From IMG/VR virus record IMGVR_UViG_3300045988_083604, positions 1 to 64,000 of that record: a DNA stretch of 64,000 nucleotides. The stretch is one strand, 5' to 3'. The position numbers were made by a program, and so were the translations under genes. Position 1 is the first letter of the stretch; each line of letters starts with the position of its first letter. Source of the DNA: a virus. Below are positions 1 to 64,000 of the stretch, piece after piece. Below the pieces are notes generated by a model. The model ran no database searches and was not told the origin of the DNA. It was given only the letters and a program-made list of their open reading frames with translations.

Positions 1-523
1 ATATTTTTTTCCTCTCTTCCTCTTGTTTGCTACGTAATTCTCTAACAGTCTTTACGAATTTTGCAAACTTTTCATCTTTGATAAGGATTATATATGCTTT
101 TTCTTTTATTGTATGAGATATAAATAGAACATCTCCCGCTTTCACCTCATTTGGATCAAAATCGATCACATAATTATCGTTTTCTGGTAATTTTAACGCA
201 CCATCTTGCTCAATGTAAAAAAACACGATATGCCAAATCCCATTTTATGTCTTCATTGCGAACAACATTTCCAGTCTCACTGTCTATGTTAAAGCATTCA
301 CCTGCTGTTATAATATTAACTTTCATGCGAACAATATTTTAAAGTTTTATTGTTTTTATATCGACGTTTTAGTTTAAATTTAAATAATTCATTTAGTAGA
401 ATATCATAATTGAAATCTAAATCTTTCATTTTATCAACTATGTCCTTAAATTGAAACATTATTATTTGATGTACAATCTATTCGTCTTCATTTAAATTTG
501 AACTTACTTGTTTACATACAGTA

Positions 524-922
524 TCAATTGTTGACTACGGCTACAACATCATAAATGCATATAATCTGTGTATCTTTTACAAGATCGAAATATTGTGCAG
601 CTCTATTTGGGTAAGCTATCGTGTCTCCGACTTTGATATCTGTATCTTTGTACTGATGTGGTACTTTCAACACTATTCCTTCTCTATAATCACAATCAAC
701 TTCTCTAGTCTCAGTTTTTGTACCTTCGAAATCAATTGCCTCAACACCGTCTTTATCTTTCTTCGGTTTCTTATCAACCGGAATTGGAACAACGAACTCT
801 TTCTTTACTTTCTTGAGAGGTAAAGGTTTTACGAGAAATTTAGTAAGTGTTTCGTATTTAATGTGATCACTCACACTTTCAGCAATTTTTGTCTGATCTG
901 TAACTTTAACTGTATTCATCAC
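524..922 (-). CDS. hypothetical protein, 132 aa; C-terminal half weakly GroES/Cpn10-like (GIVLKV...IKVGDTIAY)
   Basis: ORF track; 4-nt overlap with upstream ORF 919..1317; similarity judged by eye only. Confidence 0.5.
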   Translation of the reverse strand: MMNTVKVTDQTKIAESVSDHIKYETLTKFLVKPLPLKKVKKEFVVPIPVDKKPKKDKDGVEAIDFEGTKTETREVDCDYREGIVLKVPHQYKDTDIKVGDTIAYPNRAAQYFDLVKDTQIICIYDVVAVVNN

Positions 923-1317
923 TTCTTAAGAGATCTAAGGTAAGAAACTGTTTTAATAAGATTTCGAAGAACTGTCTCTTTCTCAATCTTTACACAAGCT
1001 GGAAGATTTTTCATATCCTCATCAAGATTATCAAGATCGGCATAATACGTCTCCAACATTGAATCCATTGTATCAAATACATTACAGAACTTATCAACTG
1101 GCTCAGAAAGATAACCATCTTCGATCAAAGCTTTTGCAAAATCTGGTGATATTGAATACACTGTTGTAGCTTTGCTTGTAATATCATCATTCTTACATAC
1201 TGAGTTATATTCAGTTGTGTGTGTATTTGTATACATCTTTCCGTCTTCGGAGAGCTCAAACGTTTCGCCGGGCTCCATCCAACCATACGGCTTAATAACT
1301 GTTAATGTTTTATTCAT
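919..1317 (-). CDS. hypothetical protein, 132 aa
   Basis: ORF track; co-oriented with and overlapping 524..922; followed by a divergent intergenic region. Confidence 0.55.
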   Translation of the reverse strand: MNKTLTVIKPYGWMEPGETFELSEDGKMYTNTHTTEYNSVCKNDDITSKATTVYSISPDFAKALIEDGYLSEPVDKFCNVFDTMDSMLETYYADLDNLDEDMKNLPACVKIEKETVLRNLIKTVSYLRSLKK

Positions 1318-1601
1318 ATTTTTTAATTTTATATTTTAACAAGGGTCTCACTACTTACATATCGTTTTCGTGGTATCTGCATCTGTAACGGGATTTTTTA
1401 TGCAAAAGGTTGCAACAACATAAAATTTTTTTATAAAAATGCAACTTTTTTATGTTTTTTACGTTATATGTATGTAAAAAGAAGGAGAAGAAGGGGGACT
1501 ATAGGGGGTTATTAAGGTAGTTTAAGCTGAGCTATATAAGTAATCTAGTAATATTGTAGTCTATATAATATTATAACCCTATAGTACTATATAACCTTTT
1601 A

Positions 1602-2054
1602 TTGTGTAAAGTAATATATAAATATATACAACATATGGATATAATAAACCCTAAGTATTATAAAGAACACCCTAGTGGTGTAGAATGTATAGATATAGCT
1701 AGACATTATTGTTTCAGTATAGGTAATGCTATAAAATATCTATGGAGAGCTGGTCTAAAAAAAGAAATTGGTATACACGATACTGCAAAAGAAATAGAAG
1801 ATCTTAATAAAGCAATTTGGTACATACAAGACAGAATAAAACAACTTAAAGAGATACAAAAACAATCTGTTGACGACATTGCAGATGGTGTTTCTGATCT
1901 ACTATTAGATCCAACTTCACATAAAGAACCATGCGTTGAAGATAGTAATTTCTGGGATAATACAGTTAGAGATTATGCCCATAAGGAATATAAACGATTA
2001 AAGAAAATCCAGCAAGAATATGATGAAAAAGAAACAAAAGAAGATGATAGATAA
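1602..2054 (+). CDS. DUF3310-family phage protein
   Basis: Motif IGNAIKYLWRAGLK plus KAIWYI, typical of DUF3310; the more likely start is ATG 1635. Confidence 0.7.
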   Translation: MCKVIYKYIQHMDIINPKYYKEHPSGVECIDIARHYCFSIGNAIKYLWRAGLKKEIGIHDTAKEIEDLNKAIWYIQDRIKQLKEIQKQSVDDIADGVSDLLLDPTSHKEPCVEDSNFWDNTVRDYAHKEYKRLKKIQQEYDEKETKEDDR

Positions 2055-2421
2055 ATATGATCCTGTGATATATCCAAGATTATTATATGTTTGTAAGAAC
2101 TGTACACTAAAGGATTTACGAGATCGTTTTACTACAAGAAAGGGATTAGAAATATCTGACGAATAGGATCCATCAAGTGAAACATTTACATTCTACGCTA
2201 TTGATAAGAAAACTAAAGACTGGGTAATTCTAGTTTGTATAGGTTACAAATCTGATAGTATGGAAGATTATATATCTGATATCTGTCATGAAGCAGAACA
2301 TGTGAAACAATCAATCTTTGAAGATATAGGATTACCTACAACAGTAGATTCACAAGAAGCAGATGCCTATTTAGTAGGATGGGCTGCAAAATGTATATAC
2401 ACAACTTTTATAAAGAAATAA
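2020..2421 (+). CDS. small HExxH-motif protein (CHEAEHV) interrupted by one in-frame TAG at 2164..2166; 133 codons if TAG is read through
   Basis: Hand translation of the frame starting at 2020: open from ATG 2020/2023/2044 to TAA 2419 except for a single TAG; both halves are under 60 aa and so absent from the ORF track. Confidence 0.5.
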
Positions 2422-2422
2422 T

Positions 2423-3061
2423 ATGAAATTAGCATCACATAACAGTTTAAGTTTTGTAAAACCATATAGTTGGTGGGAGAAATTAATAAATTTTACATCA
2501 AAGTGCCAATCACTTGATATACAATCACAATATGCAAATGGAGTACGTTTATTTGACATGAGATTACGTAGAAAGTGGATTTCTTGTTGTTCGCATGACT
2601 ATGATGCAATAGCTGCTCACGGATTAATAGAATATAGAAGCATTGATGTTTCCAATACATTGTATTATCTTAACAGCAAATCAACAAAAGATGATCCTGT
2701 ATATATACAATTAAATCTTGAAAATCTTAAGTCTGACGGAGATAGAGATTATGTATGGTTTGAAGAATTATTTAAAGAATGCTCAGAGCGTTATCCAAAT
2801 CTAATATTCTGTGGAGGATATGCTAAACACCCATGGCGTAAGATCATAGATTGTGAAGATCCTTCTATATGTCAAAAGAATTGGGAATTTTTTAATTATA
2901 AAGATCAACCTACTACACGAAAAAAGATAAAGTGTTTCTTTTCAAATTTATTACACTTTTCCCCAAAATACTGGGCTAAAAAGAATAATCAAAAATATAA
3001 ATCTGATGGTACGTCTGCTGATTTCTTAATGTTAGATTTTGTACAATATGGGGACATTTGA
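2423..3061 (+). CDS. hypothetical protein; possible PLC-like phosphodiesterase fold
   Basis: ORF track; SHNS...GVRLFDMRLR resembles the catalytic region of the PI-PLC X domain; by eye only. Confidence 0.35.
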   Translation: MKLASHNSLSFVKPYSWWEKLINFTSKCQSLDIQSQYANGVRLFDMRLRRKWISCCSHDYDAIAAHGLIEYRSIDVSNTLYYLNSKSTKDDPVYIQLNLENLKSDGDRDYVWFEELFKECSERYPNLIFCGGYAKHPWRKIIDCEDPSICQKNWEFFNYKDQPTTRKKIKCFFSNLLHFSPKYWAKKNNQKYKSDGTSADFLMLDFVQYGDI

Positions 3062-3581
3062 TTTCTTAAAAGCTGTAAGTTTAAATGCTGTATTATATTA
3101 TGCAGATTACTTAAGTTTATATTATACTTCAATACCTGTAACAGATACGTGTAAATATTTTATAATTTATGGGACACCAGTGAATGCTGCATATATGGAT
3201 GGACATTCTCCTATATATGATGAAAATAATCAATATTATAAACAAGCATTAGACGAATTATATAACATTCAAGCTAAAACAGGTAGATCCGGTATGATTT
3301 CATTCTTACAAAATTTATGCAATGTATTTGCTAGAGGATGTGTTAATGGAGAACAAATGTTAGATTGTATATTATATTATAAATCAAAGCGTGAAAAGAA
3401 AGATGCTAGAGCCAAATATAAAAACTATGTATCTAATATACGATATGAGCTACAACAAGAAGAAGACGGCGAATTGTACACCGTAGAATGTACAAAATAT
3501 GTAAAACACAACGGTATCAAACCTAATTACGATGACTGCGAAAAAATTAATAGATTATTTAAAGGATCCTTAGATGATTAA
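3039..3581 (+). CDS. hypothetical protein, 180 aa
   Basis: ORF track; tightly packed in a co-oriented gene array. Confidence 0.6.
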   Translation: MYNMGTFDFLKAVSLNAVLYYADYLSLYYTSIPVTDTCKYFIIYGTPVNAAYMDGHSPIYDENNQYYKQALDELYNIQAKTGRSGMISFLQNLCNVFARGCVNGEQMLDCILYYKSKREKKDARAKYKNYVSNIRYELQQEEDGELYTVECTKYVKHNGIKPNYDDCEKINRLFKGSLDD

Positions 3582-3592
3582 AGCAATAAAAG

Positions 3593-3814
3593 ATGCAACC
3601 AAAAGAGAAAACAAACGTTATAGATCAGGCGACTACAACATCTCTGATTACACGGGACAAAGTGGTGAGATATGACTTCCAAGGTTGGCCAGAATACCAA
3701 ATAAGGGTTATAGATCTCTTAAAAGTATTAAATATCCCAATAGATAATATATCTAAAGATATATTAGAAAAGCATATAGAAGTACTTGAAGATGATGGGA
3801 TGGGCTATGCGTAG
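3593..3814 (+). CDS. hypothetical protein, 73 aa; terminates at TAG
   Basis: ORF track; stop codon TAG at 3812..3814. Confidence 0.5.
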   Translation: MQPKEKTNVIDQATTTSLITRDKVVRYDFQGWPEYQIRVIDLLKVLNIPIDNISKDILEKHIEVLEDDGMGYA

Positions 3815-3864
3815 AAGACGTATAAAGCTGTAGATTGTGGAATAGATAATGATAAAATAAATAT

Positions 3865-4767
3865 TTGGATATGAGACTTATAAAATCTAATGTAGAACAA
3901 ATAAAACAGAAAAAAGGTTTATCCGGCATTAAAAAACAGATAGAAATAGCTGGTAGAACATGTTATAAATCTGAAGATAAAATAACAAATAAAAGCTGTG
4001 AAGAGTTTGTACAACGTATGATAAATTCAGGTCATACTGCGATGTTAGAGCATGGGACAGTATATTTAACAGTACCTGCAGAAGATGCAAACAATGGTTA
4101 TAAATATTCATTTAATAAGTATTCTAAAGTTAATTTTGACCCTACAGGTAAAGATACTAATATATACGTAACTACAAACTATAGAGTTATAACTGAAAAC
4201 AAGTGGGAAGATGACCTTAAATACCTTACAGAACCTACAAAAAACCACGAAAAACGTCTCACATTCCGTATAATATGTGATAGAATTACATCACAATCAA
4301 TAGTACGACACAGAGTTATGTCTTTCGCACAAGAATCTACAAGATATTGTAATTATGCCAAAGATAAATTCAACAGTGAGATAACATATGTAATTCCAAC
4401 ATGGTTAGAAGATAAATTACCAGAAGGTCAATATGTAGAATGGGATGGTGATTGGTGTGATATTGAAAAATTCACAATACAACATCATATTGACAACAGC
4501 GTTGAAAATGAATTTGTACAAACATTACAAAATTCAGAGTATTCATACATGTATTTCATAGAAAATGGATGGAAACCACAGCAAGCACGTAGTGTTCTCC
4601 CAAATGCCTTGAAAACAGAGATAATTGTAACTGGATTTATATCAGATTGGCTTAGATTTATAGCCATGAGAACAGCTCCAAATGCTCACCCAGACATACA
4701 AAAATTAGCAAATATAATATTGACAGATAAAGAGATTAAAAAGTATATAATAACAGATAAAAAATAA
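3865..4767 (+). CDS. thyX: FAD-dependent thymidylate synthase ThyX
   Basis: ThyX signature RHRxxSxxxxSxRY present as VRHRVMSFAQESTRY; probable ATG at 3871. Confidence 0.85.
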   Translation: MDMRLIKSNVEQIKQKKGLSGIKKQIEIAGRTCYKSEDKITNKSCEEFVQRMINSGHTAMLEHGTVYLTVPAEDANNGYKYSFNKYSKVNFDPTGKDTNIYVTTNYRVITENKWEDDLKYLTEPTKNHEKRLTFRIICDRITSQSIVRHRVMSFAQESTRYCNYAKDKFNSEITYVIPTWLEDKLPEGQYVEWDGDWCDIEKFTIQHHIDNSVENEFVQTLQNSEYSYMYFIENGWKPQQARSVLPNALKTEIIVTGFISDWLRFIAMRTAPNAHPDIQKLANIILTDKEIKKYIITDKK

Positions 4768-5268
4768 GATGAATAAAGTTATAAAACCATTAGGATATTG
4801 TAATAAAGTTACAGAAATTACAAGAGATAATATTAATAATATTGTTATAAATGCCTTAAACGTTTTAAAACATAAAACAAACAATAAATAATATGGGAGC
4901 GATAATTATAACGATAGTAAGTTGTATAGTATCATTTACAGTAGGTTATTTTATAGGCTATTGTGATGGTGTAAGATATTGAATTATGATAGAGAGTACA
5001 TTTCTCCTAGTAGGAGTTTTTATAGGGTATTATGCATGTTTAGTATTACATAAAGATAAATAATATATATGATCATCGGGGTTGACTTTGTCGATCTCGA
5101 TTTTTTTATGTCACTACGTTTGCACAATATAATTGAGAGTAAAAATTAAAAATTTTATTTTTTTTATTATAAGTGTGTAAAAATGTGAAACAGCAAATTT
5201 CAGACTCCCGTACCTGTTCTCGGAATGAAAGTGCCCGTATTGGGTTGCTATCCGTAAATGTGAATTTT

Positions 5269-5712
5269 ATGAAAAACGTTATTACTAAGGTCGTTGTAAA
5301 ATCGTTGGAGCTGTCGAAAACGGTAGATAATTCGTTGCAAGTCGAATGCGAGTCGTTAACGGACTTCGCAAATATGTCGGTAGAGGATATATTACTCTCT
5401 GGCGGTGTGCGCAAATATGTTTTTTTCTTAAAAAATTGTGCGGACAAGAAAGATATACTCACAACAGCATTAGTCAATAAGGACACGCACGTAATTGTAT
5501 ATACGTTCGATGTGTCGGAAATCGTAGTGGGTAAATCGTCCGTTAATGTTGTATCTGATGGAGAAGTGACTGGAACATATACGGCACTTACATATGTGTT
5601 GCCGTGTAAGGCTGATTTTCAACCATCGGAGCAAGATGTCGAAGGCGCAAAACAAGCGTTAACCGCACAAGTCGATAGACGTGTTGCAGCTGGTACGTAC
5701 GAACTTGTATGA
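5269..5712 (+). CDS. hypothetical protein, about 147 aa, GC-richer than neighbours
   Basis: ORF track 5173..5712, trimmed to the first ATG (MKNVITK); antisense shadow ORF 5106..5486; followed by a GAAA-loop hairpin at 5719..5745. Confidence 0.55.
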   Translation: MKNVITKVVVKSLELSKTVDNSLQVECESLTDFANMSVEDILLSGGVRKYVFFLKNCADKKDILTTALVNKDTHVIVYTFDVSEIVVGKSSVNVVSDGEVTGTYTALTYVLPCKADFQPSEQDVEGAKQALTAQVDRRVAAGTYELV

Positions 5713-6702
5713 CTTATTGGAGGGCAGTCGAAAGACTGTCTCTCCTTGCGTAATTAGTGTCACATTTGCCATTTACATAGAGAAATTCCTTCTTAATATA
5801 TAGCTTTTTACGAAACTTTATATAAATCCTGATTCAAACTTTAAATTCGGAATTATACATTCTGATGAGTTAACCGATGACGGTTGAGGTGAATACAACA
5901 CCAAGAACAGAAATAAATGTACAAGTATGTGTACGCTCACAAACATGCTTGATAAAGAGAGCTGGCAATACGGAAAGACGTATAAACTTGGTTAGTCATA
6001 TGGCCTGGTAAACCATATGCCGTCTTAATATAACTAAGGTTATATTGGTATGTAAGACGAAATGTTTTAACATCGCATTATATACATTGTATAGGTGTAC
6101 TGGAATGACATACCTGAGTCCAGTAGTCGGAATAGTTCCTGCAGATATTATTCTGTACTGATGTTATGTGTAATCGGGTGGTTACCGCACACTGATTACG
6201 ACGTTGTAGATGTACGACTACAATGTTTAATTAATTATGACAAGTCCTGAGCATGACTATAAACTGCTCATTTTTAATACATTTATGTTGTAATGTAGCC
6301 TTTGGCGGTTCCAAGCCCGCATGAGAAATACAGAGGACAACGAAACACACAGGTTTCACATCATAGTACACGTGATGTAAACGTATTGTATGTAAAAAGT
6401 ATCTAGTTCCTATCAGGCTTCTAAATGGAAAGGATATACATACAATACAGTGTACAATTCATAGTTAAATTATTAATTATGAAAGAAAGCCTGGTCATCC
6501 ACCGCAATGTCGAGAAGTGCGGTAGTAATAGAGCGACATCTGTTACGAACTATGTTCAACGGTCTACTTACGTTGTATGATAAGCATAGTTAGTACATTT
6601 TACCAGATGTACAATTCCAACTAAATTGGTCAATAGTTGTATGTCGCATAATCCCTGTAGGTGAGTAGACCACTTGCACTGCAGCTACAGGGATGTTTTA
6701 AA
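5713..6702 (+). ncRNA. ORF-free, helix-rich region of about 1 kb; candidate large structured RNA of unknown class
   Basis: No ORF of 60 aa or more on either strand. Many local hairpins (catatgg/ccatatg, accg-atga-cggt, ttgtag/ctacaa) and a long-range 7-bp pairing gtagtcg(6122-6128)/cgactac(6214-6220). Confidence 0.35.
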
Positions 6703-6780
6703 TGCCTCTTAGCTCAAAAGCCAGAGCCTCACAGATGTAATATCATGCGAGAGATGATGGTTCGAATCCATCAGAGGTAA
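6703..6780 (+). ncRNA. tRNA-like element with canonical acceptor, D and T arms but no 7-nt anticodon loop
   Basis: Acceptor tgcctct/agaggta (U1-A72); D arm gctc-aaaagcca-gagc; T arm gatgg-ttcgaat-ccatc. The 27 nt in between fold only into an irregular extended stem. Confidence 0.4.
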
Positions 6781-6801
6781 CTTCTTTTATAGGTTTAGTG
6801 T

Positions 6802-6840
6802 GAGGGTGAACTGTTCGTGAGAATCGTTCACTCTTATTTT
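6802..6840 (+). terminator. conserved-loop hairpin plus T-tract (family member 1)
   Basis: Stem gtgaac/gttcac, loop tgttcgtgagaatc, then tcttatttt. Confidence 0.55.
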
Positions 6841-7213
6841 ATTTAATACAGCTTGGGAGTTTATAAAATACAATAACATAAAATTAAAACATAATCAATA
6901 TGCGAGAAAAAGTAATAGAGTTTATTGTAGCTAATACGTCCTTTAGTTACGATGAACTTAAAACGTGGTCTAACAAAGAGTTAGATGACTTTATGGGACG
7001 TGCTTTTCCAGTAGAATATTAAAAAACATTATCAAGTATGAATAAATACAATCCTGAAGAACTAAGTGTTGCTATCAAAGCAGCACTTAATAAAGGTATC
7101 AAAGGAGAAAGAAATCGCAGAACATCTTAGTAGATATTTTGGAGTATTGATAACAGAAGCTAAATTTGGAGATCTTAAAGACTTCTCCGTTTTAGCATAT
7201 AAACCTGAAAACA

Positions 7214-7414
7214 ATGAGTAAATTAATGCTATCTTTCACAGCCACATTTTGTGCTACAATGTGTGCTGTTCTACTATATGTAGAAAGAGATAATTTAAGT
7301 ACTAGCACAGACGAAAATATTATTTTGAGTATACTTTTTGCGGTAATTGCCATATTGTCATTCTTGATATTCTATAAAGAGTGCAATGATTGGTTTCACT
7401 TAAATGAAGAATAA
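7214..7414 (+). CDS. small membrane protein, 66 aa
   Basis: ORF track; two hydrophobic segments. Confidence 0.5.
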   Translation: MSKLMLSFTATFCATMCAVLLYVERDNLSTSTDENIILSILFAVIAILSFLIFYKECNDWFHLNEE

Positions 7415-7715
7415 GGTTATGAAAATGGAAACAAAATATCTTATTGTAGATACGATAGGACTTGTTCTTATTTTCTGTCTCTCACTAACTTCAGCAATTG
7501 CACAATGCTCAACTGAGCGTGATAACAAGCGATTAACTGAAATAATTGAAAGACAGAAAAAGCTTATTGAAAAATATAAGCAGTTTGAAGATATATCTGT
7601 ACAAATCTACATTAACCAAGTAGATAGTACAGGTGATACATTCGATAGCTCGGACAATGGAGTGTTATTTTGGAACACTCTATCGGAAATCGATAGTCTA
7701 AGAAACTTAAAGTAG
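7404..7715 (+). CDS. small membrane-anchored protein, 103 aa; terminates at TAG
   Basis: ORF track; N-terminal hydrophobic segment; overlaps the previous ORF. Confidence 0.5.
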   Translation: MKNKVMKMETKYLIVDTIGLVLIFCLSLTSAIAQCSTERDNKRLTEIIERQKKLIEKYKQFEDISVQIYINQVDSTGDTFDSSDNGVLFWNTLSEIDSLRNLK

Positions 7716-7750
7716 TTCCATATCATTTACATTTTAAAATTAGACAAGGG

Positions 7751-7780
7751 CTCTACGGTTCGTGAGAATAGTAGAGTTTT
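7751..7780 (+). terminator. conserved-loop hairpin plus T-tract (family member 2)
   Basis: Stem ctctac/gtagag, loop ggttcgtgagaata, then tttt. Confidence 0.6.
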
Positions 7781-7921
7781 AACCATTACTGATGAGTCTT
7801 TGAAAATTAAGACGAAACACGAAAGTGTCTAATGGAGCCATATTTAGAATTTTGACTGTAATTCCTTTGTGTAATATCAAAGGGAACAATACTGGTCTGT
7901 GAAGATAGGTATTGTTTTTAT

Positions 7922-7992
7922 TGGACTATGGTGTAATGGGAACACAACAGTTTTTGGCGCTGTTGTTCCAGGTTCGAATCCTGGTAGTCCAA
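7922..7992 (+). tRNA. tRNA-Gln(UUG)
   Basis: Hand-folded cloverleaf: acceptor tggacta/tagtcca (U1-A72), D arm gtgt-aatggga-acac, anticodon arm acagt-ttTTGgc-gctgt, T arm ccagg-ttcgaat-cctgg; no encoded CCA. Confidence 0.85.
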
Positions 7993-8062
7993 CTAATAAC
8001 GATATAGGCAGAGTCAGCAATGCTATGCAATTTGTTTTTAATTGTTTATATTTATTAATTTT

Positions 8063-8092
8063 CTACACGATTCGTAAGAATAGTGTAGTTTT
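8063..8092 (+). terminator. conserved-loop hairpin plus T-tract (family member 3)
   Basis: Stem ctacac/gtgtag, loop gattcgtaagaata, then tttt. Confidence 0.6.
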
Positions 8093-8123
8093 CTTAGATT
8101 ACTCATTAAATATATATATATAC

Positions 8124-8588
8124 ATGACCGCAGAAGAATTTTTGAAAAACGACAATTCTTATCTTGTTGTCCCACATAAAACTACAAACATTTTCAGTAA
8201 GGCTTTTTGGGAAGAAGCTGATAATAAAAACCTTAACCATAAATTTGCAGGTTCCAAAGGAAATCAACGTGAAGCTTATGAAGCCGGAGTTAAGATAGGA
8301 TGGGAAGAAGCTACTAGAACTCTTAAGGATTCTTTGAAAGTTCCTAATAATGTTAACCTTACTGATAAAGAATATAAAGATATAATAGCACTTCTTAGTG
8401 CTTTTGGTTATCAATTTACATATATTAATCTTAATCCTTACATGGGTAATACAGGAAATTTAGTTCCAGGACTTAATATTTGTAAGAATATATCAGCTAT
8501 TGAAGCAGGTGTAGTTTTATCAGAAGAAGATAAGCAAGAAGTAATAAAAACTTTAAAAGAAAAAGCTAACCCACGTTTATTTAGTTAA
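8124..8588 (+). CDS. hypothetical protein, about 154 aa
   Basis: ORF track 7899..8588, trimmed to ATG 8124 because the upstream part overlaps tRNA-Gln and a terminator hairpin. Confidence 0.55.
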   Translation: MTAEEFLKNDNSYLVVPHKTTNIFSKAFWEEADNKNLNHKFAGSKGNQREAYEAGVKIGWEEATRTLKDSLKVPNNVNLTDKEYKDIIALLSAFGYQFTYINLNPYMGNTGNLVPGLNICKNISAIEAGVVLSEEDKQEVIKTLKEKANPRLFS

Positions 8589-8611
8589 AAATTATTTTAT
8601 ATGATTATCTC

Positions 8612-8736
8612 GGACATGTCTATGGTAGAAAGCAAAAGTCACACCGAAAGTCGTGAGTTCAATTCTCACCATATATAACCTTACCATAATTAATCGGTGT
8701 TGGCAGTAAAAATAAGTTCGATTCTTATCATGTCCA
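8612..8736 (+). ncRNA. 125-nt tRNA-like element with two T-arm-like hairpins
   Basis: Outer acceptor-like helix ggacatg/catgtcc; T arm ataag-ttcgatt-cttat next to the 3' strand; D-loop-like tatggtaga. An internal 7-bp helix acaccga/tcggtgt encloses a second hairpin gtgag-ttcaatt-ctcac. Confidence 0.3.
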
Positions 8737-9062
8737 CTACAAGCTATTTGTAAGTCCAAGACATCAGCTTATTAACTTCTTTATGTGACAGATAAAGAAG
8801 ATTTTAAATTCTAAACAATAGTATTGCAATACGTTTAGACAAGGACGCACGTAGTAGGTGAAGAGGAGTAGCTAATCCAAATTACCGAAACCTTGTAAAA
8901 TCCCCGTGCACGCATACAGAGTGATTCACTGTGAAGAATTTCGTAATTTCCTTAGGTCTCTATTGATGTTGTGAATAATAGTAGCAATGGTTAAAATGAG
9001 AATATTGCCTGTAGAAACAGGAATTTGGGCATTAAATTAAATCCTAGCCCGGGGTAAATAAA

Positions 9063-9356
9063 ATGAAAACAGAGCACAAATCAATTGTAGCAGTTTCAAC
9101 AGATGGTACTTATGCTGTACGAGCATTGTTTGATAAAAATTATCAGCTATGTGATATACAGCCAAGAGTACAAGGTAAATTTGTAGATGGTCGTTTTCGC
9201 AGCGTAACACAAGAGACGCTGAACATGTATCACGGTCAACCTTATGACGTGTGTCATGATGAAGTACTAATTAACTTAAAATGGATAGCTGACAATGAAA
9301 GAAACACATTCGAAGAAGGTTTTGCAGAACCAAGTGAATCCGCCGAAGAAGAGTAA
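9063..9356 (+). CDS. hypothetical protein, 97 aa
   Basis: ORF track. Confidence 0.55.
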   Translation: MKTEHKSIVAVSTDGTYAVRALFDKNYQLCDIQPRVQGKFVDGRFRSVTQETLNMYHGQPYDVCHDEVLINLKWIADNERNTFEEGFAEPSESAEEE

Positions 9357-9631
9357 GTGGAACCAAAAGTGTTGGAAAATATATTTCAAACACGATGGAT
9401 GTTCAATGTTGTTATTTGACAACTTGACAGGTGTTAATGCCATGATACGCGCAAAAACGTTATCAAGGTTATACAACAGCTGGAAAGGCAAGTTTATCAT
9501 TACAAAATAAGTTAATTATGGAAAAGACAATAATAATGCCTGGACAATTTGTGACATTCGAAAATGCAATATACAAAGCTAAAAAATGTTACACGAATAA
9601 GATTTAAAAGATCTATTAATAAAACGAAAAA

Positions 9632-9862
9632 ATGAAAATTATTGTTAACAACGCTTCTCATCTATGTAAATGTTATAGATGTGGATCAAAATTAGAGGTA
9701 AGTCCTAGCGACATAAAAAACAAAAGTTTCTCTGGAAGAGATTGTGAACTTGCTGAAAGATACTACTTTGTGTGTCCATGTTGTGAAGCAAAAAATGATG
9801 TGGATTTACAAACGTTTTATACTTTCGAACCTTATGTGGATAAAAACGCAATAATATTATAA
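9632..9862 (+). CDS. small zinc-ribbon protein (CxxC...CxxC)
   Basis: ORF track; CYRCGS and CPCCEA pairs. Confidence 0.55.
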   Translation: MKIIVNNASHLCKCYRCGSKLEVSPSDIKNKSFSGRDCELAERYYFVCPCCEAKNDVDLQTFYTFEPYVDKNAIIL

Positions 9863-9989
9863 AGATGAATCAGAAAACAAAAATAGCAGCAGTTAAAGCA
9901 TCGTTAAAACAGGATGAACGTACTACTTTAAATATCATCACTGATAAGTTATCAGATGATGATATTGATTATTTAACATCTAAAATTCT

Positions 9990-10205
9990 ATGATAAAAAA
10001 GCGTTTAAAGCCAGGACAGTTGTTCACAATGTACAATCATATTTGGCAAGTTCGAAAATGTACAAGATGGCCTTGTGGTAATTGTGAACTATATCCGTAT
10101 CGGATATCATTAATAGTAAAATGGGATGTTAATCCATGTGATCAATTATGTTTGTGTGGTAAAAACATCATACCTTCAGAATATGTTGCAGTATTAGTAA
10201 AATGA
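9990..10205 (+). CDS. hypothetical Cys-rich protein, 71 aa
   Basis: ORF track; ATGA overlap with the next ORF. Confidence 0.5.
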   Translation: MIKKRLKPGQLFTMYNHIWQVRKCTRWPCGNCELYPYRISLIVKWDVNPCDQLCLCGKNIIPSEYVAVLVK

Positions 10206-10624
10206 AAAATCAAGACGAACAGTATTCAAATGTATGCGGTAAAACATTAGCAATATTATTGTTGATAGTAATAGCACTATTAATAAGTGCTAATAAGTGT
10301 TCCGCACAGTCATATAAAACTGTAAAACCAACAGTACAATATGACACAATTCCAGTAATTAACAAAAATATATCTACAGTTTATCTCATGGAAAAAAGAA
10401 ACTATATGATATATAAGTATAAAGGATGTAATGAAGCTATTCAAGTTTCTAAATCCATTGTTGATTACATGTTATTATGCTGTGAACTTAAGTGTTCCTG
10501 TAATCTCGCCATCCTTAAACGTAAAAAGGACGGCGTATTCTCTCGTGTCATAAAATACAAACCAAATTATGACAGATCTCAATCAGAAAACGACATTCTA
10601 AATTTTAAAGTTTATCAAAAATGA
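10202..10624 (+). CDS. secreted or membrane-anchored protein, 140 aa
   Basis: ORF track; N-terminal signal-like segment ILLLIVIALLISANKCSA. Confidence 0.55.
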   Translation: MKNQDEQYSNVCGKTLAILLLIVIALLISANKCSAQSYKTVKPTVQYDTIPVINKNISTVYLMEKRNYMIYKYKGCNEAIQVSKSIVDYMLLCCELKCSCNLAILKRKKDGVFSRVIKYKPNYDRSQSENDILNFKVYQK

Positions 10625-10989
10625 AAACAGAATTGAAAAAACAAGCAGAGTTAATAATCGATGTATGCAACGCTAGAACATTCGCTCAGCAGATATTAGA
10701 TCCGATACTATCCTTCGGGAATAATGGTATTGGACTAACAAAATTGTCTATGAACCAAGCAGAAAACAAAATAAAGCTTGAAATATTCACAGTGACGGAC
10801 AAAGAACGTTACTTTAAGTTCATGGGTAAAATCTACGATGCAGCCGCTAAGTGGAATGCATCCCACAACATGATTGAAGAGGTCGCAAAAATAATGGAGG
10901 ATACCATTTATGGTGAGACACAGAACAAGACAACAAAGTGTGGAGGAACTCACAAAACGAAGATTCCACGCAGAGGTAAGAAAGCTTAA
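10621..10989 (+). CDS. hypothetical protein, 122 aa
   Basis: ORF track; ATGA overlap with the previous ORF. Confidence 0.55.
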   Translation: MKTELKKQAELIIDVCNARTFAQQILDPILSFGNNGIGLTKLSMNQAENKIKLEIFTVTDKERYFKFMGKIYDAAAKWNASHNMIEEVAKIMEDTIYGETQNKTTKCGGTHKTKIPRRGKKA

Positions 10990-11179
10990 AGCTGTATGTG
11001 AACAAGAGGGATGGGAATTAAGTCATTACGACTTATCCCGTCCCGATTGGGTGTGTATATTATCGGAAAGTGATTATGAATTAAAGTCGGACATGTATGA
11101 ATGTTCTGAGGATAATGAAAATTACTTCCTAAGTCCTGAAGATTATAATCAATATAAAGAAAAATATGAATACGAATAA
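10910..11179 (+). CDS. hypothetical acidic protein, 89 aa
   Basis: ORF track; overlaps the previous ORF by 80 nt, so the real start is uncertain. Confidence 0.4.
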   Translation: MVRHRTRQQSVEELTKRRFHAEVRKLKAVCEQEGWELSHYDLSRPDWVCILSESDYELKSDMYECSEDNENYFLSPEDYNQYKEKYEYE

Positions 11180-11759
11180 TGATCTTTTAATCAGAGAACT
11201 TAAAGCAGAATTGGGTTGCTGTAATGCCAAAATAAACAGATTGGTAAATATTATAGAGTTCTATAAAAACAAAACTGAAAAATTAGAAAAAGAGAATAAA
11301 GAACTTCGAGAAGAAAACGAAACGCTTGCCGAACAAATTACAAAAATTTATACAGAAGAGTCTACAGAAGATGATGTAAGAAAGGCGCATAACAATGGTT
11401 ACGGTACAGCGATAGGCAAAATGATAGCATTTCTAGCTAAAATAAAATTTGATCCTATTGCTCACACAGAGCAAGATTCAAATACTTTTCAAAAAAGTAT
11501 TTTGAAAGATTATGGAAATTACGATTTTAAAGTGTATGGATTTGCTAAAAACAGAATAATAAACAAGAAATTAAACATTATAAAAGCTCTAGAAGATGTT
11601 TATAATGCACCACGTATCGAAATAAAAAGTTATGTAGAATCATTGCCAACTGATAAATACGAAGTAACGTTGTTGAATCACGTAAGTGAAAGTACGTGTA
11701 AAAAACTAGTAGATATTTTAACAAAAGTTGATGTCGCATGTGAATATTTCGATATTTAA
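11166..11759 (+). CDS. coiled-coil protein, 197 aa
   Basis: ORF track; heptad-like KLEKENKELREENETLAEQ. Confidence 0.55.
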   Translation: MNTNNDLLIRELKAELGCCNAKINRLVNIIEFYKNKTEKLEKENKELREENETLAEQITKIYTEESTEDDVRKAHNNGYGTAIGKMIAFLAKIKFDPIAHTEQDSNTFQKSILKDYGNYDFKVYGFAKNRIINKKLNIIKALEDVYNAPRIEIKSYVESLPTDKYEVTLLNHVSESTCKKLVDILTKVDVACEYFDI

Positions 11760-11815
11760 AATAAAAACAGTTAGTATAAAATAATAGAATAACAAACTTT
11801 TAAATAAAAATAAGT

Positions 11816-12040
11816 ATGCGTAGTATTATAGACAATCTTAAAGAGATTGAAGAAGAAAATCTCAAAGAAGTCATCTCATTGACCAATGAGAATGACAGAT
11901 TAAAGAGAAGAATAGCTGCATTTGAAAAAGATGTAATACATACAAATATAGCTATTAAACGATCGTATGAAAAAGGATTTTTCGACGCAATAACAAAAGT
12001 TAAAGATGTAATTGACCAATTACGTCCTCAATGTGGATAA
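11816..12040 (+). CDS. small coiled-coil protein, 74 aa
   Basis: ORF track. Confidence 0.5.
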   Translation: MRSIIDNLKEIEEENLKEVISLTNENDRLKRRIAAFEKDVIHTNIAIKRSYEKGFFDAITKVKDVIDQLRPQCG

Positions 12041-12107
12041 AGTATTGCTCATGAATGTGATCCTCCTGAAAACGATGATACGAACACGTGTCGTAAATAA
12101 ACATTCC

Positions 12108-12146
12108 AATACAGAGGTATAGTATCAAACTATACTTCTGTATTTA
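12108..12146 (+). terminator. intrinsic terminator hairpin
   Basis: aatacagaggtatagt-atcaa-actatacttctgtatt followed by T-rich sequence. Confidence 0.55.
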
Positions 12147-12255
12147 CATAGTAAAATAACTACGGTATTCTTTCCGTAACGGTCCGAAGTCCGTGTAAAT
12201 ATTGACGGCTATAGAGTTAATTAACATATACTTAACGTTTTAAAATTTATCAAAA

Positions 12256-12696
12256 ATGAAAAAACTAAAATTTATCCATGTAATGCTAATTGTGGCATTC
12301 GCAACTTTGTGTTTCGCATCGTGTAAACACAAATCTGGACCAAATGGTTCAGACAAAGAAGCTGTACAAATCACACAAACTGATGTTGATTATGTACAAG
12401 CATGTCTAGAAGAAATCAACAACGAACGATACAAGTCAGTAGATGACTTTGTCTCGTCAATGATGGTTAAGAACTATGACATGCACATCGACAGTGTGAT
12501 CTGTTCTATTCCAACACGAAAATTGGAACAAATCTCTACAGCTGTATATTCCAAATATGGATATATAACTAAAGAGTTGATTGCAAAAGAATATGACGAA
12601 TATTACCAGCAGGTATATAAATACATACCTGTCGATATGTCGGAATCTGAAAACACTGTACCAGACACAACTATAAATAATAATAATAAACGATGA
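12256..12696 (+). CDS. lipoprotein, 146 aa
   Basis: Signal peptide with lipobox-like FASC (MKKLKFIHVMLIVAFATLCFASCK). Confidence 0.65.
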   Translation: MKKLKFIHVMLIVAFATLCFASCKHKSGPNGSDKEAVQITQTDVDYVQACLEEINNERYKSVDDFVSSMMVKNYDMHIDSVICSIPTRKLEQISTAVYSKYGYITKELIAKEYDEYYQQVYKYIPVDMSESENTVPDTTINNNNKR

Positions 12697-13232
12697 ACAG
12701 AGCTTTTGTAGTTTTATTCGATGGTAATGAAGTGCCAAAGAATGTAGTAGAGAGAATCGCTAACGAAATCGCAACTTGGTGTAGAGCAGATGTTGAAAAA
12801 ATGTCTATATTTACCTTCGATGAAAGTGAAATTTCACAGTCATTAATTAAGACGGTAATACCACCAAAGATTGGAGAGGATGTAGCTACTTATTTAAGCC
12901 ATCTTACAATAAAAGAAGCTGAACGTAGAAAGTATGGAGACGCAGCTATTAGAGAGTTGAATTCAGCGTTTCGTTTACGCAAAGATACAGTTCCAGCGAC
13001 ATTTTGTCTAGACCTATCTTTAAAAATGTTAAAGCTTTTGGACAAGGACAAAATAAAAGCTTGTAATGACGATGATATTCGTCTAATAAACGCAATAAGG
13101 AATCTTGGAAAAAATTGTCCTTATACGACATCTGTAGCTAAAGCGTACTACTATACGTCGGAAATCGATGAAGTGGTAAAAAGTGTATACAGAAAAATCT
13201 TTACAGAATCAGATGGCACATTCAAAAAATGA
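12693..13232 (+). CDS. hypothetical protein, 179 aa
   Basis: ORF track; ATGA overlap with the lipoprotein gene. Confidence 0.6.
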   Translation: MNRAFVVLFDGNEVPKNVVERIANEIATWCRADVEKMSIFTFDESEISQSLIKTVIPPKIGEDVATYLSHLTIKEAERRKYGDAAIRELNSAFRLRKDTVPATFCLDLSLKMLKLLDKDKIKACNDDDIRLINAIRNLGKNCPYTTSVAKAYYYTSEIDEVVKSVYRKIFTESDGTFKK

Positions 13233-13365
13233 TCGTATAAATTACGATCGTATTGAGAGACAAGAACGGCGTATGAAAAGGATAAAACCTTATAAACGCC
13301 AAAGTAAACAACGTATCTTCGACGACATCTATGATGACGACGAAGAAGAATATTATCCACAATAA
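13213..13365 (+). CDS. small basic/acidic protein, about 50 aa
   Basis: ORF track 13183..13365, trimmed to ATG (MAHSKNDR). Confidence 0.4.
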   Translation: MAHSKNDRINYDRIERQERRMKRIKPYKRQSKQRIFDDIYDDDEEEYYPQ

Positions 13366-13586
13366 TGTATAGGATAGATTTGTATATGAGAGTAAGGGAG
13401 AACAAGAAAAAATTGTTCTCCTCTTGCTGGTATCCATCAGAGAAACAAGCTATTAATGCTAGAAATGCTCTGATGAGTATACCAAAAGGTGTGTATTGTC
13501 AATCATTTGGCGAGAACAGACCTGTAAAGAAAAAAATACTTGGCGGTTGGGTTTGTTCTAACCCCATAAAAGACGATCGTTTCTAA
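13365..13586 (+). CDS. hypothetical protein, 73 aa
   Basis: ORF track. Confidence 0.4.
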   Translation: MYRIDLYMRVRENKKKLFSSCWYPSEKQAINARNALMSIPKGVYCQSFGENRPVKKKILGGWVCSNPIKDDRF

Positions 13587-13640
13587 CCCGATCATATAGA
13601 TAGGTTAGTAAGTTAATTAACAATTTAAATCATTATCAAA

Positions 13641-14162
13641 ATGGCAAAAGAAAAGAATTCAGCAGCAAAGGCAGTAGAAACTCCAGTAAATGACAATCTC
13701 GATACAACATTCGAGAATCTGAAGAAAGGTAACCTTGTATCACAGAACGTTAACGAAAAGGCTCTTGAAGCTATCGCAAAGTCGAAAGAAGAGGAGCAGA
13801 TTCGTATGGCACAACGTGTAATCAAGGAAGCAGAGTACAACAACTTGAAAACAGTTCTTCGATTGCGTGACCAACGTCGTCGTGCAAGAATTGCAAAAGA
13901 GGCTGCAACAGCAACAAAAGAGTTGCTTGAGGGTCTTGTTGGAAAGAAGGGAGACGATGGTAAGTTTGTACCAGGAACTCTGACTCCAACGGAGTATGAA
14001 AAGAAACGTAACGAGTTGAAGGACGATATTTCTAAGAAACTCAAGGAGGCTACGACAGCATTTAGTGAAGAGACTGACGAGCTGCACACTAAGTTCCCAG
14101 ATTATTGGGCATACGACAATTGCTGGGATAACATGATATTCAGAACCACTAACCGTTACTAA
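13641..14162 (+). CDS. Lys/Glu-rich helical protein, 173 aa, probably highly expressed
   Basis: ORF track; conserved leader cattatcaaaATG; GC-richer codon usage producing antisense shadow ORFs. Confidence 0.7.
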   Translation: MAKEKNSAAKAVETPVNDNLDTTFENLKKGNLVSQNVNEKALEAIAKSKEEEQIRMAQRVIKEAEYNNLKTVLRLRDQRRRARIAKEAATATKELLEGLVGKKGDDGKFVPGTLTPTEYEKKRNELKDDISKKLKEATTAFSEETDELHTKFPDYWAYDNCWDNMIFRTTNRY

Positions 14163-14183
14163 TATCACTAATTTCCAAAGTGT

Positions 14184-14467
14184 AGAATCTTAGAATCAGA
14201 CACTTATTTGCCAAACAGTTCGTATAAGTCGCAAATGGGTCGCGTCGATGATGGCGTTTTTAATGAATTGACATTAGCACAAAGAATCTTAGAATCATGT
14301 GGGAAGAAGACTCTCAACGTAGGGAGAATAAACTATACGTACACAGATCAAACAAATAACATTTGTGAACCATCGAGTCGTTTATTCTAAGATCACGTGA
14401 GGTGTAAGGAATAACCAAGTGTACTGTCAAAGTGTCAAGTTTATGACGTTCAAGAATCTCAGAATCA
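14184..14467 (+). repeat. three direct copies of the 15-mer AGAATCT(T/C)AGAATCA
   Basis: Copies at 14184-14198, 14283-14297 and 14453-14467 in ORF-free DNA; partial inverted copy near 14384. Confidence 0.7.
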
Positions 14468-14664
14468 GAACATTATCATAACAACATATTTAGTATATTA
14501 AACAGATATATCGAATCATATTACTACGAAGATTAAGAGTAGCTAACTTATGATTCAAAGTATATGCTGAGACAAACATTCTGTTTAATCTACCTAAGTA
14601 TATAGAATCTGATCAATTCTATATACTACAAAATGAAATCGTTTGAGTATGAGTTAATTATGTA

Positions 14665-14693
14665 GGACGAGGGTTCGAATCCCTCCACGTCCA
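14665..14693 (+). ncRNA. acceptor/T-arm minihelix (tRNA top-half mimic)
   Basis: ggacg-aggg-ttcgaat-ccct-cca-cgtcc-a; no matching distal 5' acceptor strand found upstream. Confidence 0.35.
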
Positions 14694-14857
14694 CTCTTGT
14701 TTATATATAAGGGCGTGACCGGTTTTGACTGCATAAGGAAGTAAATACGAGATTTCAGAAATCGATAAATCAGAACAATAACATTGTTGACTATACTCAC
14801 GTAGCGTGAGTATGAGTCCTGACAATTCCTTGAGTCAGTTGGAAAAATAGGATGGTT

Positions 14858-14909
14858 GGAGAAGTACTAATAACTACGGAGTTGTGGGGTTCGAATCCCT
14901 ACTTCTCCT
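14858..14909 (+). ncRNA. 51-nt mini tRNA-like element
   Basis: Perfect 7-bp acceptor ggagaag/cttctcc; T arm tgggg-ttcgaat-cccta; only 20 nt replace the D and anticodon arms. Confidence 0.4.
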
Positions 14910-14925
14910 CAAAAAATTCATAGAT

Positions 14926-15351
14926 ATGAGAGGATATAGAGCTATGATTAAAGACAGACTCGTACCAACCTGGGAGTTAGCATTATTATGGTGTAAAGCT
15001 AAAACTCGTTGGGTTGAGACGGTATATAACTGTCATATAAAAAGATTAGGAAACAATAAACAGTTGAAAAAAGAAACTGTATTATTTGTAACAGGACATA
15101 AAAACAAAAATGGAATTTATTGTAATTTCATGAGTACTGTTACAAATGATGATTGTTTCAGAGCTAACAATCCAGAAGAATGGGCATATTGGAATAGTGT
15201 GTATAATTGGGTGAAATGGTTTTCATCTAATATGCAGATAATGAAAGATGATTTAATTACAAAATCTAAATCTGAATTTCAATCAATTTTTTATGTGAAT
15301 GATGAATTATATAGATTTTTAATACGAAATATTCATTTGTACGCATCATGA
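14926..15351 (+). CDS. hypothetical protein, about 141 aa
   Basis: ORF track 14884..15351, trimmed to ATG 14926 because the 5' part overlaps the tRNA-like element. Confidence 0.55.
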   Translation: MRGYRAMIKDRLVPTWELALLWCKAKTRWVETVYNCHIKRLGNNKQLKKETVLFVTGHKNKNGIYCNFMSTVTNDDCFRANNPEEWAYWNSVYNWVKWFSSNMQIMKDDLITKSKSEFQSIFYVNDELYRFLIRNIHLYAS

Positions 15352-15782
15352 AACAAAAAGGATTTCCAGAAACTCCGGGATTGTACATAGCTCAACGCGA
15401 GTACGATGTAGTCTTATTAAAGATTACCGGAATGTATCCAACTTTACAGGTTGGAAAATGTGTGTATCTATCAGCATTGATAGGTGGTAATACAATCAAA
15501 GAAGCTCCAAAAGAAATTGTTGACAATATTATATTGTTCAGCAAAAACTGGGAGTTTTCAAAGATTGAAAGTATTGATACGCGTGTATTTCCCAAAACAG
15601 CGTTTAAAGTCAATGGAAGCTTGGATCTTGGTACAGACGAAAAACTATCTTTACGTAATACGTATTATCGTTTTGTACAAAGTGGAGTTTCATCGAGTAA
15701 AATTATTCGTGCATTAATGTACGAATACCATGTAACTATGGAGCAAATAATATCATTAATAAATGAATTTGATGCATGTTAG
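15348..15782 (+). CDS. hypothetical protein, 144 aa; terminates at TAG
   Basis: ORF track; ATGA overlap upstream. Confidence 0.6.
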   Translation: MKQKGFPETPGLYIAQREYDVVLLKITGMYPTLQVGKCVYLSALIGGNTIKEAPKEIVDNIILFSKNWEFSKIESIDTRVFPKTAFKVNGSLDLGTDEKLSLRNTYYRFVQSGVSSSKIIRALMYEYHVTMEQIISLINEFDAC

Positions 15783-16153
15783 TTACGGGACCATTCTTAA
15801 CTTATCTAAACCAAAATACACTGAAAGAGAAGTACAACATACTGCGAAAGATAGAATGGGCTTATAAATATGACATATACAATAGTTCTGCCATAATAAG
15901 TCCATATCCTAAGCAAATATGTATAACCAATAAAGAACTTCGAATTTGGTTAAACTGGGTAAATAGAAATATTGTACTTAGACTTGGTTTAGATTATGAA
16001 TTAACAATTCGTGTTAAAATAAGGATAGCATCGGGAATGTTATCTAAAATAAAATCTCTAACACAAATTGATAAATTGCAAATTTTTGCAAATCTTATAG
16101 AGAATATAAACACGGATTTTGAAATAATGGCAACAGAAGATTTGCCTTTTTAA
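15776..16153 (+). CDS. hypothetical protein, 125 aa
   Basis: ORF track. Confidence 0.55.
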   Translation: MLVTGPFLTYLNQNTLKEKYNILRKIEWAYKYDIYNSSAIISPYPKQICITNKELRIWLNWVNRNIVLRLGLDYELTIRVKIRIASGMLSKIKSLTQIDKLQIFANLIENINTDFEIMATEDLPF

Positions 16154-16159
16154 ATTTGT

Positions 16160-16720
16160 TTGATTATGAATACGCCCAAAATTACTCTAGAAGAAATTGG
16201 GATAATCAAAGATGCCAAAGCTGGTAAAGAATCAGCATTTAATTTGTTGTACCATAAATACAGAAGTTTTGTAATAGATTTATTAAATCAATACATAAAA
16301 GATATTGATGAGTCTAAAGACTTATCTAATCTTGTATTTCTAAAGGTACATCAAAAACTCTCGAAATTCAAAGACTATCATTCGTTTGGAGGATGGTTGA
16401 GAATACTAACAAAAAACACTGCCATTGATTATCTAAGGACATTGAAAAATAAAACAATATCTATAGATGATCAAGAAAACGGAATACAATTATCGGATAT
16501 CGGAGATATTGTTGATGAAAATGTTTCTATAACATACGATATGTTAATAGGAATGCTTGGTAAACAAACAGAAACCAATAGAAAAATCATCAAATTGTAT
16601 TACGAAGAAGGAATGACAGTATTACAAATCAGTAAAGCGATAAATGTGCCAGTGGGAACTATAAAGTCATATCTGCACAGGATTCGTAATAACCTCAAAA
16701 AACAATTAAAACTATGTTAA
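16160..16720 (+). CDS. ECF-type sigma-70 family RNA polymerase sigma factor
   Basis: Region 2-like FGGWLRILTKNTAIDYLR and region 4 HTH MTVLQISKAINVPVGTIKSYLHRIRNNLK. Confidence 0.8.
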   Translation: MIMNTPKITLEEIGIIKDAKAGKESAFNLLYHKYRSFVIDLLNQYIKDIDESKDLSNLVFLKVHQKLSKFKDYHSFGGWLRILTKNTAIDYLRTLKNKTISIDDQENGIQLSDIGDIVDENVSITYDMLIGMLGKQTETNRKIIKLYYEEGMTVLQISKAINVPVGTIKSYLHRIRNNLKKQLKLC

Positions 16721-17082
16721 ATCTTCTAACATTTATCATTGGAATAATTGGTATATTTCTTATTGCTCGATACAATAAGAGTAACAAATTGTTCTGGCTA
16801 CTGGTCATCTCAATGATGTCTGGTTTCATTGGCGGCACAATTGCAGCCAATATGAAGAGTGATAAGAAGAGTAACGTAGAATATGTTTCACAGAACATGA
16901 CACCTTGCAGTATGCCCACTGCAACATTCTTACCAGTAAATGGTGAGTATAAGGTAGTTCCAACTGTAGAGACATCAGTTGTAGCTTATGTTACAACATC
17001 TACCAAAACTCTTCTTAAAAAACAAAATTTCACAACTCTTTATCACGAAGGATTAACCCCCTTCATTTTTGACTCATCTTGA
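16714..17082 (+). CDS. two-TM membrane protein overlapping the sigma gene; possible anti-sigma factor
   Basis: ORF track; hydrophobic N-terminus; the anti-sigma role is inferred from position only. Confidence 0.4.
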   Translation: MLNLLTFIIGIIGIFLIARYNKSNKLFWLLVISMMSGFIGGTIAANMKSDKKSNVEYVSQNMTPCSMPTATFLPVNGEYKVVPTVETSVVAYVTTSTKTLLKKQNFTTLYHEGLTPFIFDSS

Positions 17083-17151
17083 ATATTTAATTCGATTCCA
17101 GGATAAGTTAGTTTCTTTTAATAAAATAACCCTTTAATAATTATCAAAATT

Positions 17152-18588
17152 ATGGCACAGAAGAATAAAAACATAACAACAAAGAAGACAAAGAAAAGTG
17201 TAAAACCAGTAGAAGCTCCAGTAGAGCAGACAGTTGTAGAAACAGTAGAGGAGACTAAAACTCCAAAGGAAAAGCCGGAAGAGAAGGCTAACGCTACAAA
17301 CATCACAACGAAGAACATGGTTGGTAGGGTAAATTCATCGCTCGATGCTAATCATCGCGTTGATTTGCTTAATCTTGCGGATGATATCTTCCGCAAAGAC
17401 CCAGATGCAGAAAGAAAATTTACACTTGAAATTCGTGATAGTGTAAACGCAATTGTAGCAGCGGGAGTAGTTGCAGCACTTGCAGACGAGTCTGTATATG
17501 GTACATCAACATTCTCAGCAGTGTTGAATCACGCCATGTATCCGCAGCTTGTTATAGCAGCTAAGGAGATGGGAGTTACACTTCCAAATGTAAAAGCTCT
17601 TCCTGTAAATGAAAAGAACGAGGTTATCGTTGAAAGCGACAAAATCAAGGTATCGAAGGATGCCAAGAAGAAGTTGCAGGAGGAGCATGCAATAGAAGAC
17701 AAGAAACCCGAACTTGATCCTGTAAAGGTGGCAGATATGGGTGAGGAAGCTTTGAAGGAGGCTCTTCAGTATCTTCTGATAGTTGGTCCTAAGAAGACCA
17801 ATATCAAGAATACACTTGTAAGTGTTGTTGATTTCATGCGTACATATCGTATGACAATGGCAGACAAGGCTGAGAACGTAGCTGAGGCAAAGCTGAAGTA
17901 TGACGGATATACAGTAGATAAGTGGTTGATGGACGCATTTAGCTACGTTAAACCTACTTTTCTTCTTCACGGGATTGGACGTGGTCTTATCACCATGGCG
18001 TCTCTCGCAAAGAGCCCTGTATCCTCATTCTGTATTCTCAGAAGGACTCTTACAGACCCTGAGACAAACAAGCCAGTATGGGACGATCAGTCTATTGCGG
18101 ATGCAGTAAAGGCTATCATATACCTCGTGGCAAGCAATGCTATTGCAGATGAACAGAAGAATCTCGACGCTCTCGATAAGAAGGCTAAGGATTATAAGGA
18201 GGTGTCTGAGAAGTATAAGAACTCAATAGACCATTATAAGAAAATTCTCGAATATGTTTCAAATCCGGATTTTGATGTAATAAACACTATGATCCAAAAG
18301 ATGGATGACGAGAAAGATCCTATTGCAACAAAGCTCTTCACTCATGTAAAGGATCAGTATTATCCTAACGTAGCGCGTGGCAGATACAAGAATCTTGATT
18401 ACGATGTAGTTCAGCGTGCCGGTATTATTACCAACATGTTTATAACAGAGGCAGACCGTAACGAGGACTATAACGAAGTAAACATTCAAGAGCTTGTAGC
18501 CTATACGACCGAAGAGATAAAAGAAATGCGTGAAGCTGAGGCAAAAGCCAAGGCAGAGGCTAAGAAAGAAGAGTCAAAAAACGCATAA
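17152..18588 (+). CDS. abundant-looking helical protein, 478 aa, function unknown
   Basis: ORF track; ttatcaaaa leader; GC-richer codon usage with antisense shadow ORFs; Lys/Glu-rich termini. Confidence 0.7.
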   Translation: MAQKNKNITTKKTKKSVKPVEAPVEQTVVETVEETKTPKEKPEEKANATNITTKNMVGRVNSSLDANHRVDLLNLADDIFRKDPDAERKFTLEIRDSVNAIVAAGVVAALADESVYGTSTFSAVLNHAMYPQLVIAAKEMGVTLPNVKALPVNEKNEVIVESDKIKVSKDAKKKLQEEHAIEDKKPELDPVKVADMGEEALKEALQYLLIVGPKKTNIKNTLVSVVDFMRTYRMTMADKAENVAEAKLKYDGYTVDKWLMDAFSYVKPTFLLHGIGRGLITMASLAKSPVSSFCILRRTLTDPETNKPVWDDQSIADAVKAIIYLVASNAIADEQKNLDALDKKAKDYKEVSEKYKNSIDHYKKILEYVSNPDFDVINTMIQKMDDEKDPIATKLFTHVKDQYYPNVARGRYKNLDYDVVQRAGIITNMFITEADRNEDYNEVNIQELVAYTTEEIKEMREAEAKAKAEAKKEESKNA

Positions 18589-18765
18589 AGGAGTTACGAT
18601 CAATTCGTAAAAAACGACATATACAATTAGTAATCGACGATGTAAAAGATTCATGTAAGAGATTCGCGAGCTCTGTAAAGAATCTTTTACACGTTGAACT
18701 AACTCCTCAAGGAACTCCAAAGTTCGGTCGTAACTCCTAGTAAATAACTTCAAAACATTATCAAA

Positions 18766-18927
18766 ATGTCAGAAATCCATGTAGGCAGCTATAAAAAGCT
18801 TAGAAAAGTGATTAATCGTTTAAACAGTGATGGGTATTCACACAACTTGCGTAAAAACATGCGAGTTCCTAGACATAATGGAATAACCGTTATTGTTGAT
18901 CACGATAAAAAAGAGGCTGTCGCTTAA
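18766..18927 (+). CDS. small basic protein, 53 aa
   Basis: Hand translation (MSEIHVGSYKKLRK...); exact cattatcaaaATG leader. Confidence 0.5.
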   Translation: MSEIHVGSYKKLRKVINRLNSDGYSHNLRKNMRVPRHNGITVIVDHDKKEAVA

Positions 18928-18947
18928 ACTTTAAAAACATTATCAAA

Positions 18948-19349
18948 ATGAAAAAGTTAACAACTATCATTTCGTGCTCAATACTACTAATATATGGATT
19001 ATTAGTAGGTATAAATAATAGAGTAGATCCTGGTGCAACAGCATATGCTGCGCCAGCGGCGCCAGTAATAGGCGCATTGCCATATGATCTCCAACAGAGT
19101 CATATGAAACGTGATACTGTCTATATCACAAAAGACAGTGTAGTGTGCAACTATAAAGAGAGAATAAAAGAGGTAAAAGTACCATATGCAGTACATGATA
19201 CGTTGTATGTGCCAGTGTTGTATATAGCTTCACCCAAGGTTCGTGAGGAGCAAACCTGTGGTAACTCTCAATCCGAGTATATTGTAAGGAAAGCTAGCTC
19301 TGAAGATATCGACCACAAAACGACATTCACTCCGGGAGAGAATAGTTAA
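18948..19349 (+). CDS. secreted protein, 133 aa
   Basis: ORF track; signal-like N-terminus; exact cattatcaaaATG leader. Confidence 0.6.
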   Translation: MKKLTTIISCSILLIYGLLVGINNRVDPGATAYAAPAAPVIGALPYDLQQSHMKRDTVYITKDSVVCNYKERIKEVKVPYAVHDTLYVPVLYIASPKVREEQTCGNSQSEYIVRKASSEDIDHKTTFTPGENS

Positions 19350-21400
19350 GGCTATTCAGTCGTAGACATCTCCGTCAGTACTTATAATGGGTCTCATTAG
19401 CCCATGTACGAAAGAAACTTGATCCGAGAATATGTTAACCTTCTCAAAAGGCGAGATCACTCAAAAGGTAGGATGAAATGTATTATATGTGAAAAGTATA
19501 ATATAAGTGGGGAGAGCGTTGTATTAACCCCAACAGCGTTATTGAGAACCGTCTGGCGAATAACGGCTTAGGAAGACGCGTAAGTCTCAAGAAGAGCAAA
19601 ACAATCCAGTAGCTAATACTCCTTGTAGTTTTGATGTAGACTACATTGGTAACTGAATACAAGTGTTGAAACATATGAAATTCCAAACTTCATATGATAC
19701 ATCATTGCTTAATCTAGTGTTCCACAGCTCCAAACTGTGTATGAAGGGATGAAAATTTTATTAGGGTGTAAGATAGGATAGAGAAGGACTTAGCAGGTAG
19801 TATGTGAGTCAGATCATACTATTGTCAGTTAGGCTAAGCTACGCAGTAAACGTAGTGTCCAGGGATAAATCTGTGCCGTTCGATTCGGCAACCTTTTGAG
19901 CCAAAGAAGGGTCCGGGGATGCAGTAAAGAGTTGAGGCTGAGAAAACTATCTGCTTACAATGAGATAAGACCGCCAGGCTTTGGTCGTTTATGCGGTATA
20001 TAAAAGTAAAATGACCAGATACGTGAAGCAAACTGTATAGCTCCCAGAGTCAGCGTTCATAGGACTGAGGGCAGGATTGTAATATAAGACATTAGCAATC
20101 TTATATTATATGAAATGTGGAATAAAGGTGATTACTTGACAATCAAAAACCACCATTTCGTATTTTATGGTTTAACATTAAATGCACATTTATAATATAA
20201 GCATAACACTCCAGTTATAACCTGAAAATTATAGATGCCTATAAAACATTTACAAAATTAGTATATACATATTCAATATAACATATAATATCTATTATCC
20301 TCTGTATAAAGAAAAAGAACCGTTAGGAATAATGATAGTTATTATATATAATAATAGTGCATATGTTATGAGTATAAGTAAATATACAAAATCGAGTATT
20401 GTAAGGTGTAGGAAAGAAGCTACATATCAAGTTCTAAAATAACATTTATTAACAAAAATTGATGTCCCCAGATAGTGAAAAACTTATGTTGTAAATAAGG
20501 AGTAATGAGGTCTGGAAGTTCGAGTGCCAACCGTTATGATAACCAGTGTAAAGTATACATCCGCAAGTGTATATGTACAGCTAAAGGTAGAATCAATACA
20601 GAAAACATAGTAGGCAGCATATTATTAAAATGAGAAATCATACTAGCAGTGCAAAAGCGTATGCCTGTGGGACGAACCCACCACGATCTACACTGTCTCT
20701 GTAGGGCGTGAAAATAATATGTGGGTGATAACATGTAAGTATGTACGGGGTTGAAATCCCTAATATTCGTGCACTATAAACAAAAGAGGTTTTTAGCAAG
20801 ATTTTCCATCGAATAATCACCGTAGAGTCGTAGATACCCCCTGAAGGCTAGACTGTCCGATAATGAAACGTTACTATTGATTATTCTGCTTACGTTTAAA
20901 AGGAAGAATAGTGGTTGATGCGCCTAAACAGTATCGTAAGACTGTACAGCATCGGGAGAATGTGTTTGTTGTTATTGGGAAATACACGACCAAGACATTC
21001 TCTATTTTTATTTTTGTTGGATAATACACATTATCTCAGCCAATGAACCCTCCGCGATTCCTGAAACATCAGAGCGTTGGACGGATGATGTGTATAAACT
21101 TTATTTCAAAAAATCTAGTTTTACTCTAAAAGATTTAGTATATGATATACAAAAGGTCATTCAAAGCTTTCCTATAGAGATATAGGATTAGTTGTATATA
21201 CTCATAAGAGGCTAAGCTGTTTCTACCGTTGAAACCCTCTTATGATGACTTACACGGAAAAGCGGTCAAAATAAAAGTTGACACCTTTATTTATAAATCT
21301 TGAGTATAAAAACTTTAAAGCTTTCTCTGAGCTGAGAGGAGAATAATATATAATTTATCGTGGGTGTAATCAAACACGATATCAAATAGGATAAATTATT
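19350..21400. other. about 2 kb ORF-free region: two helix-rich flanks around an AT-rich core; candidate large structured RNA(s) and/or origin
   Basis: Only short, non-overlapping ORFs (60-67 aa) in the ORF track. Many strong hairpins (catatgaa/ttcatatg, cataagagg/cctcttatg, atcgtg/cacgat, tgccg-ttcgatt-cggca). Group I R-like gtagactaca at 19636 and S-like tagtgtccag at 19851. Confidence 0.3.
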
Positions 21401-22009
21401 ATGGACAATAACAATGTAAATATCAATGTAAGATTAGTGGAAGACAATCGAGTAAATATCAGTAGTTTTGGTTCGCTTTATGGTAAGCGAATCTTTAAAG
21501 CAGTCAAACTCTCATGTGATCTTGACTTCCAAAAGCGTCTTCGTGACGCAAATGAGAATAATGGACTTGTAACCAACCGTGCTCCGCTGCGTTATAAGAT
21601 CGTACCTATTGACATAGTAGGTCTTGATCTTGACAAGGACGTTGACGGAACTAATGTAATTGTGATCAATAAGGGTCGCAAGGACGAGGCTGGTGAGTCT
21701 ATTGAGGTTCGTTGTCCAATTGACAACGAGAAGTTCACAAAGGATGTTACAACTGAGACTGTAACAGACGCGTTGAACAAGAAGGATTTTATTACTACAT
21801 ACTTCGCAAACGCAAAGAAGCTTGCTGAGGCACTGAATCCTGCAAATGCAACAGAGATGAACCGTATCGATGCTCTCATTCGAGATCTTGAGAAGCAGCG
21901 TAAGATGATCCAGGATACATTCGATAAGAATATTTCTGGTGTAAACGATTACTACCGTCAGCTCGATCAGAAGAAGAGCGAGGTACATGTAAATGTAACA
22001 GTTGACTAA
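21401..22009 (+). CDS. hypothetical protein, 202 aa, GC-richer codon usage
   Basis: ORF track; antisense shadow ORFs; stop overlaps the next start. Confidence 0.65.
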   Translation: MDNNNVNINVRLVEDNRVNISSFGSLYGKRIFKAVKLSCDLDFQKRLRDANENNGLVTNRAPLRYKIVPIDIVGLDLDKDVDGTNVIVINKGRKDEAGESIEVRCPIDNEKFTKDVTTETVTDALNKKDFITTYFANAKKLAEALNPANATEMNRIDALIRDLEKQRKMIQDTFDKNISGVNDYYRQLDQKKSEVHVNVTVD

Positions 22010-22536
22010 TGAAAAAGATTAGCCTTAAGAGCAAACTACAAATACAAATTCTTTTTTTGGACCCGACGATCAAACGGAACCTGATTGACGAGTCTAAAAA
22101 AGAATTATATAGTCGAATTACTATTAATGATGACGGATCTATCACTTTTGGAAAGACAGGGTGTCTTTGGTGGAATCGTCTTCTTGGTGATGAAATGACT
22201 ATATCTTTTGCAGATTTTGCAATTAAAACTGTAGCAGCTCTTGCAGGACAGGAACGTAATATCAACGATGTGATACTCAAAGGCTTGAGTGAGGAGGTAA
22301 TACGTAATGCTGTAATGCAAGATAAATACGACATGGTAGTCGATCGTTTATTTGATGCCGCAAGGTATGGTGTTAAAGGTCCTCTAAATACTGAGGGCTT
22401 CTCTGTAAGTGATAAAATAGATAAACACATTAAAATTGAAACCAAAGATGGTGTACGAGTAGCACGCTTGCCGGGATCAGGCGATCCCTTGTGCGAAATC
22501 AGAGTTGGTGTCAAGGGTGTTGATTTTTATGAATAG
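22009..22536 (+). CDS. hypothetical protein, 175 aa; terminates at TAG
   Basis: ORF track; a long antisense shadow ORF 21876..22514 was rejected. Confidence 0.6.
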   Translation: MKKISLKSKLQIQILFLDPTIKRNLIDESKKELYSRITINDDGSITFGKTGCLWWNRLLGDEMTISFADFAIKTVAALAGQERNINDVILKGLSEEVIRNAVMQDKYDMVVDRLFDAARYGVKGPLNTEGFSVSDKIDKHIKIETKDGVRVARLPGSGDPLCEIRVGVKGVDFYE

Positions 22537-22631
22537 TTATTTTGTAGGTTAAACAGGCGTTTGATTACAAATCTTACATACTATTATATATTCACTTTAG
22601 TGTTGGGGCACATAGTACCCCGACTCAATTA

Positions 22632-23158
22632 ACCTTCATGGCGGAATTGGTAGACGCTTTGGACTTATTAAACCTTAGTAATAAGGAATTTGAGTGCCCT
22701 ATGAGAAATCATAGGAGTAGAATCTCCCTAATCAAACAGTTGCTATGAAATCAACTGCGACAGAAGCCTCGCTTATGGTGACATAAGCTTTGGTGATGAC
22801 GAGCTAAATTGAAACAATATAAAATGATTAGTATTTCCCGAGACCGGTCAAGAAATATTAATAAGTTTGAATACAAAGTTTTATAATTCATAAATGTGTA
22901 GAGACTATAGAGGAGATGCCTAAGTTTAAGTATACAAATATGTATTACTTAAATATGGTAATAAAATAGTCCAGACCACAAAAACTTACATGAAAGGTAT
23001 TTCACTATAATCATTACTAAATGTGTTAAGTACTGTAACTTCATGCTAGCGTTGAACGTAATGAGTAGGACGTAAGTAAGTTTGCTTGTGTAAAAGCAAG
23101 TGTGGTAAGAAAATCCAATGACCATACGGTCGTGCGGGTTCGATCCCCGCTGGAGGTA
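22632..23158 (+). tRNA. tRNA-Leu(UAA) interrupted by a group I intron between anticodon positions 34 and 35
   Basis: 5' exon accttca-tg-gcggaattggtagacgc-t-ttgga-ctT. 3' exon AAaa-tccaa-tgaccatacggtcgt-gcggg-ttcgatc-cccgc-tggaggt-a. Acceptor 7 bp, anticodon stem ttgga/tccaa, class II variable arm gacc-atac-ggtc. Confidence 0.85.
22667..23109 (+). ncRNA. group I intron, about 443 nt, without an ORF
   Basis: Follows U34 and ends in G. R-like gtgtagagactatag (22896-22910) and S-like aatagtcc (22965-22972) give P7 gacta/tagtc. GUAA-capped hairpin cctta-gtaa-taagg near the 5' end. Confidence 0.75.
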
Positions 23159-23218
23159 CGATATTTTAGGAAACATTATTATTTATTATTACTATTTATT
23201 ATTTTGTTGAGTTTGTAA

Positions 23219-23249
23219 CTCTTCGGTTTGTGAAAATAGAAGAGTTTTT
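23219..23249 (+). terminator. conserved-loop hairpin plus T-tract (family member 4)
   Basis: Stem ctcttc/gaagag, loop ggtttgtgaaaata, then ttttt. Confidence 0.6.
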
Positions 23250-23250
23250 A

Positions 23251-23335
23251 CGGTGTGTTACAACAATCAAATAATCATTTGTTTACTGTTTCTCAATTTT
23301 GTAGGTAACATGAGGTGCAAGTCCTCACACACCGA
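23251..23335 (+). ncRNA. 85-nt tRNA-like element with an irregular anticodon arm
   Basis: Acceptor cggtgtg/cacaccg 7 bp; D stem acaa/ttgt with a 15-nt loop; T arm tgagg-tgcaagt-cctca; the central arm has a 10-14 nt loop containing ttCTCaa. Confidence 0.35.
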
Positions 23336-23395
23336 CTAGGTAAACGATTTTTTTCAAATTCATATCAATATGTTTAATTTAAATCAAATCGAAAT

Positions 23396-23950
23396 ATGAA
23401 TAAGAACAAATCAATGAAATTAAGCTCAAAGGATATCATTATTGCTCGTGATAACATTTGTAAGACAAAGACAAAGTATTGGCGTATTATACGTTCAGAG
23501 AACGTTATAAGTAAGAAGGCTAAGGCAGCCGGAATGGGTTCAGGTTTTGACCTAACACAATTGCATAATGAGATTCTTCAAATGTCTAATACACTCATTA
23601 AGATTAAACTTATGTTAAATGCTATTAATAATGGCATTAAGGAGTTTAACTTTGAGGAGGCTAAGAAGACACATTATTATACAATTTACGCAGCTTGTGA
23701 GAAGAAAGAGCAACTTGCACATTGGGAAGAGATTCTCAAGAAGAGTACAATTAATCCAGCTACGAAAGCTAAAGCTGGAACAAAGGGTACTGGAAAAATA
23801 GAGACGTTTACATCAGCTAAGATTACTGCAATAAAGAAGAAGTTGCAGCTTGAGATAAACAAGCTTGATGCTGATATTGCTAAGTTTAATAATGAGGCAA
23901 GTCTCGAAACATCAGATATTGATGATATTAAGCATTATTTTACAGCTTAA
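23396..23950 (+). CDS. hypothetical helical protein, 184 aa
   Basis: ORF track. Confidence 0.6.
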   Translation: MNKNKSMKLSSKDIIIARDNICKTKTKYWRIIRSENVISKKAKAAGMGSGFDLTQLHNEILQMSNTLIKIKLMLNAINNGIKEFNFEEAKKTHYYTIYAACEKKEQLAHWEEILKKSTINPATKAKAGTKGTGKIETFTSAKITAIKKKLQLEINKLDADIAKFNNEASLETSDIDDIKHYFTA

Positions 23951-24101
23951 ATAACATATAAATGCCTTATGAATATGGTCAGCACATAGATGCACAGGGT
24001 CGGGTCCTGTTATGGCAACAATTAAAATAAGACGATTTAAGCATATATAATATTATTCTGGATAGTTTTATCATCAGAGTAATTAAAACGCGTTAAAACG
24101 C

Positions 24102-24971
24102 ATGAAAACACGCTTAAAATCAATTTTTTTAACCATTAAAAGCATAATCAATATGAAAAAGAATAATATAAGTAAGAACCTCAAGAAAGTAGATATAAAT
24201 ACACAAATAGTAAAACGTTTTGACAATTTTTGCACAACCAAAAGAGCAGAAAATCTCGTTATAGATGTGGATAGACTTGGAATACAAGACTTGTTAAAGA
24301 AATATGGTCTTAAATATCTTACTAAATTAAGACCTTTTGGTTCAGAATACACAATACGACAATTTATAAGAATGCGTATGGAGAAGATTGGAATAAATCA
24401 TAATTATACGCATATTTATAACGGTGTATTCACTCCAAGAAAGGATTTGAATACAAAACTTCCATGGAATCTGACTAAAGAGGAGATTAATATGATATGG
24501 AAGAAACGAGAAAATGCTTTCAAATTAGGATATGCAGAGCGTTTGCATATGCTTGAGGATCATAAAGTTGATAAATGGGAGGAGAAACATCGTCCCACAT
24601 TTGAGGAGTTGAAACAGGATTTATTCCCCAGAGCACTATTACAAGGTTTTTTCGACCTTCGAGACAAAAAACGAGAGATTATACGAGAGGATTTAGCTGG
24701 AAAGTATCCTCCGAAGAATAGTTGTGTTGTTACTGTAAGATTTTATAGTGACGATGGAACTGTTATAAATGAAAAAGTATTCGGACATTTATATGATCCG
24801 ACAAACATAATAAACACACGTCCTAGTTATTATACTGTTCAGAAGAAAAGTGAACGAATTAAATCAGTCGCTACTAAGCTTAAAAATAGAGCTGTTGCTA
24901 TATTTGGAGACGATTTAATTTGTTTAAAGGTATTCTGTCATAATAGTAATGACGTAGGAATGTGGGTTTAA
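24102..24971 (+). CDS. hypothetical protein, about 275-289 aa
   Basis: ORF track; alternative start MKKNNISK at about 24144. Confidence 0.6.
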   Translation: MKTRLKSIFLTIKSIINMKKNNISKNLKKVDINTQIVKRFDNFCTTKRAENLVIDVDRLGIQDLLKKYGLKYLTKLRPFGSEYTIRQFIRMRMEKIGINHNYTHIYNGVFTPRKDLNTKLPWNLTKEEINMIWKKRENAFKLGYAERLHMLEDHKVDKWEEKHRPTFEELKQDLFPRALLQGFFDLRDKKREIIREDLAGKYPPKNSCVVTVRFYSDDGTVINEKVFGHLYDPTNIINTRPSYYTVQKKSERIKSVATKLKNRAVAIFGDDLICLKVFCHNSNDVGMWV

Positions 24972-24997
24972 CAATCTAGACCGACCTTGCGGTTGGA

Positions 24998-25114
24998 ACC
25001 CTATTTTCACATCTCACATAATGTTGTTCTTGCAAATCAGTGGATTCGCAGTTGCATAATTTTGAATTCAGTACCGAGAAGGGTGAACATCAGGTTCGAG
25101 TCCTGAATAGGGAA
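24998..25114 (+). ncRNA. Y-shaped tRNA-like element (acceptor, T arm and one long insert arm)
   Basis: Acceptor ccctat/ataggg; T arm tcagg-ttcgagt-cctga. Helix ttcac(25006-25010)/gtgaa(25084-25088) abuts both and replaces the D and anticodon arms. Confidence 0.3.
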
Positions 25115-25140
25115 CAATATTAACTAAGAATCATAGAATC

Positions 25141-27051
25141 ATGGTAATACACAATAAAACAGTCATGATTTACGATATCGAAGTTTTTCCTAACACATTT
25201 CATTGTGTATTATTAAATACAGATAATGAGGAATTATATAAGTTTGAAATATCTGAAAGAAAAAATCAAATACGAGAACTTGTACAATTCTTTACAAATC
25301 CTAAATATTTATTATGTGGATATAATAACAAACACTACGATGATGTTATTATTAATTACATTATAGATTATATAGACGAAATGCTTTGTAAAAGTATATA
25401 TGATGTAACATTATCTTTATTTAATTTATCACAGACGATAATTAATTTGGAAGACGGAAATATTAGTAAAATCAAAAGATGGAAATATGCTAATTATTTC
25501 GAATCAATGGATCTGCTCACAATGATGTTTAGTTCAAAACTTCGTGTTGGATTAAAATCAATGCAGATAACAATGCAATATCAGAATGTACAAGAATATT
25601 CTGGAGATTTTGGTAGTTTTTTACCGAAAGATAAAATTGATGAGATGATTAGTTACAACATTAACGATGTAAAATCGACATATTCACTTTTTAATTATCT
25701 TGTTAAAAATGGAGATATCGATTTGAGATTGTTTATAGAACAAGAGTACGGTTTTAACGCCCTGTCAATGGACAGTGTTAAGTTTGGAGAAACATTGATA
25801 GCTAAAAAAGTTTGTGAGGAATTACACATAAACAAAAGACAACTAGAACAAATGCGATCTCCAATGGACAACATACCATTGAAGGACGTTATATTACCGT
25901 TTATACGATATAAAAATCCAAAGTTTCAGGAAGCTTTAGAAGATATGAAAAAACAAGTAGTATCTTCTAAAAACAAAAAACCTGGAGAAAAAAACTACGA
26001 GAACAAGTTTGTCGTCTCGGGTGTACGATATTCGATTGGTGTTGGCGGAATTCATTCATTGAATGAACCACGAATATACGTTCCTAAAGAAGATGAATAT
26101 TTGGGTCACTTAGATGTGGCTTCAATGTATCCGTCATTCATCGTGCGCTATGGGTGGTTTCCTAGGCACTTAGGTAAAGCAGGTCTGGCTGTATATACTC
26201 AAATATACCATGAGAGAATACAAGCCAAACATAGCGGACAGAAACAAAAGAATTTAGCACTAAAGCTAACTTTAAATTCTGTCACAGGAAAAATGCAACA
26301 AGAGACTAGTTGGATGTACGATCCATTTAGTGTGTTTAAGATCAGGATAAACGGGCAATTAATCCTACTAATGTTGGCAGATTTATTACTACAACATTCT
26401 TGTGAGATTGTGCAAGTAAACACTGATGGTGTAATGTTTATTGCTAAAAAGGCGTACAAAGATGCTATAATGGAATCGGTAGCTAAACTTGAGCAATTAA
26501 CAAAACTCTCTTTTGAAGCAGATAGCTATGAAGCGTTTTATCAGTTCGCTGTCAACGACTACTTTGGTGTGGTTGACGGATTTTCTCAATCTAGAAATCC
26601 AAAACTGATAGAAAAAAAAGGTATGTTTATAACAGAACCTGTGTTGGGTAAAGGATTAGCACCAACCATTATCCCAGAGGCTGTTATAAACTACTTTGTA
26701 TATAACATTCCAGTAGAAGATACAATACATAATTGTAACGATATACGTAAATTCTTAATGTCTCAACGAGTAGATAGAAAATTTAAAGTTGAGTATGACG
26801 ATAAATATATACAAAGAATTAATCGCTGGTATGCTAGTACAAATGGATGTTATCTATATACAGTAGATGAATCTAAAACACCTGTAAAATACTCAAATCT
26901 ATTAAAGAAGAGTGGTGTTACGATTTTAAATTACATAGATGACATATCCACAAAAAACAGAAAAATTAACTACCCTTACTATATAAGTGAGGCACGAAAA
27001 ATAATAGATCAATTGGTATGTAGACAATTAGATCTATTCCAGTCTTGTTAA
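25141..27051 (+). CDS. family B DNA polymerase
   Basis: Exo I YDIEVF, Exo II GYNNKHYD, Exo III YNINDV, motif A LDVASMYPS, motif B KLTLNSVTGK, motif C VNTDGV. Confidence 0.85.
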   Translation: MVIHNKTVMIYDIEVFPNTFHCVLLNTDNEELYKFEISERKNQIRELVQFFTNPKYLLCGYNNKHYDDVIINYIIDYIDEMLCKSIYDVTLSLFNLSQTIINLEDGNISKIKRWKYANYFESMDLLTMMFSSKLRVGLKSMQITMQYQNVQEYSGDFGSFLPKDKIDEMISYNINDVKSTYSLFNYLVKNGDIDLRLFIEQEYGFNALSMDSVKFGETLIAKKVCEELHINKRQLEQMRSPMDNIPLKDVILPFIRYKNPKFQEALEDMKKQVVSSKNKKPGEKNYENKFVVSGVRYSIGVGGIHSLNEPRIYVPKEDEYLGHLDVASMYPSFIVRYGWFPRHLGKAGLAVYTQIYHERIQAKHSGQKQKNLALKLTLNSVTGKMQQETSWMYDPFSVFKIRINGQLILLMLADLLLQHSCEIVQVNTDGVMFIAKKAYKDAIMESVAKLEQLTKLSFEADSYEAFYQFAVNDYFGVVDGFSQSRNPKLIEKKGMFITEPVLGKGLAPTIIPEAVINYFVYNIPVEDTIHNCNDIRKFLMSQRVDRKFKVEYDDKYIQRINRWYASTNGCYLYTVDESKTPVKYSNLLKKSGVTILNYIDDISTKNRKINYPYYISEARKIIDQLVCRQLDLFQSC

Positions 27052-27067
27052 CCAAAGAGTATAAGAG

Positions 27068-27637
27068 ATGATAGTAGAATTAAATACTAAACTTCTGGAA
27101 CTTCCAGAAAAAATCAATTTGAATCAGTTAGTATTCCTTAGTATGGTATTGAATAAGAATCAAAGTACATATGATCAAGACGTTCGCAAGTTAGTCAGCC
27201 TTATGCGTGACGACGAAATATCATACTTAATCGAGCAGGGTTTGGTTACTTCGATGGAGAGAAGTAAATCTATACTATATAAAGCAAGTCAAAAACTTGA
27301 AGACTTTATGGAACCTCCTAAAGATCTATTTGACTTGTTTTATGAAATGTATCCTATATATGTCTTACGTTCTGACGGAAGTAAATCTTTCTTAAGGACA
27401 AATAAAAACAAATGTCGTAACCTTTATAATATACTTACGGGAGGTAATAACGCAATGTGTGAACATATTAATAAATGTTTACAGTTTGAAATCGATAAAA
27501 AGATGAAAACTGGAAAGATGTGTTATATGAAAACAATGTTGCGGTGGTTACAAGATAGACAATGGGAAACCTCAGACGAAGAAATGAACAATACAGAACA
27601 AACAAAACAGAACAGTTATGGAACAGAGTTGTTTTAA
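27068..27637 (+). CDS. putative replication initiation/helicase-loading protein (DnaD / Phg_2220_C-like C-terminus)
   Basis: FYEMYPIY...MLRWLQDRQWE pattern upstream of and overlapping the helicase gene; by eye only. Confidence 0.4.
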   Translation: MIVELNTKLLELPEKINLNQLVFLSMVLNKNQSTYDQDVRKLVSLMRDDEISYLIEQGLVTSMERSKSILYKASQKLEDFMEPPKDLFDLFYEMYPIYVLRSDGSKSFLRTNKNKCRNLYNILTGGNNAMCEHINKCLQFEIDKKMKTGKMCYMKTMLRWLQDRQWETSDEEMNNTEQTKQNSYGTELF

Positions 27638-28568
27638 ATTAAAAATTAGACCAATATCTGTCGTAACTGATGAAGCATTAAGTTATATAAAAGCTAGAAA
27701 AGATAATGATATAACATCATTAGCTACTAGGTGGAATAAGCTTAATATGTGTTGTATGGGAGGTATTGAACCAAATTGTGTATATACAATAGCGGGTATT
27801 TCTGGAAGTGGTAAGAGTTCATTTGCAAATCTTATCGCTACTGATTTAATTGATTATAATCCAAAGGTTAACACTATTGTTTTGGCGTTTTCATTAGAAA
27901 TGGTTGGATTTAGGCAAATCGGAAGAACGCTTTCTAATAAGTTACGGAAAACGACTTCTTATTTGTATAGTTCTCAACAGAACCTAGACGATTCTACATT
28001 TGAACAAGTCGTCAATGTTTCCAATCAAATCAGGAATTATCCTATTTATTTTGTGGATGATCCTGGTACACCTGAACAAATAGATGAAACAATTCAAGCT
28101 TTTTATTCAAAGTATGTAAAAGGGCAAAATAAGCATTTTGTAATCATGTATGATCACACTTTGCTTACTAAACGTATAGGAAGTGCTATCGAGACTTTAA
28201 GTGCATTACAAGAAGTTTTCATTAGAACTAAAAAATTGCCTTTGACATCTATTATACAGTTGTCACAAATGAATAGAAGGATTGAAGAACCTGAAAGGAT
28301 TAATAACCCTGCTTCTCATTACCCTATGAGAAGTGATTTATCATCATCTGATTCAATATTTCAAGCTAGTGATTACGTGCTTGTTATACATAGACCTGAG
28401 ATATTAGGAATTCAAGAGTACGGTCCAAATCGTTTACCTACTACAGACAAGGTATATATTCACATCTTAAAGAATAGAGATGCTGGAAAACCTTGTATTT
28501 TGCAATTTGAAAACGACCTTGCTTTTAATAACTTGATAGAATCAGAAATTGTTTCAGATATTAATTAA
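27618..28568 (+). CDS. DnaB-like replicative helicase (RecA-type C-terminal domain)
   Basis: Walker A GISGSGKSSF, Walker B-like FVIMYDHT, SQMNRR arginine-finger region. Confidence 0.7.
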   Translation: MEQSCFKLKIRPISVVTDEALSYIKARKDNDITSLATRWNKLNMCCMGGIEPNCVYTIAGISGSGKSSFANLIATDLIDYNPKVNTIVLAFSLEMVGFRQIGRTLSNKLRKTTSYLYSSQQNLDDSTFEQVVNVSNQIRNYPIYFVDDPGTPEQIDETIQAFYSKYVKGQNKHFVIMYDHTLLTKRIGSAIETLSALQEVFIRTKKLPLTSIIQLSQMNRRIEEPERINNPASHYPMRSDLSSSDSIFQASDYVLVIHRPEILGIQEYGPNRLPTTDKVYIHILKNRDAGKPCILQFENDLAFNNLIESEIVSDIN

Positions 28569-28588
28569 CATTTTAAAGGCTGAAAATT

Positions 28589-29038
28589 ATGAAGAAGTAT
28601 ACTTTTAAACTCGATAACACCAAGAAGATTAACAATGAGTCAACTAACAACTATTCTAAGATTATTGATGATATTATATCTGCTAATATAATTAAGAATA
28701 ACCCTTATTTCGATAGTATTCCAAGTACAACGAAGAGTAAGACGATTAACATTGATATTCATCTCGGTAAGAAGTCTCCGAAGTATGATAAGAAGAGTTT
28801 TGATTATGGTGACATTTTCGATGCTCTTAAGACTATTTACAATTTGAAGAATGAGAAGCCTATGTACGACTTTAAGTTGTATGATGGTACTCCTGTGAAG
28901 ATATTCTCTGATGAGATTCAGATTGGTTATGATCTGATCCCACTTACTGGATTTACTCGTGAGTACTACAATTCTCTTTCTGAGAGTACGCGTAAGCATA
29001 TTATTGATATTACTATTGATATTCAGCGAGCAGCGTAA
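28589..29038 (+). CDS. hypothetical protein, 149 aa
   Basis: ORF track; antisense shadow ORF 28640..29059. Confidence 0.55.
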   Translation: MKKYTFKLDNTKKINNESTNNYSKIIDDIISANIIKNNPYFDSIPSTTKSKTINIDIHLGKKSPKYDKKSFDYGDIFDALKTIYNLKNEKPMYDFKLYDGTPVKIFSDEIQIGYDLIPLTGFTREYYNSLSESTRKHIIDITIDIQRAA

Positions 29039-29079
29039 TTGTAAATAGTGAACTAACAAATAAATAGATGCATTGACAC

Positions 29080-30652
29080 ATGAGCGGTTTTATATTACCT
29101 ACACAACCAATTCCAGCAGTTTCAACAAATCCTAAATTTTTAATTTTATATGGTCGTCCTAAAGCAGGAAAGACTAGTGCATTAGCACAGCTTCCTAATA
29201 ATCTAATTATAGATTTGGAAGGAGGATCACAATTTATAGACGCAATGGCAGTACAAGCCAGAAGTGTTGGAGATTTAGGAGAAATTGCACAAGCAATCAG
29301 AGCTAAAAACTCTGAAACAAAACATAATTTTTATAAGCATATAACAATAGACAATGCTACTCGATTAGAGGAGATGTGTTTACCGTATGCAAAGACACTC
29401 TGTAATAATGGAGCTTTAAATAGAAATATTTATAGAAAATTCCGTGAATTGCTGGAACCTCTTTCATTTGTCATAATATATAACAATAAGAAAGAAAATC
29501 AGCAGCATTTATGAAACAAGAAACTTTAAAAAAGTATATTGGTAAAACATGGGGTGTTTTAACTTGTTTAGGAATCGATCATGAAGATTACGATAAAGAC
29601 AAATAGAGAAAAAGAACATATTTTAAAGTAAAATGTTCTAGATGTGGTTCTGAATCTGTAGTTAGAGCTGATCGTTTCTTTGGAACATATGTTCCAAAAT
29701 CATGTACACATTGTGTAAATGATTTACAAGTTGAAACAGCAAATAAAAAGTATCCTAAAAATAGAAGATTATTAAATTCAAGAATATCAAAATACACACA
29801 TATAAGCAACAGAAAAGGAAAAACAGTAAAATCTTACTTATCAAAAATTGAAGCAGAAAAATTGCTTACTTCTAAGTGTTTTTATTGTGGAAAAGAAAAT
29901 GCAATGGGAATAGACAGAATAGATTCATCTAAAGATTATACTTTAGATAATTGTGTTTCGTGTTGCGGAATGTGTAATATTATGAAGAATAAATTTGATA
30001 TTGATGAATGGTTTTCTAAAATAGGAGAAATTTATAGAAATCATGTTGATAGATGTTCAACGACTATCTCGAAAGAGAGTACATCACAAGTTAATGGTGA
30101 TGGAAGTGCGGAACTTCTGACTGCCGCATAGGTAAAAGAAGATGATATAGTCTATTCTGCATAGTGATATGCAGCAGTTCATAAGAGAACGTATATAGTG
30201 TTACGAACTATATAGAATATAAAGATATGCAAACACCAATGGGAAAGAACTACAAAGGAGACGATGTACGTACTTTACCAAATGGTTCTGGATATATGTA
30301 TCTAAGACAAGCTGTACGCAAAGTTTTAGATATGTTTAAGAGTCTTTGTGATGAATTTATTTTAATTGGACACGTGAAAGATGTTCAAATAGAACAAAAC
30401 GGAGAAGAGCTTAATCAGATGGCATTGGATCTTGTTGGAAAACTAGGATCTATTGTATGTGGTGAAGCAGATGCTGTGGGATATGTTTATAGAAAAGGTA
30501 ACGAAACTCACATAAGCTTTAAAGGCGGTGATGGTACCATTAAAGAAGCCAGAGCACCTCATCTTAGAGGCAACGATATTGTTATCGCAACTGGTAATGA
30601 AGATGGAACTATTACTACTTATTGGGACAGAATTTTTAAATCAGAAAACTAA
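29080..30652 (+). CDS. Sak4-like AAA_24 ATPase (RecA-like), split gene: join(29080..29401,30225..30652) gives 249 aa
   Basis: Exon 1 has Walker A YGRPKAGKTS, DLEGGS and Walker B ITIDNAT. Exon 2 continues the family (ILIGHVKD...). The proposed splice keeps the frame (322+428=750 nt) and gives the junction AKTL-Y-MQTPMGK. Confidence 0.7.
29402..30224 (+). mobile_element. group I intron (about 823 nt) carrying an HNH homing endonuclease gene
   Basis: 5' exon ends in U and the intron ends in G. P1 cucU/Ggag with a U-G wobble (29398-29401 with 29410-29413). R element gttcaacgactatc (30055-30068) and S element aagatgatatagtc (30139-30152) give P7 gacta/tagtc. P9-like hairpin ctgcata/tatgcag. Confidence 0.75.
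29511..30131 (+). CDS. intron-encoded HNH endonuclease, 206 codons with one in-frame TAG at 29604..29606
   Basis: Hand translation: the frame is open from ATG 29511 to TAG-free stop TAG? no, to stop at 30129..30131, except for one internal TAG. C-terminal CFYCGK...IDRID...NCVSCCGMCNIMKNK HNH core; the ORF track shows only 29862..30131. Confidence 0.65.
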
Positions 30653-30660
30653 TAGAAGAT

Positions 30661-31251
30661 ATGTTTAGTACTAAAACAGCTGTATTTGACAGTTCAAACA
30701 AATATATGAACGCCGGTATTAATGACAACGTAACTCTTAAAGAAGTAAATGTCTTGAAATCTCCAAACGGGCGTGATTACCTTGAGATAATATTTGAGGA
30801 TGCTGATGGAGCAATAGCCTCTCTTACAGAGTGGAAAAATGAGAAGAATGCGTGGATTAAAACTGATGAAGAACGTCAAAATCGTGATAATCAGCAATTC
30901 GGACGAATGCTTCAAATTCTCAAATGTTATTTTGAAACTATTGAAGATGTAGAACTTAACACATTTGTCGATATGATAACATGGGTTAAGAGTAAACTTG
31001 ATACTGTAATAAGTGGAAAGAAGCTTCTACGTCTTAAAACAACATACGATAACAAAGGTTTTATTCGTGTATCAACTTATGGTATATTTGTAGAACCAAT
31101 GGATGTTGAAGAAACTCAGATAGTATTAACAGGTCGTGATAAGACAGTACGACCAGAAATAAAAGTAGATACTGAAATACCTACTAATCTGCTTGGTAAT
31201 ACCACTCCAGACAATACTATTGAAGCAGTAAAGCGCGATCTACCGTTTTAA
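30661..31251 (+). CDS. hypothetical protein, possibly ssDNA-binding
   Basis: ORF track; position between the recombinase-like ATPase and the primase; acidic C-terminal tail; weak inference. Confidence 0.35.
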   Translation: MFSTKTAVFDSSNKYMNAGINDNVTLKEVNVLKSPNGRDYLEIIFEDADGAIASLTEWKNEKNAWIKTDEERQNRDNQQFGRMLQILKCYFETIEDVELNTFVDMITWVKSKLDTVISGKKLLRLKTTYDNKGFIRVSTYGIFVEPMDVEETQIVLTGRDKTVRPEIKVDTEIPTNLLGNTTPDNTIEAVKRDLPF

Positions 31252-31538
31252 TGTAGATCTGGTGGAGCGTTGACTCCAGTCAACTAAGAATGGTAAATAT
31301 GAACTATGGGAGGATCGCAACCTCCTACCATTCCACATGAAGCTCTATAAAGTCGACGTGAGGAGCAACGTAACACACAGGTTTTCTAATCGATGTAAAT
31401 CTAGCCCTGTTTCCAAGCGTATCTTGGATGTGTTCTGACACATGTGTGTATGTCAGGGAGAATGGCACAATTGCAAAGGGTGCATAGAAAGTTCGATTCT
31501 TTCCATTCTACATATATTTAGAGCTAAAAGCCAATAAT
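31252..31538 (+). ncRNA. ORF-free structured region ending in a T-arm-like hairpin, upstream of the primase gene
   Basis: Hairpins gaatggta/taccattc enclosing ggagg-atcgcaa-cctcc; ccaag-cgtat-cttgg; ctgaca/tgtcag; T-arm-like gaaag-ttcgatt-ctttc followed by cattcta. Confidence 0.3.
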
Positions 31539-32522
31539 ATGTATAGTACAAAAAAAGCTACAATTGATACATCTTTACGAGATATCATAGAGATGTTAGA
31601 CGATTACGATATCTACTCATATTATATCGGATCTTTTAAAATAAATAAACTTATGAATAGTCCTCTACGCAATGATGATAGAAATCCATCATTTGCAGTA
31701 TTTGTAGGACGAGAAGGTCGTTTGTTTTTTAAAGATCATGGCAGTGGAGTAGGTGGAAACGCTATAACGTTTGTAAAAACTATTTGTAATATACAATCAA
31801 AAGAAGAATTAGAAAAAGAACTTCTAAGGATTTTGCGAAAACAGAATCCTAATAAAGTAAAAAGGGTTAATATAAAGAAATACGAATCTGCTCACAATAC
31901 TGTAATTGGTATTGCTAGACAACCGTTTACTAATACTGATTTACAGTATTGGGGGCAGTTTCATATTTCTAAATCTACTCTTGACAAATACCGTGTTTTT
32001 AGTATAAAATATTTTCTTTGTAATGGAACCGTCAGAGGAGTCTACAAAGAAACCTGTCCTATGTATGCGTATAAAGTGTTCGATAGATTTAAAATTTATA
32101 GACCTTTAGCTTCCAAGTATACTAAATGGCGTTCTAATCTGACAAATTACGACGTTCAGGGGCTTGCTGAAATACCTCAGGGAGGAGGCGATCTTCTCAT
32201 CATTACAAAATCTTTAAAGGATGTAATGACTCTATATGAGATGGGATACAATGCTATTGCTGCATCTAGTGAAACAACATTCATTCCGGATGAGATATTG
32301 AATAAACTTCAAACAAAATGGAAGACAATTCTCATTTTATATGATAGAGATGTAACAGGAATGAAAAAAGCTAGAGATTATAGTAGAAAATATCATTTTG
32401 ATGCATTTTTTATTAATAAGAGATTTAAAGCAAAAGATATTTCAGACGCGGTAAAAAATAATTCTTATAATGATGTAAAACAATGGTTAAATAAAGAATT
32501 ACGACGTTATGACAACCTCTAA
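31539..32522 (+). CDS. DNA primase (DnaG/TOPRIM type)
   Basis: Degenerate zinc-binding region SPLRNDDRNPSFAVF; TOPRIM-like LLIITKSLKDVMTL and LYDRDVTG. Confidence 0.7.
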   Translation: MYSTKKATIDTSLRDIIEMLDDYDIYSYYIGSFKINKLMNSPLRNDDRNPSFAVFVGREGRLFFKDHGSGVGGNAITFVKTICNIQSKEELEKELLRILRKQNPNKVKRVNIKKYESAHNTVIGIARQPFTNTDLQYWGQFHISKSTLDKYRVFSIKYFLCNGTVRGVYKETCPMYAYKVFDRFKIYRPLASKYTKWRSNLTNYDVQGLAEIPQGGGDLLIITKSLKDVMTLYEMGYNAIAASSETTFIPDEILNKLQTKWKTILILYDRDVTGMKKARDYSRKYHFDAFFINKRFKAKDISDAVKNNSYNDVKQWLNKELRRYDNL

Positions 32523-32931
32523 AGGAAGGGTAAGAAATGCGACAAAGGTCAGTAAGTATGGAATAAATTTCAGGTCTAAACTTGAATGTTATACTTATGA
32601 AGCTTTTATGAATGCAGGAATTCCTGTACAATATGAGCCAAAGCATTTCACATTATTACCTAAATTTGAGTACTTAAATGAAAAAATACGTCCTATAACA
32701 TATTTACCTGATTTTATAGGTAAAGATTTTATTGTAGAGTGTAAAGGTCTTATGGGAGATTCATTCCCATTAAGATATAAATTGTTTAAGTATTATTTGA
32801 AAAAACATCGAAGTAAAAAACGATGTTATCTTGTGAGAAATCACAAGCAAGTTGATGAAATGATAAAAGACATTAAATGCAATTATGAGTCAGTTTGTAA
32901 GAATAGAAAACGAGATTGTTCCGAAACCTAA
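32509..32931 (+). CDS. PD-(D/E)XK nuclease (DUF1064-like)
   Basis: Motif YLPDF...IVECKG. Confidence 0.55.
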   Translation: MTTSKGRVRNATKVSKYGINFRSKLECYTYEAFMNAGIPVQYEPKHFTLLPKFEYLNEKIRPITYLPDFIGKDFIVECKGLMGDSFPLRYKLFKYYLKKHRSKKRCYLVRNHKQVDEMIKDIKCNYESVCKNRKRDCSET

Positions 32932-33676
32932 AGGAATAGATTATGATTTGATTAATGGTAAGTGTTATTGCTTAATTAGAAAAGATGACTGGGATGGTAC
33001 TCTATTTCTAAAAGAAGAAAATACTGTAAAATTAGCAACAGATCATATATATGAATCGAAACAAGATGCCTTGTTCAAACAGAGAGTTATTAACAATTTT
33101 AACTCTTCTGAAAAAACAACGGGTGTATTGCTTGCAGGATTGAAAGGTTCTGGAAAAACATTAGCAGCTAAATTGTTATGTAAACAAGCAAATCTACCTA
33201 TTATTATCGTAGATCCATCATTTAGTTCTAGAGATCTAAATAGATTCTTTACGTCATTTAATACTCCTGTTGCGATTATCTTTGATGAAGTAGATAAAAA
33301 TACTGATAAAAGATGGGACACTGCCCAAATGCTGAGTTTTCTTGATGGAATGCAAGATACAGGTAAAAAACTCGTAGTATTTACATGTAATGAGACAAAA
33401 TCATTAGATGAAAATCTATTAGATAGATGTAGTCGTATTCGTTATTATAAATGCTATAAAGCATTGGATCGCGATACTGTAAAACTTATTATTGATGATA
33501 TTATTAAAGATGATAGAGATACAGTAATACTATTAGATTTTATAATGAATTATATAAAAACTGTAAATTATGATAATATTATATCTTTTGTAAAAGAGGT
33601 ATATGAATATTGTGATGAAATTACAGAAGATTCATTAATGGATCTAATTAAAGATATGAACATTGAAACTATTTAA
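32885..33676 (+). CDS. AAA+ ATPase
   Basis: Walker A GLKGSGKTLAAK, Walker B IIFDEVDK, sensor-like FTCNE. Confidence 0.7.
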   Translation: MSQFVRIENEIVPKPKGIDYDLINGKCYCLIRKDDWDGTLFLKEENTVKLATDHIYESKQDALFKQRVINNFNSSEKTTGVLLAGLKGSGKTLAAKLLCKQANLPIIIVDPSFSSRDLNRFFTSFNTPVAIIFDEVDKNTDKRWDTAQMLSFLDGMQDTGKKLVVFTCNETKSLDENLLDRCSRIRYYKCYKALDRDTVKLIIDDIIKDDRDTVILLDFIMNYIKTVNYDNIISFVKEVYEYCDEITEDSLMDLIKDMNIETI

Positions 33677-33829
33677 CAATGGATATTATCGAAGAAGGAA
33701 AGATACGAAAAGAAATAAACGATGTTAAAAATCAAGTGTATTCTGCAGTAGCAAGTAATGACCCTAAAACAGTCATGAAGCTTATTTGTAGAATACAAGA
33801 ATTAGATCATCGATTATACGATAACAGAA

Positions 33830-34804
33830 ATGATGAATATTGATATTCCTTATTATGAGGATAAATCTCGAATAAATAATACGGCAATAGGGTGGTTTCT
33901 TAATCGGGGACCATCCTATTTTCGTAAAAAAATGTCTGGTGAAATTCCAGATGAAGAATCACGAGCTATGAGCAAAGGAACCATGATTCATATGTGGCTT
34001 TTGCAACCAGATGAGTTTAAGAAACATTATCGAGTTTCAGGTATGCAGAAACCTAAATCTCAGCAACAGGAGAAATTCTGTCAAGAGTTGGTTAATACGA
34101 CTGAAATAGAGCCTGATTTAGCTCTTCTAGACGCTTATAAGAAGGTGTATAGTATAGTTGGTAAGTCTGAAGCTAAAATGCTCTCAGAAGCGAAGGAAAT
34201 AGCCTCTACGTTGAATTCTTATATCGAATCACTTAAAGATACAGAACATACATATATTACACAGTATGATATGAAGTTGTTATGGTCTATTAAGCAGAAT
34301 ATAAACAATCATGTAGCGGCAAAACCTTTATTAGATGATCCTGATGCGCACCATGAGTTTCATATAAATTGGGATTTCCCAACAGATGACGGTCGTGCGC
34401 TATGTAAATCTCTCTTGGATAGTGTTAAGTTTGACACTGAAAAGAAAGAGTGTACAATAATGGATCTTAAGACAACTGTACATATACATAATTTTGAAAA
34501 AAGTGTAGAAGAATATGACTATTTTAGGCAATTTATGTTTTATCGTTTGGCTGCAGAATGGTATATACGAAACGAACTACACCAAGATAGTAAAGGGTGG
34601 ACATTTAGGGTCTACATAATTGCTATCGATACAGTGTCTGACAACGAAGTGAGGGTATTTGAGTTTACTCCGGAACAGCTTGAATCTCGTTTCGCTGACA
34701 TTAAGTCCGTTATATGTGATATAATGTGGTGTATTAAAACAGGTAACTGGGCACATACTCGTGATTATTATAGAAATAAAGGTATAGAATATTTGAATCT
34801 TTGA
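33830..34804 (+). CDS. PD-(D/E)XK exonuclease (RecB/YqaJ-like)
   Basis: ORF track; D...MDLKT motif region and conserved H/E upstream; by eye only. Confidence 0.5.
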   Translation: MMNIDIPYYEDKSRINNTAIGWFLNRGPSYFRKKMSGEIPDEESRAMSKGTMIHMWLLQPDEFKKHYRVSGMQKPKSQQQEKFCQELVNTTEIEPDLALLDAYKKVYSIVGKSEAKMLSEAKEIASTLNSYIESLKDTEHTYITQYDMKLLWSIKQNINNHVAAKPLLDDPDAHHEFHINWDFPTDDGRALCKSLLDSVKFDTEKKECTIMDLKTTVHIHNFEKSVEEYDYFRQFMFYRLAAEWYIRNELHQDSKGWTFRVYIIAIDTVSDNEVRVFEFTPEQLESRFADIKSVICDIMWCIKTGNWAHTRDYYRNKGIEYLNL

Positions 34805-34975
34805 ATCTAAAAATATTTTAATTATGAACAATACTAAAGATACTAAAGATACAACAGTATTAGTCGAAAATCCAATTGATAATGAATTGATTATAACAGA
34901 TCAAAATGAAGAGCTTCAGATTGGAGCAGAAGTAGATTTGGAAGAATTTTTATCATTAATTGGAATTAAATTGTA

Positions 34976-35368
34976 ATGTTTTTAAAAGACTTTGATCTAA
35001 ACAAATACAATAAAAATTTATATTTATTGAGTGATTTGTGTATATCTAATAAAAATATAATAATATCAAATGCTTTAAAAGATGTTGATATATCATATTG
35101 CGGCATAAATTCTGTATTCGTATTATATTATAATATGGATTTATTAGATATAAAGCATTTAATAAATATGAAAATAAATTTTGAAAAAGAAAAAAACATA
35201 CGTAATATATCAATTATTGGAAATGTATTACGTATTGTTTTTACAATACCTCAAAAATATATGCTTGACTATAGGTTACGTATTAAATATGGTATAAAGT
35301 ATATAAATAAAACAGCATTGCAAAAAATGATGTTATTTTGGGGAGAATATAATTATTCATTTTCATAA
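34976..35368 (+). CDS. hypothetical protein, 130 aa
   Basis: ORF track; last gene of the plus-strand block. Confidence 0.5.
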   Translation: MFLKDFDLNKYNKNLYLLSDLCISNKNIIISNALKDVDISYCGINSVFVLYYNMDLLDIKHLINMKINFEKEKNIRNISIIGNVLRIVFTIPQKYMLDYRLRIKYGIKYINKTALQKMMLFWGEYNYSFS

Positions 35369-35384
35369 ATTTACATTTACAAAG

Positions 35385-35417
35385 AAACCCGAGCAGCTTA
35401 TAAAGCTGTCCGGGTTT
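35385..35417. terminator. bidirectional terminator hairpin between convergent gene blocks
   Basis: aaacccgagcagctt-ata-aagctgtccgggttt, flanked by A-tract and T-tract. Confidence 0.7.
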
Positions 35418-35421
35418 TATT

Positions 35422-38400
35422 TTATTCTTTTTGTTTATACATTTGATTTTGTACATATTTACGTTTAGCATATGAATTATCCCATTGTTCTTTAAGGTTT
35501 TTAAAAGGTGTTAATTTCATTAACGCTCTTTCTTTTTTAGTCCAACCTTCGTATACACCAGTTTGTACAATTTCGTTATTTTCTTCACTATCACTAAAAG
35601 CACTCTTGACGTTTGAGAACATGTTCCATAGAGAATTTTCAGGAGTTTTATAACTGTTAAAACTGTCTGCGAAAACATTTAAACCATCCCAAACAGAAGT
35701 CATAGCTGTTGGTGATTTCATAGTATTAAGCATATCTGCAAATCGATATTGGTTAAACGACTCCCATCTAAATGAGATAGCTATATATGCTATAAGCTAT
35801 AGTAATTTATTATCCTTATCGTCGTCAGCTTTATGTAATAATAACGAAACTAATGGAGATATTAATAGATTATAAATCATAACTTCCGCAAAAACACGTT
35901 TAACAGCCTATCTGTTGATAGGATCTGCAAATGTTTCAGCGATTTGTGCTTTCAATCCGTGTTTTATACCACCGAAGAAAGCTTTTATTTTCTAAGACAA
36001 AGAAATATCTGAAATATTTATCGCTTCTTTATTTAAAAGTCTTATTGCTTGAATACCGTCTTTATATGGATTAATCAATAAATCAGCGACCGCTCTTATA
36101 CCACCATAAGTGTATTGCTACATTTCTAAGTTATATTGTTTTGCACCAAAATACTACTGTATAAGTGGCTGCAAATACTGTTTATGCATCATTATCGCCT
36201 ATCCAGCCATACCTGTCATAAAAGCGGCTTTTTGTGTAGGATTCATAACACCATCTGCACGAGCAGCATAATTCTATGCACGTTTCTGTATATAGAAAAA
36301 TGATTTATCAACTGCGTTTTTATATTCAGACGGTATATTGAACATATTTAACCTATTACCTGTTCTGTGCGCTTCTTTTAATACTTGTAAAAATGTTTTT
36401 CCATCTTTCCATTTTTTGAGAGCTTCTTGATATTCATCTCCGCCATCTATAGAGTTTTTATCGGCATATAATCTACGTAAATCATCTTTTGATATAAATT
36501 TACCGTCAAAAAATCTATGGGCTGCTAGAGTAGCATCTAATATAGTACCTTTTGATAAATAATCAGCTGTTGTTAGTCCGCCAAATGCCCAGTTTTCCAT
36601 AATTTGATTTACAAGAATATTTCTATCTGTATGTTTGTATTTTTTTTCAGATTGATCTGCGAGATTGAAAAGTTCCATTAGATTTTGTTGAAAAAGTCTT
36701 GAATTTTGACTAATTATTCTAGCACCAAATCTGGAATTTATTAAAGATCCCAACATTTCAGCATTAGCTACGCCCCATTCTTTTAATCCATATTCTTTCC
36801 CAGTGACTGCATTCATTATCCCAGAATAATATGCTGTAGCAAAACCAACAGTTGCAACCTTAATACTACAACCTAAGTTTATCAATGTAGTCCATGCTTT
36901 TGCATATTTAAATGGTTTATTTATATTAAAACTTCCAATTTCAGATTTGTCTTCACGTTGATCATAAAGGTTCATATTTAAAAACTTACGTGCCATCTAA
37001 TAAGTATTTGTTTCAAGTCCACTTTTTACAAATCTTGTACCTATAAATTTACGACGTGATATTAAATCTAATATCGTTTCACACTGATCTTTTATATTTG
37101 TTTTTTCTTTATACTGTTGACCTTTTGCGTAATACTGTGATATTATGCCAACTAGATCTGTACTTATCTAAGTAGGATTTTTTAATGCGGCAGTGTACGG
37201 TTGTGGAATAAAACTCAATTGATGTCCATCCGGTCTAGTTGCAGCCTATCTGTTCATATCAATATCCTTTTCTGTAGTTATAAATAATCGACCAATACGA
37301 TCTTTAAATAAAGATTTCCATTTTCCACCACGAGATCGTTTTATCATATTTTTCCAATCAGTTCCAGTTATTCCAGGAAGCTAATAATCATTTTTAAATG
37401 GTATATTAGAATATATCTCATTTGTTTCATGTATAGTATTTATTACTTCATTATACAAATTTTTTAATGTTTGGCTACTTTGTACACTCTCGTACGCTTT
37501 TGAATTATCGTAAGAGAATTTTACTCCGTTGTATATACCATTTATTTTTGGAATATACGTTTCATTTTCGTCCGGTTTGAATTTTTTATCTAAAAATGAT
37601 GATTCAGGATCTTGTTCTATATAATTATCCCCGGGCGCAACCTCAACATATTTATCATAATCTTTAGGTACTATTTTTGTATAAAACTAATAAGGTGTAA
37701 ATTTTTCAAGAATTCCACCCATACCATCGTCATACAATTTTAAAAATCCATGAGTAACAAGAAATTTTTTAACGTTTGTATTTTCATCATCTTGTATTGA
37801 TAATATACCATTTTTCGACTGTTCCTACATATCCAAACGCCGTGCTTCAGCTAACATATCCGCGAACTGCTAAGTCCATTTTATATCGTAATATTCTTTG
37901 CCTAGTTCTGATAATTTTTTGCGAATACGTTTTTTTAATGTTGTCTTACTATCTTTTAATATTTTACCATTTTCTTTTTGTAATGCTATAACTTTTTGTT
38001 TTATTAATTCTGGTAAAATATTAGCATCGACATCACCAGTATCTAATCTACGGTATGGTGCAAGCATTTTATTTATACGATCCTTGTTCTTTTTATATGT
38101 ACTGTCTCCATCCAAAAGATCTTCTATCTGTTTATCCGTAAATCCATTTTTCTCTAAAAGTTCTATTTTTGCCTTACGGATATCGTCAAATAATTTTATA
38201 GTACCATCGTCATTTAGTTTAAATTGTGTTTTACTATTACGTTCATCCCACTCGTCTAATTTTTTCCAATCGAAATTAATGTTAGAACGACCTTTTTCCA
38301 TTTCTTCTAATCCGCCACACTCAGCAATTACTTTATTTCTTAATGTTTGCCATTTATTGGTATTTCGCTTTGCTTTATTTCCATCATATAATGACTTATT

Positions 38401-40983
38401 AAGTTCTTGTAATTCTTGAGCTATTGTTAAATCATCACCTTGTTTGAGTTCACCAGTAACATCATATATATTAGCGAGCTGTCTACGCTACATATATAAA
38501 ACCTTTAATTGCTACCAAGAATCCGGATCCAGATCATCATAATTGTAAAATGTACCATCGTCCGATAAAACTTTAGATCGTATTGCGTTTATTGCAATTT
38601 GAATATCATCTCTGCGTTGTTTTGTAATATCTGATAATTGTGCAAATTTATTATAATATTCAGCATTAAATCTTCTATGACAATGTGCGCCGAGCCATTC
38701 ATTTCGTTCCATCTACCATTTAATTCGATTCTCTTTATTAGTCGGAGGAATTCTATTTCCAGGATCTAATGGCTCGTCTTTTGTACTATATTTACTATTA
38801 AGCTATTCCATAAATTTATTATAATCGCGCTTAAATTTTCCATAGTTTAAGTTTCTAACAAGATATCCTGTAGGCAACCCATTTTCATCCAATTCGTATA
38901 ACTGTTTTACACTTTCTCCAAATTTTAATGAATGCTACAACATTTGTAATTTTGCAACGCGATTATTTGTAGACATTTCTGCTGAACTTATTGCTTTGCT
39001 AACAATATATGAAAGCGCTCGTACAGCATGATCTGAACTTGCATCAGCACTTCCAAAAACTCTACCAAGCTTTGAAATATCATGTGTAGTAGATGATCCT
39101 AATTCAGAAGAAATATAATCTTCCATATCTGTTATATTTCCAGTTTCATACCCTATGTTTTCTAATCTAGCAATAACGTTTGCAGAACATATATTCTTTA
39201 ATATATTTATAGAAGTATCACATAACGATTTACATGTTTCTGTTTTTTCAATAAAATCGTTTAAAGAGGACATTAATGAAAGATTATCTGATTCATAATC
39301 TTTCATAGCTTCGTTTATACCAGGATGTGCAAAAACTCCAAGGAGTTCATCCAAAATACTTTGATACACACCAAAATAATCATGTATTTCATACATATAT
39401 TCGGCATCTGATAAAACATAAACACCATCTTTATATAATTTTTGTGCAGCATTATGAATTTTTTGTGATTCGTCAATAATATCAGGTAATACAGCATTTA
39501 ACACATAAGCTATGGAGTTTAAACTACTCATTGTATTAGACTTCAAAGAAGATATTTGAGATTCTAATCCGAGTAATATTTTATGTTTCTAATCTTCTGG
39601 CATTTTAACAACTTTTACAGCTTTTAATCTGGTTTCTAGCATTTGTATTATTTGTGGAATAATTGTATCGAAAGATTCCTATACGTCTTTTTTTAATAGC
39701 GCCTGACGTTGTTCTTTTTTCTATTTACTCTACGCCAATTTTTGCTAGTATTCTGAGTTGTTTTGTATAAATCTATTTATAACACTTGCACCTAGTGTGA
39801 AATTATATCTTTTAACAACAGGGTGTAATTTTTGTAATAATTCGTCACCTTCTAATACATTTTCAGCTATAAATTTATAAGTATCTACACTTTTTATTAA
39901 ATCTTTTAATTGTTGTTCTGATTTTATATTACCATTCACAATGGCATTTTTATTATTTATATAATTAAAAAGCTAAAGTTGGTATTTTTCAAGATTTTCC
40001 GTGTTAGACTTTTTATTGACAAGAAAATTTATAACATTTTGTACAAACGATTTTAAAGATTTTAACACAGGCTATTTATTATTATTTTTATCAAGTTGTT
40101 TTGCTTTATCAAATAATAATTGTCTGAAAGACTGATTTGTTAAAAATTCAGCTACAAATTCATATTTATCCTAAAAACCATTATATCCGTTTGTATAATC
40201 ATTCCTACTAAACCTTTCAGATGGAAATTGTTTACTATAAAGATTAAAAAGTTTTTCTGTAATTCTGTTCAGTTTTCTATCGAATATAGGAGAATCTTCA
40301 CGCAAACCTTCTGTTGTAAGAGCATGTACAACCTCATGCATTAATTTTTCAGCAGCGAATCCTGTACTTACACGTTTTAAAACTTTCGGATTTATTGATA
40401 TAATCACTCCGCCCTCATTGTCAACAAAAGTAGACATAAGGTTGTTTGAATTTTCTTCCGACATAACAATTGGAATATTATGTCTTGCTAATATTTCTGC
40501 AAACGGTTTAAATGGAGCAGCTATATACGAATCGTTAATCAGCTACTATAATAACTGTTGAGTATTGTTATTTTCCTTCAAAAAAAGATCGTTATTATCA
40601 TTTGAAAACAAATTAACCAGTGTGTCTTTAGATTCAAACGCGTCATTTTTAGGCTTATTCTATTCTGTAAAATTTACGTGCGGCTCCCCGTTCTCATCAA
40701 GTGGAATCTTAGATTTTCCTTCATACCATTTTCCGTTCCGATCGGTATACTTACTAAGATACATCGCGGCTTTTTTCTACATCGCGAGATTATAATCACC
40801 ATGATATTTTTCTAACAATTTTTGGAATAACAAAGACTCAGCCCCGTTTGGAGCTGAAGTCAATGCATATCCATTATTTCTATGCCAGACAAGATATGCC
40901 TAATCTTCTCCGACAGCTTGCACAAGGTCTTCAAACTCTTGTCTAACTTGTGCATTACTTAAATTTGGACAATATGTATTCAT
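35422..40983 (-). CDS. large virion-associated protein, 1853 codons, with N-terminal zincin HExxH motif; about 32 in-frame TAG
   Basis: Seven ORF-track fragments share one frame. I read every intervening codon and found only TAG. ATG 40983 overlaps the TGA of the upstream gene (ATGA); the stop is TAA at 35422. HEVVH lies at 40324-40338. Confidence 0.7.
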
Positions 40984-43900
40984 TTTTTACAATCATTTTT
41001 GCGCTATTCGGCCTCATCTTTATCCTACTCACTCATTTCACTTTGTTCTATCTGTGGCATACCACTTAAATCAATCCCAGTAGACTACAATAAACTAGAC
41101 AAGTCTAATTCACCACCAATTTCCGAAAGACTGGGATCATTCTTTTTCAAACCATCTTCAACTTGTAATTCTTGTGTTTCATCAGACATCTATTGTTCAT
41201 CAACAGATAATTCAGAAGGGACTTGCTTTTGCTTATCAGTTTCTTCATCTTGTTTCTATGGTTGTTCTTTACTTAAATTATTATTTGAATCCTATAGAAC
41301 CGAAGATTCAATATTATCTTTCTATAATTCTTGTTCGGATGTTACAACCTATGTTTCATCCAAAACGACAGGTCTATATGGTTCATATTCCAACCTAATA
41401 GTTTTTTTACCGAGTCGCTTGAAAAACATTTCATTTTGTTTAGATCGTTCTATATTTAACTCCTATTTAATTTCATCCTCAGTCAACGATATCTTAGTTC
41501 CCGGTCTTTGTTGTTCACCAGTTCCAACAAATGTTTCCAAATTGTTTTCTGCGAAAATCGAAACATTATCATCAGAAAAGAATTCATATTGTTTATTTTT
41601 ACCATCCTACAAACTAAGTTTATTTGTAATCATGTATACATTTTTGAACGGATATCGTGTTTCTTTTCCAGTTTCCTTATCGTAATTTACTTTATATTGT
41701 GTTCCTACTTTTTTAAACAAGAATATTTTTTTATTATTTTTACCATATTCTATTTTTATATATGGTGTATTTGCACCGCGAAAATCACTTTCTGAAGCAA
41801 TCGGAAGAGCTAAAGCTATTGGGATATTTCTAAGATTATCTAATGTATTACCACGATCAATCATTTTCACAATAAATTCACCAACTGGAGAGTATACAGA
41901 CGAACTTTTTTGTCTCCTTGTGTATGTCGGAACAATATTTTCATCTTTCCAAAAATTCTTACATAAAGTATCTAGAATATTTAAAACATTCAAAGCACCA
42001 AATTGATCAGATTCTATATCGGTACCGAGAACACTTTGTGCCATTACTTCATCAGAATTACTACCATTACGTAATGCAACTTTCATGGCATTGTCGTATA
42101 AAATTCTATATGTTGGCGGAACTAATTCAAAAAATTGATTTACACCACCGTTATTATAAGTAGTATAATAAGCATATGTTATTAAATCTCTAGCTATATT
42201 TTGTATAGCTTTCACATATGTTATATCTTGACTTAAAGTTGAACTTGTTTGCAAGCTTAACAACTCTTCAAAAGCAGACTGTAATTGTGATTTATCCTAC
42301 GAATCAATATCCATAGACGATGATGCAAGTACAATTCTGTCAACATAAGATCCAGTTTTATCTAAAATAGGATTTAAGTAATTTAAAAACTCATTTTTAA
42401 TAACTCCGTTATCATCACATAATTGCTACAACCAATCTGGTAACTGTTCGTTATTTTGTAATTTATCAAATACCAATTGTTTTAACGTCGCTTTCATTAT
42501 TGATAATCTTCTTGCTAACGATGGAGTCTTATCATTCCCGTATAACAAATCGATTACTTTTTGCCTGGTCGTGACTTCGTTACCACCAAACGTCAAATCT
42601 GGAAATTCCTAAAATCCGTCTTGGATTTGATTATAAGCAAGAAACGCACGATGCCTGAATATTGATTCCAAAGCTTTTCCAATAGCCTGAACCTAATCAT
42701 CGCTCATTACTTTTTGATAACCGAATTTAAAATCATAAATCGGTTTACCTTTTTCATCAAAACCCTTTGGAACTCTATATACAATATCTCCAAATATCGC
42801 AGCCATTGTACTATTAAATACTTTTCCAAATAATGGTGTAGCTGAAAATGATTGATTTCGTAACAATGATTTTGTCAGCTATGTTGCATTACGTAATTTT
42901 TTATCTAAAAACGTATGTTCAAAATAAGTATACATTGGAAGTTCTTTATGTTCTCTACCGTCATCAATGTAAAAATATTTATTTGCATCGTCATCGTTTT
43001 TAAAGTTGTTATAACTATTTAGGAAATTCATTTGGGATATTATATTATTTCCAAATTTTTTAGTGTCTATTCTCGAATTACTAACAAGATCTGATAATAA
43101 ATTAGCCGCTTCTGATATATCTCCAATAAACTAAAGAGATAATGCTTGGAACATACACCATCTTGCGTATTCGTATGAATTATAATTTTGTGGAGTTTTT
43201 AAATATGATTTCGCAGTTTCAAAATCAAGCAATTTCAATTCTTCGTCAGAATATAATATTTCTTTTGTTTTTGCTTCATCTTTAATTATAAATTCAGCTA
43301 CTCTGTTCGGATCGAATGTAGATTTGTCTTGTTCTATACAAGCTTTCCATTTTGTCAGTTTTTGTTTTTGTTCTTCCGAAATGTTTTCAGAACTCAACAA
43401 ATTTGAAGAAATTGTCAAAAAACTTTTTATGTATTTACGCATCAAATCTCCACGAATTTCGTTTTGCCATCTTAAAGACTTCCTTTCACGTATTTCTCTA
43501 GCATCAAAACCAAGTTTCTGTCCATACATTCCTTTACTATTAATAACCATGTTAGCCATTCTTTTCAACGCAGGTTGCGCTAAAAGTGTAAATGTAGCCA
43601 TTCCTTGCCCAGTTCTTAATAAAAAGTTAGTATATTTATAAGTAGCACTATTTACATTTAAATTTAATATATAAGGATCTTTCGCAACATCCACATGTGC
43701 GTTTACCATTGCAGAAAGCCATGCAGAAATCATATAACCGTCTTTTCCAACAACATCGTTGATATTTCCAAAATCGAAACACTTGTTTAACAATTTGTCA
43801 TTTTTACCAAACTTCATTTTTAAACCTACCGCCTGAGTCATGGCTAGATTAGTAACATTTAGTGCAAAAGGACCGATTCCGGATTTACCAGTACTATATT

Positions 43901-46900
43901 CCATTTTTCTACGAGCTTGAAAAGATGGAAGTAGTTCATACATTGATTCTGCGTATTTTGTTGTTTGATCAGACAAATAAGGTATAATTTCATCTTTTAA
44001 CTTCGATGTTAACACATCAATGGATGCACGAGCATCTGCTGTATTTTTATAATCTGAAATTATATCAATATAATCATCGAGAAGTTTATTACGCAATGCT
44101 CCAATGTCTTCTTTCAAATAGTCAACATATTTCATATCAGATTTAGATGATGTTTTATAGCGTGTACTTGTATTACCGTTTCTTTCATATGAATATGTGG
44201 CCATATACAACTTATCGACGTCAAAGTCAGAACCTGTCTAGGCAGTAAATTCAGTAGGTACAATGATTAAATCTCCAGATGTTTCTGGAAGAACATCTGC
44301 TACAATAAAACCAAATGTTGAAGACATACCCTGTGTAGGAATACGGTAGCCTACACCGTATGGTTTCGGATCACTCTACGTATCATCAGATTTTGTACCG
44401 TTTATAATATCATTGTCTACAAGCCATTGACGAGCTGTTGTATAATCAGTGTTGTATTTTTCAGGAATAACGTCTCTAAAGAAGTTCAGAGACAACATAA
44501 CTTCCATTGTACCTTTACCGTTGTACCAACGTAATGACTTTCCATCATTTAAAACATGTCGATTTGACACATTAGTATTTTTTAATTGCTCTTCTGAAAC
44601 AACATTATTTTTACCATAACCAACAAATCCAAAACAAGACTACTGTACCGCAGCACCACCATTTGTATTGATATCTACAACCTCTTTGTTGACCATTGAA
44701 CTTATAGACTATTCGAATATTTGTCTTGCTGTAAGAGACGCAACCTTTCCGCCAGATCTAATTATTTCTTCAGACGATAATCCAAGATCATTATTCTCAC
44801 AAATAGATAATATATAATTTTGTATACGCTGCTAATTTGGTATTACATATCTACCTTCTTTATTCTTTTTAAAGAAACGCTTTTTGATGTTGTCTGTACC
44901 AATCTATGTCATAGCATTTACAAGATTCATTATATCGTTCCTGATAGCACTGCCTAAACGTCCCTCTCCTTTCTATCCATCTTTTCCATACCTCATGTGT
45001 GGATCAACATTGGAAAAACATATCTTCATCATCTATGTACCTATTCCGCGTTCCGTACTTTCATGTGCATCTGTATTCAACTACAAGTGAAGATTATTCA
45101 TATCTTGAATTTGTACAGCAAGACATTCTTTTTGTGGTAATGCTTGATATATCTCTCCTGTTTGATAATTAATAGAGTTATTTGACGGAAGACTTAATGA
45201 TTCAGTATCCATTAATGAAAGGTCCGAAACTCCTTTTTTATATGGTGTATACATTTCCTGGTTACATCCAACTTTTACAGCTGATTCAAATCCTAGCATG
45301 TCTATTTCATTACCAGGCATATTCATACGATTATACAACGCTTTACCTGTTTCACTTTGACAAACATATTTGAACATAGGGAACATTGCCATCTTATTAT
45401 ATACTGGTAGTGACACGTTATGTGCACCAATTTTTGCAGTTGTTGAATTTGAAAAATAACTCATCTTTAACGGTTTCAACATCAATCTTCTACCAATACT
45501 ATATTTTTCAGGATCACTCATCCAATCATCTTCATTTTCAATGATGTTGTACGCTTTCTCGTCACTATATCCAGTTTCATCTTCTGCAAATGACCATTCA
45601 CCAGTTGCAATTCTTAGTTTTCTATACATCGATGGTCTAAGACAAACTTCAGCATCTGCTACAGTTATTCCCTCATAAGGATTTATTGAATTTTTCACTC
45701 TATTCTAAATATCTTCAACCAAAACTTCGCTTTTTGCTGAATTTTTAAGTGCTGTTAATACCTTATCTATATATTCAGGATGACTATATATTGTATAGTA
45801 TACTTTTTCTACTCTAGTTATATTTTTTGGATCCAATCCTACAACTTTAGCAAAATGGTCTATGATATATTTATCATCAAAAGATCTCTTTAACACAGAT
45901 ACAATTTCATTCTATGTGAATATATCACGCATGTTATCCAAATATATAGATTTTGCCTTTATGTCTGAAGTATTCATGAAAGTATACTTACCGGTTCCAA
46001 AATCCTTCAATACGGCTTTTTCTTTATCAGTCCATTGTGTTTTTAAGTTAGTACCTGGAGACAATACAGCACCAAGACGTTTAATTTTGTCGACATCTTT
46101 TGACTACAACATACTCACAGAAACTTTTTCTTTCGAACCATCTTCTAAAGTAACCTCTCTAGTCAAGTGATTTTTTGTAGTTTCAGACAATTGTTTGTCT
46201 TTATACGAAATCCATTTATACATTGCAGGATCACCGGTAAAAATCTTTTCTACTTCGATTATCGACATTATTGTACGCAATGTATGATTAGCAACAGCCG
46301 AATATATAGCACTGTCTCTCAATGTAGATTCGTCTATTTCACCATATTGTGACTTTATTTGATTCTAGTAGTGTTTTAAGATATCATTTGGGAGACCATT
46401 ATTTATATAATGATCATCAACATGTGAAATTAAATGTATATTTTCATCAGTAGAAAGTGCATCAAGTTCGCTACGTACTTTTTCTAACAACATTGCATTT
46501 ATCGAATTACGTAACTATTCTACAGAATTTTTATATGTTTCAGATTCAACATTATCTTCGAGTATGCCAGTTAGAAATTTCCTTATTCTTTCGAATCCGT
46601 CTGTAATATGATCAACATCTCCAATACTTGCACGCTTTGCATTTTCTAACTACTCTGTTTTATACTCTAATTCTAACTATTGATTTAAATTTAAACCGTG
46701 ATTTTTAGATATATCATAGAAGTATCTAAACTTACCACCATTACCGTCAAAATTCAAATGTTTATATTTGTATTTTTTACCATTTGGTAATGTGTATTCA
46801 TCAGTTACTATTTTACCATGAAAATTAACTAACAATTCATTTGGATTCTTTAAAAGTGCTTTTATATTTTCTTTAGAATAATATTCTTTTAATGAATTTA

Positions 46901-49900
46901 ATTCATCTACAAAATATGATGAAAATATATCAATCGTTTCTGGCGATAATTTTGGATCTTCACTATTTGTGATTATTATGTCAGTATTTAGATTATCAGT
47001 AAGCCATTGTGATGTTATACTATACCATGTTTTTTTATCCGCCATTGTTGGGAAAATCAAATGCTTATTATAAGTCATTATGAATTTAGCCATATAATCC
47101 TCTAACGGAGTTATTCCGAAATAATCTGCACTTTTTCCACTTTCCGCATCTTTAACACATACGAATGTATTCAAATGGAGTTTTTCTTCTTCAGGAGTAG
47201 AATAGACTCTATCGTTTTCAGCGTTTTGTACAATTAAAGATCCTTGTGTATACGAAGTAGCTTTTTTATTTTCTAACTCACCATCGGTATTACACTGTAA
47301 ACGATGTAAGAAATCGGATACAGCATTATTTTGATTTATCGGATATATTTGAGCGCCGTTTGCACCGGTGACTGACATTTCCGCAGAAGATGGGTATGTT
47401 TTAGCATATGCCACTGTAAGTTTACCTACCCAGGGAAGACCCTTAGTAGTTTTTTTACCATTTACACGAGACATAGATGTACTGTATCCTTTATAAAATC
47501 CACTTAAGTCTTTTTTACCATCTTTTCCAATAGTTATAGTTTTTCCACGATTTGCAGTAGCTAATTGTCCATATAACTTCTGTATTGTTGCAGTACCAGA
47601 TCCGTTTAACATAGCTCTTAGAACATGTCTCTCTTTTTCTTCAAATACTGTTTCTGGATAAGCTTTCGGGTTTAAAGATAATTCGGTGTTTATAAGTTGC
47701 TATAAAACTTGACCATCTGCAGGTATTGCCATATAATTTAAGACGTTACATACTGCTATTTTTGCACTTTCAACCGACTTGTACTTATTAGATTTAGCAA
47801 AATTCTAAGTTTGAGTACCTTGTTTTTTAGTTGCCGATACTGCTTCATTTATTAAAGATTTTAATTTTTGCATGTATGAGCTACTTATAAACATATCTCC
47901 AGTTTTAGGATCTGTTTCTACAATACCACTACCAGACAATAAATTTTCAGACCATGTTCTCGCTAATATATATTTAGATTGTAAATGTTCACTATCTTGA
48001 ATAGTCCATTGTTTCTAAACATCTATCAGAATATCTGGACTAGATTTCCTCTGTTCTACTTCTTCTCCAAGTGGTTCATTTGAAATCATATCCATCTAAG
48101 TGTCTTGTTTTTTATTGGTTTTTATCGGCGTATCAATAGACAACACGGTGATTCTATTTTTAGAACTCTGAATTGTATTTAATATCTGTGTTTTTATTTC
48201 AAGTTTCTCTTCCAGAGACATTGATTCATCTTCTTCATCTATTAATGGTTCTATTTTCTCTTCTAAAGCATGGAAAAATTTATCACCGCTTCTAGACAAT
48301 CGTTGAACCATTCTAACCAATGAAGTAGATGTATATTGTCCAGTTTCACTATCGATAGCATCGAAGTTATCACAATTCCATAATTCGGACATTATTTTAT
48401 TCCAACCTTTTGAAAAACTCCAATAATTTTGTGATCCGAATAATGCGTCAACATTTGGAACATACTATAAATTACCATTCTTATCTGTTTTTACATCATA
48501 CATTGGAATTGTGCTGAAAAACAATTTCGCTTTAAATCCTACATTTATTTTTTTACTAACTTCCATATGATCAATATCATAAATATTGTCTGCAACATCT
48601 CCGTTATCTTTACCTGTAGAAATATCAGCGTCTAATTTTAACTTTTTATGTTTTACATCTATCGAAAACGTTTTCAACATTGTAGAAATTGTCTTATAAA
48701 AAGCATCTTTATTATTTACAACATCTTGTAATAATTTTGAATTTTCAGATTCTGGATCGCTTTCAATCTACTACTGAATTCCGTCAAAAATAGCGTCAAA
48801 ATCTTCTTTAGAATAATTCTTAAGTTTTGATACTGATGACAAATCAAGACCTTCCATCACTTTATTGCACAACAATTTAGCACATTGATAATATTGATGA
48901 TAGTTCTATATATTTGTAAATTTGGTAACTTGATCATCTGTTAATCCTGGGATTTCGAAATACACGCCATCTGGATAATTTCTTTTAAATTCGTTTATAG
49001 ATTCTTGGTCTAATTTTGCACCGACATATTTTCTATTTTTTATATTTTTATATGCCTAATATACAATATCGGGTTTTCCAAAGAATGTCTTTACAATCTG
49101 TTTTATATTTTTGAAAAATCTCTTTATTCTAGCACTCCAAGATTTATCCTCAAACCCAAACATATACGATCGAAAATCTTCAGCTAACGATTCCTCGATA
49201 TCCTACAATTTTGCATCTTTCAACTCTTTGTGTTTAGATCTATAATCTTCATATATTTTCATTCGCATTGTTCTGTTATGTAACAATAAGTTTACATAAT
49301 GCCACGCTTCATGATATTCGAGACCTTTTCCACTTTTTTTCGATAATGTGATAAAACCATAAACAGAATCTACAATTGAAGAACATGCGAGATTTGTAAC
49401 ACCATAAACTGTTTCATTATGAAGACCTTTCATTATACCGTTAGTCACCAATACCTAATCATCGGATAATCCCAATGTGGTTTGCAACCATGTTTTCGCA
49501 GATTTAGTATCTATAGAACCTTTCCCACGTTTTTGTGAGTATACACCACTTACAGTTGTTGGTTTTGTTTGAAAATCTATAGTTAAAAATGCAGTACCGT
49601 CATCTTTAACGTGTAAGAATACATTAAAACCTTTAAACTTTTTATAAGTGTTGAATACTTTTATAGATTTTTCGTCTATTTTAATACCATGTTTTTCAAG
49701 TTCTGCAAATTTTTCAAGCATTACTTGTTTTAACTTATCTGCATTTGACTTATTCCATCCAAGTTGTTTCCCAGTTTTTCCAATTGTTGTAGCCGTCACT
49801 AAATATGTAGTAGTTGGATTTTTTTCATCTACTTTTACACTCTTATACGCATCATCTTCCGGTATTGTAAAAGTTACATTCGGAATATCTTTCTTTTTAG

Positions 49901-52900
49901 ATTCTTTTTTATTAGAATCTTCTATCACCTTTTCAATTTTTGTTTTTTGTTTTTTAGGCTGAGTAGTTTTCTTAGGTTTAGAAGGTTGTTTTGGAAGTGC
50001 TGACGTTTTTACTCCGTTAGCAAAAACATATGGTGCTTTAAACATATCATCACCGTGAGTTCCGACATCTGTAGTAAGTTTGTAATTTTTTATCATCCAA
50101 GCTAACACCAATGGGTTTTTTCTACTTCCGTCTTGATTATAAAAATCATCATATGAGAATGTAAAGTTTACATTTCCGAATGGGTTAAATACAGATATTG
50201 GTTTACCATTAGATTTTTTTCGTTGTTTTTTATCATCGAAAAAATATTGATCTAATACACTATACAACGACTGATCATCTAATGTTGACATTAAACGTTC
50301 TATATTTGTATTCCAATGCATATTTTTCTCAATCAATGCTATAACATGTCTTCTGTTTTTTGCACATTGTTCTTTCAATTCTTCACTTGCATTATCACTT
50401 GGAAATAATTCCTACATTTTATATTCATGCAAAAATGCCTTATCTTCGTCGTCACGATCACCTATATAGAAAGAAATGGTACCATCAGCATGTTCAATAT
50501 ACGCAAGCTGTTTGTCAGAATAAAACCCTAATCGTTGTGACAGATATGCATTTTTCTATGATGGTTTTATGTTTCCAAACATGTCCGGTTTAACAATACC
50601 GATAAGTGTTTGTTTACCATGATTTATTAATAAATCTGATAATGCCTCTATTGTTTCATCACTAAGACCTATTGTGTTCAAACCTCGTCTACCTAAAACA
50701 ATACTTTGTTTATTTATACGTTTTGTAATAAGTCTAAAAGCAATTTCTGCTAAAGATGGTGGATTGTTCAAATCTGCAACCCCATCTAATGTGAATGATT
50801 CTGTTACAGTATCATCGGAAGGATCTAATTCCGTACTTAATTTTTGTTCTGTAAGTTGTACGTATACTTGTTTTTTAGCTGTTCCCGGCTAACTTTCATC
50901 CGGTACTTTTATATATAGTTTACCAGCTTTTCCAGTACCGGGTATTTCTTCAGAAGTTCCGTTTATTGGTCTAATCCTATTAGGTCCTGGATTTTCGCCA
51001 AAAGGACCTGTACCAACACCAAATTGAATTTGACCACTTTCAATCTCGTCAGATATATCAGAAATAGTGGTACCAAGATGAAAACCACCTAATTCGCCAA
51101 ATATAGGTCTCTATATAGATGTTCCAAAATCATCTCTTTGATTGTTTAAATTACCATTTGTCAATTGTACAGATTGTGGTTGTACATCTTCGCGAACTTG
51201 ATCTGGAATATTATATGTACCATCTTCATTTCTAGTACAATATGCTTCAATTATCTACTTTCTCTATTCACGCAAACGCTGCAAATACTCTTCTATTTCG
51301 TTATTTGTGAAAACTCTTAGATTTTTAGATATTGCAGATTGTAATCTACAACGTTCTTGTAATTCTTCATATTGTGATATAAACTTTTCAGCCCACTAAC
51401 GTTCGGTTAACGATGTTTTATATTTGAGATTATATGCTGTAGTTATTGATTGTAAAGCGTTATTTAATAAAGCATGATATAATTCTGTATTTACATTTAA
51501 GAATTTAAGTCTATTTATAATATGCAACAACCTTGATTCTTCTCCTTTTATAAAATGTCTAGCGGAAGGTTCACGCATTGCAACATTATATATTATGTTT
51601 GGATTATCAGGGTCTTCCATAATCATAACAACAGTTAAATCATCAGCTTCTGATTTGTCATAACCACTAACAATATAATATTTTTTTGTAATTCTACTAA
51701 ACCATCCAGGTATTGATAACATTTTATTCAATTCTGCACCAGTTGCCATCTGTTTGTCGGTAAATATTGGTTTACCATTGTGTTCATATGGTATTCTAAC
51801 ATCAGAATCCGGTCTATAATTAAATGGGTTTCCTATTTCAGACGTTACAACAGATCTTTCAGCTTCGACTTTACCTTCATCAACCTATTCGTCATACATA
51901 TCATCTAACCCAGAGAAAGATAATAATTCGTCATCTATAAGTTTGCCTGCTATAGTTATCGAACCATCGTCTTTAACGTCCAAATCATTTAAACTGTTAT
52001 CTTCATCGGATTGTGGAACGTGAATTAATTGATCTTTATTAGGAATGGGATATTTATCATAAAATTGTTGAAGTACATAATCTATGTCTGGAGCTATTCT
52101 ATCAATTTCTTTTATACAATCTTCATAAGAAAGTCCACGGACCCATCTTTCTAGAAACTATTTGGCGATACGTGAAGCTGTTTCTTTATTAACAAATACA
52201 GCATTCATTATATCATCAGTGAGCTAAGAGATTGCAGAAATATGTTTTGACTCATCGTGTAATTCATCTTGTTTTTCATCTTTTTCCTGCTATCCCTCAT
52301 CACCAGATTCATCTACTGCAGGTTCATCTATTATCGATTTCTATTTTTGTTCACCTGTGTTTGTATTAGTATCGTTGTTTTCTGGTGCTTGCGGATCTTG
52401 ATTTTGAGTTGGTGGAATTATTGTAACAGATCCATCTTTTCCGATTTCAATGTCTGCTTCACCTCCAATCTACTCCTCATCATTTTGTATATCTATAATC
52501 TGTCCTTCGGCATCTTCTACAACAGGTTGTATATCTTCATTATTATCTTCTACCTAAGGTTGTGTAAGATGATTATCGTCTGAAAGTTGTACGTCCGGAT
52601 TGGAATCATTATTATCATGTAACGATTTTATAATTTTATCTAAATAATCCTTTATATGACGTTGTGCATTTTTACCATTTTGTACACCTATATCCGTTTT
52701 ACCAAACAATAAATTATTTAAAGATTCAGAATCTAATTGTTGACTATTTGGATTTTCGCTGAAAATCAAATGACCATTTTGTCTAAACCACATCACACTT
52801 TGTTCATATGCAAAGTTTTCATTTAGTATTTTTTGAATTTTAGAAATTTGATCGATACCATAACCAACTTCCATTTCTTTAATTCCATCTTTTATAAGCC

Positions 52901-55900
52901 AATTTCCTTTCTCGCCATGTACAGAATCACCGATTCCAAAAAATGGATACCATTGATTTTTGTGTTTACCGTCTGTACCACTTGATGATTTATAAAATGG
53001 AAGTAAAACACCATTTATATTTGCAACAACAAATTCTCTACCATTTACAATACCCCATTGTCCTGTAAGTGTTCCGTTTTTTACGAGTGTATTATAAATA
53101 TCTCGAATTTTATCTAATCCTGATAACTATTCTTCCGACTCTTTGTTTTCCTTTTTACGAATTGCTTCATAAGCTTTTACAAATTCATCAGCCCATTCTT
53201 CTGAAATGTTTAGTTTTTGTTGTAAATATATTGATGGGTCTGTTGTATCATTTGTAGGTTTCTTTTTTAACAAGTCTATTGCCTTAATTAAAGCTTCACG
53301 TTTATGTTCAGCTTCGTCTTGCATCTGATCTTGTTTTTCTGCTTCTTCTATAGTAGTATTTTCACCAACATAACCTTCTACAGAAGTATTCATACTTGCA
53401 GAACCTCCTTCTACATTTTCTTCAATTAATTGATCTATTGCATCGCTGGTAATAGTTGCTTTTTCAGCTTTTCTTTTTGCCTTTTCTGTAAGTTCATCTG
53501 ATTTTTCACCATATACCTTACGTCTAGCTTCGTCTATTTGTTTTTGATGCGCATCTATGTCCTATTCAGTAACCTACTGTTTTGCAGTTTCTGTTGCCTT
53601 CTTTTGGTCTTCGTCTTGTTGAGACTGAGCCTCATTTATTATCTTTTTTTGAGCTTTTTCATCTCCATTATTAGCATTATCTAAATCCTAAATAGTTAAA
53701 GGTTCTTCCTGTTCTTTTTCTAAACGAACCATTTGTCTTCTCTAAAATCTGTCTGACATATCCTATTCTATTATAAGATGTGCAGCAGATTTTTCAAGAT
53801 TTTCAATTTGTTCTTGTTCATCAATAGGTGTGAGTGCTTTATCTGTACCTCTATTTTTATCAATATCCTCTCGCTTTTTTTTCAATTTAGAGGCTTGTAG
53901 ATTTAACAATCTATTTCGATTAATCCATTCTTTTTTGAAATCTAAACTACTCACATCTTCACCTTTAGCCTATTTTTCACGAACAAGATTGTTCTAAAAA
54001 TTAGTACGTTGTTCATCTGTAAGATTTTCCCATTTTACACGAGGTATATTAAATCTGACGTTTTTAGGATCTACAGAATTAAATGCATACGCTTGGTATT
54101 TCACAGACAATGCATGTAATATCGCATTATTTAGTGAGTTTACTGTTATTTTTTCGTTTAAATCTTCACTATTAACAATATCTTCGTATTTCTGTAATAA
54201 TTTTTTATTATTTCCTTCGTTTACAATCAATGAATATTTCTTTTCTATAGCATTAATTTGATCTTTTATGGAGTTTTTCATACCATAAAGACTTTCTATA
54301 TTTATTTTATATCCGAAAGCTTTTTTTATCGAAGAAAGTTTGTCGGATTGAGAATTTAATTTACTATATAAACCCTTTAAAATACGAAGTTTCTTTAGAT
54401 TATATAAAGTAGTAATGATCCTGTCTGCATAATCTTCCTCAGATAAATTCAAATCATTCTCAATTTTTTCTTTTTCGGTTTGTAACGGTTTTACTTTATC
54501 TTGGTATTCTTTTTCTCTAGCTTCATCTTCAGCTCGTTGTTTTTCTATTTCAGACTGTTCAGTTAATACAGGAGATGCACTTGGTTTATGATATTTAGCA
54601 TATAAATCATCGATCTACTTATTTATTTCAGAAATTCTATCATTTTTTTCAATCTTATCAGAAACATATGTTTTTTTAATTAATTCTTTAAATGATTTTA
54701 TAAGAGGTTCGTTTTCAATATTCTACGATTCACCTTCTTTATATTGTCTTACATTTCTAATTATATCATTTAAACGAGAAGTCACATCATGGTCGCTGAT
54801 ATTAGCAAGTTCTGCAACATTTTTAAAATCCAAAATCACACGAGACGCCTATTTTACATACTCTTTATGGTCTTCAGATCCTCTAGTTATGTGTAAATCA
54901 TCTAATATTTTATTTTTCTTTTTGTTAGTCTCTGTGTATACATTATAAGCAGTCCTGGCTAAAGTAATATCATCTTGTAAATCTTGATCACTTACCACTT
55001 CGTCATTTTTCAAATATTTAAAAGCTTCATACGATTTTGCAATTTTGTCCGCATTTCCACCATTTTTAAAACTATCAAAAAACATACCAAGATGAATATC
55101 ATCCTATTGTGCTTTATAATTATTAGCAACATATCGCATCAAATTCTTATCGAATTTGTATTGATTTATATATGCTCGTAACGATTCTGGGTTATTTGTA
55201 ACTGATGCTAAACCTTGATGAAGTAAACCAAACCAAAATGATGTTAAAGAACCAATTTCCATCTGTTGTCGTAAAGAATCGCTACCATTTAATGGGTCGC
55301 CAAAATCCAATCCAAAATATGCTAATACAGATTCTGTAGCAAGTTTTCCGTTGTCTACAAGTGATCTTAAATCGACACCTCTACCATAATCATAATCCGG
55401 AGAACTTTCGTCATAAACCCCTCTCCCATATCTATCTTGTAGAAATGCCTGTTGTCCTTCTTCAATACCTTCGCTAGCTGCAACAAATGCTGCTTTTTTA
55501 CCAAGACTTAATCCGGAATTTATTAAATTGCGTCTTGCAATTTGTTTTTCTATAGAACCTCCATATTTTTTAAGAACGTTGTCAATTTTTCTACTTATAA
55601 AACCTTGTGCTAATCTACGCTTTGTTTCAGATGATATACTATTTTCTGCAAATTTTGAAACAGCATCAAACATATCTTCAGATGTATATCTAAGATTTTT
55701 TTTGTATACCATATTTCTCGCAACTTTGTCAGCATAGTCTTTAATAATAGAACCTCCAGATCCGGCAAATGGTAATGCTTCTATATAGTCCATATACCCT
55801 AAAGCGTTATTTTGTGCTTTAAGTTTGTTTATACCTAACCTCGCATCTCGTTTGATTTTTTCAAAATTTGAATCACCTGTCTGGATATTATAAGAAAGTG

Positions 55901-57362
55901 CTAATTGTAACAAGTCTTGTTCATTAAGACCTTCTGTTTCAATACCATTTGATTTACAAAATTGTTTTGTAATATTCAATATCCTGCCGAGATTTATATT
56001 GTTCTTAATAGATTCATCCTGTACACGTTGTAAATAAGCGTCTGTAGCTTCTGAATTTGTTTCATCTTGACGCATTGAATAAGCTGTAGCAACAGATCCG
56101 AGTTGTGTAAGAAGTTGCACAGATAATCCGGCAACTGGATTTTTAGCAGCTAATGATTTAGATATCGCACCACCTATCCACTATAAACCTAATTGAGCCA
56201 TAAACGCTTTTGCAGAAGAAAAAGAAGATCCTATTTCAGGTAAAGAATATAATAGTGCATTTATTCCCTTTTCATTCAAATCTCGAAACGGGGAATTGGT
56301 AGAGCTTTCTTGTTCAAAATTTTTATCGATATTTTTAGGATTATAAAACCACGAACCTTTTCTATATAAATCAAGTGTACTTTTTACATTGATAGATTGT
56401 TCGTCAATATCTGGTTGCAGATCTTTTATACGTTTATCTATATCTTTTTGAAATAATTGTAATGATGCTCCGTTTAAATGTTCTAAATCATATCTTTGTA
56501 ATTTTTGTAAATCAAATTCGTTTAAAGATCCTCTGGCAATAGCGGCTCTTGTGTGTTTTTCTGAAGACGGGTTTGAAATAAAATCAAGAAAATTAGATGC
56601 TCCTTGAACTGCTTTATTGAAAAATCTTAAAATTGAATTATCTGGTTGATCTTTAGAAACATGATCTAGAGCATCGAATGCAACTTTTGCTCCTATTTCA
56701 CCAGCGTCTTTAAGGTTATCTGGAGCACTGTTATACATTAAACGTTGTAATGTTGGATTTGTTTTTATAGCTTGTTTATAATAATCAATTTGTGTCTAAA
56801 AATCACCATATTTATTTTCAATATCCCTTTGCAATAATTGTGCATTATACATATCACCATTTAATCTATACACATTTAATTTTTGCAAATCATTTTTATA
56901 TTGATCATATTTATCTATAAAGTCTCTAAATCCTTCTAGATCCGATTGTTCCTATTTTAGATTTTGTAATTCTTCTTCTTCACTACCAAGATGAGATTGT
57001 AATTGTCTCTTAACAGTTTGATTCCATGCAGACGTCCAATCAAAATTATACAAATCTGATGGTATACTTGCTACGTTTTTAACACCTTTCCATATACCAT
57101 CAGCAAGATTACCAAAAAAACTACTGTCAGAATCATTTTCAACAGTTGTATCCGAAGGTGTTATTGGCTAATAATAATCCGGACCACCTGTTTGAGAGTA
57201 TTCACTTGTAAATTCAGGATTGAAATATACACCAGAGTTTACATTCGATTTTTCCTAAACTCGCAATTCTTCTGAGGAACCTTGCCTCATACTTTGACCA
57301 ATGTTGCCATATAATGTAGCATACCTAGGATTGTATATCTATTTGTTTTTCTTTTTAGCCAT
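40980..57362 (-). CDS. giant ORF, 5460 codons, including a crAss-type virion RNA polymerase-like region (GSDFDVDKL); about 75 in-frame TAG
   Basis: 24 ORF-track fragments from 41607 to 56738 share one frame. All gaps were read codon by codon and contain only TAG. ATG 57362 is preceded by an in-frame TAATAA; the stop is TGA at 40980. DFDVD lies at 44214-44228. Confidence 0.6.
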
Positions 57363-57371
57363 AATTATTTA

Positions 57372-59276
57372 TTATTCTAAATTTTCAGATCTTGCTAAAG
57401 ATTCCGCCTGTCTTTCGCCGGCTAACTTGTATGCATTAGAAGATCCATACTGTGATTTATCATATTCTATATCACCAAATGCTTGTGAAGGATTGTCTTT
57501 TTCCGTATACGAAGTTGAAAATTTAAATAAATCTCCGTATTTCCTTTCTTTATTTTTATCTATAAACTATTTAGATGTGTCTCTAACGATTCCAAGATGT
57601 TTCATAACAGCGTTTTCAGATAAAGGATTTGAACTATTGGTGTTATAATATTTCATAAATTCAGCAAGTTTATCTTTCGTTATGTACGTATTAAAATAAT
57701 ATGTATTTACTCCAGATGTAGTGCTTCCAGCAGACCTATCTTGACGAATTGTTTCACCAGTCATGTATGCTCTAATATTATTTGATTTCAACCAATTATT
57801 AAACATCTTTTGAAGTTTTGATCCTTTTCTACCATACATACCTTTTACTTTTATTGCAGAATATGTATATTTTCCAGTACCGTAGTCAACAACTCTATGT
57901 TTTTCTGTTGTCCCAGGAATAGGTTGCCATTCATTACTAATACTGTTTTTCATTCTGGTAGCGGTTTTTCCTGCAAATTCTGCTGTTTTGGAATTTATAT
58001 ATTTCGCAGTTATTTCCGAATTACCTTTCGTCATATTATCTTTTAAATCCTAAGCATATCTAGAGCGTAATGAATTAGTAGGTAATACAGTTCCATTTTT
58101 ATCTACAGTTAGTAATGGTGTTAATCCTTTACCAGGATTGTATGGGTTTTTCGAAATAGCATTCCAATAATTTAAATATGTCTGTGCATCTTTATATTCT
58201 TTAGATCCTTTTTTACTCCTATTACGAATATTTGTCCAATATTTCGTTTTATATGATACCAATGTTGGTAACCATTTTACAATATTATCACGCTATGTAT
58301 TTGTAACTGTTCTGTTTCTTATAGACGATTCGCTAGCAGGATATACTTCTGGCGTTTCATCTTGATGCTACAAATTATGTTCAATCTATTTTAATCGAAC
58401 ACTGTAACTAAACTTTCTAGCTTCTGCAGCTCTATCATATTTATCTTTTTCCGCCAACATAGCATATGGATCCGTTTCTGGAAGCATTATCAATTTTTCA
58501 TGATGAGATTGAGCAATATCAGATATAAACTATTTGCCGACTGCTTCTTTAATCTCCTATTCTGTGGCATTTGGATATTTATTCTTAAAGCCTTCTTCTA
58601 TTAAATGTTTATAATATTTTCCAAGGTCTGTATTTGAAAATGCTTGAGCTCTAGGTTTTGCAATATTTATAAGATCATTCATATCAATACCTCTCCAAAG
58701 ATATCCGTTTTTAGAACCTTTATCTGTAGGTTTTATTTCATCATACCAATCGTTAGTAGCCTTACCCAATGTCTTATATACGCTAGGTGCTGTTCTATCC
58801 CATTGTCCATTTTTAAGTGTTGAGAAATCGTTGAAACTTGGTAAACCTGATTGTTGTAGTAAAAAATCTTCAAATTGTTGATCGTATTCACCCCTTCTTC
58901 GAGCATCTTGTATTGCTGCAAGATATTGCTAACCTATTTTAGATGATTGTCTTAACTAAGCTATATCTCCAACAGGTGTTGTTCGTATAAGCCTTGCAAC
59001 GGCTGCTCTACCTTCAGCTGACCGTAATGGATCTATACCTCTTTTTTGTAAATCGTCTAATAAATTATTCATTCTTCCATATACAAGTCTATCATAATCC
59101 TTCACATCTTGTTGAAAAGGAGATGTAAAATCACTGTATTTAGACAGATATTCATCCATTCTTTTTTCTCCGGATTCATATTGATCTTTTACAGCATTTA
59201 AATAAGCATTCATAATACCAGTATCATATAATTCTGGAACAGGCATGTCTACTGGCTAATCATATCTATATATCAT
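57372..59276 (-). CDS. late protein, 634 codons, about 10 in-frame TAG
   Basis: Fragments 57567..59246 share one frame. ATG 59276 lies 5 nt after the TAA of the upstream gene; the gene ends in a double TAA at 57369-57374. Confidence 0.6.
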
Positions 59277-59281
59277 AATAA

Positions 59282-61435
59282 TTATTGTTTATACGGATTA
59301 ATAAATGGAATTGGTTGAGGAATATTTACTAATGACTTAGTTAAATCCATAAGGCTTGGTGATACTGGCTTATACGGATTTGTAAAAGTTACATTTTGAG
59401 GAATAGGTACCAATGATTTAACAAGATTCATAAAGTTCGGCTAGAATGGTTTATATGGATTTTTAAAATCAACGTTTCGAGGAACAGGTACTAATAATTT
59501 AGCAAGGTTCATAAAATCTTTATTATTTGGTACGGATGTAGATGTGTCGCCAAACAATCTATTAATTCGATTTTTACGCCCTGTTTTACCCATTAAATCC
59601 TCACGTCTTATACCCAGGTCATCTTGATATAATTTAACAGTATCACGCCATCTACTATCATCTACGCGTTTCTTATCCCATCTGTAGATATTCTCCATAA
59701 AATCTTTTCTAGCTTGGTTAGCCATTGCTAATTTAGCAGCATGTGCTTTTTCAAACGCATCTTGGTCGTATCTCATAGCATTTGTTCTATTCTCTCTATC
59801 AGCTTCACCTGCACGCATTAAAGCATCGTAATATTGCTGTTTATATTTATTATTCTATTCATCAGCTATTCCATAAAGCTTTGCAGCATTATTTATATAA
59901 CTATTATAAAGATCATTTCTCGCAATATATTTCTAACCTGCAGTAAGACCTCCTGTTTGGTCTATATTATATTTATTCTATCTAAGACTATCTCTATACT
60001 CTTTAAGTTGAGGATATATGTTATATCTAAGACCAGCTAAACCATTTAATGCTCTATTAGCGTATTGATTTTGACTATATGTATCATACTTAGGAATACT
60101 TTGTTTATTGACATTTGACAATCTAGAAAGTGCTTCTGTAACTCCTAAAAGTGACGGAAGTCCAATCTGAAGTTCATTCTACCAATCTTTGCCAATCGCA
60201 TATTGTCTTCTATAATTATTCATTTGTCCTTCTATATTATGTTGTTTTGCCTATTGTTGTGCGAGATCTTTAAGCTTATTAAAAGATTCTTGTTTTGACT
60301 GTTGTATATTTTTATTATACAAATCACTTGTAGCTTTAGATAAAGAACTCAATTTACCATATCGTCCAACTTTGTTCTAAGCTTTATTCATACTTTGAAT
60401 TTGCATAGTATACGGTGCAGCTTGCCTTGCGAACGTATCACCAGTTCTCCAATCAACATCATTACCAAGTATTACATTACTATCATCTTCTCTTACAGAC
60501 GATGGTTGATTATCAACACCAACTGTACCTTTGTCAACAATAGTTGCACTACCGTTGTTGAAATCTATAATAGATTCTCCTTTACCAACGTTGCTTTCGT
60601 GCGGTCCATTTATAACACCGTACGGAGAATATACTTGTTTGTAATCATCTTCGGATTTACCATTATTATAATACTTAGAATCTTTTCCTCTATTTGCTAC
60701 TAATATTCCATCTTTAGTATTTCCATAATCCTACAAATAATCCTATTGTAATCCTGTGGTTTGAGCACCTGCTTTATTAAACGTAGTGATAGCATTTGCT
60801 TTCTGTTGTGCAACAGCCATTCTATGTTTTAAGATCCTTTTCTTACGTGCAGCAGAAGCTCCTCCGAATATACCTCCTATAAGAGTTCCTACAGCAGCTC
60901 CAATACCGGAGCCAAGTGGACCGCCTATCATACCTATCGCAGCACCTGCTCCAGCACCACCTCCAATAGCTTTCATTGTGTTTCCAGATGTTTGAGCTTT
61001 AAGGTTTGCAAGTTCTGTATCTTCGTCAATACCATTTTGAATATCATAACCAATTCCATTTATCATACCTTGTGAGGTACCTGCATTCGATAACAATTGT
61101 GATTGATTTGCAACAGGTTGTTTATAAGCATCTATAAGATTTCCTGCAAAAGCGATACCTTGTTGTACCATCGCACCGTAGTTGGCATTTTTAAGATTTG
61201 TTTTAAAAGCACTAGGACCTTTTGGAACGTTTTCTTGAGGACCTTTAGGAGTTTGAGGAGTTTGTTGAGCGGGTGTTTGGTTAAAATTTTGGTTTTGCGG
61301 AAGAGTTTTCTAATAGTCTAAAAATTCTTTAGCATCATCAGCAGGACCATTATAAGAATTCCAATCTAGAGGATTTTTACCGACATCAAAGCTTGGTCTC
61401 TAATTACGTATATATTTAAAAGCTGTTAAATCCAT
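59282..61435 (-). CDS. late protein, 717 codons, with a Gly-zipper hydrophobic segment and a C-terminal 27-aa triple repeat; about 11 in-frame TAG
   Basis: Fragments 59441..59818 and 60743..61171 share one frame with only TAG between them. GGGAGAGAAIGMIGGPLGSGIGAAVGTLIGGIFGG segment; TAA at 59282. Confidence 0.6.
59285..59530 (-). repeat. three tandem 81-nt (27-codon) repeats at the 3' end of the gene
   Basis: tatacggatt / tatacggatt / tatatggatt at 59290, 59371 and 59452; peptide units end in NPYKP(F/V/Q). Confidence 0.7.
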
Positions 61436-64000
61436 GATTTTCTAAATTTATTTATTATATAAGAAATCGAAGTGTTCTTTAAATTATCTATCTCACAAAT
61501 CATATATTTACCACGTTGTCTATTTCCATATTCAACGTTTCCATATCTTGGTATAGAATATCTAAAATTACCTTCTCTGTTTGTAATACCAATTTCACTT
61601 CCAGATTTCTATACTTCTGAATTTAAATTTGTAGACCATTTAAATATACAGTCGTTATAAGAATAATCTTTTGTTAATTGATCGTTTGTTATTATCTCTT
61701 GATTATCAAATACTTTTGTTTCAGTAGGTGATGTATTTACTACATATTTTATAATAGTATTTGGATATAATGTACTATTTTTAGTATTCCATTTGTTTAT
61801 AACTAATCTATTGTCTTCACAAGACATCAAGTATATATCATTGTCGAATGTAATACTTTCTTCGAAATCAACTGTATATACAGATGTAAACGCTCTTAAT
61901 AAACTACTAAATGCTAAAGATTGTTCTTCTCCATTCTTTAACAATACTTTTGAAACAAGTTCATCATAACGTTTATCATAGAATAATTTTGGTTGTTTTA
62001 TACCACACCTTTCATGCATTATATTTTGTGTACCGAACATCTTATTCATCGCAACGCTACCATCTGATGTCAACTATTTCAATTCGTTGTTATGCGAATC
62101 AAACCAGAATAGAGCTGTAGAAGATTGAGCATCACAATATTGTTCTCTATGCATTCCTGTTTTTGTATCCAAATAATCATATCTTGATAAAACACCTCCG
62201 GTTCCTAATACAAGTGGTTTTCCAGAATCATCTGTTATCTGAGATCTTTCATTCACGCTAAATTGACCAAATGCGTGTTCCTACCAAAAGAATAACTAAT
62301 TATTAAAGGTTCTAAGGTTTGTTATTTCACCATATCTGTCATCTACATCTAAGAAGTTTGCAGGTTTGAATACACACCACGAATCACTATTTTCATTATT
62401 AGTCTTCTTATCTGAGTAATAACATCTGTAATCTACGCTTGTGAGTGTATTTGAATCTTTTGATAAATCTGTAGATTCTGTTGATTTAATTTGAGGTTGT
62501 ATAGAATATGCAGAATTGTACTCATATTGTGGTTTTTCCTAAGTCCATATTGAATTAACTTGTGCAGGATCTTCTTGTATATTGGAAGCTTTACCATCTG
62601 TCTATGCACTAAACTCTACTCCCGATGTATATGCAAGATTTATGCTTGTTTCAACAGGTATTGAATAAACAAGACACGCAGTTACAGACATTCCTACATT
62701 CTTATCATAATATTTATGACATGATACATATTCAAACGGTTGTATGTAACAATCACCATTAAACACATTTGCTACTTTCTAATCTGCTGCAAATACATCT
62801 CCATAAGATACATATGTATTCAAACATCTTGCTGAATAATCATATCCTCCATAAGGTGTTGTTCTTTGACGTAGATTACACAAATATGTTCCAGATATAC
62901 TACTTCTGTATATATTTATTTTAGTTATTTTATAAGTATCATAGATATAATCTACATATGCACTATTGTCTTTTGATTCTACGGATTGATTTGATTTGTA
63001 TATTATGTTACCATCTTCTTTTGCACCAGGTATTACTTCAAAATCACCTGTTGTAAACCCGTTTGGAATTTTATAATCATTATCTGTAAACCCAGCAGCC
63101 TATACTGTAAGTGTGTTCGTATGAGGTTTTTGTATAACGTTTGTACAAATATTTTTATAAAATATATTGTTTGCGTTTTCTAATTTCAACAAGATACAAG
63201 ACCCTCCAGTACCCATTAAAGCAGATCTTCCGTCACAATCATCGAGTCTATTACGATATTTATCATCAGATACAAATATACCAAAAGCATTATCAGTACT
63301 CAGTACTTTATTAGTATTATTAAACGTACCGCTGTCTACAACATTACAGTATTGTAAATTGCCAACTACAACCGTATCGTTTGTATATTTTGCAGAATAT
63401 GTTGTAGTCTTATTTGCGGTTTTAGAATCAAACAAACCATTCCACGGTATTTGTGAAACAACATTACAAGCCTATACTTTATAAGAGCGTTTATTTTTAT
63501 TCAAATCAATAGTTTCGTAATCTGTATCATTTCCGTATTTTGTTTTAACAAGTGATGATCCATATATTCTATTAAATACGATATTACTTTGTTCATACAG
63601 TTTAGTGTATCCAAATTGATTATAATTGTATATATTATCAAGACCATCAGCGCTTCCAAATCCACGTACATAACATGTATTGTCTATATCACCTATTGTT
63701 TGATATGACATAAATGATGGTGCTTTACCAACTGTCCTAAAAACATATTGAGCACCTCTATATTTATCAAGTCTATGTTCGTTTAAACAAGCAGGGTACG
63801 CCTAATAATATGAAGGATTTGTTCTACCGTATGGTTGACATATAAACATTGACTATAGACCACTTATCGGCTTCTTTTTATTACTATTCTCGTCATCAGA
63901 TTCATATACTATATATGTAGATAATTTGTATTCTATTTTATTAGTTAATCGACCATATAAATCTTTATATATGATTTCATTATTATATATAGGGTTATTA
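61426..64000 (-). CDS. late protein, partial (5' end beyond the window), more than 857 codons, about 11 in-frame TAG
   Basis: Fragments 61609..63711 share one frame with only TAG between them. TAA at 61426 overlaps the start of the next gene by 10 nt. Confidence 0.6.

Follow-up and report, generated by a model that had tools for sequence, protein, structure and literature searches.

We identified, in the genome of a crAss-like gut phage, a conserved RNA of about 310 nt that belongs, on comparison of its sequences, to an uncatalogued, covariation-supported, pseudoknotted family that is absent from Rfam 15. The RNA is part of what its sequence indicates is a modular RNA island in the window (the whole stretch of phage DNA that was analysed, 64,000 nt). 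The island consists of a structured 5′ part of 570 nt, a predicted twister ribozyme, the ~310-nt RNA, and a cassette made of a tRNA-like element and a terminator. We consider the uncatalogued RNA family and the interchangeable processing modules around it, and not the tRNA-like element, to be the most valuable part of this work. The initial annotation of the region, made from the DNA letters, had proposed a single processed non-coding RNA with a tRNA-like 3′ module; its observations were largely right, and its interpretation was right in spirit but wrong as to the architecture. The features are listed below by position in the window.

3865-4767: thyX, a flavin-dependent thymidylate synthase gene, upstream of the locus, as it likewise is in cr130_1
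5269-5712, plus strand: upstream ORF of 147 aa, about 500 nt downstream of thyX, without a family match
5713-6286, plus strand: structured non-coding stretch, known from this genome only
6287-6341, plus strand: predicted minimal type-P1 twister self-cleaving ribozyme lacking P3 (Rfam RF03160, 44.3 bits, E = 3e-8)
6287-6290/6338-6341, plus strand: twister P1
6294-6297/6329-6332, plus strand: twister P2
Within the twister: P4, GCG/CGC, with loop GUUCCAAGCC
6383-6448, plus strand: 5′ domain of the conserved RNA, with helix P1 (6383-6394/6437-6448)
6412-6495, plus strand: long-range pseudoknot helix, in which loop sequence AUCAGGCUU (6412-6420) pairs with AAGCCUGGU (6487-6495)
6487-6692, plus strand: 3′ domain of the conserved RNA, with six hairpins
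6703-6780, plus strand: tRNA-shaped RNA with acceptor stem, D arm, T arm and a non-decoding arm
6796-6841, plus strand: terminator-like hairpin with an inner UUC-GUGA-GAA mini-stem, a GNRA loop and a U-rich tail
6845-6874, plus strand: hairpin like the 5′ hairpin of RAGATH-1 (RF03152), plus UAUAAAAU (18.8 bits, E = 3.6)

The phage that carries the window is a Suoliviridae-type crAss-like gut phage. Its DNA relatives among deposited phages were exclusively crAss-like Suoliviridae of the subfamily Oafivirinae (cr273_1, cr130_1, and cr272_1), and the window, which has a GC content of 32%, is 100% identical to a 99,111-bp ENA contig (ERZ1690186 NODE_42). Between ~1.6 and 19 kb, all ORFs of at least 90 aa that are not nested in a longer plus-strand ORF are on the plus strand.

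The region between the 147-aa ORF and the tRNA-like element has no coding capacity. About 1 kb without an ORF had been reported there, and indeed all three stop codons are present in each of the six frames of 5713-6702, where the longest open stretch is 75 codons in the standard code. Under alternative genetic codes, in which TGA, TAG, or TAA was read through, no long ORF appeared either; with any one stop read through, the longest open stretch was at most 173 codons, a maximum that was reached with TAA. The gene calls of the source contig include none within window positions 5713-6899.

To gather copies of the conserved RNA (~6383-6692 in the window), we scanned viral and metagenome collections for sequence patterns and then searched with an nhmmer profile (E = 7e-69, obtained for the 3′ domain). 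We obtained 14 distinct copies, all of them in Suoliviridae-type crAss-like phage genomes or metagenome contigs. The RNA is ~310 nt long in the window and ~310 to 450 nt across the family. Over ~300 nt, the window could be aligned with cr273_1 and cr130_1, and a 35-nt block within this alignment is 100% identical. A search of seven loci (the window and six others) against Rfam 15 at permissive thresholds returned no family overlapping the RNA, the three GenBank phage records that hold it carry no annotation there, and we found no description of the family in the literature.

RNAalifold predicted nine helices for the conserved RNA, in which 96.8% of cells are paired. Sixteen pairs had changes on both sides, compared to 6.6 ± 1.6 in column shuffles (none of 500 reached this number) and 1 to 7 in slid controls. 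A long helix around the most conserved block, P1, was missed by RNAalifold. The strands that flank this block paired with a mean energy of −16.7 kcal/mol when matched, compared to −6.8 ± 3.1 kcal/mol for cross-clade combinations, and did so with eight different stem sequences. Since the flanking strands form P1, the conserved block at 6395-6436 becomes a loop of ~42 nt, nearly invariant, that caps the helix; within it, block 1 of the alignment spans 6399-6433.

Part of this loop forms the long-range pseudoknot. The pseudoknot corresponds to the second of the nine helices, has 9 pairs (100% paired, 3 of them with changes on both sides), and spans a variable insert of 50 to 200 nt in relatives. 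Folding of the single sequence gave this covarying helix zero probability, which points to the limits of thermodynamic folding here. Among the hairpins of the 3′ domain are one of invariant sequence, GUAAUAGAG-CGAC-AUCUGUUAC, and the terminal hairpin (6653-6692), which has the conserved loop GUGAG..CACUUGCA and is followed by GAUGUUUU. We concluded that covariation supports the predicted helices, the P1 hairpin, and the loop-to-strand pseudoknot.

Conserved blocks might instead act at the DNA level, as a replication origin, a packaging site, or a protein-binding array. The locus does lie in the replication and nucleotide-metabolism arm of the genome, downstream of thyX, and some of the helices are invariant in sequence. 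However, G-U pairs are tolerated on the plus strand only, compensatory changes are found in long-range helices and in the pseudoknot helix, and same-strand ribozymes of self-cleaving classes flank the element. As to a replication origin in particular, the turning points of the GC skew are elsewhere, at ~1.5 kb and 36 kb. We judge a DNA-level function very improbable and treat the conserved element as an RNA.

The sequence between the upstream ORF and the conserved RNA falls into two parts. Dense secondary structure had been noted for the region, and comparison with dinucleotide shuffles bore this out: z-scores of the minimum free energy (MFE) were −4.47 for 5713-6286 and −5.76 for 6287-6702, and none of 100 shuffles was equally stable. 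A particular long-range helix proposed in the initial annotation, gtagtcg (6123-6129) with cgactac (6215-6221), was not supported. The complement exists and has a pair probability of ~0.009, and 7-bp complements occur in the region at chance frequency (59 observed, 47.5 ± 8.6 in shuffles). A hairpin at 5719-5745 directly follows the stop codon of the upstream ORF. No fetched locus contained a homologue of 5713-6286, and this stretch is probably a 3′ UTR that would be freed by twister cleavage together with the upstream mRNA.

Several other RNA classes were looked for. The sequence CUGAUGAG (5866) was considered as a hidden hammerhead, but it is without the C-GAAA core and has no Rfam match. 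An Rfam scan of 5600-6900 at E values up to 10 returned no group I intron, RNase P RNA, GOLLD, ROOL, HDV-like, hatchet, or pistol RNA. RAGATH-18 is the guide of the IS607 TnpB (PMC13565253), and we therefore considered an omega-RNA/TnpB guide; there is no TnpB- or IscB-sized ORF nearby, and none of 9 neighbouring ORFs that were scanned has such a PHROGs match. Elsewhere in the window, a tRNA-Gln gene is preceded, at a distance of 85 nt, by a type I hammerhead.

The second part is the twister. It was found by a permissive Rfam scan, and its score lies below the gathering score of RF03160 (67.2 bits) because P3 is absent. P3 is an optional helix in twister ribozymes. All highly conserved core nucleotides are present when the sequence is aligned to RF03160. 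The type-P1 twister was reportedly described by Roth and colleagues in 2014. The window copy shares with it the core (UAA, GC, loop GGU(C/U)CCAAGCCCG, AAA, and GAGG), the nested P1-P2-P4 layout, and predicted cleavage at the 5′ end; it differs in having 4 to 5 nt in place of P3 and in a paired variant, with GAGGG of the Rfam consensus changed to GAGGA and GUCCC changed to GUUCC. This double change appears compensatory and would keep the T1 tertiary pair (G-C to A-U), where the T1 partners are presumably those of the twister crystal structures. Cleavage is predicted between U6291 and A6292. With a cut at the twister 5′ end, the ribozyme would remain on the downstream product.

We compared six twisters without P3: those of the window and of cr273_1, and one from each of four unrelated viral contigs. 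Judged from sequence, both P1 and P2 covary in this set: P1 has five different complementary sequences, and P2 is either UGUA/UACA or UGCA/UGCA. The cr273_1 twister occupies the matching relative position, and its P1 is fully different yet complementary. We concluded that the window twister is a P3-less variant member of the known class, with self-cleavage predicted. A twister lies upstream of the conserved RNA in only 3 of the 14 loci (window, cr273_1, and L020), and the L020 copy looks degenerate.

Downstream, the tRNA-like element starts 10 nt past the terminal hairpin of the conserved RNA. An acceptor stem, a D arm, and a T arm had been recognised in it, and the MFE structure is indeed the cloverleaf (−24.4 kcal/mol, z = −3.0). 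The acceptor stem has 7 bp (including U1-A72 and G2-U71), the D stem has 4 bp and an 8-nt loop, and the T stem has 5 bp and the loop UUCGAAU. The discriminator base is A, and CCA is not encoded. At the anticodon position, 24 nt pair into an irregular helix of 9 bp that is interrupted by a bulge and a mismatch. The initial annotation was right that a 5-bp stem closing a 7-nt loop is impossible in any register; the 6-nt loop that it proposed was not recovered, the loop that we found having 3 to 5 nt and being ambiguous in size. In addition, the D loop of the element (AAAAGCCA) has C where G19 is expected, which weakens the G18-G19 elbow with the T loop.

The element could be a true tRNA, decoding or suppressing, whose anticodon arm is unusual or expanded, in which case both our fold and that of the initial annotation would be wrong. 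Standard predictors disagreed: the Rfam tRNA model (RF00005) gave 39.7 bits, above its gathering score of 29, and ARAGORN made no call. Related phages do have a suppressor tRNA-CTA, and ARAGORN reports odd loops in them, for example, a 4-nt anticodon in L037. However, ARAGORN calls odd loops and introns elsewhere and yet nothing at 6703-6780, there is no register that combines a 5-bp stem, a 7-nt loop, and U33, and the D loop is without G19. Nor does the element resemble Gln or Sup tRNAs from related phages; alignment to their Sup-CTA and Gln tRNAs showed only the universal T loop in common, and we likewise rejected a decayed suppressor or Gln tRNA. A decoding tRNA is thus extremely improbable, in agreement with the earlier reading of the element as non-decoding.

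Further copies were sought by three pattern scans of viral contigs and a thyX-anchored locus search, which found only the copy in the closest relative, IMG/VR contig 3300045988_062669 (L014/L046), whose flanks are ~93% identical to those of the window. Two scans of a species-representative genome collection gave zero matches and one non-tRNA match; as these scans contained no host tRNA with a matching 3′ half, we rejected a host-tRNA copy or attP. Homology to the element found downstream of the RNA in relatives was suggested by MAFFT and was also rejected (local score of 18, compared to 17.2 ± 3.1 in shuffles). The element is therefore conserved in one relative only, and there its acceptor stem is damaged. 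The two outcomes that the initial annotation had named as refuting it thus gave a mixed picture: a standard tRNA prediction with a clear anticodon was not obtained, and conservation was confined to this relative. Three changes break acceptor pairs 1-72 and 2-71 in L046, and the copy scores 25.8 bits, below the gathering score. From the D stem to the 3′ acceptor strand (>60 nt), the two copies differ by one change (position 9), and the odd arm of 27 nt is identical. The adjacent spacer and terminator (~67 nt) have ~8 changes.

A functionless remnant of a decaying tRNA gene, carried along with the terminator in a cassette exchange, would account for much of this: the silence of ARAGORN, the lack of G19 and of an anticodon loop, the loss of the two top acceptor pairs together with the sub-threshold score in L046, the presence of the element in two genomes only, and the two species-representative genome scans without a matching tRNA. 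Against it, the body and the odd arm show a single difference although the flanking coding DNA differs by ~7 to 8%. The spacer and the hairpin vary more, and a neutral remnant would not be expected to be the best-conserved stretch. The cloverleaf is, moreover, still the MFE structure. We regard a remnant as possible, if rather unlikely.

The tRNA-like element is not tied to the conserved RNA. Only in the window does it follow the RNA; it is absent after all 13 other copies. Conversely, L046 has the tRNA-like element without the conserved RNA upstream. In L046, unrelated sequence replaces window positions 5192-6695 (the ORF, the 5′ structured part, the twister, and the RNA), and a unit of ~145 nt (6696-6839) is kept, from UUUUAAA before the tRNA-like element through the end of the terminator. 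Sequence comparison indicates that the tRNA-like element and the terminator are an independent ~145-nt cassette and do not belong specifically to the conserved RNA. In both genomes, a hairpin and a U-run directly precede the tRNA-like element and could end transcription before it.

The initial annotation had also reported a conserved-loop terminator hairpin immediately after the element. We found this hairpin at ~6796-6841 (−20 kcal/mol, z = −4.5), followed by UUAUUUUAUUU. Exact copies of its loop motif TTCGTGAGAAT (also UUCGUGAGAAU) occur in the 64 kb only at 6814, 7759, and 8071 (as TTCGTAAGAAT). The RAGATH-1-like hairpin at 6845-6874 lies 30 nt upstream of an ATG at 6900, and no hammerhead core follows it; from its sequence, it marks the position of a full RAGATH-1 hammerhead in relatives. 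Given the order of the conserved RNA, tRNA-like element, terminator, and RAGATH-1-type hairpin, the tRNA-like element and terminator look like an insertion that separates the RNA from the RAGATH-1 site.

The modules around the conserved RNA differ among the relatives. A RAGATH-1 hammerhead lies 10 to 70 nt downstream of the conserved RNA in six loci (L019, L020, L021, L024, L027, and L036) and also upstream of it in L024 and L015; in the window, the tRNA-like element occupies the slot that holds the hammerhead in these relatives. Each of the remaining copies has another structured, conserved element downstream, with UGACAAC and the hairpin loop RAAUAGA. RAGATH-1 hammerheads are frequent in these genomes, with 2 to 3 per ~10-kb locus, and may belong to downstream gene starts rather than to the conserved RNA. 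In relatives of the L015 type, there is a further 5′ module (GGUGAAACGUACC...GAUGAUGAGCG), which we considered as a hammerhead and rejected, since it is non-canonical by inspection and has no Rfam match.

These comparisons bear on whether 5713-6780 is a single ~1-kb non-coding RNA with the tRNA-like element as its integral 3′ domain. Both halves of the region are strongly structured, and no terminator-like site was called within 5713-6780. However, none of the 13 other family members has a homologue of the first 570 nt, the predicted twister would sever such an RNA at 6291/6292, and L046 has the tRNA-like cassette without the rest. We consider a single RNA highly improbable. What stands of the original proposal is that the region is non-coding and rich in RNA and that a structured RNA ends 10 nt upstream of the tRNA-like module; in place of one 1-kb RNA there are a separate twister, a conserved RNA, and a cassette, preceded by a 5′ part that is specific to this genome. 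Neither the twister nor the conserved RNA had been recognised in the initial annotation.

The explanation that we favour, with moderate confidence, is that a plus-strand transcript is cut by the twister and by RNase P into separate RNAs. One plus-strand transcript would cover the region, including its neighbours. Twister cleavage between U6291 and A6292 would free the upstream mRNA with a structured tail of ~570 nt. The downstream product would begin with a 5′-OH end, retain the twister fold, and carry the conserved RNA as its functional cargo. Host RNase P, if it accepts the tRNA-like element, would cut at 6702/6703; as the conserved RNA ends 10 nt before the element, such a cut would define the 3′ end of the RNA. 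The expected products would be an RNA of ~410 nt and a small tRNA mimic extending to the GNRA-loop terminator. Recognition by RNase P is uncertain, because the element lacks G19 and the acceptor stem is broken in L046.

As to what the products might do, RtcB could circularise the conserved RNA by joining its 5′-OH and cyclic-phosphate ends. Otherwise, by analogy with ROOL and GOLLD, the RNA could self-assemble, and palindromic hexamers in its loops (CUGCAG in the window, UCUAGA in relatives) hint at dimerisation. The boldest reading, which takes in these possibilities, is that the family represents a new class of ornate phage RNA, released by ribozymes or RNase P, and that the neighbouring tRNA mimic is no relic and serves as an active counter-defence decoy for tRNA-targeting nucleases or as a sponge for tRNA-binding factors. 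We hold this to be unlikely and put it forward as speculation.

Few viruses of the mammalian gut are as abundant as the crAss-like phages. To our knowledge, their non-coding content is almost unannotated, and the role of twister and hammerhead ribozymes in phages is still unsettled. Here, a single phage subfamily offers an uncatalogued RNA family whose members lie amid self-cleaving ribozymes, tRNAs, and a permuted tmRNA, and the ribozymes appear to delimit non-coding cargo in polycistronic transcripts. The slot 3′ of the RNA, occupied by a hammerhead in some genomes and by a tRNA-shaped module in the window, provides a natural comparison.

GOLLD and ROOL are large structured RNAs, borne by phages beside ribozymes and tRNAs and capable of self-assembly. 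Like these and RAGATH, the conserved RNA is a phage-encoded structured RNA found among twister and hammerhead ribozymes, tRNAs, and tmRNA. The likeness is one of context only, since the RNA has no match in sequence or structure to the Rfam 15 models, those of GOLLD, ROOL, and the RAGATH families among them. It is smaller than GOLLD and ROOL (~310 to 450 nt), and its hallmark, which sets it apart from all three, is a conserved hairpin loop of 42 to 45 nt that forms a pseudoknot.

Precedent for ribozyme-assisted processing of phage tRNA transcripts comes from theta ribozymes, minimal HDV-like ribozymes beside gut-phage tRNAs that process tRNA-containing transcripts (PMC10879173). As in that work, the window belongs to gut Caudoviricetes of Bacteroidota with small, predicted self-cleaving ribozymes. 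However, theta is a different ribozyme class and lies directly 3′ of real tRNAs, and the Rfam scan gave no HDV-like match after 6780 in the window.

The stable RNAs C and D from the tRNA cluster of phage T4, like other non-tRNA substrates of RNase P, offer a further comparison; they are small phage RNAs in a tRNA-rich region that are processed by the tRNA maturation machinery. The tRNA-like element resembles them in being a small phage-encoded RNA in a tRNA-rich region. It has no sequence relationship to them, and the T4 RNAs do not form a full cloverleaf in which the anticodon arm is substituted. The mascRNA of MALAT1 and the MEN-beta tRNA-like RNA (RF01684) are eukaryotic. In these, as in the window, a tRNA shape without a proper anticodon loop lies directly 3′ of a structured non-coding RNA, and by analogy, RNase P cleavage would both form the 3′ end of the upstream RNA and free a tRNA mimic. 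No homology is implied by this likeness; the window module differs in being separable, as seen in L046, rather than obligatory, and its cleavage is predicted. If RNase P does cut the module, the phage locus would represent a counterpart, in a bacterial virus, of the MALAT1-mascRNA arrangement.

Several structured elements lie on the plus strand of the window beyond the tRNA-like element:

6803-6833, 7750-7778 and 8063-8090, plus strand: three hairpins with the common loop (G/A)UUCGU(G/A)AGAAU, then a U-run
6845-6874, plus strand: RAGATH-1 5′ hairpin plus UAUAAAAU; the ATG at 6900 follows 30 nt later
7680-7797, plus strand: sub-threshold match (33-35 bits) to Prevotella-2 RNA (RF03043), also found at 9315-9429 of L046, a locus of the closest relative
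7783-7835, plus strand: type I hammerhead with the canonical core CUGAUGAG...CGAAAC...GUC
7922-7993, plus strand: tRNA-Gln(UUG)

The hammerhead scores 24.3 bits with Hammerhead_1, below the gathering score of 34. Because it is placed 85 nt upstream of tRNA-Gln, and because the same order is found in L046, the arrangement suggests that the tRNA-Gln precursor is trimmed by the ribozyme. The 3′ hairpin of the Prevotella-2 match is again the GUGA-loop hairpin, and the 3′ end of the match overlaps the CUGAUGAG of the hammerhead; Prevotella-2 may be a crAss-phage leader located before hammerheads. The stems of the three loop-motif hairpins covary, and the exact loop motif has no other occurrence within the 64 kb. 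Two of the three follow the tRNA-like element and tRNA-Gln, respectively.

No hammerhead was found behind the RAGATH-1 hairpin at 6845-6874. The presence of this hairpin without its ribozyme, 30 nt 5′ of an ATG, hints that the hairpin part works separately from the ribozyme, as a promoter or leader that signals a gene start. In L014, likewise from the closest relative, the tRNA-like cassette is flanked on both sides by a repeat that is absent from the window and may represent a promoter or the scar of a recombination event:

L014 1569-1607 and 1983-2015: direct repeat GCUGUGUCAGGCG(G)CUAAUUUA.A.UCU.CG

In relatives, the conserved RNA is accompanied by a second uncatalogued structured element. 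This consists of a motif, UUAGUCGUUCC.UAC..GGAGACAUCUUAUA..U.CGCAAUGAAA, then a long hairpin, then a UGACAAC-stem-RAAUAGA-stem element, the latter covarying with cr273_1. The motif recurs in L002 (~2870-2935 and ~3385-3450), lies downstream of the conserved RNA in L015, L017, L032, and L034, and is on both sides of it in cr130_1. Upstream of the conserved RNA, L015-type loci have another module in the place of the twister:

L015 ~455-570, also L017, L019, L024, L027 and L037: ~115-nt conserved module (AAUGGUGAAACGUACCUAAAUAGGUUAGGAGAGACCAGAAAUUAUCUUGAAG...GGGAUGAUGAGCG...)

The module contains hammerhead-like words, with no canonical hammerhead core and no Rfam match. Within the conserved RNA itself, the loop of the terminal hairpin contains a palindromic hexamer (window 6680-6685): 12 copies have UCUAGA, the window has CUGCAG, and L034 has UCUAGG. 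Preservation of a palindrome across this sequence change could mean that the RNA dimerizes by loop-loop pairing.

Other loci carry a further twister and two tRNAs called by ARAGORN:

L004 5850-5965, minus strand: twister whose P5 position carries a large insertion, within a phage tRNA cluster
L037 13680-13752, plus strand: tRNA with a four-base anticodon (AUAA), adjoining a suppressor tRNA-CUA
L007 9413-9496, plus strand: tRNA whose anticodon is undetermined; a tmRNA call overlaps it

The L004 insertion holds a T-arm-like hairpin (GGAUGGGUUCGAUUCCCAUC), and suppressor tRNA-CUA genes are also present in L008 (cr273_1) and L021. The window has a tmRNA of its own, for which ARAGORN made no call:

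14634-14809, plus strand: permuted (two-piece) tmRNA

This matches Rfam RF04321 with 63 bits (gathering score, 47) and has syntenic copies in L015, L027, and L031, ~8-9 kb 3′ of the conserved RNA.

What the first reader, a model, noticed from the sequence alone, without database searches (positions are those of the whole stretch)
6703..25114. A recurring family of acceptor/T-arm tRNA-like modules with aberrant or missing anticodon arms
Besides the two true tRNAs, at least six plus-strand elements combine a 6-7 bp acceptor-like helix directly stacked on a T arm (mostly GTTCGAnTC loops). The body between them is non-canonical:
- 6703-6780: extended central arm.
- 8612-8736: second T-like hairpin inside a 7-bp arm.
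- 14665-14693: bare minihelix.
- 14858-14909: 20-nt body.
- 23251-23335: 10-14 nt central loop.
- 24998-25114: single long arm.

All sit in ORF-free stretches, often at their 3' ends.

Functions that could fit are processing signals, tRNA mimics that titrate host anticodon nucleases or modification enzymes, or Y-RNA-like or tmRNA-like tRNA-domain mimics. All of this is speculation.
Basis: partly seen in the sequence, partly recalled or inferred. Interest (0 to 1): 0.7.

Follow-up and report, generated by a model that had tools for sequence, protein, structure and literature searches.

The report
tRNA-shaped punctuation elements in a crAss-like phage
This gut crAss-like phage carries several stripped-down tRNA look-alikes that keep only the acceptor stem and T arm, the part tRNA-cutting enzymes recognise. 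They sit where related phages carry real tRNAs, so they most likely mark where long phage RNAs are cut, although one of the six is simply part of a known two-piece tmRNA.

Summary
All six elements are at the stated coordinates on the + strand. T-arm hairpins number 10 on + and 0 on −, against 0.41 expected from shuffles.

They are not one sequence family:
- **14665-14693** is the tRNA-like domain of a permuted (two-piece) tmRNA. It scores 63 bits against Rfam RF04321, has G3:U70, and is already annotated as SsrA in RefSeq crAss genomes.
- **6703-6780** is a degenerate tRNA (Rfam 39.7 bits) with an unusable anticodon arm.
Relatives at about 78% identity keep them, with compensatory changes in both stems and bodies of 0-120 nt.
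- **8612-8736** is a nested, lineage-specific copy.

In related phages the same syntenic slots hold either a real tRNA of varying identity or such a minihelix. The slots are after the tmRNA, 21-29 nt before the DNA polymerase ATG, and 17-30 nt before the primase ATG.

Best reading (confidence about 0.5): these are t-element-like processing signals for host RNase P, RNase Z and CCA enzyme. The Y-RNA, suppressor-tRNA and chance readings were tested and not supported. No RNA-end data exist, so the function is inferred.

The parts
6703..6780 (+). Degenerate tRNA / tRNA-like element. It has a 7-bp acceptor (TGCCTCT/AGAGGTA), a D arm and a canonical T arm. The 'anticodon' arm is an irregular 9-10 bp hairpin with a 3-5 nt loop.
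   Evidence: Rfam tRNA 39.7 bits, gathering score 29. ARAGORN accepts it only with an artificial 7-nt intron. Fold z = -3.0. The copy in the closest relative L081 has the two top acceptor pairs broken and is not called by Rfam. No other homologue in IMG/VR.
7922..7993 (+). Bona fide tRNA-Gln(UUG), used as the reference for a normal phage tRNA. CCA is not encoded; the trailer is A-CTA.
   Evidence: ARAGORN; Rfam 64.3 bits.
8612..8736 (+). Nested tRNA-like element. The outer part is a 7-bp acceptor (GGACATG/CATGTCC) plus a T arm (ATAAG TTCGATT CTTAT). It encloses a second T-arm hairpin (GTGAG TTCAATT CTCAC, 8653-8669).
   Evidence: Strict scan; fold z = -2.8. It lies in an 833-bp segment (8114-8946) absent from relatives L081 and L082. 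No homologue in IMG/VR. A homologue of the neighbouring ORF in L084 lacks the element. The same nested design occurs in L004 15522-15642.
14634..14694 (+). Two-piece tmRNA, acceptor piece: P2 3' strand, T arm 14669-14685, acceptor 3' strand CACGTCC 14686-14692, A73 at 14693.
   Evidence: Rfam tmRNA_permuted 63 bits, gathering score 47. Homologues in L081, L082 and L083. ARAGORN calls permuted tmRNA in L010, L011, L053 and L074. RefSeq crAss records annotate SsrA at the matching place.
14695..14710 (+). Intervening segment of the permuted tmRNA gene, which by analogy with other permuted tmRNAs would be removed during maturation. It is 16 nt here and tens of nt longer in relatives.
   Evidence: Alignment to RF04321; sequences of homologues.
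14711..14857 (+). Two-piece tmRNA, coding piece: acceptor 5' strand GGGCGTG (giving G3.U70), GGTTTTGAC, a tag frame ending ...NIVDYTHVA-TGA (stop at 14807-14809) inside a hairpin, a further covarying hairpin (CTGAC/GTCAG), and a single-stranded tail.
   Evidence: The tags ARAGORN reads in relatives are DNTNNIVNYTHVA* and GTKNVIDYSCVA*.
14858..14909 (+). Minihelix t-element directly after the tmRNA: acceptor GGAGAAG/CTTCTCC, 20-nt body, T arm TGGGG TTCGAAT CCCTA. The downstream gene's ATG is 17 nt after the acceptor.
   Evidence: Strict scan; fold z = -3.3. In 8 syntenic homologues 97.9% of cells pair, 11 of 12 pairs show changes on both sides, and 0/500 shuffles reach this. Body length ranges from 0 nt (L010) to 33 nt. 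In cr273_1 real tRNA-Met and tRNA-Leu occupy the slot.
19782..19897 (+). It sits at the 5' part of a 1.9-kb ORF-free conserved stretch.
   Evidence: It is syntenic in L081 and L083 (T stem TGCTG/CAGCA, compensatory) and in L006, L010, L014 and L074.
22632..23159 (+). tRNA-Leu(UAA) interrupted after U34 by a 443-nt group-I-type intron (22667-23109). This is the second 'true tRNA'.
   Evidence: ARAGORN -i. The intron is absent in L081, L001, L003, L004 and L007. It is 90-95% identical to a stretch in the split primase genes of IAS virus and cr116_1.
23251..23335 (+). Minihelix t-element: acceptor CGGTGTG/CACACCG, T arm TGAGG TGCAAGT CCTCA, 53-nt variable body. It follows a conserved-loop hairpin with no gap and precedes a conserved leader, a 9-aa uORF and a gene.
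   Evidence: Strict scan. Orthologues in L001, L003, L004 and L007 have bodies of about 17-55 nt. 95% of cells pair, 7 of 12 pairs show changes on both sides, 0/500 shuffles reach this.
24998..25114 (+). Long-bodied t-element in the DNA-polymerase slot: 6-bp acceptor CCCTAT/ATAGGG, T arm TCAGG TTCGAGT CCTGA, 85-nt hypervariable body. The acceptor ends 27 nt before the polymerase ATG (25141).
   Evidence: The acceptor covaries in orthologues: CCCTG/CAGGG in L007, CCCCG/CGGGG in L003, CCCATA/TATGGG in L014. Across 57 unique polymerase-upstream sequences the slot holds 10 ARAGORN tRNAs and 26 other sequences with a perfect 5-bp T-type hairpin, most with a 6-7/7 acceptor.
25127..25141 (+). Direct-repeat motif AGAATC-AT-AGAATC-A whose last A is the A of the polymerase ATG. 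Other copies are at 14184-14198, 14283-14297 and 14453-14467, upstream of the tmRNA. It is a candidate promoter or cleavage site adjacent to the t-elements.
   Evidence: The related leader ACTAACTAAGAACTTATAAGTCATG precedes the primase gene in relatives.
31458..31511 (+). The acceptor ends 28 nt before the primase ATG (31539).
   Evidence: The gene is a primase (phrog_12622, 7.5e-36). In 40 unique relatives the slot holds 7 tRNAs, 26 tRNA-like elements and 7 neither.

Best explanation
The elements are cis-acting, tRNA-shaped RNA-processing signals. They are phage counterparts of the 't-elements' of plant mitochondria. They lie in the early/middle (replication) half of a TAG-recoded crAss-like phage of the Suoliviridae type.

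**What is kept.** Each keeps only the 11-12 bp coaxial stack of acceptor stem on T arm. By established knowledge this is all that RNase P, RNase Z and the CCA-adding enzyme need to recognise a tRNA. The rest of the tRNA body is free to shrink to nothing or grow to about 120 nt.

**Proposed action (inferred).** The elements are transcribed within long + strand transcripts. RNase P would cut at the 5' edge of the minihelix. A 3' endonuclease of the RNase Z type would cut after A73. This would separate the upstream RNA from the downstream one.

- After the tmRNA gene, this would set the 3' end of the tmRNA coding piece. tRNA-processing enzymes already mature the other ends of a permuted tmRNA (PMC11915505).
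- In front of the DNA polymerase, the primase and the gene after the tmRNA, it would end the upstream unit 17-30 nt before the next start codon.

**Origin.** The elements most likely arose from phage tRNA genes that lost decoding function while selection kept the processing signal.

**Shown:** presence, strand bias, excess over chance, conservation with compensatory changes, interchangeability with real tRNAs at fixed slots, and shared A73 and trailer.

**Inferred:** transcription, cleavage by RNase P/Z, CCA addition, and any effect on expression.

Element 14665-14693 is excluded from this explanation. It is part of a bona fide two-piece tmRNA.
For: 1. **Not chance, and strand-specific.** T-arm hairpins number 10 on + and 0 on - in the window, against 0.41 in shuffles. 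Strict minihelices number 177 on + and 2 on - in 1.24 Mb of related loci; 73 unique ones are not ARAGORN tRNAs.
2. **Selection acts on the minihelix only.**
   - Family 14858: 97.9% of cells paired, 11/12 pairs with double changes, 0/500 shuffles.
   - Family 23251: 95% paired, 7/12 pairs with double changes, 0/500 shuffles.
   - Bodies vary from 0 nt (L010) and 2 nt (L066) to more than 100 nt, with indels.
3. **Slot equivalence with real tRNAs.**
   - Polymerase slot: 57 unique sequences, of which 10 hold tRNAs (Leu, Met, Asn, Ile, Ser and one of undetermined identity) and 26 hold another perfect T-type hairpin. Nearly all tRNA-type elements end 21-29 nt before the ATG.
   - Primase slot: 7 tRNAs, 26 tRNA-like and 7 neither, out of 40.
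   - tmRNA 3' slot: a minihelix in 8 loci, and real tRNA-Met plus tRNA-Leu in cr273_1.
4. **Same end signature as the phage's real tRNAs.** N73 is A in 65% of tRNA-like elements and 72% of tRNAs. The trailer is CAA, CTA or CAT in 63% and 76%. No encoded CCA was seen among the common trailers.
5. **A continuum of Rfam tRNA scores.** In seven loci checked, tRNAs found by both tools score 57-68 bits, degenerate copies 31-49 bits, and bare minihelices are not hit.
6. **Proximity to start codons.** 29 of 79 tRNA-like elements end 10-30 nt before the next ORF start, against 20 of 253 random non-ORF positions.
7. **Context rich in other RNA-processing motifs.** These include twister-like and hammerhead-like hits and RAGATH-12.
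8. **Precedent.** t-elements with the GGTTCRANYCC motif direct RNase P/Z cuts that form mRNA ends and receive non-templated C/CCA (PMC1920247). RNase P also processes pre-tmRNA, phage M3 RNA, C4 antisense RNA and operon mRNAs (PMC11143913).
Against: - There are no RNA-end, RNA-seq or enzymatic data. Cleavage is inferred from shape alone.
- The nucleotide before the acceptor is mostly A in the tRNA-like elements (59%) but T in the real tRNAs (69%). That is not what one expects if both were optimised for the same RNase P.
- Element 24998 and its orthologues have only a 5-6 bp acceptor.
- The direct-repeat motif between the element and the polymerase ATG also occurs three times with no ATG upstream of the tmRNA. 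If it is a promoter or cleavage site, the polymerase mRNA 5' end would not depend on the t-element. The element would then serve only the upstream RNA.
- Element 23251 directly follows a terminator-like hairpin, which is odd for an element meant to be read through.
- The related loci are phylogenetically linked and centred on the polymerase, so the counts are not independent events.
- In the covariation alignments the 5' strand was located by complementarity after the body was removed.
- Elements 6703 and 8612 have no distant homologues, so nothing shows they are under selection.
Confidence: 0.5

Rival explanations
1. Trans-acting tRNA mimics. After release and CCA addition, the minihelices would act as small RNAs that bind or titrate host factors recognising the acceptor/T-arm half of tRNA. 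Candidates are acceptor-end toxins or nucleotidyltransferases, modification enzymes, EF-Tu or SmpB. A Y-RNA-like partnership with a Ro protein is a special case.
For: The conserved, covarying minihelix and canonical T loop are equally what a protein- or enzyme-binding mimic would need. Several copies per genome would suit titration. PhiCrAss001 has two 138- and 143-nt tRNA-like RNAs directly downstream of its TROVE/Ro gene. Mycobacteriophage DS6A encodes little more than the tmRNA tRNA-like domain, and a similar molecule strongly inhibits tmRNA (PMC4131195).
Against: - No TROVE/Ro homologue was found in the window or the 83 loci, and the crAss records among the 81 phage matches belong to the PhiCrAss001 group.
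- There is no Rfam Y-RNA hit.
- None of the window's minihelices has G3:U70.
- A decoy role does not explain the fixed positions just upstream of particular start codons and just after the tmRNA, nor the replacement by ordinary tRNAs of any identity.
- Decoys for anticodon nucleases are excluded for elements that have no anticodon arm.
Confidence: 0.17
2. 3'-terminal caps or insulators rather than cleavage signals. The elements would mark the end of a transcription unit just upstream of the next promoter (the AGAATC-N-AGAATC-A motif). There they would protect the upstream RNA against 3' exonucleases or help termination. The downstream mRNAs would start at or near their AUG.
For: The motif ends exactly at the A of the polymerase ATG. 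It also occurs three times without any ATG ahead of the tmRNA, conserved in L081-L083. The acceptor end lies about 10 nt upstream of the motif. In L005, L006 and L012 a terminator-like hairpin takes the place of the tRNA-like element in the polymerase slot.
Against: The promoter nature of the motif is untested. Only four good copies exist in the window, and the slots after the tmRNA and at 23251 lack it. A simple hairpin would serve as a cap, so the strict conservation of T-loop sequence and of the A73/C-A/T-A trailer points to tRNA enzymes. This reading overlaps with the best explanation, because RNase P/Z could still trim the ends.
Confidence: 0.15
3. Neutral wreckage. The elements would be decaying tRNA pseudogenes, or fragments left by recombination and intron mobility, with no function of their own.
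For: Element 6703 scores as a weak tRNA, and its copy in the closest relative has a damaged acceptor and falls below Rfam's threshold. Element 8612 sits in a lineage-specific 833-bp insertion with no homologues. There is a continuum from tRNA to degenerate forms. A crAss preprint reports low-scoring 'pseudogene' tRNAs.
Against: Compensatory changes keep both stems paired across relatives of about 60-80% identity while the bodies turn over. The slots persist across DNA-polymerase identities down to 56%. Bodies of 0-2 nt with perfect 12-bp stacks are not what random decay produces. The strand bias is 177 to 2.
Confidence: 0.1
4. Unconventional decoding tRNAs. One candidate role is the missing amber suppressor needed by the TAG-recoded late genes.
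For: The late half of the window reads TAG as sense, opening frames of up to 5462 aa. No suppressor tRNA is detected. Authors have proposed 'extremely divergent' suppressors in crAss-like phages (PMC7886860).
Against: No CUA anticodon stem-loop in a tRNA context exists anywhere in the window. No 7-nt deletion in the 6703 loop can produce CUA; the possible anticodons are AUC or AUG. Most elements have no anticodon arm. Lengths of 31-55 nt or above 100 nt are incompatible with bacterial ribosome and EF-Tu use.
Confidence: 0.03

Closest known systems
t-elements of plant mitochondria (wheat, Arabidopsis, Brassica Ogura CMS); tRNA-like elements are also described in Haloferax (recalled, not checked here)
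   Same: Both are tRNA-like modules with the GGTTCRANYCC T-arm motif and an acceptor stem but a non-canonical body. Both sit next to mRNA ends and are used interchangeably with real tRNAs. The plant elements are cut by RNase P and RNase Z and receive non-templated C/CCA (PMC1920247).
   Different: Those occur in organelles or archaea and have mapped RNA ends. Here the host is a bacteriophage of Bacteroidales, bodies can shrink to 0-2 nt, the slots are conserved across a phage family, and no ends have been mapped.
mascRNA / MALAT1-MEN-beta 3' end (Rfam RF01684) and the mitochondrial tRNA-punctuation model
   Same: A tRNA-like structure placed after a non-coding RNA lets RNase P create that RNA's mature 3' end. 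This is the role proposed for 14858-14909 after the tmRNA coding piece.
   Different: There is no homology. The Rfam score is 22.2 bits against a gathering score of 42.5, E = 1.8. The comparison is between a eukaryotic nuclear setting and a phage.
Two-piece (circularly permuted) tmRNA, Rfam RF04321
   Same: Element 14665-14693 with 14711-14717 is a member. It has the permuted order, T arm, G3:U70 and a tag frame. Phage-encoded two-piece tmRNAs are known (PMC9004378), and SsrA is annotated in RefSeq crAss genomes.
   Different: This lineage is invariably followed by a tRNA or a minihelix, and its tag ends ...Y(T/S)(H/C)VA rather than LAA. The other five listed elements are not tmRNAs.
YrlA-type bacterial Y RNAs (tRNA mimics bound by Ro60/TROVE)
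   Same: These have an acceptor-like stem, D and T arms, and a long helix replacing the anticodon arm, which resembles 6703 and 24998. PhiCrAss001 carries two such RNAs next to its TROVE gene.
   Different: No Ro/TROVE gene was found in this phage's window or in the related loci. There is no Rfam hit, and the shortest elements have no arm at all.
tRNA-like stable RNAs of T-even phages, and RNase P substrates such as P1/P7 C4 RNA and phage M3 RNA
   Same: These are phage-encoded non-tRNA RNAs matured by host RNase P (PMC11143913). The T4 species 1/2 RNAs are recalled from memory and were not checked.
   Different: Those are single trans-acting RNAs. They are not a set of positionally conserved minihelices that alternate with tRNAs in front of genes.

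Membership tests
Canonical tRNA (RF00005) | Detection by tRNA software at normal thresholds | tested here: not met
   ARAGORN finds only tRNA-Gln. Rfam at E <= 10 reports tRNA only at 7922 and 6703. Elements 8612, 14858, 23251 and 24998 are not hit. Element 6703 passes Rfam (39.7 bits, gathering score 29) but fails ARAGORN without a deletion.
Canonical tRNA (RF00005) | 5-bp anticodon stem with a 7-nt loop (U33 and an anticodon), and a length of about 70-95 nt | tested here: not met
   Element 6703 has a 9-10 bp irregular arm with a 3-5 nt loop. Element 14858 is 52 nt with a 20-nt body. Elements 23251, 24998 and 8612 have bodies of 53-93 nt without such an arm.
Canonical tRNA (RF00005) | 7-bp acceptor stacked on a 5-bp T stem with a T54-T55-C56-R57-A58 loop | tested here: met
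   Two exceptions: 24998 has a 6-bp acceptor, and 23251 has the loop TGCAAGT.
Two-piece tmRNA (RF04321), for 14634-14857 only | Covariance-model score at or above the gathering threshold, with the permuted order (T arm and 3' acceptor strand before the 5' acceptor strand) | tested here: met
   63 bits against 47; alignment. Homologues score 57.5-66 bits.
Two-piece tmRNA (RF04321), for 14634-14857 only | G3:U70 alanine identity pair and the GGUUUYGAC motif after the 5' acceptor strand | tested here: met
   GGGCGTG pairs with CACGTCC to give G3.T70. The pair is conserved in the six tmRNA sequences compared (window, L082, L083, L010, L074, L053), with covariation at 4:69 and 5:68. GGTTTTGAC is present.
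Two-piece tmRNA (RF04321), for 14634-14857 only | Tag reading frame ending at a stop codon in a hairpin | tested here: met
   The frame reads ...NIVDYTHVA then TGA at 14807-14809, inside the hairpin ATACTCAC/GTGAGTAT. The tags ARAGORN reads in L074 and L010 are homologous. The resume codon was not determined, and ARAGORN does not call the window copy.
Two-piece tmRNA (RF04321), for 14634-14857 only | Processing into two base-paired pieces, alanylation, and SmpB-dependent trans-translation | not testable with these tools
   Needs RNA and biochemical data.
t-elements (tRNA-like processing signals) | T-arm motif GGTTCRANYCC plus an acceptor-like stem with a non-canonical remainder | tested here: met
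   The definition is taken from PMC1920247.
t-elements (tRNA-like processing signals) | RNA 5'/3' ends that coincide with the element's borders; cleavage by RNase P and RNase Z | not testable with these tools
   No transcript data are available. Support is indirect only: the slots are shared with real tRNAs and the trailer signature is shared.
t-elements (tRNA-like processing signals) | Released element carries non-templated C/CCA | not testable with these tools
   One search finds no encoded CCA among the commonest trailers, so addition would be needed. It has not been observed.
YrlA / Y RNA-like | Genomic association with a Ro60/TROVE gene, and a Ro-binding helix | tested here: not met
   tblastn of PhiCrAss001 gp96 against the window and 83 loci gave no hit. 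Among phage records, the crAss matches belong to the crAss001 group. Pfam found no TROVE domain in ten + strand ORFs.
mascRNA-menRNA (RF01684) | Covariance-model score at or above the gathering threshold | tested here: not met
   14858-14908 scores 22.2 bits against 42.5, E = 1.8. The resemblance is one of function, not of family.
Amber suppressor tRNA | CUA anticodon in a 7-nt loop on a 5-bp stem within a tRNA | tested here: not met
   The scan of both strands gave only 4/5-pair stems with no tRNA context. ARAGORN with introns allowed found none.

The most novel reading that the evidence does not exclude
A family of Crassvirales (Suoliviridae-like gut phages) runs a tRNA-punctuation system of its own. 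Minimal acceptor/T-arm minihelices, some only 31-50 nt long and evolved from phage tRNA genes, would be obligatory cis signals. Through them the host's RNase P, RNase Z and CCA enzyme would mature the phage's two-piece tmRNA and cut apart the transcripts of its replication genes. Self-cleaving ribozymes would do similar work elsewhere in the same region. If so, these would be t-elements in a bacterial virus, which the literature searched here does not describe. It would also tie expression of an abundant group of human gut phages to the host tRNA-processing machinery.
Probability: 0.4. Interest if true: 0.72.

Novelty: new variant of a known kind. Interest (0 to 1): 0.6.

Why it matters
crAss-like phages are among the most abundant viruses of the human gut, yet how their long early and middle transcripts are matured is largely unknown.

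If these minihelices are real processing signals, three things follow:
- The many low-scoring 'pseudo-tRNAs' reported in crAss genomes would be explained.
- Phages would be shown to retain tRNA genes for their shape as well as for decoding.
- There would be a concrete, testable answer to how the 3' end of a phage two-piece tmRNA is made.

It would also make annotation more honest. tRNA finders both miss these elements and occasionally miscall them.

The practical consequence is a set of precise cleavage sites that can be checked in existing gut metatranscriptomes or in culturable relatives.

Tried and rejected
- **Ordinary tRNAs missed by software.** Rejected for five of the six. Element 6703 is borderline.
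- **Chance.** Rejected by shuffles and by the opposite strand.
- **Hidden ORFs under alternative codes.** The ORF-free stretches stay closed with TAG or TGA read as sense.
- **Cryptic amber suppressor for the TAG-recoded late genes.** No CUA loop was found.
- **Y-RNA/Ro system.** No TROVE gene is present.
- **Element 8612 as part of a mobile cassette with ORF 8124-8588.** The ORF's only homologue (L084) lacks the element.
- **Exact-pattern scans of IMG/VR for 6703 and 8612.** They found only the closest relative, or nothing, so these two remain unsupported by comparison.
- **ARAGORN -m on the window's tmRNA.** It finds nothing even at lowered thresholds. The tmRNA call rests on Rfam and on homologues.
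- **MAFFT on full-length 23251 orthologues.** It misaligned the variable body, so body-deleted alignments were used instead.
- **RNase P RNA in the 1.9-kb ORF-free region.** A GGGTCCGGGG string suggested it, but there is no Rfam hit.
- **The same slots in PhiCrAss001.** Its replication genes are tightly packed with no such slots, so the arrangement is family-specific.
- **A first PWM/regex for the leader motif.** It was too strict and was redone.
- **Covariance model of the minihelix.** Not built. The variable body sits inside the helix, and the explicit pattern scan with strand and shuffle controls answered the same question.

Full report
**What the window is**

The window has 31% G+C. Genes lie on the + strand from about 2 to 36 kb and on the − strand beyond. 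Megablast hits only crAss-like phages: IAS virus, cr116_1, cr273_1 and others. The DNA polymerase (25141-27051, phrog_1252) has 80 relatives in IMG/VR at 56-99% identity. RefSeq relatives such as cr273_1 are classified as Crassvirales, Suoliviridae.

The − strand half is TAG-recoded. With TAG read as sense, frames of 5462, 1828, 857, 721 and 638 aa open, against a maximum of 368 aa otherwise. The + strand half, which holds every element discussed here, uses the standard code. Its ORF-free stretches stay closed under TAG-sense or TGA-sense reading.

**Checking the observation**

ARAGORN finds one tRNA, Gln at 7922-7993. Rfam at gathering thresholds adds a tRNA hit at 6703-6780 (39.7 bits) and a permuted tmRNA at 14634-14809 (63 bits, threshold 47). 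With introns allowed, ARAGORN finds tRNA-Leu(UAA) at 22632-23159, split by a 443-nt intron.

I wrote an explicit scan for a 5-bp T stem, a T[TG]C[GA]ANN loop and a directly stacked 7/7 acceptor.
- It returns 6703, 7922, 8612, 14858 and 23251 on the + strand and nothing on the − strand. Dinucleotide shuffles give 1.04 for both strands together.
- Element 24998 passes at 6/7.
- Counting G+C-containing T-arm hairpins alone gives 10 on +, 0 on −, and 0.41 ± 0.63 in 300 shuffles.

The sequence observation is therefore real and well above chance.

**The tmRNA**

The 'bare minihelix' at 14665-14693 is the T arm (14669-14685) and acceptor 3' strand (CACGTCC, then A73) of a circularly permuted tmRNA gene. 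After a 16-nt intervening segment comes the 5' strand GGGCGTG (14711-14717), which gives G3·U70. This is followed by GGTTTTGAC and a tag frame ending ...NIVDYTHVA-TGA inside a hairpin.

Homologues in L081, L082, L083, L010 and L053 pass Rfam's threshold. ARAGORN calls permuted tmRNAs in L010, L011, L053 and L074, with tags such as DNTNNIVNYTHVA* and GTKNVIDYSCVA*. G3·U70 is conserved in all six sequences compared, and positions 4:69 and 5:68 covary.

This part is not new. Phage two-piece tmRNAs are documented (PMC9004378; PMC11915505). RefSeq crAss genomes annotate 'transfer-messenger RNA, SsrA' at the matching place. ARAGORN itself misses the window copy.

**The minihelices are conserved, and only as minihelices**

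*14858-14909, directly after the tmRNA coding piece.* A counterpart exists in every locus where the tmRNA could be followed. The acceptors are:
- GGAGAAG/CTTCTCC
- AGAGAAG/CTTCTCT
- TGGTAGG/CTTACCA
- GGGAAAG/CTTTCCC
- AGGGAGG/CCTCTCT

The T stems also differ between loci, and the bodies run from 0 nt (L010) to 33 nt. On the body-deleted alignment, 97.9% of cells pair, 11 of 12 pairs change on both sides, and 0 of 500 shuffles reach this. Slid controls pair at 57-65%.

*23251-23335.* Orthologues located by flanking synteny in L001, L003, L004 and L007 have acceptors CGGTGTG, TGGTGTG, TGCCATG and TGATGTA, each with a matching 3' strand. The T stems covary, the loop TGCAAGT is invariant, and bodies are about 17-55 nt. 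95% of cells pair, 7 of 12 pairs show double changes, and 0 of 500 shuffles reach this.

*24998-25114.* The acceptor covaries: CCCTAT/ATAGGG, CCCTG/CAGGG, CCCCG/CGGGG and CCCATA/TATGGG. The 85-nt body cannot be aligned.

*19782-19897.* It keeps its T arm through a compensatory change in L083 and recurs at the same distance from the polymerase in L006, L010, L014 and L074.

One caveat applies to the covariation counts. After the body was removed, the 5' strand was placed by complementarity. For a 7-mer in about 50 positions, the chance of a full match is roughly 5% per sequence. It was found in essentially every orthologue.

**The slots**

*DNA polymerase slot.* In 57 unique polymerase-upstream sequences, 10 have an ARAGORN tRNA ending just before the ATG: Leu, Met, Asn, Ile, Ser and one of undetermined identity. 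Another 26 have a perfect 5-bp T-type hairpin, most of them with a 6-7/7 acceptor. Further classes with 4-bp T stems were seen by eye. Nearly all tRNA-type elements end 21-29 nt before the ATG.

*Primase slot.* The same holds for the gene at 31539-32522, a DNA primase (phrog_12622). Of 40 unique upstream sequences, 7 carry tRNAs (Leu, Lys, Pro, Met), 26 carry tRNA-like elements with bodies of 2-124 nt, and 7 carry neither. The acceptor ends 17-30 nt before the ATG.

*tmRNA 3' slot.* In cr273_1, real tRNA-Met and tRNA-Leu stand after the tmRNA, and the next CDS starts 27 nt later.

*Family-wide counts.* Over all 83 loci (1.24 Mb), strict minihelices number 177 on the gene strand and 2 on the other. 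73 unique ones are not ARAGORN tRNAs. All 125 ARAGORN genes are on the gene strand. In seven loci checked with Rfam, tRNAs found by both tools score 57-68 bits, three ARAGORN-negative elements score 31-49 bits, and the remaining dozen or so are not hit. This is a continuum from tRNA to bare minihelix.

*Shared ends.* The tRNA-like elements share the A73 and C-A/T-A trailer of the phage's true tRNAs. What is conserved at these places is therefore 'something tRNA-shaped', not a particular tRNA.

**Mechanism**

By established knowledge, the acceptor/T-arm stack is the minimal substrate of RNase P, RNase Z and the CCA-adding enzyme. Plant mitochondrial t-elements are defined by the same GGTTCRANYCC motif and a non-canonical body. 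They direct RNase P/Z cuts that form mRNA 5' and 3' ends, and they carry non-templated C/CCA (PMC1920247). RNase P also matures pre-tmRNA, phage M3 and C4 RNAs, and operon mRNAs (PMC11143913).

I therefore propose that these elements are phage t-elements.
- RNase P at the 5' edge would release the upstream RNA, including the 3' end of the tmRNA coding piece at 14857.
- A 3' cut after A73 would release the element and free the downstream RNA.

The surroundings fit a processing-rich region. Twister-like hits lie at 6287-6341 and 12148-12212 (E about 1e-7, below the gathering score). A hammerhead core lies at 7783-7835. A RAGATH-12-like RNA ends 7 nt before the ATG at 9063. In phage phi14:2, long intergenic regions are transcribed more strongly than most genes.

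**What complicates it**

- Between the polymerase-slot element and the ATG lies a direct-repeat motif, AGAATC-AT-AGAATC-A, whose last A is the A of the ATG. Three more copies, not tied to any ATG and conserved in relatives, precede the tmRNA. If this is a promoter or cleavage site, the polymerase and primase mRNAs would be leaderless, and the t-elements would serve the upstream unit only. That is the third rival, which overlaps with the main explanation.
- Element 23251 abuts a recurrent hairpin with the conserved loop GGTTCGTGAGAATA and a T-run.
- The nucleotide before the acceptor is mostly A in the elements but T in true tRNAs.
- Nothing here shows transcription or cleavage.

**The two singletons**

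*6703-6780.* It has a D arm, T arm and acceptor. Its anticodon arm is a 9-10 bp irregular hairpin. Its only homologue, in the 95%-identical relative, has two broken acceptor pairs and drops below Rfam's threshold. It may simply be decaying.

*8612-8736.* It lies in an 833-bp insertion absent from relatives and has no homologue in IMG/VR. Its nested design does recur in L004 15522-15642. There an outer minihelix, orthologous to the window's 31458 element, encloses a degenerate tRNA.

**Rejected readings**

- *Y-RNA-like.* No TROVE/Ro gene is present in the window or the loci, and the crAss records that matched the Ro protein belong to the PhiCrAss001 group. PhiCrAss001 does carry two tRNA-like RNAs beside its Ro gene.
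- *Cryptic amber suppressor.* There is no CUA loop anywhere in the window.
- *Literature.* Searches found nothing on tRNA-like processing elements in crAss-like or other phages.

**Verdict**

One element is a known tmRNA. The others are a positionally conserved class of tRNA-derived minihelices, best explained as t-element-like punctuation. This is a new variant of a known kind, supported by comparison alone.

Noticed in passing
window 35500-64000, - strand: The late-gene half is amber-recoded. With TAG read as sense, frames of 5462 aa (40980-57368), 1828, 857, 721 and 638 aa open, against a maximum of 368 aa under the standard, TGA-sense or TAA-sense codes. No CUA suppressor tRNA is detectable in the 64-kb window.
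   Followed up: partly
window 22667-23109: A 443-nt group-I-type intron sits after U34 of tRNA-Leu(UAA), the classic cyanobacterial/plastid position. It is absent from all relatives, including the 95%-identical one. It is 90-95% identical to a stretch inside the split DNA primase genes of IAS virus and cr116_1, so it appears to be a recently mobile intron. Rfam's group I model does not hit it.
   Followed up: partly
window 6803-6835, 7750-7785, 8060-8095, 23215-23247; also L003, L004, L005, L007, L012: A recurrent hairpin with a covarying 6-8 bp stem and the conserved 14-nt loop GGTTCGTGAGAATA, followed by a T-run. It looks like a terminator with a sequence-specific loop. In some relatives it replaces the tRNA-like element in the polymerase slot. 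It is not in Rfam.
   Followed up: partly
window 14184-14198, 14283-14297, 14453-14467, 25127-25141: The direct-repeat motif AGAATC-TT-AGAATC-A occurs three times upstream of the tmRNA. It occurs once ending exactly at the A of the polymerase ATG. A related leader (ACTAACTAAGAACTTATAAGTCATG) precedes the primase in relatives. It is a candidate promoter or cleavage site and implies leaderless replication-gene mRNAs.
   Followed up: partly
window 19570-21400: A stretch of about 1.9 kb with no ORF in any tested code, conserved at about 78% in relatives. A comparable unannotated gap of about 2.2 kb lies at the equivalent place in cr273_1. It begins with the tRNA-like element 19782-19897. It could hold one or more large non-coding RNAs; no Rfam family matches.
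   Followed up: no
window 6287-6341, 12148-12212, 7783-7835, 8979-9056: Two twister-P1-like hits (44 and 47 bits, E 5e-7 and 7e-8, below the gathering score). A hammerhead core (CUGAUGAG...CGAAAC) lies 95 nt upstream of tRNA-Gln. A RAGATH-12-like RNA ends 7 nt before the ATG at 9063. Structured RNAs precede several gene starts.
   Followed up: no
window 23375-23404: A conserved 9-codon upstream ORF (MFNLNQIEI) whose TGA overlaps the ATG of the 184-aa gene at 23396 (ATATGA). It is also present in L003, L004 and L007.
   Followed up: no
L087 (Bacteroides phage crAss001, MH675552) 46204-46341 and 46454-46596, - strand: Two tRNA-like RNAs of 138 and 143 nt lie directly downstream of the TROVE/Ro60 gene gp96. 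They have an acceptor and T arm, one has a canonical D arm, and a long insert replaces the anticodon arm. They are probable YrlA-type Y RNAs and are not annotated in the record.
   Followed up: partly
window 12215-12255, 13600-13640, 28550-28588: A second recurrent gene-start cassette, GTTAATTAAC(A)...TTTAAA...ATTATCAAAATG, lies in front of the genes at 12256 and 13641. A looser version precedes 28589, and partial matches precede 17152 and 18948. It is probably another promoter or leader class.
   Followed up: no
window 8114-8946: An 833-bp segment absent from the two closest relatives. It holds a 154-aa ORF that is 80% identical to an ORF in an unrelated 123-kb phage contig (L084). It also holds the nested tRNA-like element and about 200 nt of unassigned, possibly structured sequence.
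   Followed up: partly

Follow-up and report, generated by a model that had tools for sequence, protein, structure and literature searches.

A two-kilobase non-coding interval of Suoliviridae crAss-like phages with features of a large structured RNA

In this study, we asked what is specified by a gap of about 2 kb between two genes of a crAss-like phage of the family Suoliviridae, whose late genes are TAG-recoded. The window analysed is the whole stretch of 64,000 nt (positions 1 to 64,000 of IMG/VR record IMGVR_UViG_3300045988_083604). The gap is bounded by an upstream stop codon at 19349 and a downstream ATG at 21401 and sits within a block of co-oriented early and middle genes, followed downstream by replication genes (202 aa, 175 aa and onwards to the DNA polymerase). 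As stated in a preliminary description, interval 19350-21400 has only short ORFs: no start-to-stop frame exceeds 67 aa, and counted between stop codons none exceeds 81 codons. That description had also called the flanks of the interval GC-richer than coding DNA and had pointed to large structured RNAs next to tRNAs in other phages. The structured blocks, at a GC content of 0.39-0.46, are indeed richer than the genome (~0.32), but the adjacent 478-aa gene has 0.42-0.455; proximity to tRNAs holds only loosely, as the closest tRNA-type genes are found 11-13 kb upstream of the gap, at 6703-6780 and 7922-7993, and a tmRNA-like gene occupies 14634-14809, 4.5 kb upstream. Among the neighbouring proteins, an ECF-like sigma factor encoded 3 kb upstream of the gap is the sole one with a match in sequence searches of PHROGs, Pfam, NCBIfam and the PDB, and when the 202-aa downstream protein was modelled with AlphaFold (pLDDT 78), Foldseek found nothing like it in the PDB at E<=0.001 (best E=0.5); neither these searches nor the model provided a hint of an RNA partner.

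The interval is truly non-coding. Reading through TAG opens the late genes and leaves 19350-21400 closed, reading through TGA or TAA likewise fails to open it, and in 21 non-redundant relatives neither the standard reading nor one through TAG, TGA or TAA gave a conserved stop-free frame. Substitutions in the gap are spread evenly over the three phases (430:465:482), whereas the same relatives give 124:94:296 in the downstream gene, and the length of short gap runs is divisible by three in 281 of 1399 cases. A protein gene under an alternative code, which the preliminary description had named as the finding that would speak against an RNA, was thus looked for, and neither a conserved frame nor codon periodicity nor a preference for triplet indels came to light.

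All five Suoliviridae subfamilies (Oafivirinae, Loutivirinae, Boorivirinae, Uncouvirinae and Bearivirinae) carry an ORF-free interval of 1.9-2.5 kb at this position, as do more than 100 IMG/VR contigs. The interval is better conserved than the adjoining genes: the flanking proteins of the source phage are 29-38% identical to those of cr7, cr124, cr131, cr272, cr273 or Bohxovirus, whereas the gap blocks are 73-81% identical at the DNA level. As the locus outconserves its neighbouring proteins and is fixed family-wide, it likely does something central to infection. The first ~220 nt are its most widely conserved portion. A search with the invariant 17-nt loop at 19543-19559 as the pattern matched at least 120 IMG/VR stretches, and matches to a covariance model of this region (R1, described below) lay at the 5' end of the gap or in its first ~320 nt, on the plus strand every time. 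For the blocks past the first 220 nt, the corresponding models R2 and R3 had no match in Loutivirinae and in most of the more distant contigs searched, and it is position and size that suggest family-wide homology of the full 2 kb. Landmarks could be placed in 13 of 21 non-redundant sequences; in these, 414-462 nt separate the conserved block A4 (19969-20016) from the start of domain B1 (20461), and the distance from the invariant loop to the hairpin preceding the next gene is 1799-1974 nt. Block order and spacing are fixed, and overall length stays within about 10% in sequences whose landmarks can be placed.

Homologous regions collected from relatives show compensatory changes in many helices. 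Three covariance models, R1 (19386-19600), R3 (19818-20034) and R2 (20678-20870), together give 90-95% base pairing, compared with 23-57% in slid controls, and carry compensatory double changes in 60 of their 82 pairs. R1, with 67 distinct sequences, has double-sided changes in 33/33 pairs and is 90.1% paired (36-46% slid); the values for R3 are 95.5% in 37 sequences (34-43% slid) and for R2 95.0% in 38 sequences (23-57% slid). The same helices were recovered in sequence-only MAFFT alignments, and two RNAalifold modules of the 5' half, Ma and Mb, are 84-94% paired as opposed to 31-54% when slid. The evidence for structure rests on covariation and not on stability. The minimum free energy of the 5' half is no better than that of shuffled sequence: the z-score against dinucleotide shuffles is 0.0 for 19376-20100 and -2.5 for 20445-21345. 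The earlier statement that both flanks are full of strong hairpins needs qualification in this respect, stability in the 5' half being at chance. Where a pair was predicted on both strands (133 pairs), G·U cells outnumber A·C cells 2.3-fold (124 versus 54), and conserved G·U pairs indicate a plus-strand RNA; this signal is lacking in the middle segment (12 G·U, 17 A·C) and in domain B1 (10:10). The plus strand has a summed RNAalifold energy of -254, as compared with -211 for the minus strand. No covarying helix with a span of at least 60 nt was found in the MAFFT alignment, in a test of low power, and the layout resembles a series of local domains more than a single globular fold, apart from one non-covarying pairing, UGUCC/GGCAG, that spans ~150 nt.

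All of the elements described in the following are on the plus strand. The 5' half, block A (19378-20150; R1, R3 and modules Ma and Mb), is a chain of covarying hairpins with one enclosing helix. It begins with a hairpin at 19378-19409 in which an inner stem AUGGGU/GCCCAU carries the loop CUCAUUA, of which CAUUA is near-invariant; all 6 inner pairs have double-sided changes among the 67 sequences, and the outer GUAC/GUAC pairing is replaced by GUUCC/GGAAC in the Bohxovirus group. A kissing interaction of its loop segment UCAUUA with UAAUGA at 20861 was considered and rejected, the variants, judged by eye, failing to compensate. The enclosing helix CUUGAUCC/GGAUGAAA (19418-19478) surrounds a hairpin CCUU..AAGG (19439-19451) and a conserved strand CAAAAGGUAGGAUGAAAU; these two helices, R1 helices 2 and 3, are 92% and 98% paired with double-sided changes in 10/10 pairs. 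Two hairpins follow at 19481-19531 (R1 helices 5 and 6), one with the stem UAUUAUA/UAUAAUA and one in which GGGG/CCCC presents the conserved loop AGAGCGUUGUAUYAA. The invariant 17-nt loop UGAGAACCGUCUGGNGA is presented by the next hairpin (19537-19565; R1 helix 7), whose stem varies between UA, CG, GC and AU. An 8-bp stem noticed in the preliminary description (catatgaa/ttcatatg) is present as CAUAUGAA/UUCAUAUG at 19672-19696; the variants CAUAUAGA/UCUAUAUG, CACAUAGA/UCUAUGUG and CAUACUUA/UAAGUAUG are compensatory, as judged by eye and in the closest relatives only.

Further along block A, three hairpins at 19839-19911 resemble parts of a tRNA: an anticodon-arm-like hairpin (19839-19855), the T-arm-like TGCCG-TTCGATT-CGGCA (19874-19890), which had been noticed before and which compensatory changes maintain in relatives, and CCUUUU..AAGGG (19892-19911). 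These correspond to R3 helices 1-3, which are 99.5%, 98.9% and 87% paired, with double-sided changes in 12/16 pairs. The acceptor stem is absent and the trio is therefore not a tRNA; ARAGORN and Rfam likewise call no tRNA within 19350-21400. The most conserved block of all, A4 (19969-20016, ~91% column identity), contains a covarying helix GGUCG/UGACC (R3 helix 5), with which the previously noted accgc/gcggt hairpin (19970-74 and 19993-97) is interleaved. The two pairings could together form a candidate H-type pseudoknot with an A-rich third loop, ACCGC/GCGGU being near-invariant and too constant for covariation to bear on this proposal.

Block A is joined to the 3' half by a middle segment (20151-20444) whose length is constrained in the lineages and which also contains covarying helices, its module Msp being 88% paired as against 27-51% when slid. 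Its GC content ranges from 0.22 to 0.39 across lineages; an AT-rich middle (0.22-0.26) is specific to the source genus and cr130, other lineages having 0.30-0.39.

The 3' half, block B (20445-21345; R2 and modules M3a, M3b, M4 and M5), starts with domain B1 (20461-20619), which is closed by the UGUCC/GGCAG pairing mentioned above. This pairing hardly varies and encloses the helix CCAGAU/GUCUGG, a hairpin at 20483-20499 and the invariant GAGUGCCAACCG. A hairpin UCUACA/UGUAGG (20687-20705) leads into domain B2, the two together occupying 20687-20774 (R2 helices 1-4). In B2, GUGGGUGA pairs with UAUUCGUGCAC through conserved G·U pairs around an internal T-loop-like hairpin (20747-20761); these positions are G·U in 29, 35 and 28 of 38 sequences and are replaced by G-C or A-U, an alternation that fits a plus-strand RNA. 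Domain B3 (20820-20870; R2 helices 5-6) is a long hairpin, CCGUAGAGUC...GACUGUCCG, followed by a conserved tail GAUAAUGAAACG. The 9-bp stem cataagagg/cctcttatg of the preliminary description was found at 21203-21244 as CAUAAGAGG/CCUCUUAUG around GUUUC-UACCGUU-GAAAC, and compensatory changes in relatives support it; this module, M5, comprises 13 pairs, is 92% paired and has double-sided changes in 8 of them.

A terminator-like hairpin at 21323-21343 is likely the 3' end of the RNA. The T-run that follows it is weak in the source phage and clear in many relatives, and a hairpin plus T-run is found at this end in L001, L007, L052, L003, L045, L022, L006 and L005. In the window itself, a consensus scan for intrinsic terminators found none near the locus above chance, and sigma-70-type and Bacteroidetes-type promoter scans gave nothing above chance at the locus; no conserved internal promoter or terminator was found between the blocks. 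A conserved string before block B was tried as a repeated promoter motif and showed no enrichment. Beyond the putative 3' end, at the start of the next gene, a separate cis element or "operator" hairpin (21353-21396; module M6, 99% paired) can adopt two mutually exclusive pairings, UAUCGUG/CACGAUA or AUUUAUC/GAUAAAU, the latter overlapping part of the AGGA ribosome-binding site, which precedes the ATG at 21401 by 5 nt. This motif occurs once in the window.

The reading that we favour, with a probability of roughly 0.65, is that the interval specifies a non-coding RNA, one of ~1.95 kb or two that abut, which would act in trans in a structural or scaffolding role. Transcription would run from left to right, in the sense of the early and middle genes around it; the RNA would start ~30 nt past the upstream stop codon (near 19378) and would end ~1.95 kb further on, at the terminator-like hairpin near 21343. 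We envisage a fold of more than 35 local helices in two blocks, A (19378-20150) and B (20445-21345), linked by the middle segment of constrained length, and suppose that the RNA most likely exists as one very large RNA or as two abutting large RNAs. Protein partners or self-assembly might be involved, after the fashion of the GOLLD and ROOL RNAs, and the last ~45 nt (21353-21396) would form a separate hairpin able to cover the ribosome-binding site of the next gene. The constrained spacing, the covarying helices of the middle segment and the terminator-like hairpin with T-run in many lineages would favour a single unit. A bolder version, which we put forward tentatively and consider possible but doubtful, is that the whole ~1.95 kb is a single RNA with a history as long as that of Suoliviridae and an essential activity as RNA, possibly tied to the TAG read-through of late genes. 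If this were true, self-assembly into a higher-order particle, catalysis and the capture of tRNAs or translation factors would be candidate activities, and to our knowledge a single RNA of this kind would be the largest structured non-ribosomal RNA of bacteria or their viruses.

The alternative that survives best is that the interval yields a cluster of separate small or medium-sized RNAs cut from a precursor, for example by RNase P or RNase Z at the tRNA-like and T-arm-like elements. Every supported helix is local, the T-arm-like and T-loop-like hairpins could act as processing signals, and the far wider conservation of the first 220 nt suggests modules that are at least partly independent. 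However, the fixed order, spacing and length of the blocks, together with the lack of a conserved promoter or terminator between them, speak against this, and no module was found duplicated or standing alone elsewhere in the loci searched; we therefore regard such a cluster as unlikely. It is less probable still that the interval is a giant structured intercistronic leader, acting in cis to time or gate the downstream replication genes. The co-oriented setting, the ~30 nt that separate the structured region from the upstream stop codon, the lack of a recognizable promoter and the covarying hairpin adjoining the 3' end and overlapping the next ribosome-binding site would all suit a leader; on the other hand, 2 kb of conserved loops with more than 35 helices goes far beyond any known leader, riboswitch and leader families of Rfam have no match in the interval, and in many lineages the terminator-like hairpin and its T-run stand between the RNA and the operator hairpin.

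We consider it very improbable that the interval acts as DNA, as a replication origin, a packaging site or a set of single-stranded hairpin promoters for an N4-type virion RNA polymerase. The locus lies immediately upstream of replication genes, its centre is AT-rich in the source genus, and crAss-like phages have a giant N4-like virion RNA polymerase, an ORF of 5462 codons being present in this genome. Nevertheless, dozens of helices with compensatory changes, one of them enclosing others, are atypical of double-stranded DNA sites, and neither the excess of G·U over A·C nor the conserved G·U pairs would be expected of one. Furthermore, a search for repeats and iterons found none, GC skew has no inflection at 20 kb, and the AT-rich centre is missing in most lineages.

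The preliminary description had offered ORF-less introns in an unrecognized RNA gene as the other possibility besides a large ornate phage RNA, citing group-I-like R and S strings. Both strings occur in the sequence, and group I introns have been reported in core genes of Delta-group crAss-like phages (PMC7886860), so that an ORF-less structured RNA of several hundred nucleotides in such a phage bears some likeness to group I or II introns. However, the Rfam group I model (Intron_gpI) has no match on 18900-21900, at gathering score or at E<=10, nor do the group II models (domain V, domains 1-4) at E<=10. Conservation is poor around the R string at 19636 (0.47 identity) and gaps are frequent there (37%); the S-like string at 19853 shares positions with the 3' arm of a covarying but unrelated hairpin and is not conserved. 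There is also no interrupted host gene, the flanking ORFs being complete in every relative examined, the upstream one with its own stop and the downstream one with its own ribosome-binding site and ATG, and the position is fixed in five subfamilies, unlike the patchy distribution of mobile introns. One or more self-splicing introns thus have next to no probability as an explanation.

The locus matches no other catalogued RNA. Rfam gave no family match, at gathering score over the whole window or at E<=10 on 18900-21900, where only noise such as rli53 and SNORD70 was seen; the models for GOLLD, ROOL, OLE and HEARO were unmatched at either threshold, and those for tRNA, tmRNA and RNase P had no match in the interval. 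A few short strings in the interval resemble conserved regions of RNase P RNA, a likeness that no model supports. With the T-loop-bearing RNAs (tRNA, tmRNA and RNase P RNA) the locus shares a hairpin of 5 bp with the 7-nt loop UUCGAUU, whose covariation resembles that of a tRNA T-arm, and a second T-loop-like hairpin, but it differs from them in having no acceptor stem and no match to their models.

The other possibility raised in the preliminary description, a large ornate phage RNA, is strongly supported: the locus is non-coding, is better conserved than the flanking genes, has helices with compensatory changes and is present throughout one phage family. Its length of more than ~500 nt, its many covarying helices and its conserved unpaired nucleotides are those of the class of large ornate non-coding RNAs, a class that is descriptive. 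GOLLD and ROOL, from bacteria and phages, are large RNAs of the "ornate" kind (Weinberg et al., 2017, PMC5737381; for cryo-EM, PMC12286853). The locus resembles them as a very long phage-borne RNA with many covarying helices and conserved loops that is GC-richer than its AT-rich genome and has tRNA-like and tmRNA-like genes in the same genome region. It differs from them in having no homology in sequence or structure (their Rfam models being unmatched at E<=10), no long-range closing helices found, and a nearest tRNA 11 kb away. It is also, at ~1.95 kb, longer than GOLLD (roughly 800 nt) or ROOL (roughly 580 nt). No mechanistic link joins them to the locus, and the likeness is one of descriptive class, not of a homologous family. 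As a structural biology target it is nonetheless new and unusually large, of the kind that yielded the GOLLD and ROOL cages.

The locus is absent from the RNA catalogues and the literature that we searched, and the element is not described in Yutin 2021, Fremin 2023, a 2026 Segatella crAss preprint or the UG/Abi paper. Fremin et al. (2023; PMC10690425) reported intergenic structured RNA candidates from IMG/VR with motifs of 29-151 nt. Data source and method, covariation in intergenic phage DNA, are the same as here, but crAss-like phages and a kilobase-scale element are unmentioned; individual hairpins of the locus may be among those predictions.

Hidden protein-coding sequence, whether alternatively coded, on the minus strand or in the form of small proteins, has a negligible chance of explaining the interval, since the TAG read-through of the late genes and minus-strand runs that are often stop-free for at least 60 codons are outweighed by runs that differ in position and frame between relatives, by substitutions flat over the three phases and by short indels of which 80% break the frame. 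The minus-strand ORFs recur because that strand is pyrimidine-rich, and GenBank entries for cr7_1, Bohxovirus, cr113_1 and cr109_1 list minus-strand 'hypothetical proteins' within the homologous interval. As public records leave the locus unannotated or mis-annotate it in this way, our finding corrects the annotation. Suoliviridae are abundant gut crAss-like phages and the locus provides a ready marker for their genomes; the gene adjoining it was seen on hundreds of contigs, and in a scan of a genome collection the one true homologue among the 80 loci listed was a phage contig binned in a Segatella copri MAG.

The ORF-free interval at 19350-21400 of the window is a very large structured RNA locus of a new class and a hallmark of the Suoliviridae, and we consider this finding real and robust. 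Of the two candidates offered in the preliminary description, ORF-less introns in an RNA gene or a large ornate phage non-coding RNA, the second is strongly supported, as the locus is non-coding, conserved, covarying and found family-wide. In kind it is akin to the ornate phage RNAs, yet it lies outside every known family. The nearest public relatives of the window are crAss-like phages of the subfamily Oafivirinae within the Suoliviridae (cr130_1, cr131_1, cr7_1, cr124_1, cr272_1, cr273_1 and a Bohxovirus), together with the unclassified Dulem virus 42. The proteins flanking the gap share only 29-38% identity between the window phage and most Oafivirinae relatives, whereas the DNA identity of the gap blocks is 73-81%; the gap is thus better conserved than the genes beside it, and it is present family-wide. 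Using an invariant 17-nt string as query, at least 120 IMG/VR stretches were retrieved; about 55 of these contain a full-length homologue, and in about 45 others the match is limited to the first ~200 nt. Where contigs of this second group are long enough, the same genes in the same order flank an ORF-free gap of ~1.9-2.3 kb. The same gap (1.85-2.5 kb), with the same genes on either side, is present in the Loutivirinae, Boorivirinae, Uncouvirinae and Bearivirinae, and R1, the covariance model of the 5' module (19386-19600), matches the plus strand at the 5' end or within the first ~320 nt of it, with 87-96 bits in Loutivirinae, 55 bits in Boorivirinae, 28 bits in Bearivirinae and only weakly in Uncouvirinae (17-18 bits, E ~1e-3). 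Among the 80 loci that a scan of bacterial and archaeal genomes returned there was one true match, a phage contig in a Segatella copri metagenome-assembled genome (MAG), which may hint at the host or reflect a binning artefact. This contig (JAJWOH010000001.1, 101,563 bp; locus L132) is, judged by its size, probably a complete crAss-like phage genome, and each of the three modelled modules has a homologue on it.

The covariation among relatives that had been proposed as a check is present, with pairing of 90.1-95.5% vs 23-57% in slid controls. MAFFT alignments served to build three covariance models, which were run against the collected loci. In R1 (67 distinct sequences) double-sided changes were seen in 33/33 pairs, with 90.1% of cells paired vs 36-46% when slid, and the covariation score was 0.66 vs 0.19 in shuffles. 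For R3 (19818-20034, 37 distinct sequences), within which the T-arm-like hairpin falls, the values were 15/25 pairs and 95.5% vs 34-43%, and for R2 (20678-20870, 38 distinct sequences) 12/24 pairs and 95.0% vs 23-57%. Model-fitted alignments are biased towards their own model; alignments made from sequence only gave the same helices and compensatory changes. RNAalifold analysis of ten further modules, which span the remainder of the interval and take in the middle segment (20151-20444), gave 84-99% pairing vs 26-66% when slid, and double-sided changes occur in 124 of a total of ~246 predicted pairs. To judge from these alignments, the gap is a folded RNA. As to its strand, the 133 pairs shared by the predictions for the two strands contain 124 G·U vs 54 A·C cells, three conserved G·U pairs in block B (20445-21345) alternate with G-C or A-U, and the summed consensus energy is -254 for the plus vs -211 for the minus strand. 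This signal is absent from the middle segment and from domain B1 (20461-20619), so that the plus-strand assignment rests on the other modules. Hairpin richness as such, which had first drawn attention to the region, proved unexceptional: all the named hairpins were found, yet compared with dinucleotide shuffles the 5' half of the gap folds no better (z = 0.0) and the 3' half only moderately better (z = -2.5). With a GC content of 0.39-0.46 the structured blocks exceed the genome (~0.32) but not the adjacent 478-aa gene, and the AT-rich centre is confined to the genus of the window phage and cr130.

Block A (19378-20150, plus strand) opens with a hairpin carrying a conserved CAUUA loop, followed by a helix that encloses a small hairpin and a conserved strand rich in purines, and then by four further hairpins, one of which displays the invariant loop UGAGAACCGUCUGGNGA. 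Beyond a stretch that is more variable lie three hairpins that form a tRNA-like trio lacking an acceptor stem. The most conserved block of all, at 19969-20016, has a covarying helix interleaved with a near-invariant one, and we infer a candidate pseudoknot here. Block B, also on the plus strand, consists of a domain closed over ~150 nt, several hairpins, a domain in which the conserved G·U pairs surround a T-loop-like hairpin, and a long hairpin followed by GAUAAUGAAACG; it also contains the 9-bp stem noted earlier. Landmark spacings are tight (414-462 nt and 1799-1974 nt in the 13/21 sequences in which the landmarks could be placed). The locus may make one 2-kb RNA, two abutting RNAs or a processed precursor. 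No long-range covarying helix was found, in a search of low power that applied strict thresholds to 21 sequences aligned by sequence only; as order and spacing are fixed, we favour a single long unit. Directly 3' of block B, many relatives have a hairpin and a T-run, while the window has the hairpin alone (21323-21343). The final 45 nt (21353-21396, plus strand) form a separate element, a conserved hairpin directly before the gene for a 202-aa protein. Two mutually exclusive pairings are possible for it, one of which would mask part of that gene's ribosome-binding site. The motif occurs once in the window, and it may act as a switch of translation or as an operator bound by a protein.

A role at the DNA level is hard to reconcile with so much compensatory change, an excess of G·U, a lack of repeats and a GC skew that is flat. 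The intron reading fails: the supposed core strings are not conserved, no gene is interrupted, and the Rfam scan that had been suggested gave no family match in the region at curated thresholds or at E<=10. Recognisable group I/II introns, GOLLD, ROOL, OLE, HEARO, RNase P, tmRNA, riboswitches and ribozymes are therefore excluded. Finally, the gap is not coding. It runs from a stop codon at 19349 to an ATG at 21401 with, as described, no ORF of more than 67 aa, and no protein gene under an alternative code emerged, with reassignments, substitution phases and indels all against it. It stays closed under each of three single stop-codon reassignments; the position, frame and strand of the longest stop-free runs vary among 21 non-redundant full-length relatives, and the frequent minus-strand runs match chance expectation for a pyrimidine-rich strand. 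Substitutions relative to three relatives are distributed 430:465:482 over the phases, vs 124:94:296 in the downstream gene for those same three, and only 20% of short alignment-gap runs are multiples of three. The 'hypothetical proteins' annotated in GenBank inside the homologous gap of five phages, mostly on the minus strand (cr7_1, L002 3764-4246; Bohxovirus, L003 3291-3797; cr113_1, L253 9300-9737; cr109_1, L255 6510-6947; Dulem virus 42, L008 3428-5436; L-numbers denote collected loci), are therefore probably spurious.

The comparative-genomics paper defining these crAss-like groups covers introns, inteins and recoding, and not this region (PMC7886860), and the motifs reported by a large IMG/VR intergenic screen are all 29-151 nt long, with crAss-like phages going unmentioned there (PMC10690425). 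The element is also absent from two other papers surfacing in our search; within the literature searchable here it is undescribed, though a description may exist in other journals.

The neighbouring proteins give no functional clue. The reasonably confident predicted structure of the 202-aa downstream protein has no structural relative in the PDB, and the sole recognisable neighbour is a phage-encoded ECF-type sigma factor (16160-16720, plus strand; Sigma70_r2 and r4 domains), which all the Suoliviridae examined keep 3 kb upstream of the locus. This suggests that the host polymerase, equipped with the phage sigma factor, transcribes the middle genes and perhaps the RNA locus too; no promoter for the locus was found. 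The standard code applies to the early and middle genes, which occupy the plus strand up to ~35 kb. Late genes on the minus strand (35422-64000) are interrupted by in-frame TAG codons, and with TAG read-through only they fuse into frames of 1854, 5462, 638, 721 and 857 codons, the 5462-codon frame presumably encoding a giant virion RNA polymerase. Despite this read-through, the window yielded no tRNA with a CUA anticodon, the only canonical tRNA being Gln(UUG) at 7922-7993. A tRNA-like gene at 6703-6780 (plus strand; Rfam, 39.7 bits), missed by ARAGORN, has normal acceptor, D and T arms but, in the anticodon arm, 16 nt in place of the model's 11. The phage also seems to encode a two-piece tmRNA, because the Rfam family tmRNA_permuted (RF04321) matches 14634-14809 (plus strand) with 63 bits vs a threshold of 47; cr125_1 has a tmRNA annotation at the corresponding position (L257, 5001-5450). 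Further stretches of 0.7-1.7 kb without an ORF of at least 90 aa occur in this compact genome at 5712-7404, 9356-10202, 22536-23396 and 29514-30227, and these might contain further RNA genes.

Follow-up and report, generated by a model that had tools for sequence, protein, structure and literature searches.

An IC3-like group I intron in the tRNA-Leu(UAA) gene of a crAss-like phage, with relatives in other phage tRNA genes and a primase ORF

The tRNA-Leu intron of cyanobacteria and plastids, reportedly described in 1990 (Xu et al.; Kuhsel et al.), lies between U34 and A35 of tRNA-Leu(UAA). Its form in Anabaena PCC 7120 (subgroup IC3) is inserted at U34|A35, splits the anticodon loop as CUU|AAAA and carries no ORF; introns of this type further end in a G and have a U•G pair at the 5' splice site, the guide pairing GGACUU / AAAAUCC and R/S cores of the GCAGAGACU ... 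AGUCC type, and every one of these properties recurs in the intron described here. The Anabaena intron reportedly depends on the anticodon stem of its exons (Zaug et al. 1993). In phages, all introns observed up to the review of Hausner et al. 2014 lay in protein-coding genes, despite the many tRNA genes that phages carry, and a 2014 survey placed group I introns of tRNA genes only in cyanobacteria, alpha- and beta-proteobacteria and plastids. Yutin et al. 2021 reported group I introns in the MCP, PolB and primase genes of crAss-like phages (Delta/Zeta group) and none in tRNAs; they found introns via endonuclease domains, and hence tRNA introns without an ORF went unreported there. The 2023 Crassvirales review likewise lists introns in MCP, PolB and primase, not in tRNAs. 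Introns of another sort in phage tRNAs are the 'enigmatic' ones of the Lak megaphages (Devoto et al. 2019), which were called previously unreported in phage tRNAs: these measure 80-115 nt, include tRNA-like pieces, had 'no hit in rfam' and follow position 37 in the genes for tRNA-Tyr, Phe, Thr and Gly, and Leu(UAA) is absent from the table in that work. They share with the present intron a location in phage tRNA genes but are not group I introns. The phage group I introns of protein-coding genes (T4 td, nrdB and sunY, and those of crAss-like phages) are, like the present one, phage-borne and apparently mobile, and differ from it in host gene. Our search of the open-access literature turned up no account of group I introns in phage tRNAs, which agrees with the suspicion of an earlier note, made from the letters of this DNA, that such a feature is undescribed in phages of this kind. 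The present finding adds a crAss-like phage as a new type of host for an IC3-like intron of group I at the classical site in tRNA-Leu(UAA).

The window, by which we mean the whole stretch of 64,000 nt that was analysed, has a GC content of 32% and is about 72% identical over 20 kb, in a polymerase/helicase/primase region, to crAss-like phages of the Suoliviridae and to Dulem virus 42. Reading through TAG in its minus-strand block 35422-63849 yields ORFs of 1854, 5461, 635, 718 and 808 aa, and the source genome is a crAss-like phage with TAG-recoded late genes. The tRNA-Leu gene sits in a plus-strand block that uses the standard code. This gene for a class II tRNA-Leu(UAA), at 22632-23158, is divided into two exons by an insert of 443 nt (22667-23109), which starts after ...GGACTT and whose last letters are ...GGTAAG. 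The insert lies directly 3' of U34 and the anticodon is therefore split as U|AA, which is where the earlier note had located it and had compared it with the cyanobacterial and plastid intron; ARAGORN with introns allowed agrees, calling tRNA-Leu(taa) i(36,443) on the unspliced DNA. When the exons are joined in silico, default ARAGORN returns a canonical class II tRNA-Leu(taa) of 85 nt, with a 7-bp acceptor stem (including one G-U), a D arm, the anticodon stem UUGGA/UCCAA around the loop CUUAAAA, and the pairings GACC/GGUC in the variable arm and GCGGG/CCCGC in the T arm, and so bears out the exons that had been proposed. The accompanying expectation that standard tRNA scans would miss the gene proved right as well: on the intact window DNA it is passed over by default ARAGORN and by the Rfam tRNA model at its gathering threshold. 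ARAGORN also made long-intron calls at 14238-14694 and 30444-31511, which lack an R/S core and are probable false positives. UUA is the most used Leu codon (39%) in the long ORFs of the window. No intron-less allele of this tRNA-Leu was found at syntenic sites or among phage tRNA-Leu(UAA) loci: the syntenic site of cr131_1 is a gap without any tRNA, that of Dulem virus 42 holds a tRNA-Thr in place of the tRNA-Leu, and none of the intron-less phage tRNA-Leu(UAA) loci with a continuous GGACTTAAAATCC, which are common (at least 120 loci), closely matches the exons of the window.

The insert contains the core blocks GUGUAGAGACUA ... AAUAGUCC, and its helices P2 to P9, with the P3/P7 pseudoknot, follow one another in the canonical order of group I introns (Table 1). 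The R and S elements and the terminal G that were seen at the outset are all in place: the R element GAGACUA occupies 22901-22907, with an A bulged between G22901 and GACUA, the S element AAUAGUCC lies at 22965-22972, and the insert ends in G23109. P1 comprises just 4 contiguous pairs in the window, with the wobble U22666•G22692 at the 5' splice site. A minimum free energy (MFE) fold of the intron alone, in which our model was not used, recovered P2, P3, P4, P5, P6, P8 and P9 at -105 kcal/mol (z = -4.6). Neither the alignment described below nor this fold has a helix between P2 and P3 or between the 3' strand of P3 and P8. The hairpin that extends P1 has the compensatory variant ACCA-GUAA-UGGU in L005 and L032 (L numbers denote homologous copies). 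A hairpin between J3/4 and P4 is non-standard for group I introns; here it is missing from the Lak copies, L018, L020 and L105-L111, and in other copies it holds long insertions. We considered its strands, CAGUUG/CAACUG, as P4 and rejected them, since the hairpin-less copies retain the arrangement of CGACA/UGACG, P5 and P6. The sequence CCUAAG/UAUGG in P8 is the 11-nt receptor motif for a GAAA tetraloop.

Table 1. Exons and intron elements of the tRNA-Leu(UAA) gene, in 5' to 3' order (window coordinates)
Feature	Position	Strand	Sequence or content	Basis and remarks
tRNA-Leu(UAA) exon 1	22632-22666	+	ACCTTCATGGCGGAATTGGTAGACGCTTTGGACTT; acceptor 5' strand, D arm, anticodon stem 5' strand UUGGA, C32 U33 U34	ARAGORN (spliced and unspliced), sequence
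P1 5' strand (exon)	22663-22666	+	ACUU	pairing model, alignment (helix 1), guide reading
P1 extension hairpin	22673-22686	+	CCUUA-GUAA-UAAGG, GNRA loop	MFE; optional in family
P10 guide	22685-22691	+	GGAAUUU	pairs 6/7 with exon 2 AAAAUCC
Internal guide sequence, P1 3' strand	22692-22695	+	GAGU	
P2 hairpin	22698-22715	+	CCUAUGA/UCAUAGG	GAAA tetraloop 22705-22708
P3 5' strand	22722-22727	+	AUCUCC	partner 22912-22917; recovered by MFE
Optional hairpin between J3/4 and P4	22737-22757	+	CAGUUG/CAACUG	alignment helix 5, MFE
P4 5' strand	22758-22762	+	CGACA	partner 22797-22801; weak, A·A mismatch; in MFE fold
P5 and P5a	22766-22794	+	P5 GCC/GGU; P5a GCUUAUG-GUGA-CAUAAGC	alignment helices 7-8
P4 3' strand	22797-22801	+	UGACG	
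P6, long variable extension	22804-22896	+		invariant closing pair C22804-G22896; MFE
J6/7 and P7 5' strand (R element)	22897-22907	+	UGUAGAGACUA	invariant in 36 sequences
P3 3' strand	22912-22917	+	GGAGAU	pseudoknot with P7
P8	22919-22958	+	base CCUAAG/UAUGG	invariant columns; alignment helices 12-13
J8/7 and P7 3' strand	22959-22972	+	J8/7 UAAUAAAA; P7 UAGUCC (S element)	invariant
P9 domain	22975-23106	+	closing helix ACCAC/GUGGU, 22975-22979 with 23102-23106; variable P9a	alignment helices 14-15, MFE
P9b, terminal hairpin of P9 domain	23085-23100		CUUG/CAAG	alignment helices 14-15, MFE
Terminal G (omega G), 3' splice site	23109	+	G	invariant in 36/36 aligned homologues
tRNA-Leu(UAA) exon 2	23110-23158	+	AAAATCCAATGACCATACGGTCGTGCGGGTTCGATCCCCGCTGGAGGTA; A35 A36, anticodon stem 3' strand UCCAA, variable arm, T arm, acceptor 3' strand, discriminator A; CCA not encoded	ARAGORN, sequence

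From the cyanobacterial and plastid intron the window copy departs in four respects: 1) its host is a phage of Bacteroidota-type gut communities. 2) It measures 443 nt, as against about 250 nt. 3) Its P1 hairpin and the hairpin before P4 are additional, and its P6 and P9 arms are long. 4) Its family also occupies other tRNAs and an ORF. The IC3 intron of the Azoarcus tRNA-Ile(CAU) (crystal structure 1U6B) appears to have the GUGUAGAGACUA block in identical form, as well as UAGUCCAG; like the window intron, it would also combine a compact P9 and a simple P4-P5-P6 with a GAAA tetraloop on P2, whose receptor, CCUAAG/UAUGG, lies in P8. It interrupts a different tRNA at a different loop position, and its P4 is a strong, GC-rich helix of 7 bp, whereas that of the window, whose intron is AT-rich and much longer, has 5 positions with mismatches. 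The 3-nt A-rich J4/5 and J5/4 and the lack of P2.1 and of P7.1/7.2 are IC3 traits as well. The window intron thus appears IC3-like by its resemblance to the Azoarcus and Anabaena introns, and docking of the L2 GAAA into the P8 receptor would probably stabilise its fold as in the Azoarcus intron.

The fold was assessed by comparison in an alignment of 36 distinct homologues, in which 66 pairs in 15 helices were scored. Standard pairs form in 92.5% of the cells, as opposed to 32-42% when the partners are slid by 1-3 columns, and both partners have changed in 34 of the 66 pairs. Covariation scores 0.259; the shuffles give 0.117, with none of 500 reaching the observed value, and the slid controls 0.03-0.055. 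Double changes occur in all 7 pairs of P2, whose GAAA loop is invariant in the 36 sequences, in 6 of the 7 pairs of P5a (99.6% paired), in 3 of 6 in both P3 and the optional hairpin before P4 (the latter 100% paired), in 3 of 4 in P9b, in 2 of 5 in both P4 and P10, and in 1 of 5 in the closing helix of P9, where C-G gives way to U-A in 12 sequences. With 76% of its cells paired, P4 is the weakest helix of the model; it is still backed by a switch of its closing pair from A-U to G-C in 8 sequences and by repair of the mismatch in L023 (CGUUA) and L034 (UGUCG). Invariant throughout the alignment are the L2 GAAA, CCUAAG/UAUGG, GAGACUA/UAGUCC and the omega G; invariance of P7, receptor, loop and omega G is typical for a catalytic core, though uninformative as to pairing. 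As P7, G[A]GACUA / UAGUCC, does not vary in any of the 36 sequences, its pairing yields no covariation signal, and on the strength of its sequence it is the presumptive guanosine-binding helix. Of the 31 alignable rows, 25 have U•G as the 5' splice-site pair, 5 have U-A and 1 has C-G; direct reading finds U-A at the splice site in L021 only, so the other counts that are not U•G probably reflect alignment register. Covariation in 36 homologues and, independently of it, the z-score of the MFE fold hence uphold the assignment of the insert to the group I introns.

About 40 homologues of the insert occur in gut-phage contigs. Within 22000-24000, nothing but the insert closely matches GenBank phages. 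In IAS virus, the spacer that separates two 'DNA primase' CDS is 93-95% identical to it in blocks; the equivalent primase spacer of cr116_1 is about 90% identical, and all Lak megaphages have a region with about 89% identity. IAS virus and cr116_1 belong to the Steigviridae, and their primase introns are of the very same lineage as that of the window. Scanning IMG/VR with a core 17-mer added about 30 further copies, and a looser pattern yielded another 7, which are short and more divergent. By ARAGORN and direct reading, the host genes and their splice junctions fall into five classes: 1) tRNA-Leu(UAA), at the 34/35 point (24 distinct sequences). 2) tRNA-Lys(UUU), at CUU|UUAA (2 copies, L041 and L008). 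3) A tRNA-like gene with the loop CUCU|AAC and the anticodon CUA, a putative amber suppressor (4, L105-L109). 4) A class II tRNA of unclear identity (1, L110). 5) A primase ORF (6 copies, one partial). ARAGORN labelled some homologues as 'Phe(gaa)', 'Stop(tta)' or 'Ser/Pro'; we rejected these labels for most, as they stem from its choice of splice point, and the rule that the intron follows U and ends in G gives Leu(UAA) for most. The tRNA-Leu(UAA) of the Lak megaphages carries the intron family of the window, and its excision leaves a canonical tRNA. In cellular genome contigs (596 Gb), an exact scan with the 17-base core, a weak test, gave no evidence of the family: its 58 matches equal the chance expectation, and L087, the only one with an S element and a tRNA, is probably a phage contig binned with a Clostridium MAG.

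These copies supply several lines of evidence that the element is accurately removed. In IAS virus, taking out 599 nt between ...AGACTT and AAAATT... creates a single primase ORF of 329 aa with the junction between codons 190 and 191, and the joined protein aligns without gaps across this junction to the uninterrupted primase of the window (at about 31596-32456). The two halves of the anticodon stem, though in separate exons, are perfectly complementary in seven versions among the homologues (UUGGA/UCCAA, ACAGA/UCUGU, AGGGA/UCCCU, UCAGA/UCUGA, AUGGA/UCCAU, GAGGA/UCCUC and AUACA/UGUAU), a co-evolution across the intron that is expected only if the exons join in one RNA. More than 20 independent phage contigs, with differing tRNA-Leu sequences, show this division into exons and intron, and with stem halves complementary across the intron this goes far beyond chance. 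In more than 30 loci the boundaries are exact to the base, always following U and ending in G. Further, the intron sequences that would guide the exons are matched to each host: 1) in tRNA-Leu, P1 is ACUU / GAGU and P10 AAUUU / AAAAU. 2) In the primase, P1 is again ACUU / GAGU and P10 is AAUUUU / AAAAUU (6/6). 3) In tRNA-Lys, they are CACUU / GAGUG and UAA / UUA. 4) In the suppressor-like tRNA, they are GCUCU / GGAGC and GGU / ACC. 5) In L110, P1 is GUCU / GGAC. P1 and P10 thus follow the exon sequence across five host contexts, and guides re-specified for each host are the behaviour of a group I internal guide sequence. By these comparisons the window intron, too, is predicted to splice.

The same evidence bears on the proposal that the 443 nt are an unrelated insertion, such as a small mobile element or another structured RNA, that inactivates the tRNA and resembles an intron through coincidental R/S motifs. 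Such a proposal could appeal to the lack of any Rfam family, of whatever kind, for 22667-23109 and to the two doubtful long-intron calls of ARAGORN elsewhere in the window; however, the insert has no terminal repeats and no transposase, and base-exact boundaries, guides that match the exons, the restoration of both a primase frame and a canonical tRNA upon excision, and a family member that exceeds the Rfam group I threshold all speak against it, and we judge it highly improbable.

Comparison with the Rfam group I model itself (RF00028, Intron_gpI), which the earlier note had named as a check, counting a failure to fit as a refutation, gave a divided answer. The window copy formally failed this check, with nothing at the gathering threshold and nothing at E <= 10 on 801 nt, nor did a 340-nt Lak copy match. 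On the other hand L110 (226 nt) scored 56.0 bits against a gathering score of 50 (E = 1e-13), in an alignment that places P1-P9 as our manual assignment does, and L105 (228 nt) scored 21.3 bits (E = 0.003 (0.0028)). L110 is 59% identical to the window copy over 238 positions, and every core block is common to both. We put the failure on the window copy down to its irregular P4 and to peripheral insertions of about 200 nt in all, and read it as a problem of sensitivity and not as evidence against group I membership; Rfam's single group I model is known to miss many group I introns.

The silence of this general model on the window copy can also be taken, along with the weak P4 and its mismatch, the long AT-rich peripheral insertions, the absence of a maturase or endonuclease ORF from the intron and the U-A at the splice site of L021, to mean that this is a true group I intron unable to self-splice, either because a protein cofactor from phage or host is needed or because the copy is decaying in a pseudogene of tRNA-Leu. 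Against this stand the invariance of the catalytic-core blocks in 36 distinct copies, the maintenance of helices by compensatory changes, the co-evolution of the exon halves across the intron and the intact reading frame that the primase, an essential gene, keeps around the element. Together these imply ongoing selection for accurate removal, and we consider loss or lack of self-splicing unlikely. The reading that we prefer, and regard as very probable, is that 22632-23158 is a functional phage tRNA-Leu(UAA) gene with an ORF-less, IC3-like group I intron at 22667-23109 between U34 and A35.

On the preferred reading, and going by the chemistry of group I introns, the exon sequence ACUU of the folding precursor would pair with the guide GAGU in P1 and place a U•G at the splice site. 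The first attack, after U22666, would come from an exogenous guanosine that P7 binds; G23109 would then take over the guanosine pocket while GGAAUUU holds exon 2 in P10, and the 3'-OH of exon 1 would attack after G23109, so that the anticodon loop CUUAAAA is ligated and the intron freed. A wholly different route would be removal by a protein endonuclease and ligase, as with archaeal and eukaryotic tRNA introns. Short introns at 37/38 without an Rfam match, as reported earlier from Lak tRNAs, suggest that a non-ribozyme route may exist in such phages. The present insert, in contrast, sits at 34/35 and not at 37/38, its boundaries form no bulge-helix-bulge motif, and it has a full and conserved group I core; moreover, bacteria are not known to have a tRNA splicing endonuclease. 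We hold this route to be extremely unlikely and keep to the group I intron, for which catalysis, tertiary contacts and the route of its mobility are inferred.

The intron belongs to a widespread and probably mobile lineage of gut phages, whose hosts are crAss-like and larger phages as well as Lak megaphages. Apart from the intron, no DNA of this region is detectably shared by the window phage and IAS virus, and yet blocks of their introns are 93-96% identical. The copies are mosaics: the P9 arm of the window is 95% identical to IAS virus over 163 nt and its P6 arm 88% to cr116_1 over 186 nt, and the hairpin before P4 and the P8 arm differ. Targets in tRNA-Leu and in the primase have (G/A)(G/A)ACUU|AAAAU in common, and the lineage occupies look-alike sites GACUU|AAAAU in both, with matching changes of its guides for the different targets in tRNA-Lys and the suppressor-like tRNA. 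No protein family was detected in ORFs within the window intron, and Pfam matches neither of those on its minus strand (46 and 75 aa). The L108 copy has an HNH ORF inside P6, with two in-frame TAG codons, and in cr116_1 an HNH gene lies just downstream of the split primase. To judge from these sequences, spread could occur via reverse splicing or via endonuclease-assisted homing. The best-supported reading of the window element is that of a selfish, splicing-competent intron residing in a useful phage tRNA.

This locus and its roughly 40 relatives place an IC3-like intron, of a class formerly described as confined to protein genes in phages, in phage tRNA genes, and they do so where the ancient tRNA-Leu(UAA) intron sits; they reopen the question of the origin and movement of that intron. 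Genes of this kind escape standard tRNA scans, and hence phage tRNA inventories and analyses of codon supply are undercounted. RefSeq annotates the primases of IAS virus and cr116_1 as two CDS each, and long copies go unrecognised by the Rfam group I model. A tRNA loop and a primase ORF that hold near-identical copies at targets of similar sequence form a natural data set on retargeting. Taking all of this together, we tentatively entertain the possibility, about which we are rather doubtful, of a promiscuous lineage of IC3-type ribozymes that combines guide retargeting, ectopic transposition via reverse splicing and splicing-gated translation. This lineage would spread among gut phages unrelated to one another, namely Suoliviridae-like and Steigviridae crAss-like phages, phages of 140-230 kb and Lak megaphages of 540 kb, and by small changes in guides of 4-7 nt it would move among anticodon loops (Leu-UAA, Lys-UUU and the CUA suppressor-like tRNA) and the primase site GACUU|AAAAU. 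If true, a group I intron would here have transposed ectopically in nature, by way of reverse splicing; and because the intron would gate how phage tRNAs mature, among them a putative amber suppressor of phages whose late genes are TAG-recoded, its splicing could set the timing of phage translation or license it.

Homologues of the window's group I intron were recovered both in a protein-coding gene and in several kinds of phage tRNA genes (see table). In the crAss-like phages IAS virus and cr116_1 the DNA primase is annotated as two separate coding sequences, and the spacer between them is an unannotated member of the family, which in IAS virus measures 599 nt; removal of these 599 nt yields a single primase ORF of 329 aa. 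The copies in tRNA-Lys(UUU) are inserted, as in tRNA-Leu(UAA), after position 34, at CUU|UUAA, and their guide strand, GAGUG / UAA, is altered to fit the new exons. The tRNA-Leu(UAA) gene of the megaphage Lak-C1 carries a family member in the anticodon loop and a second group-I-type intron in the D loop. Once both are excised, ARAGORN with default settings recognizes a canonical tRNA-Leu(taa); this gene is absent from the published table of Lak tRNA introns. One further copy (L021, 473-968, minus strand) departs from the usual 5' splice-site pair, in that an A and not a G of the guide faces the splice-site U, giving U-A instead of U•G. A U-A pair at this site is unusual among group I introns.

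Several family members are associated with additional elements. Within the P9 arm of seven copies (L022, L026, L032, L012, L015, L017 and L035) lies a tRNA-like module of about 105 nt (GGCGGAATTGGTATACGG ... AAGGGTTCGAGCCCCTT), which ARAGORN accepts as a tRNA solely when a 25-nt intron is assumed; within the extent of the extracted regions, its first ~30-60 nt recur downstream of tRNA-Leu in L040 and L042. The hairpin and T-run that follow the window's tRNA-Leu were not among the sites returned by a simple terminator scan, and comparable hairpins with the loop CGTTGTGAAAYGCG occur downstream of tRNA genes in L008, L087 and L105-L109. HNH endonuclease genes or HNH-like ORFs are found near or inside the introns: in cr116_1 an HNH endonuclease gene lies immediately downstream of the split primase, and the P6 arm of the L108 intron contains an ORF that is HNH-like by its motifs (CQTCGC...HIDGD...CPNCH) and has two in-frame TAG codons. 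A plus-strand segment of the window (29970-30221) is 82% identical to an HNH endonuclease gene of the crAss-like phage cr53_1. Lying about 7 kb away from the intron, it might encode a homing endonuclease of the free-standing type.

Features of the window and of phage contigs carrying intron-family copies (L-numbers; coordinates local to each)
Feature	Location	Strand	Match
tmRNA_permuted	window 14634-14809	+	Rfam 63 bits (gathering score 47)
Odd tRNA	window 6703-6780	+	Rfam tRNA 39.7 bits
Hairpin and T-run after tRNA-Leu (AACTCTTC-GGTTTGTGAAAATAG-AAGAGTTTTT)	window 23217-23250	+	
DNA primase, two CDS in RefSeq	L001 (IAS virus) 2428-4016		
DNA primase, two CDS in RefSeq	L002 (cr116_1) 2428-4019		
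tRNA-Leu(UAA) with two group-I-type introns	L003 (Prevotella phage Lak-C1) 2153-2885		
D-loop intron	L003 2174-2481		Rfam Intron_gpI 41.8 bits, E = 5e-9
Anticodon-loop intron	L003 2497-2836		intron family
Family intron in tRNA-Lys(UUU)	L008 13067-13670		
Family intron in tRNA-Lys(UUU)	L041 3319-3843	-	
Tract with 228-nt family member in tRNA-like gene	L105 3249-3496	-	
HNH endonuclease-like ORF in P6 of related intron, host tRNA-Leu	L108 ~150-650		motif match

The window contains other candidates for atypical RNA genes. Judged by its Rfam match, this crAss-like phage has a two-piece tmRNA-like gene, which ARAGORN did not report; with introns allowed that program gives a doubtful 'tRNA-Ser i365' at 14238-14694, the end of which falls inside the tmRNA-like gene. 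The odd tRNA has 16 nt in place of the anticodon loop and is read by ARAGORN, introns allowed, as Asp(atc) with a 7-nt intron. Under the standard code the minus-strand block at 35422-63849 is fragmented into short ORFs; when TAG is read through it yields ORFs of 1854, 5461, 635, 718 and 808 aa, and the late genes are therefore TAG-recoded. No suppressor tRNA was found within the 64,000-nt window. In L105, L106, L107 and L109, crAss-size contigs of about 100 kb, a tRNA-like gene is split by a family member, that of L105 matching the Rfam group I model at E = 0.003. The ligated loop of this gene would be CUCUAAC, with the anticodon CUA, and it would thus be a putative amber suppressor.
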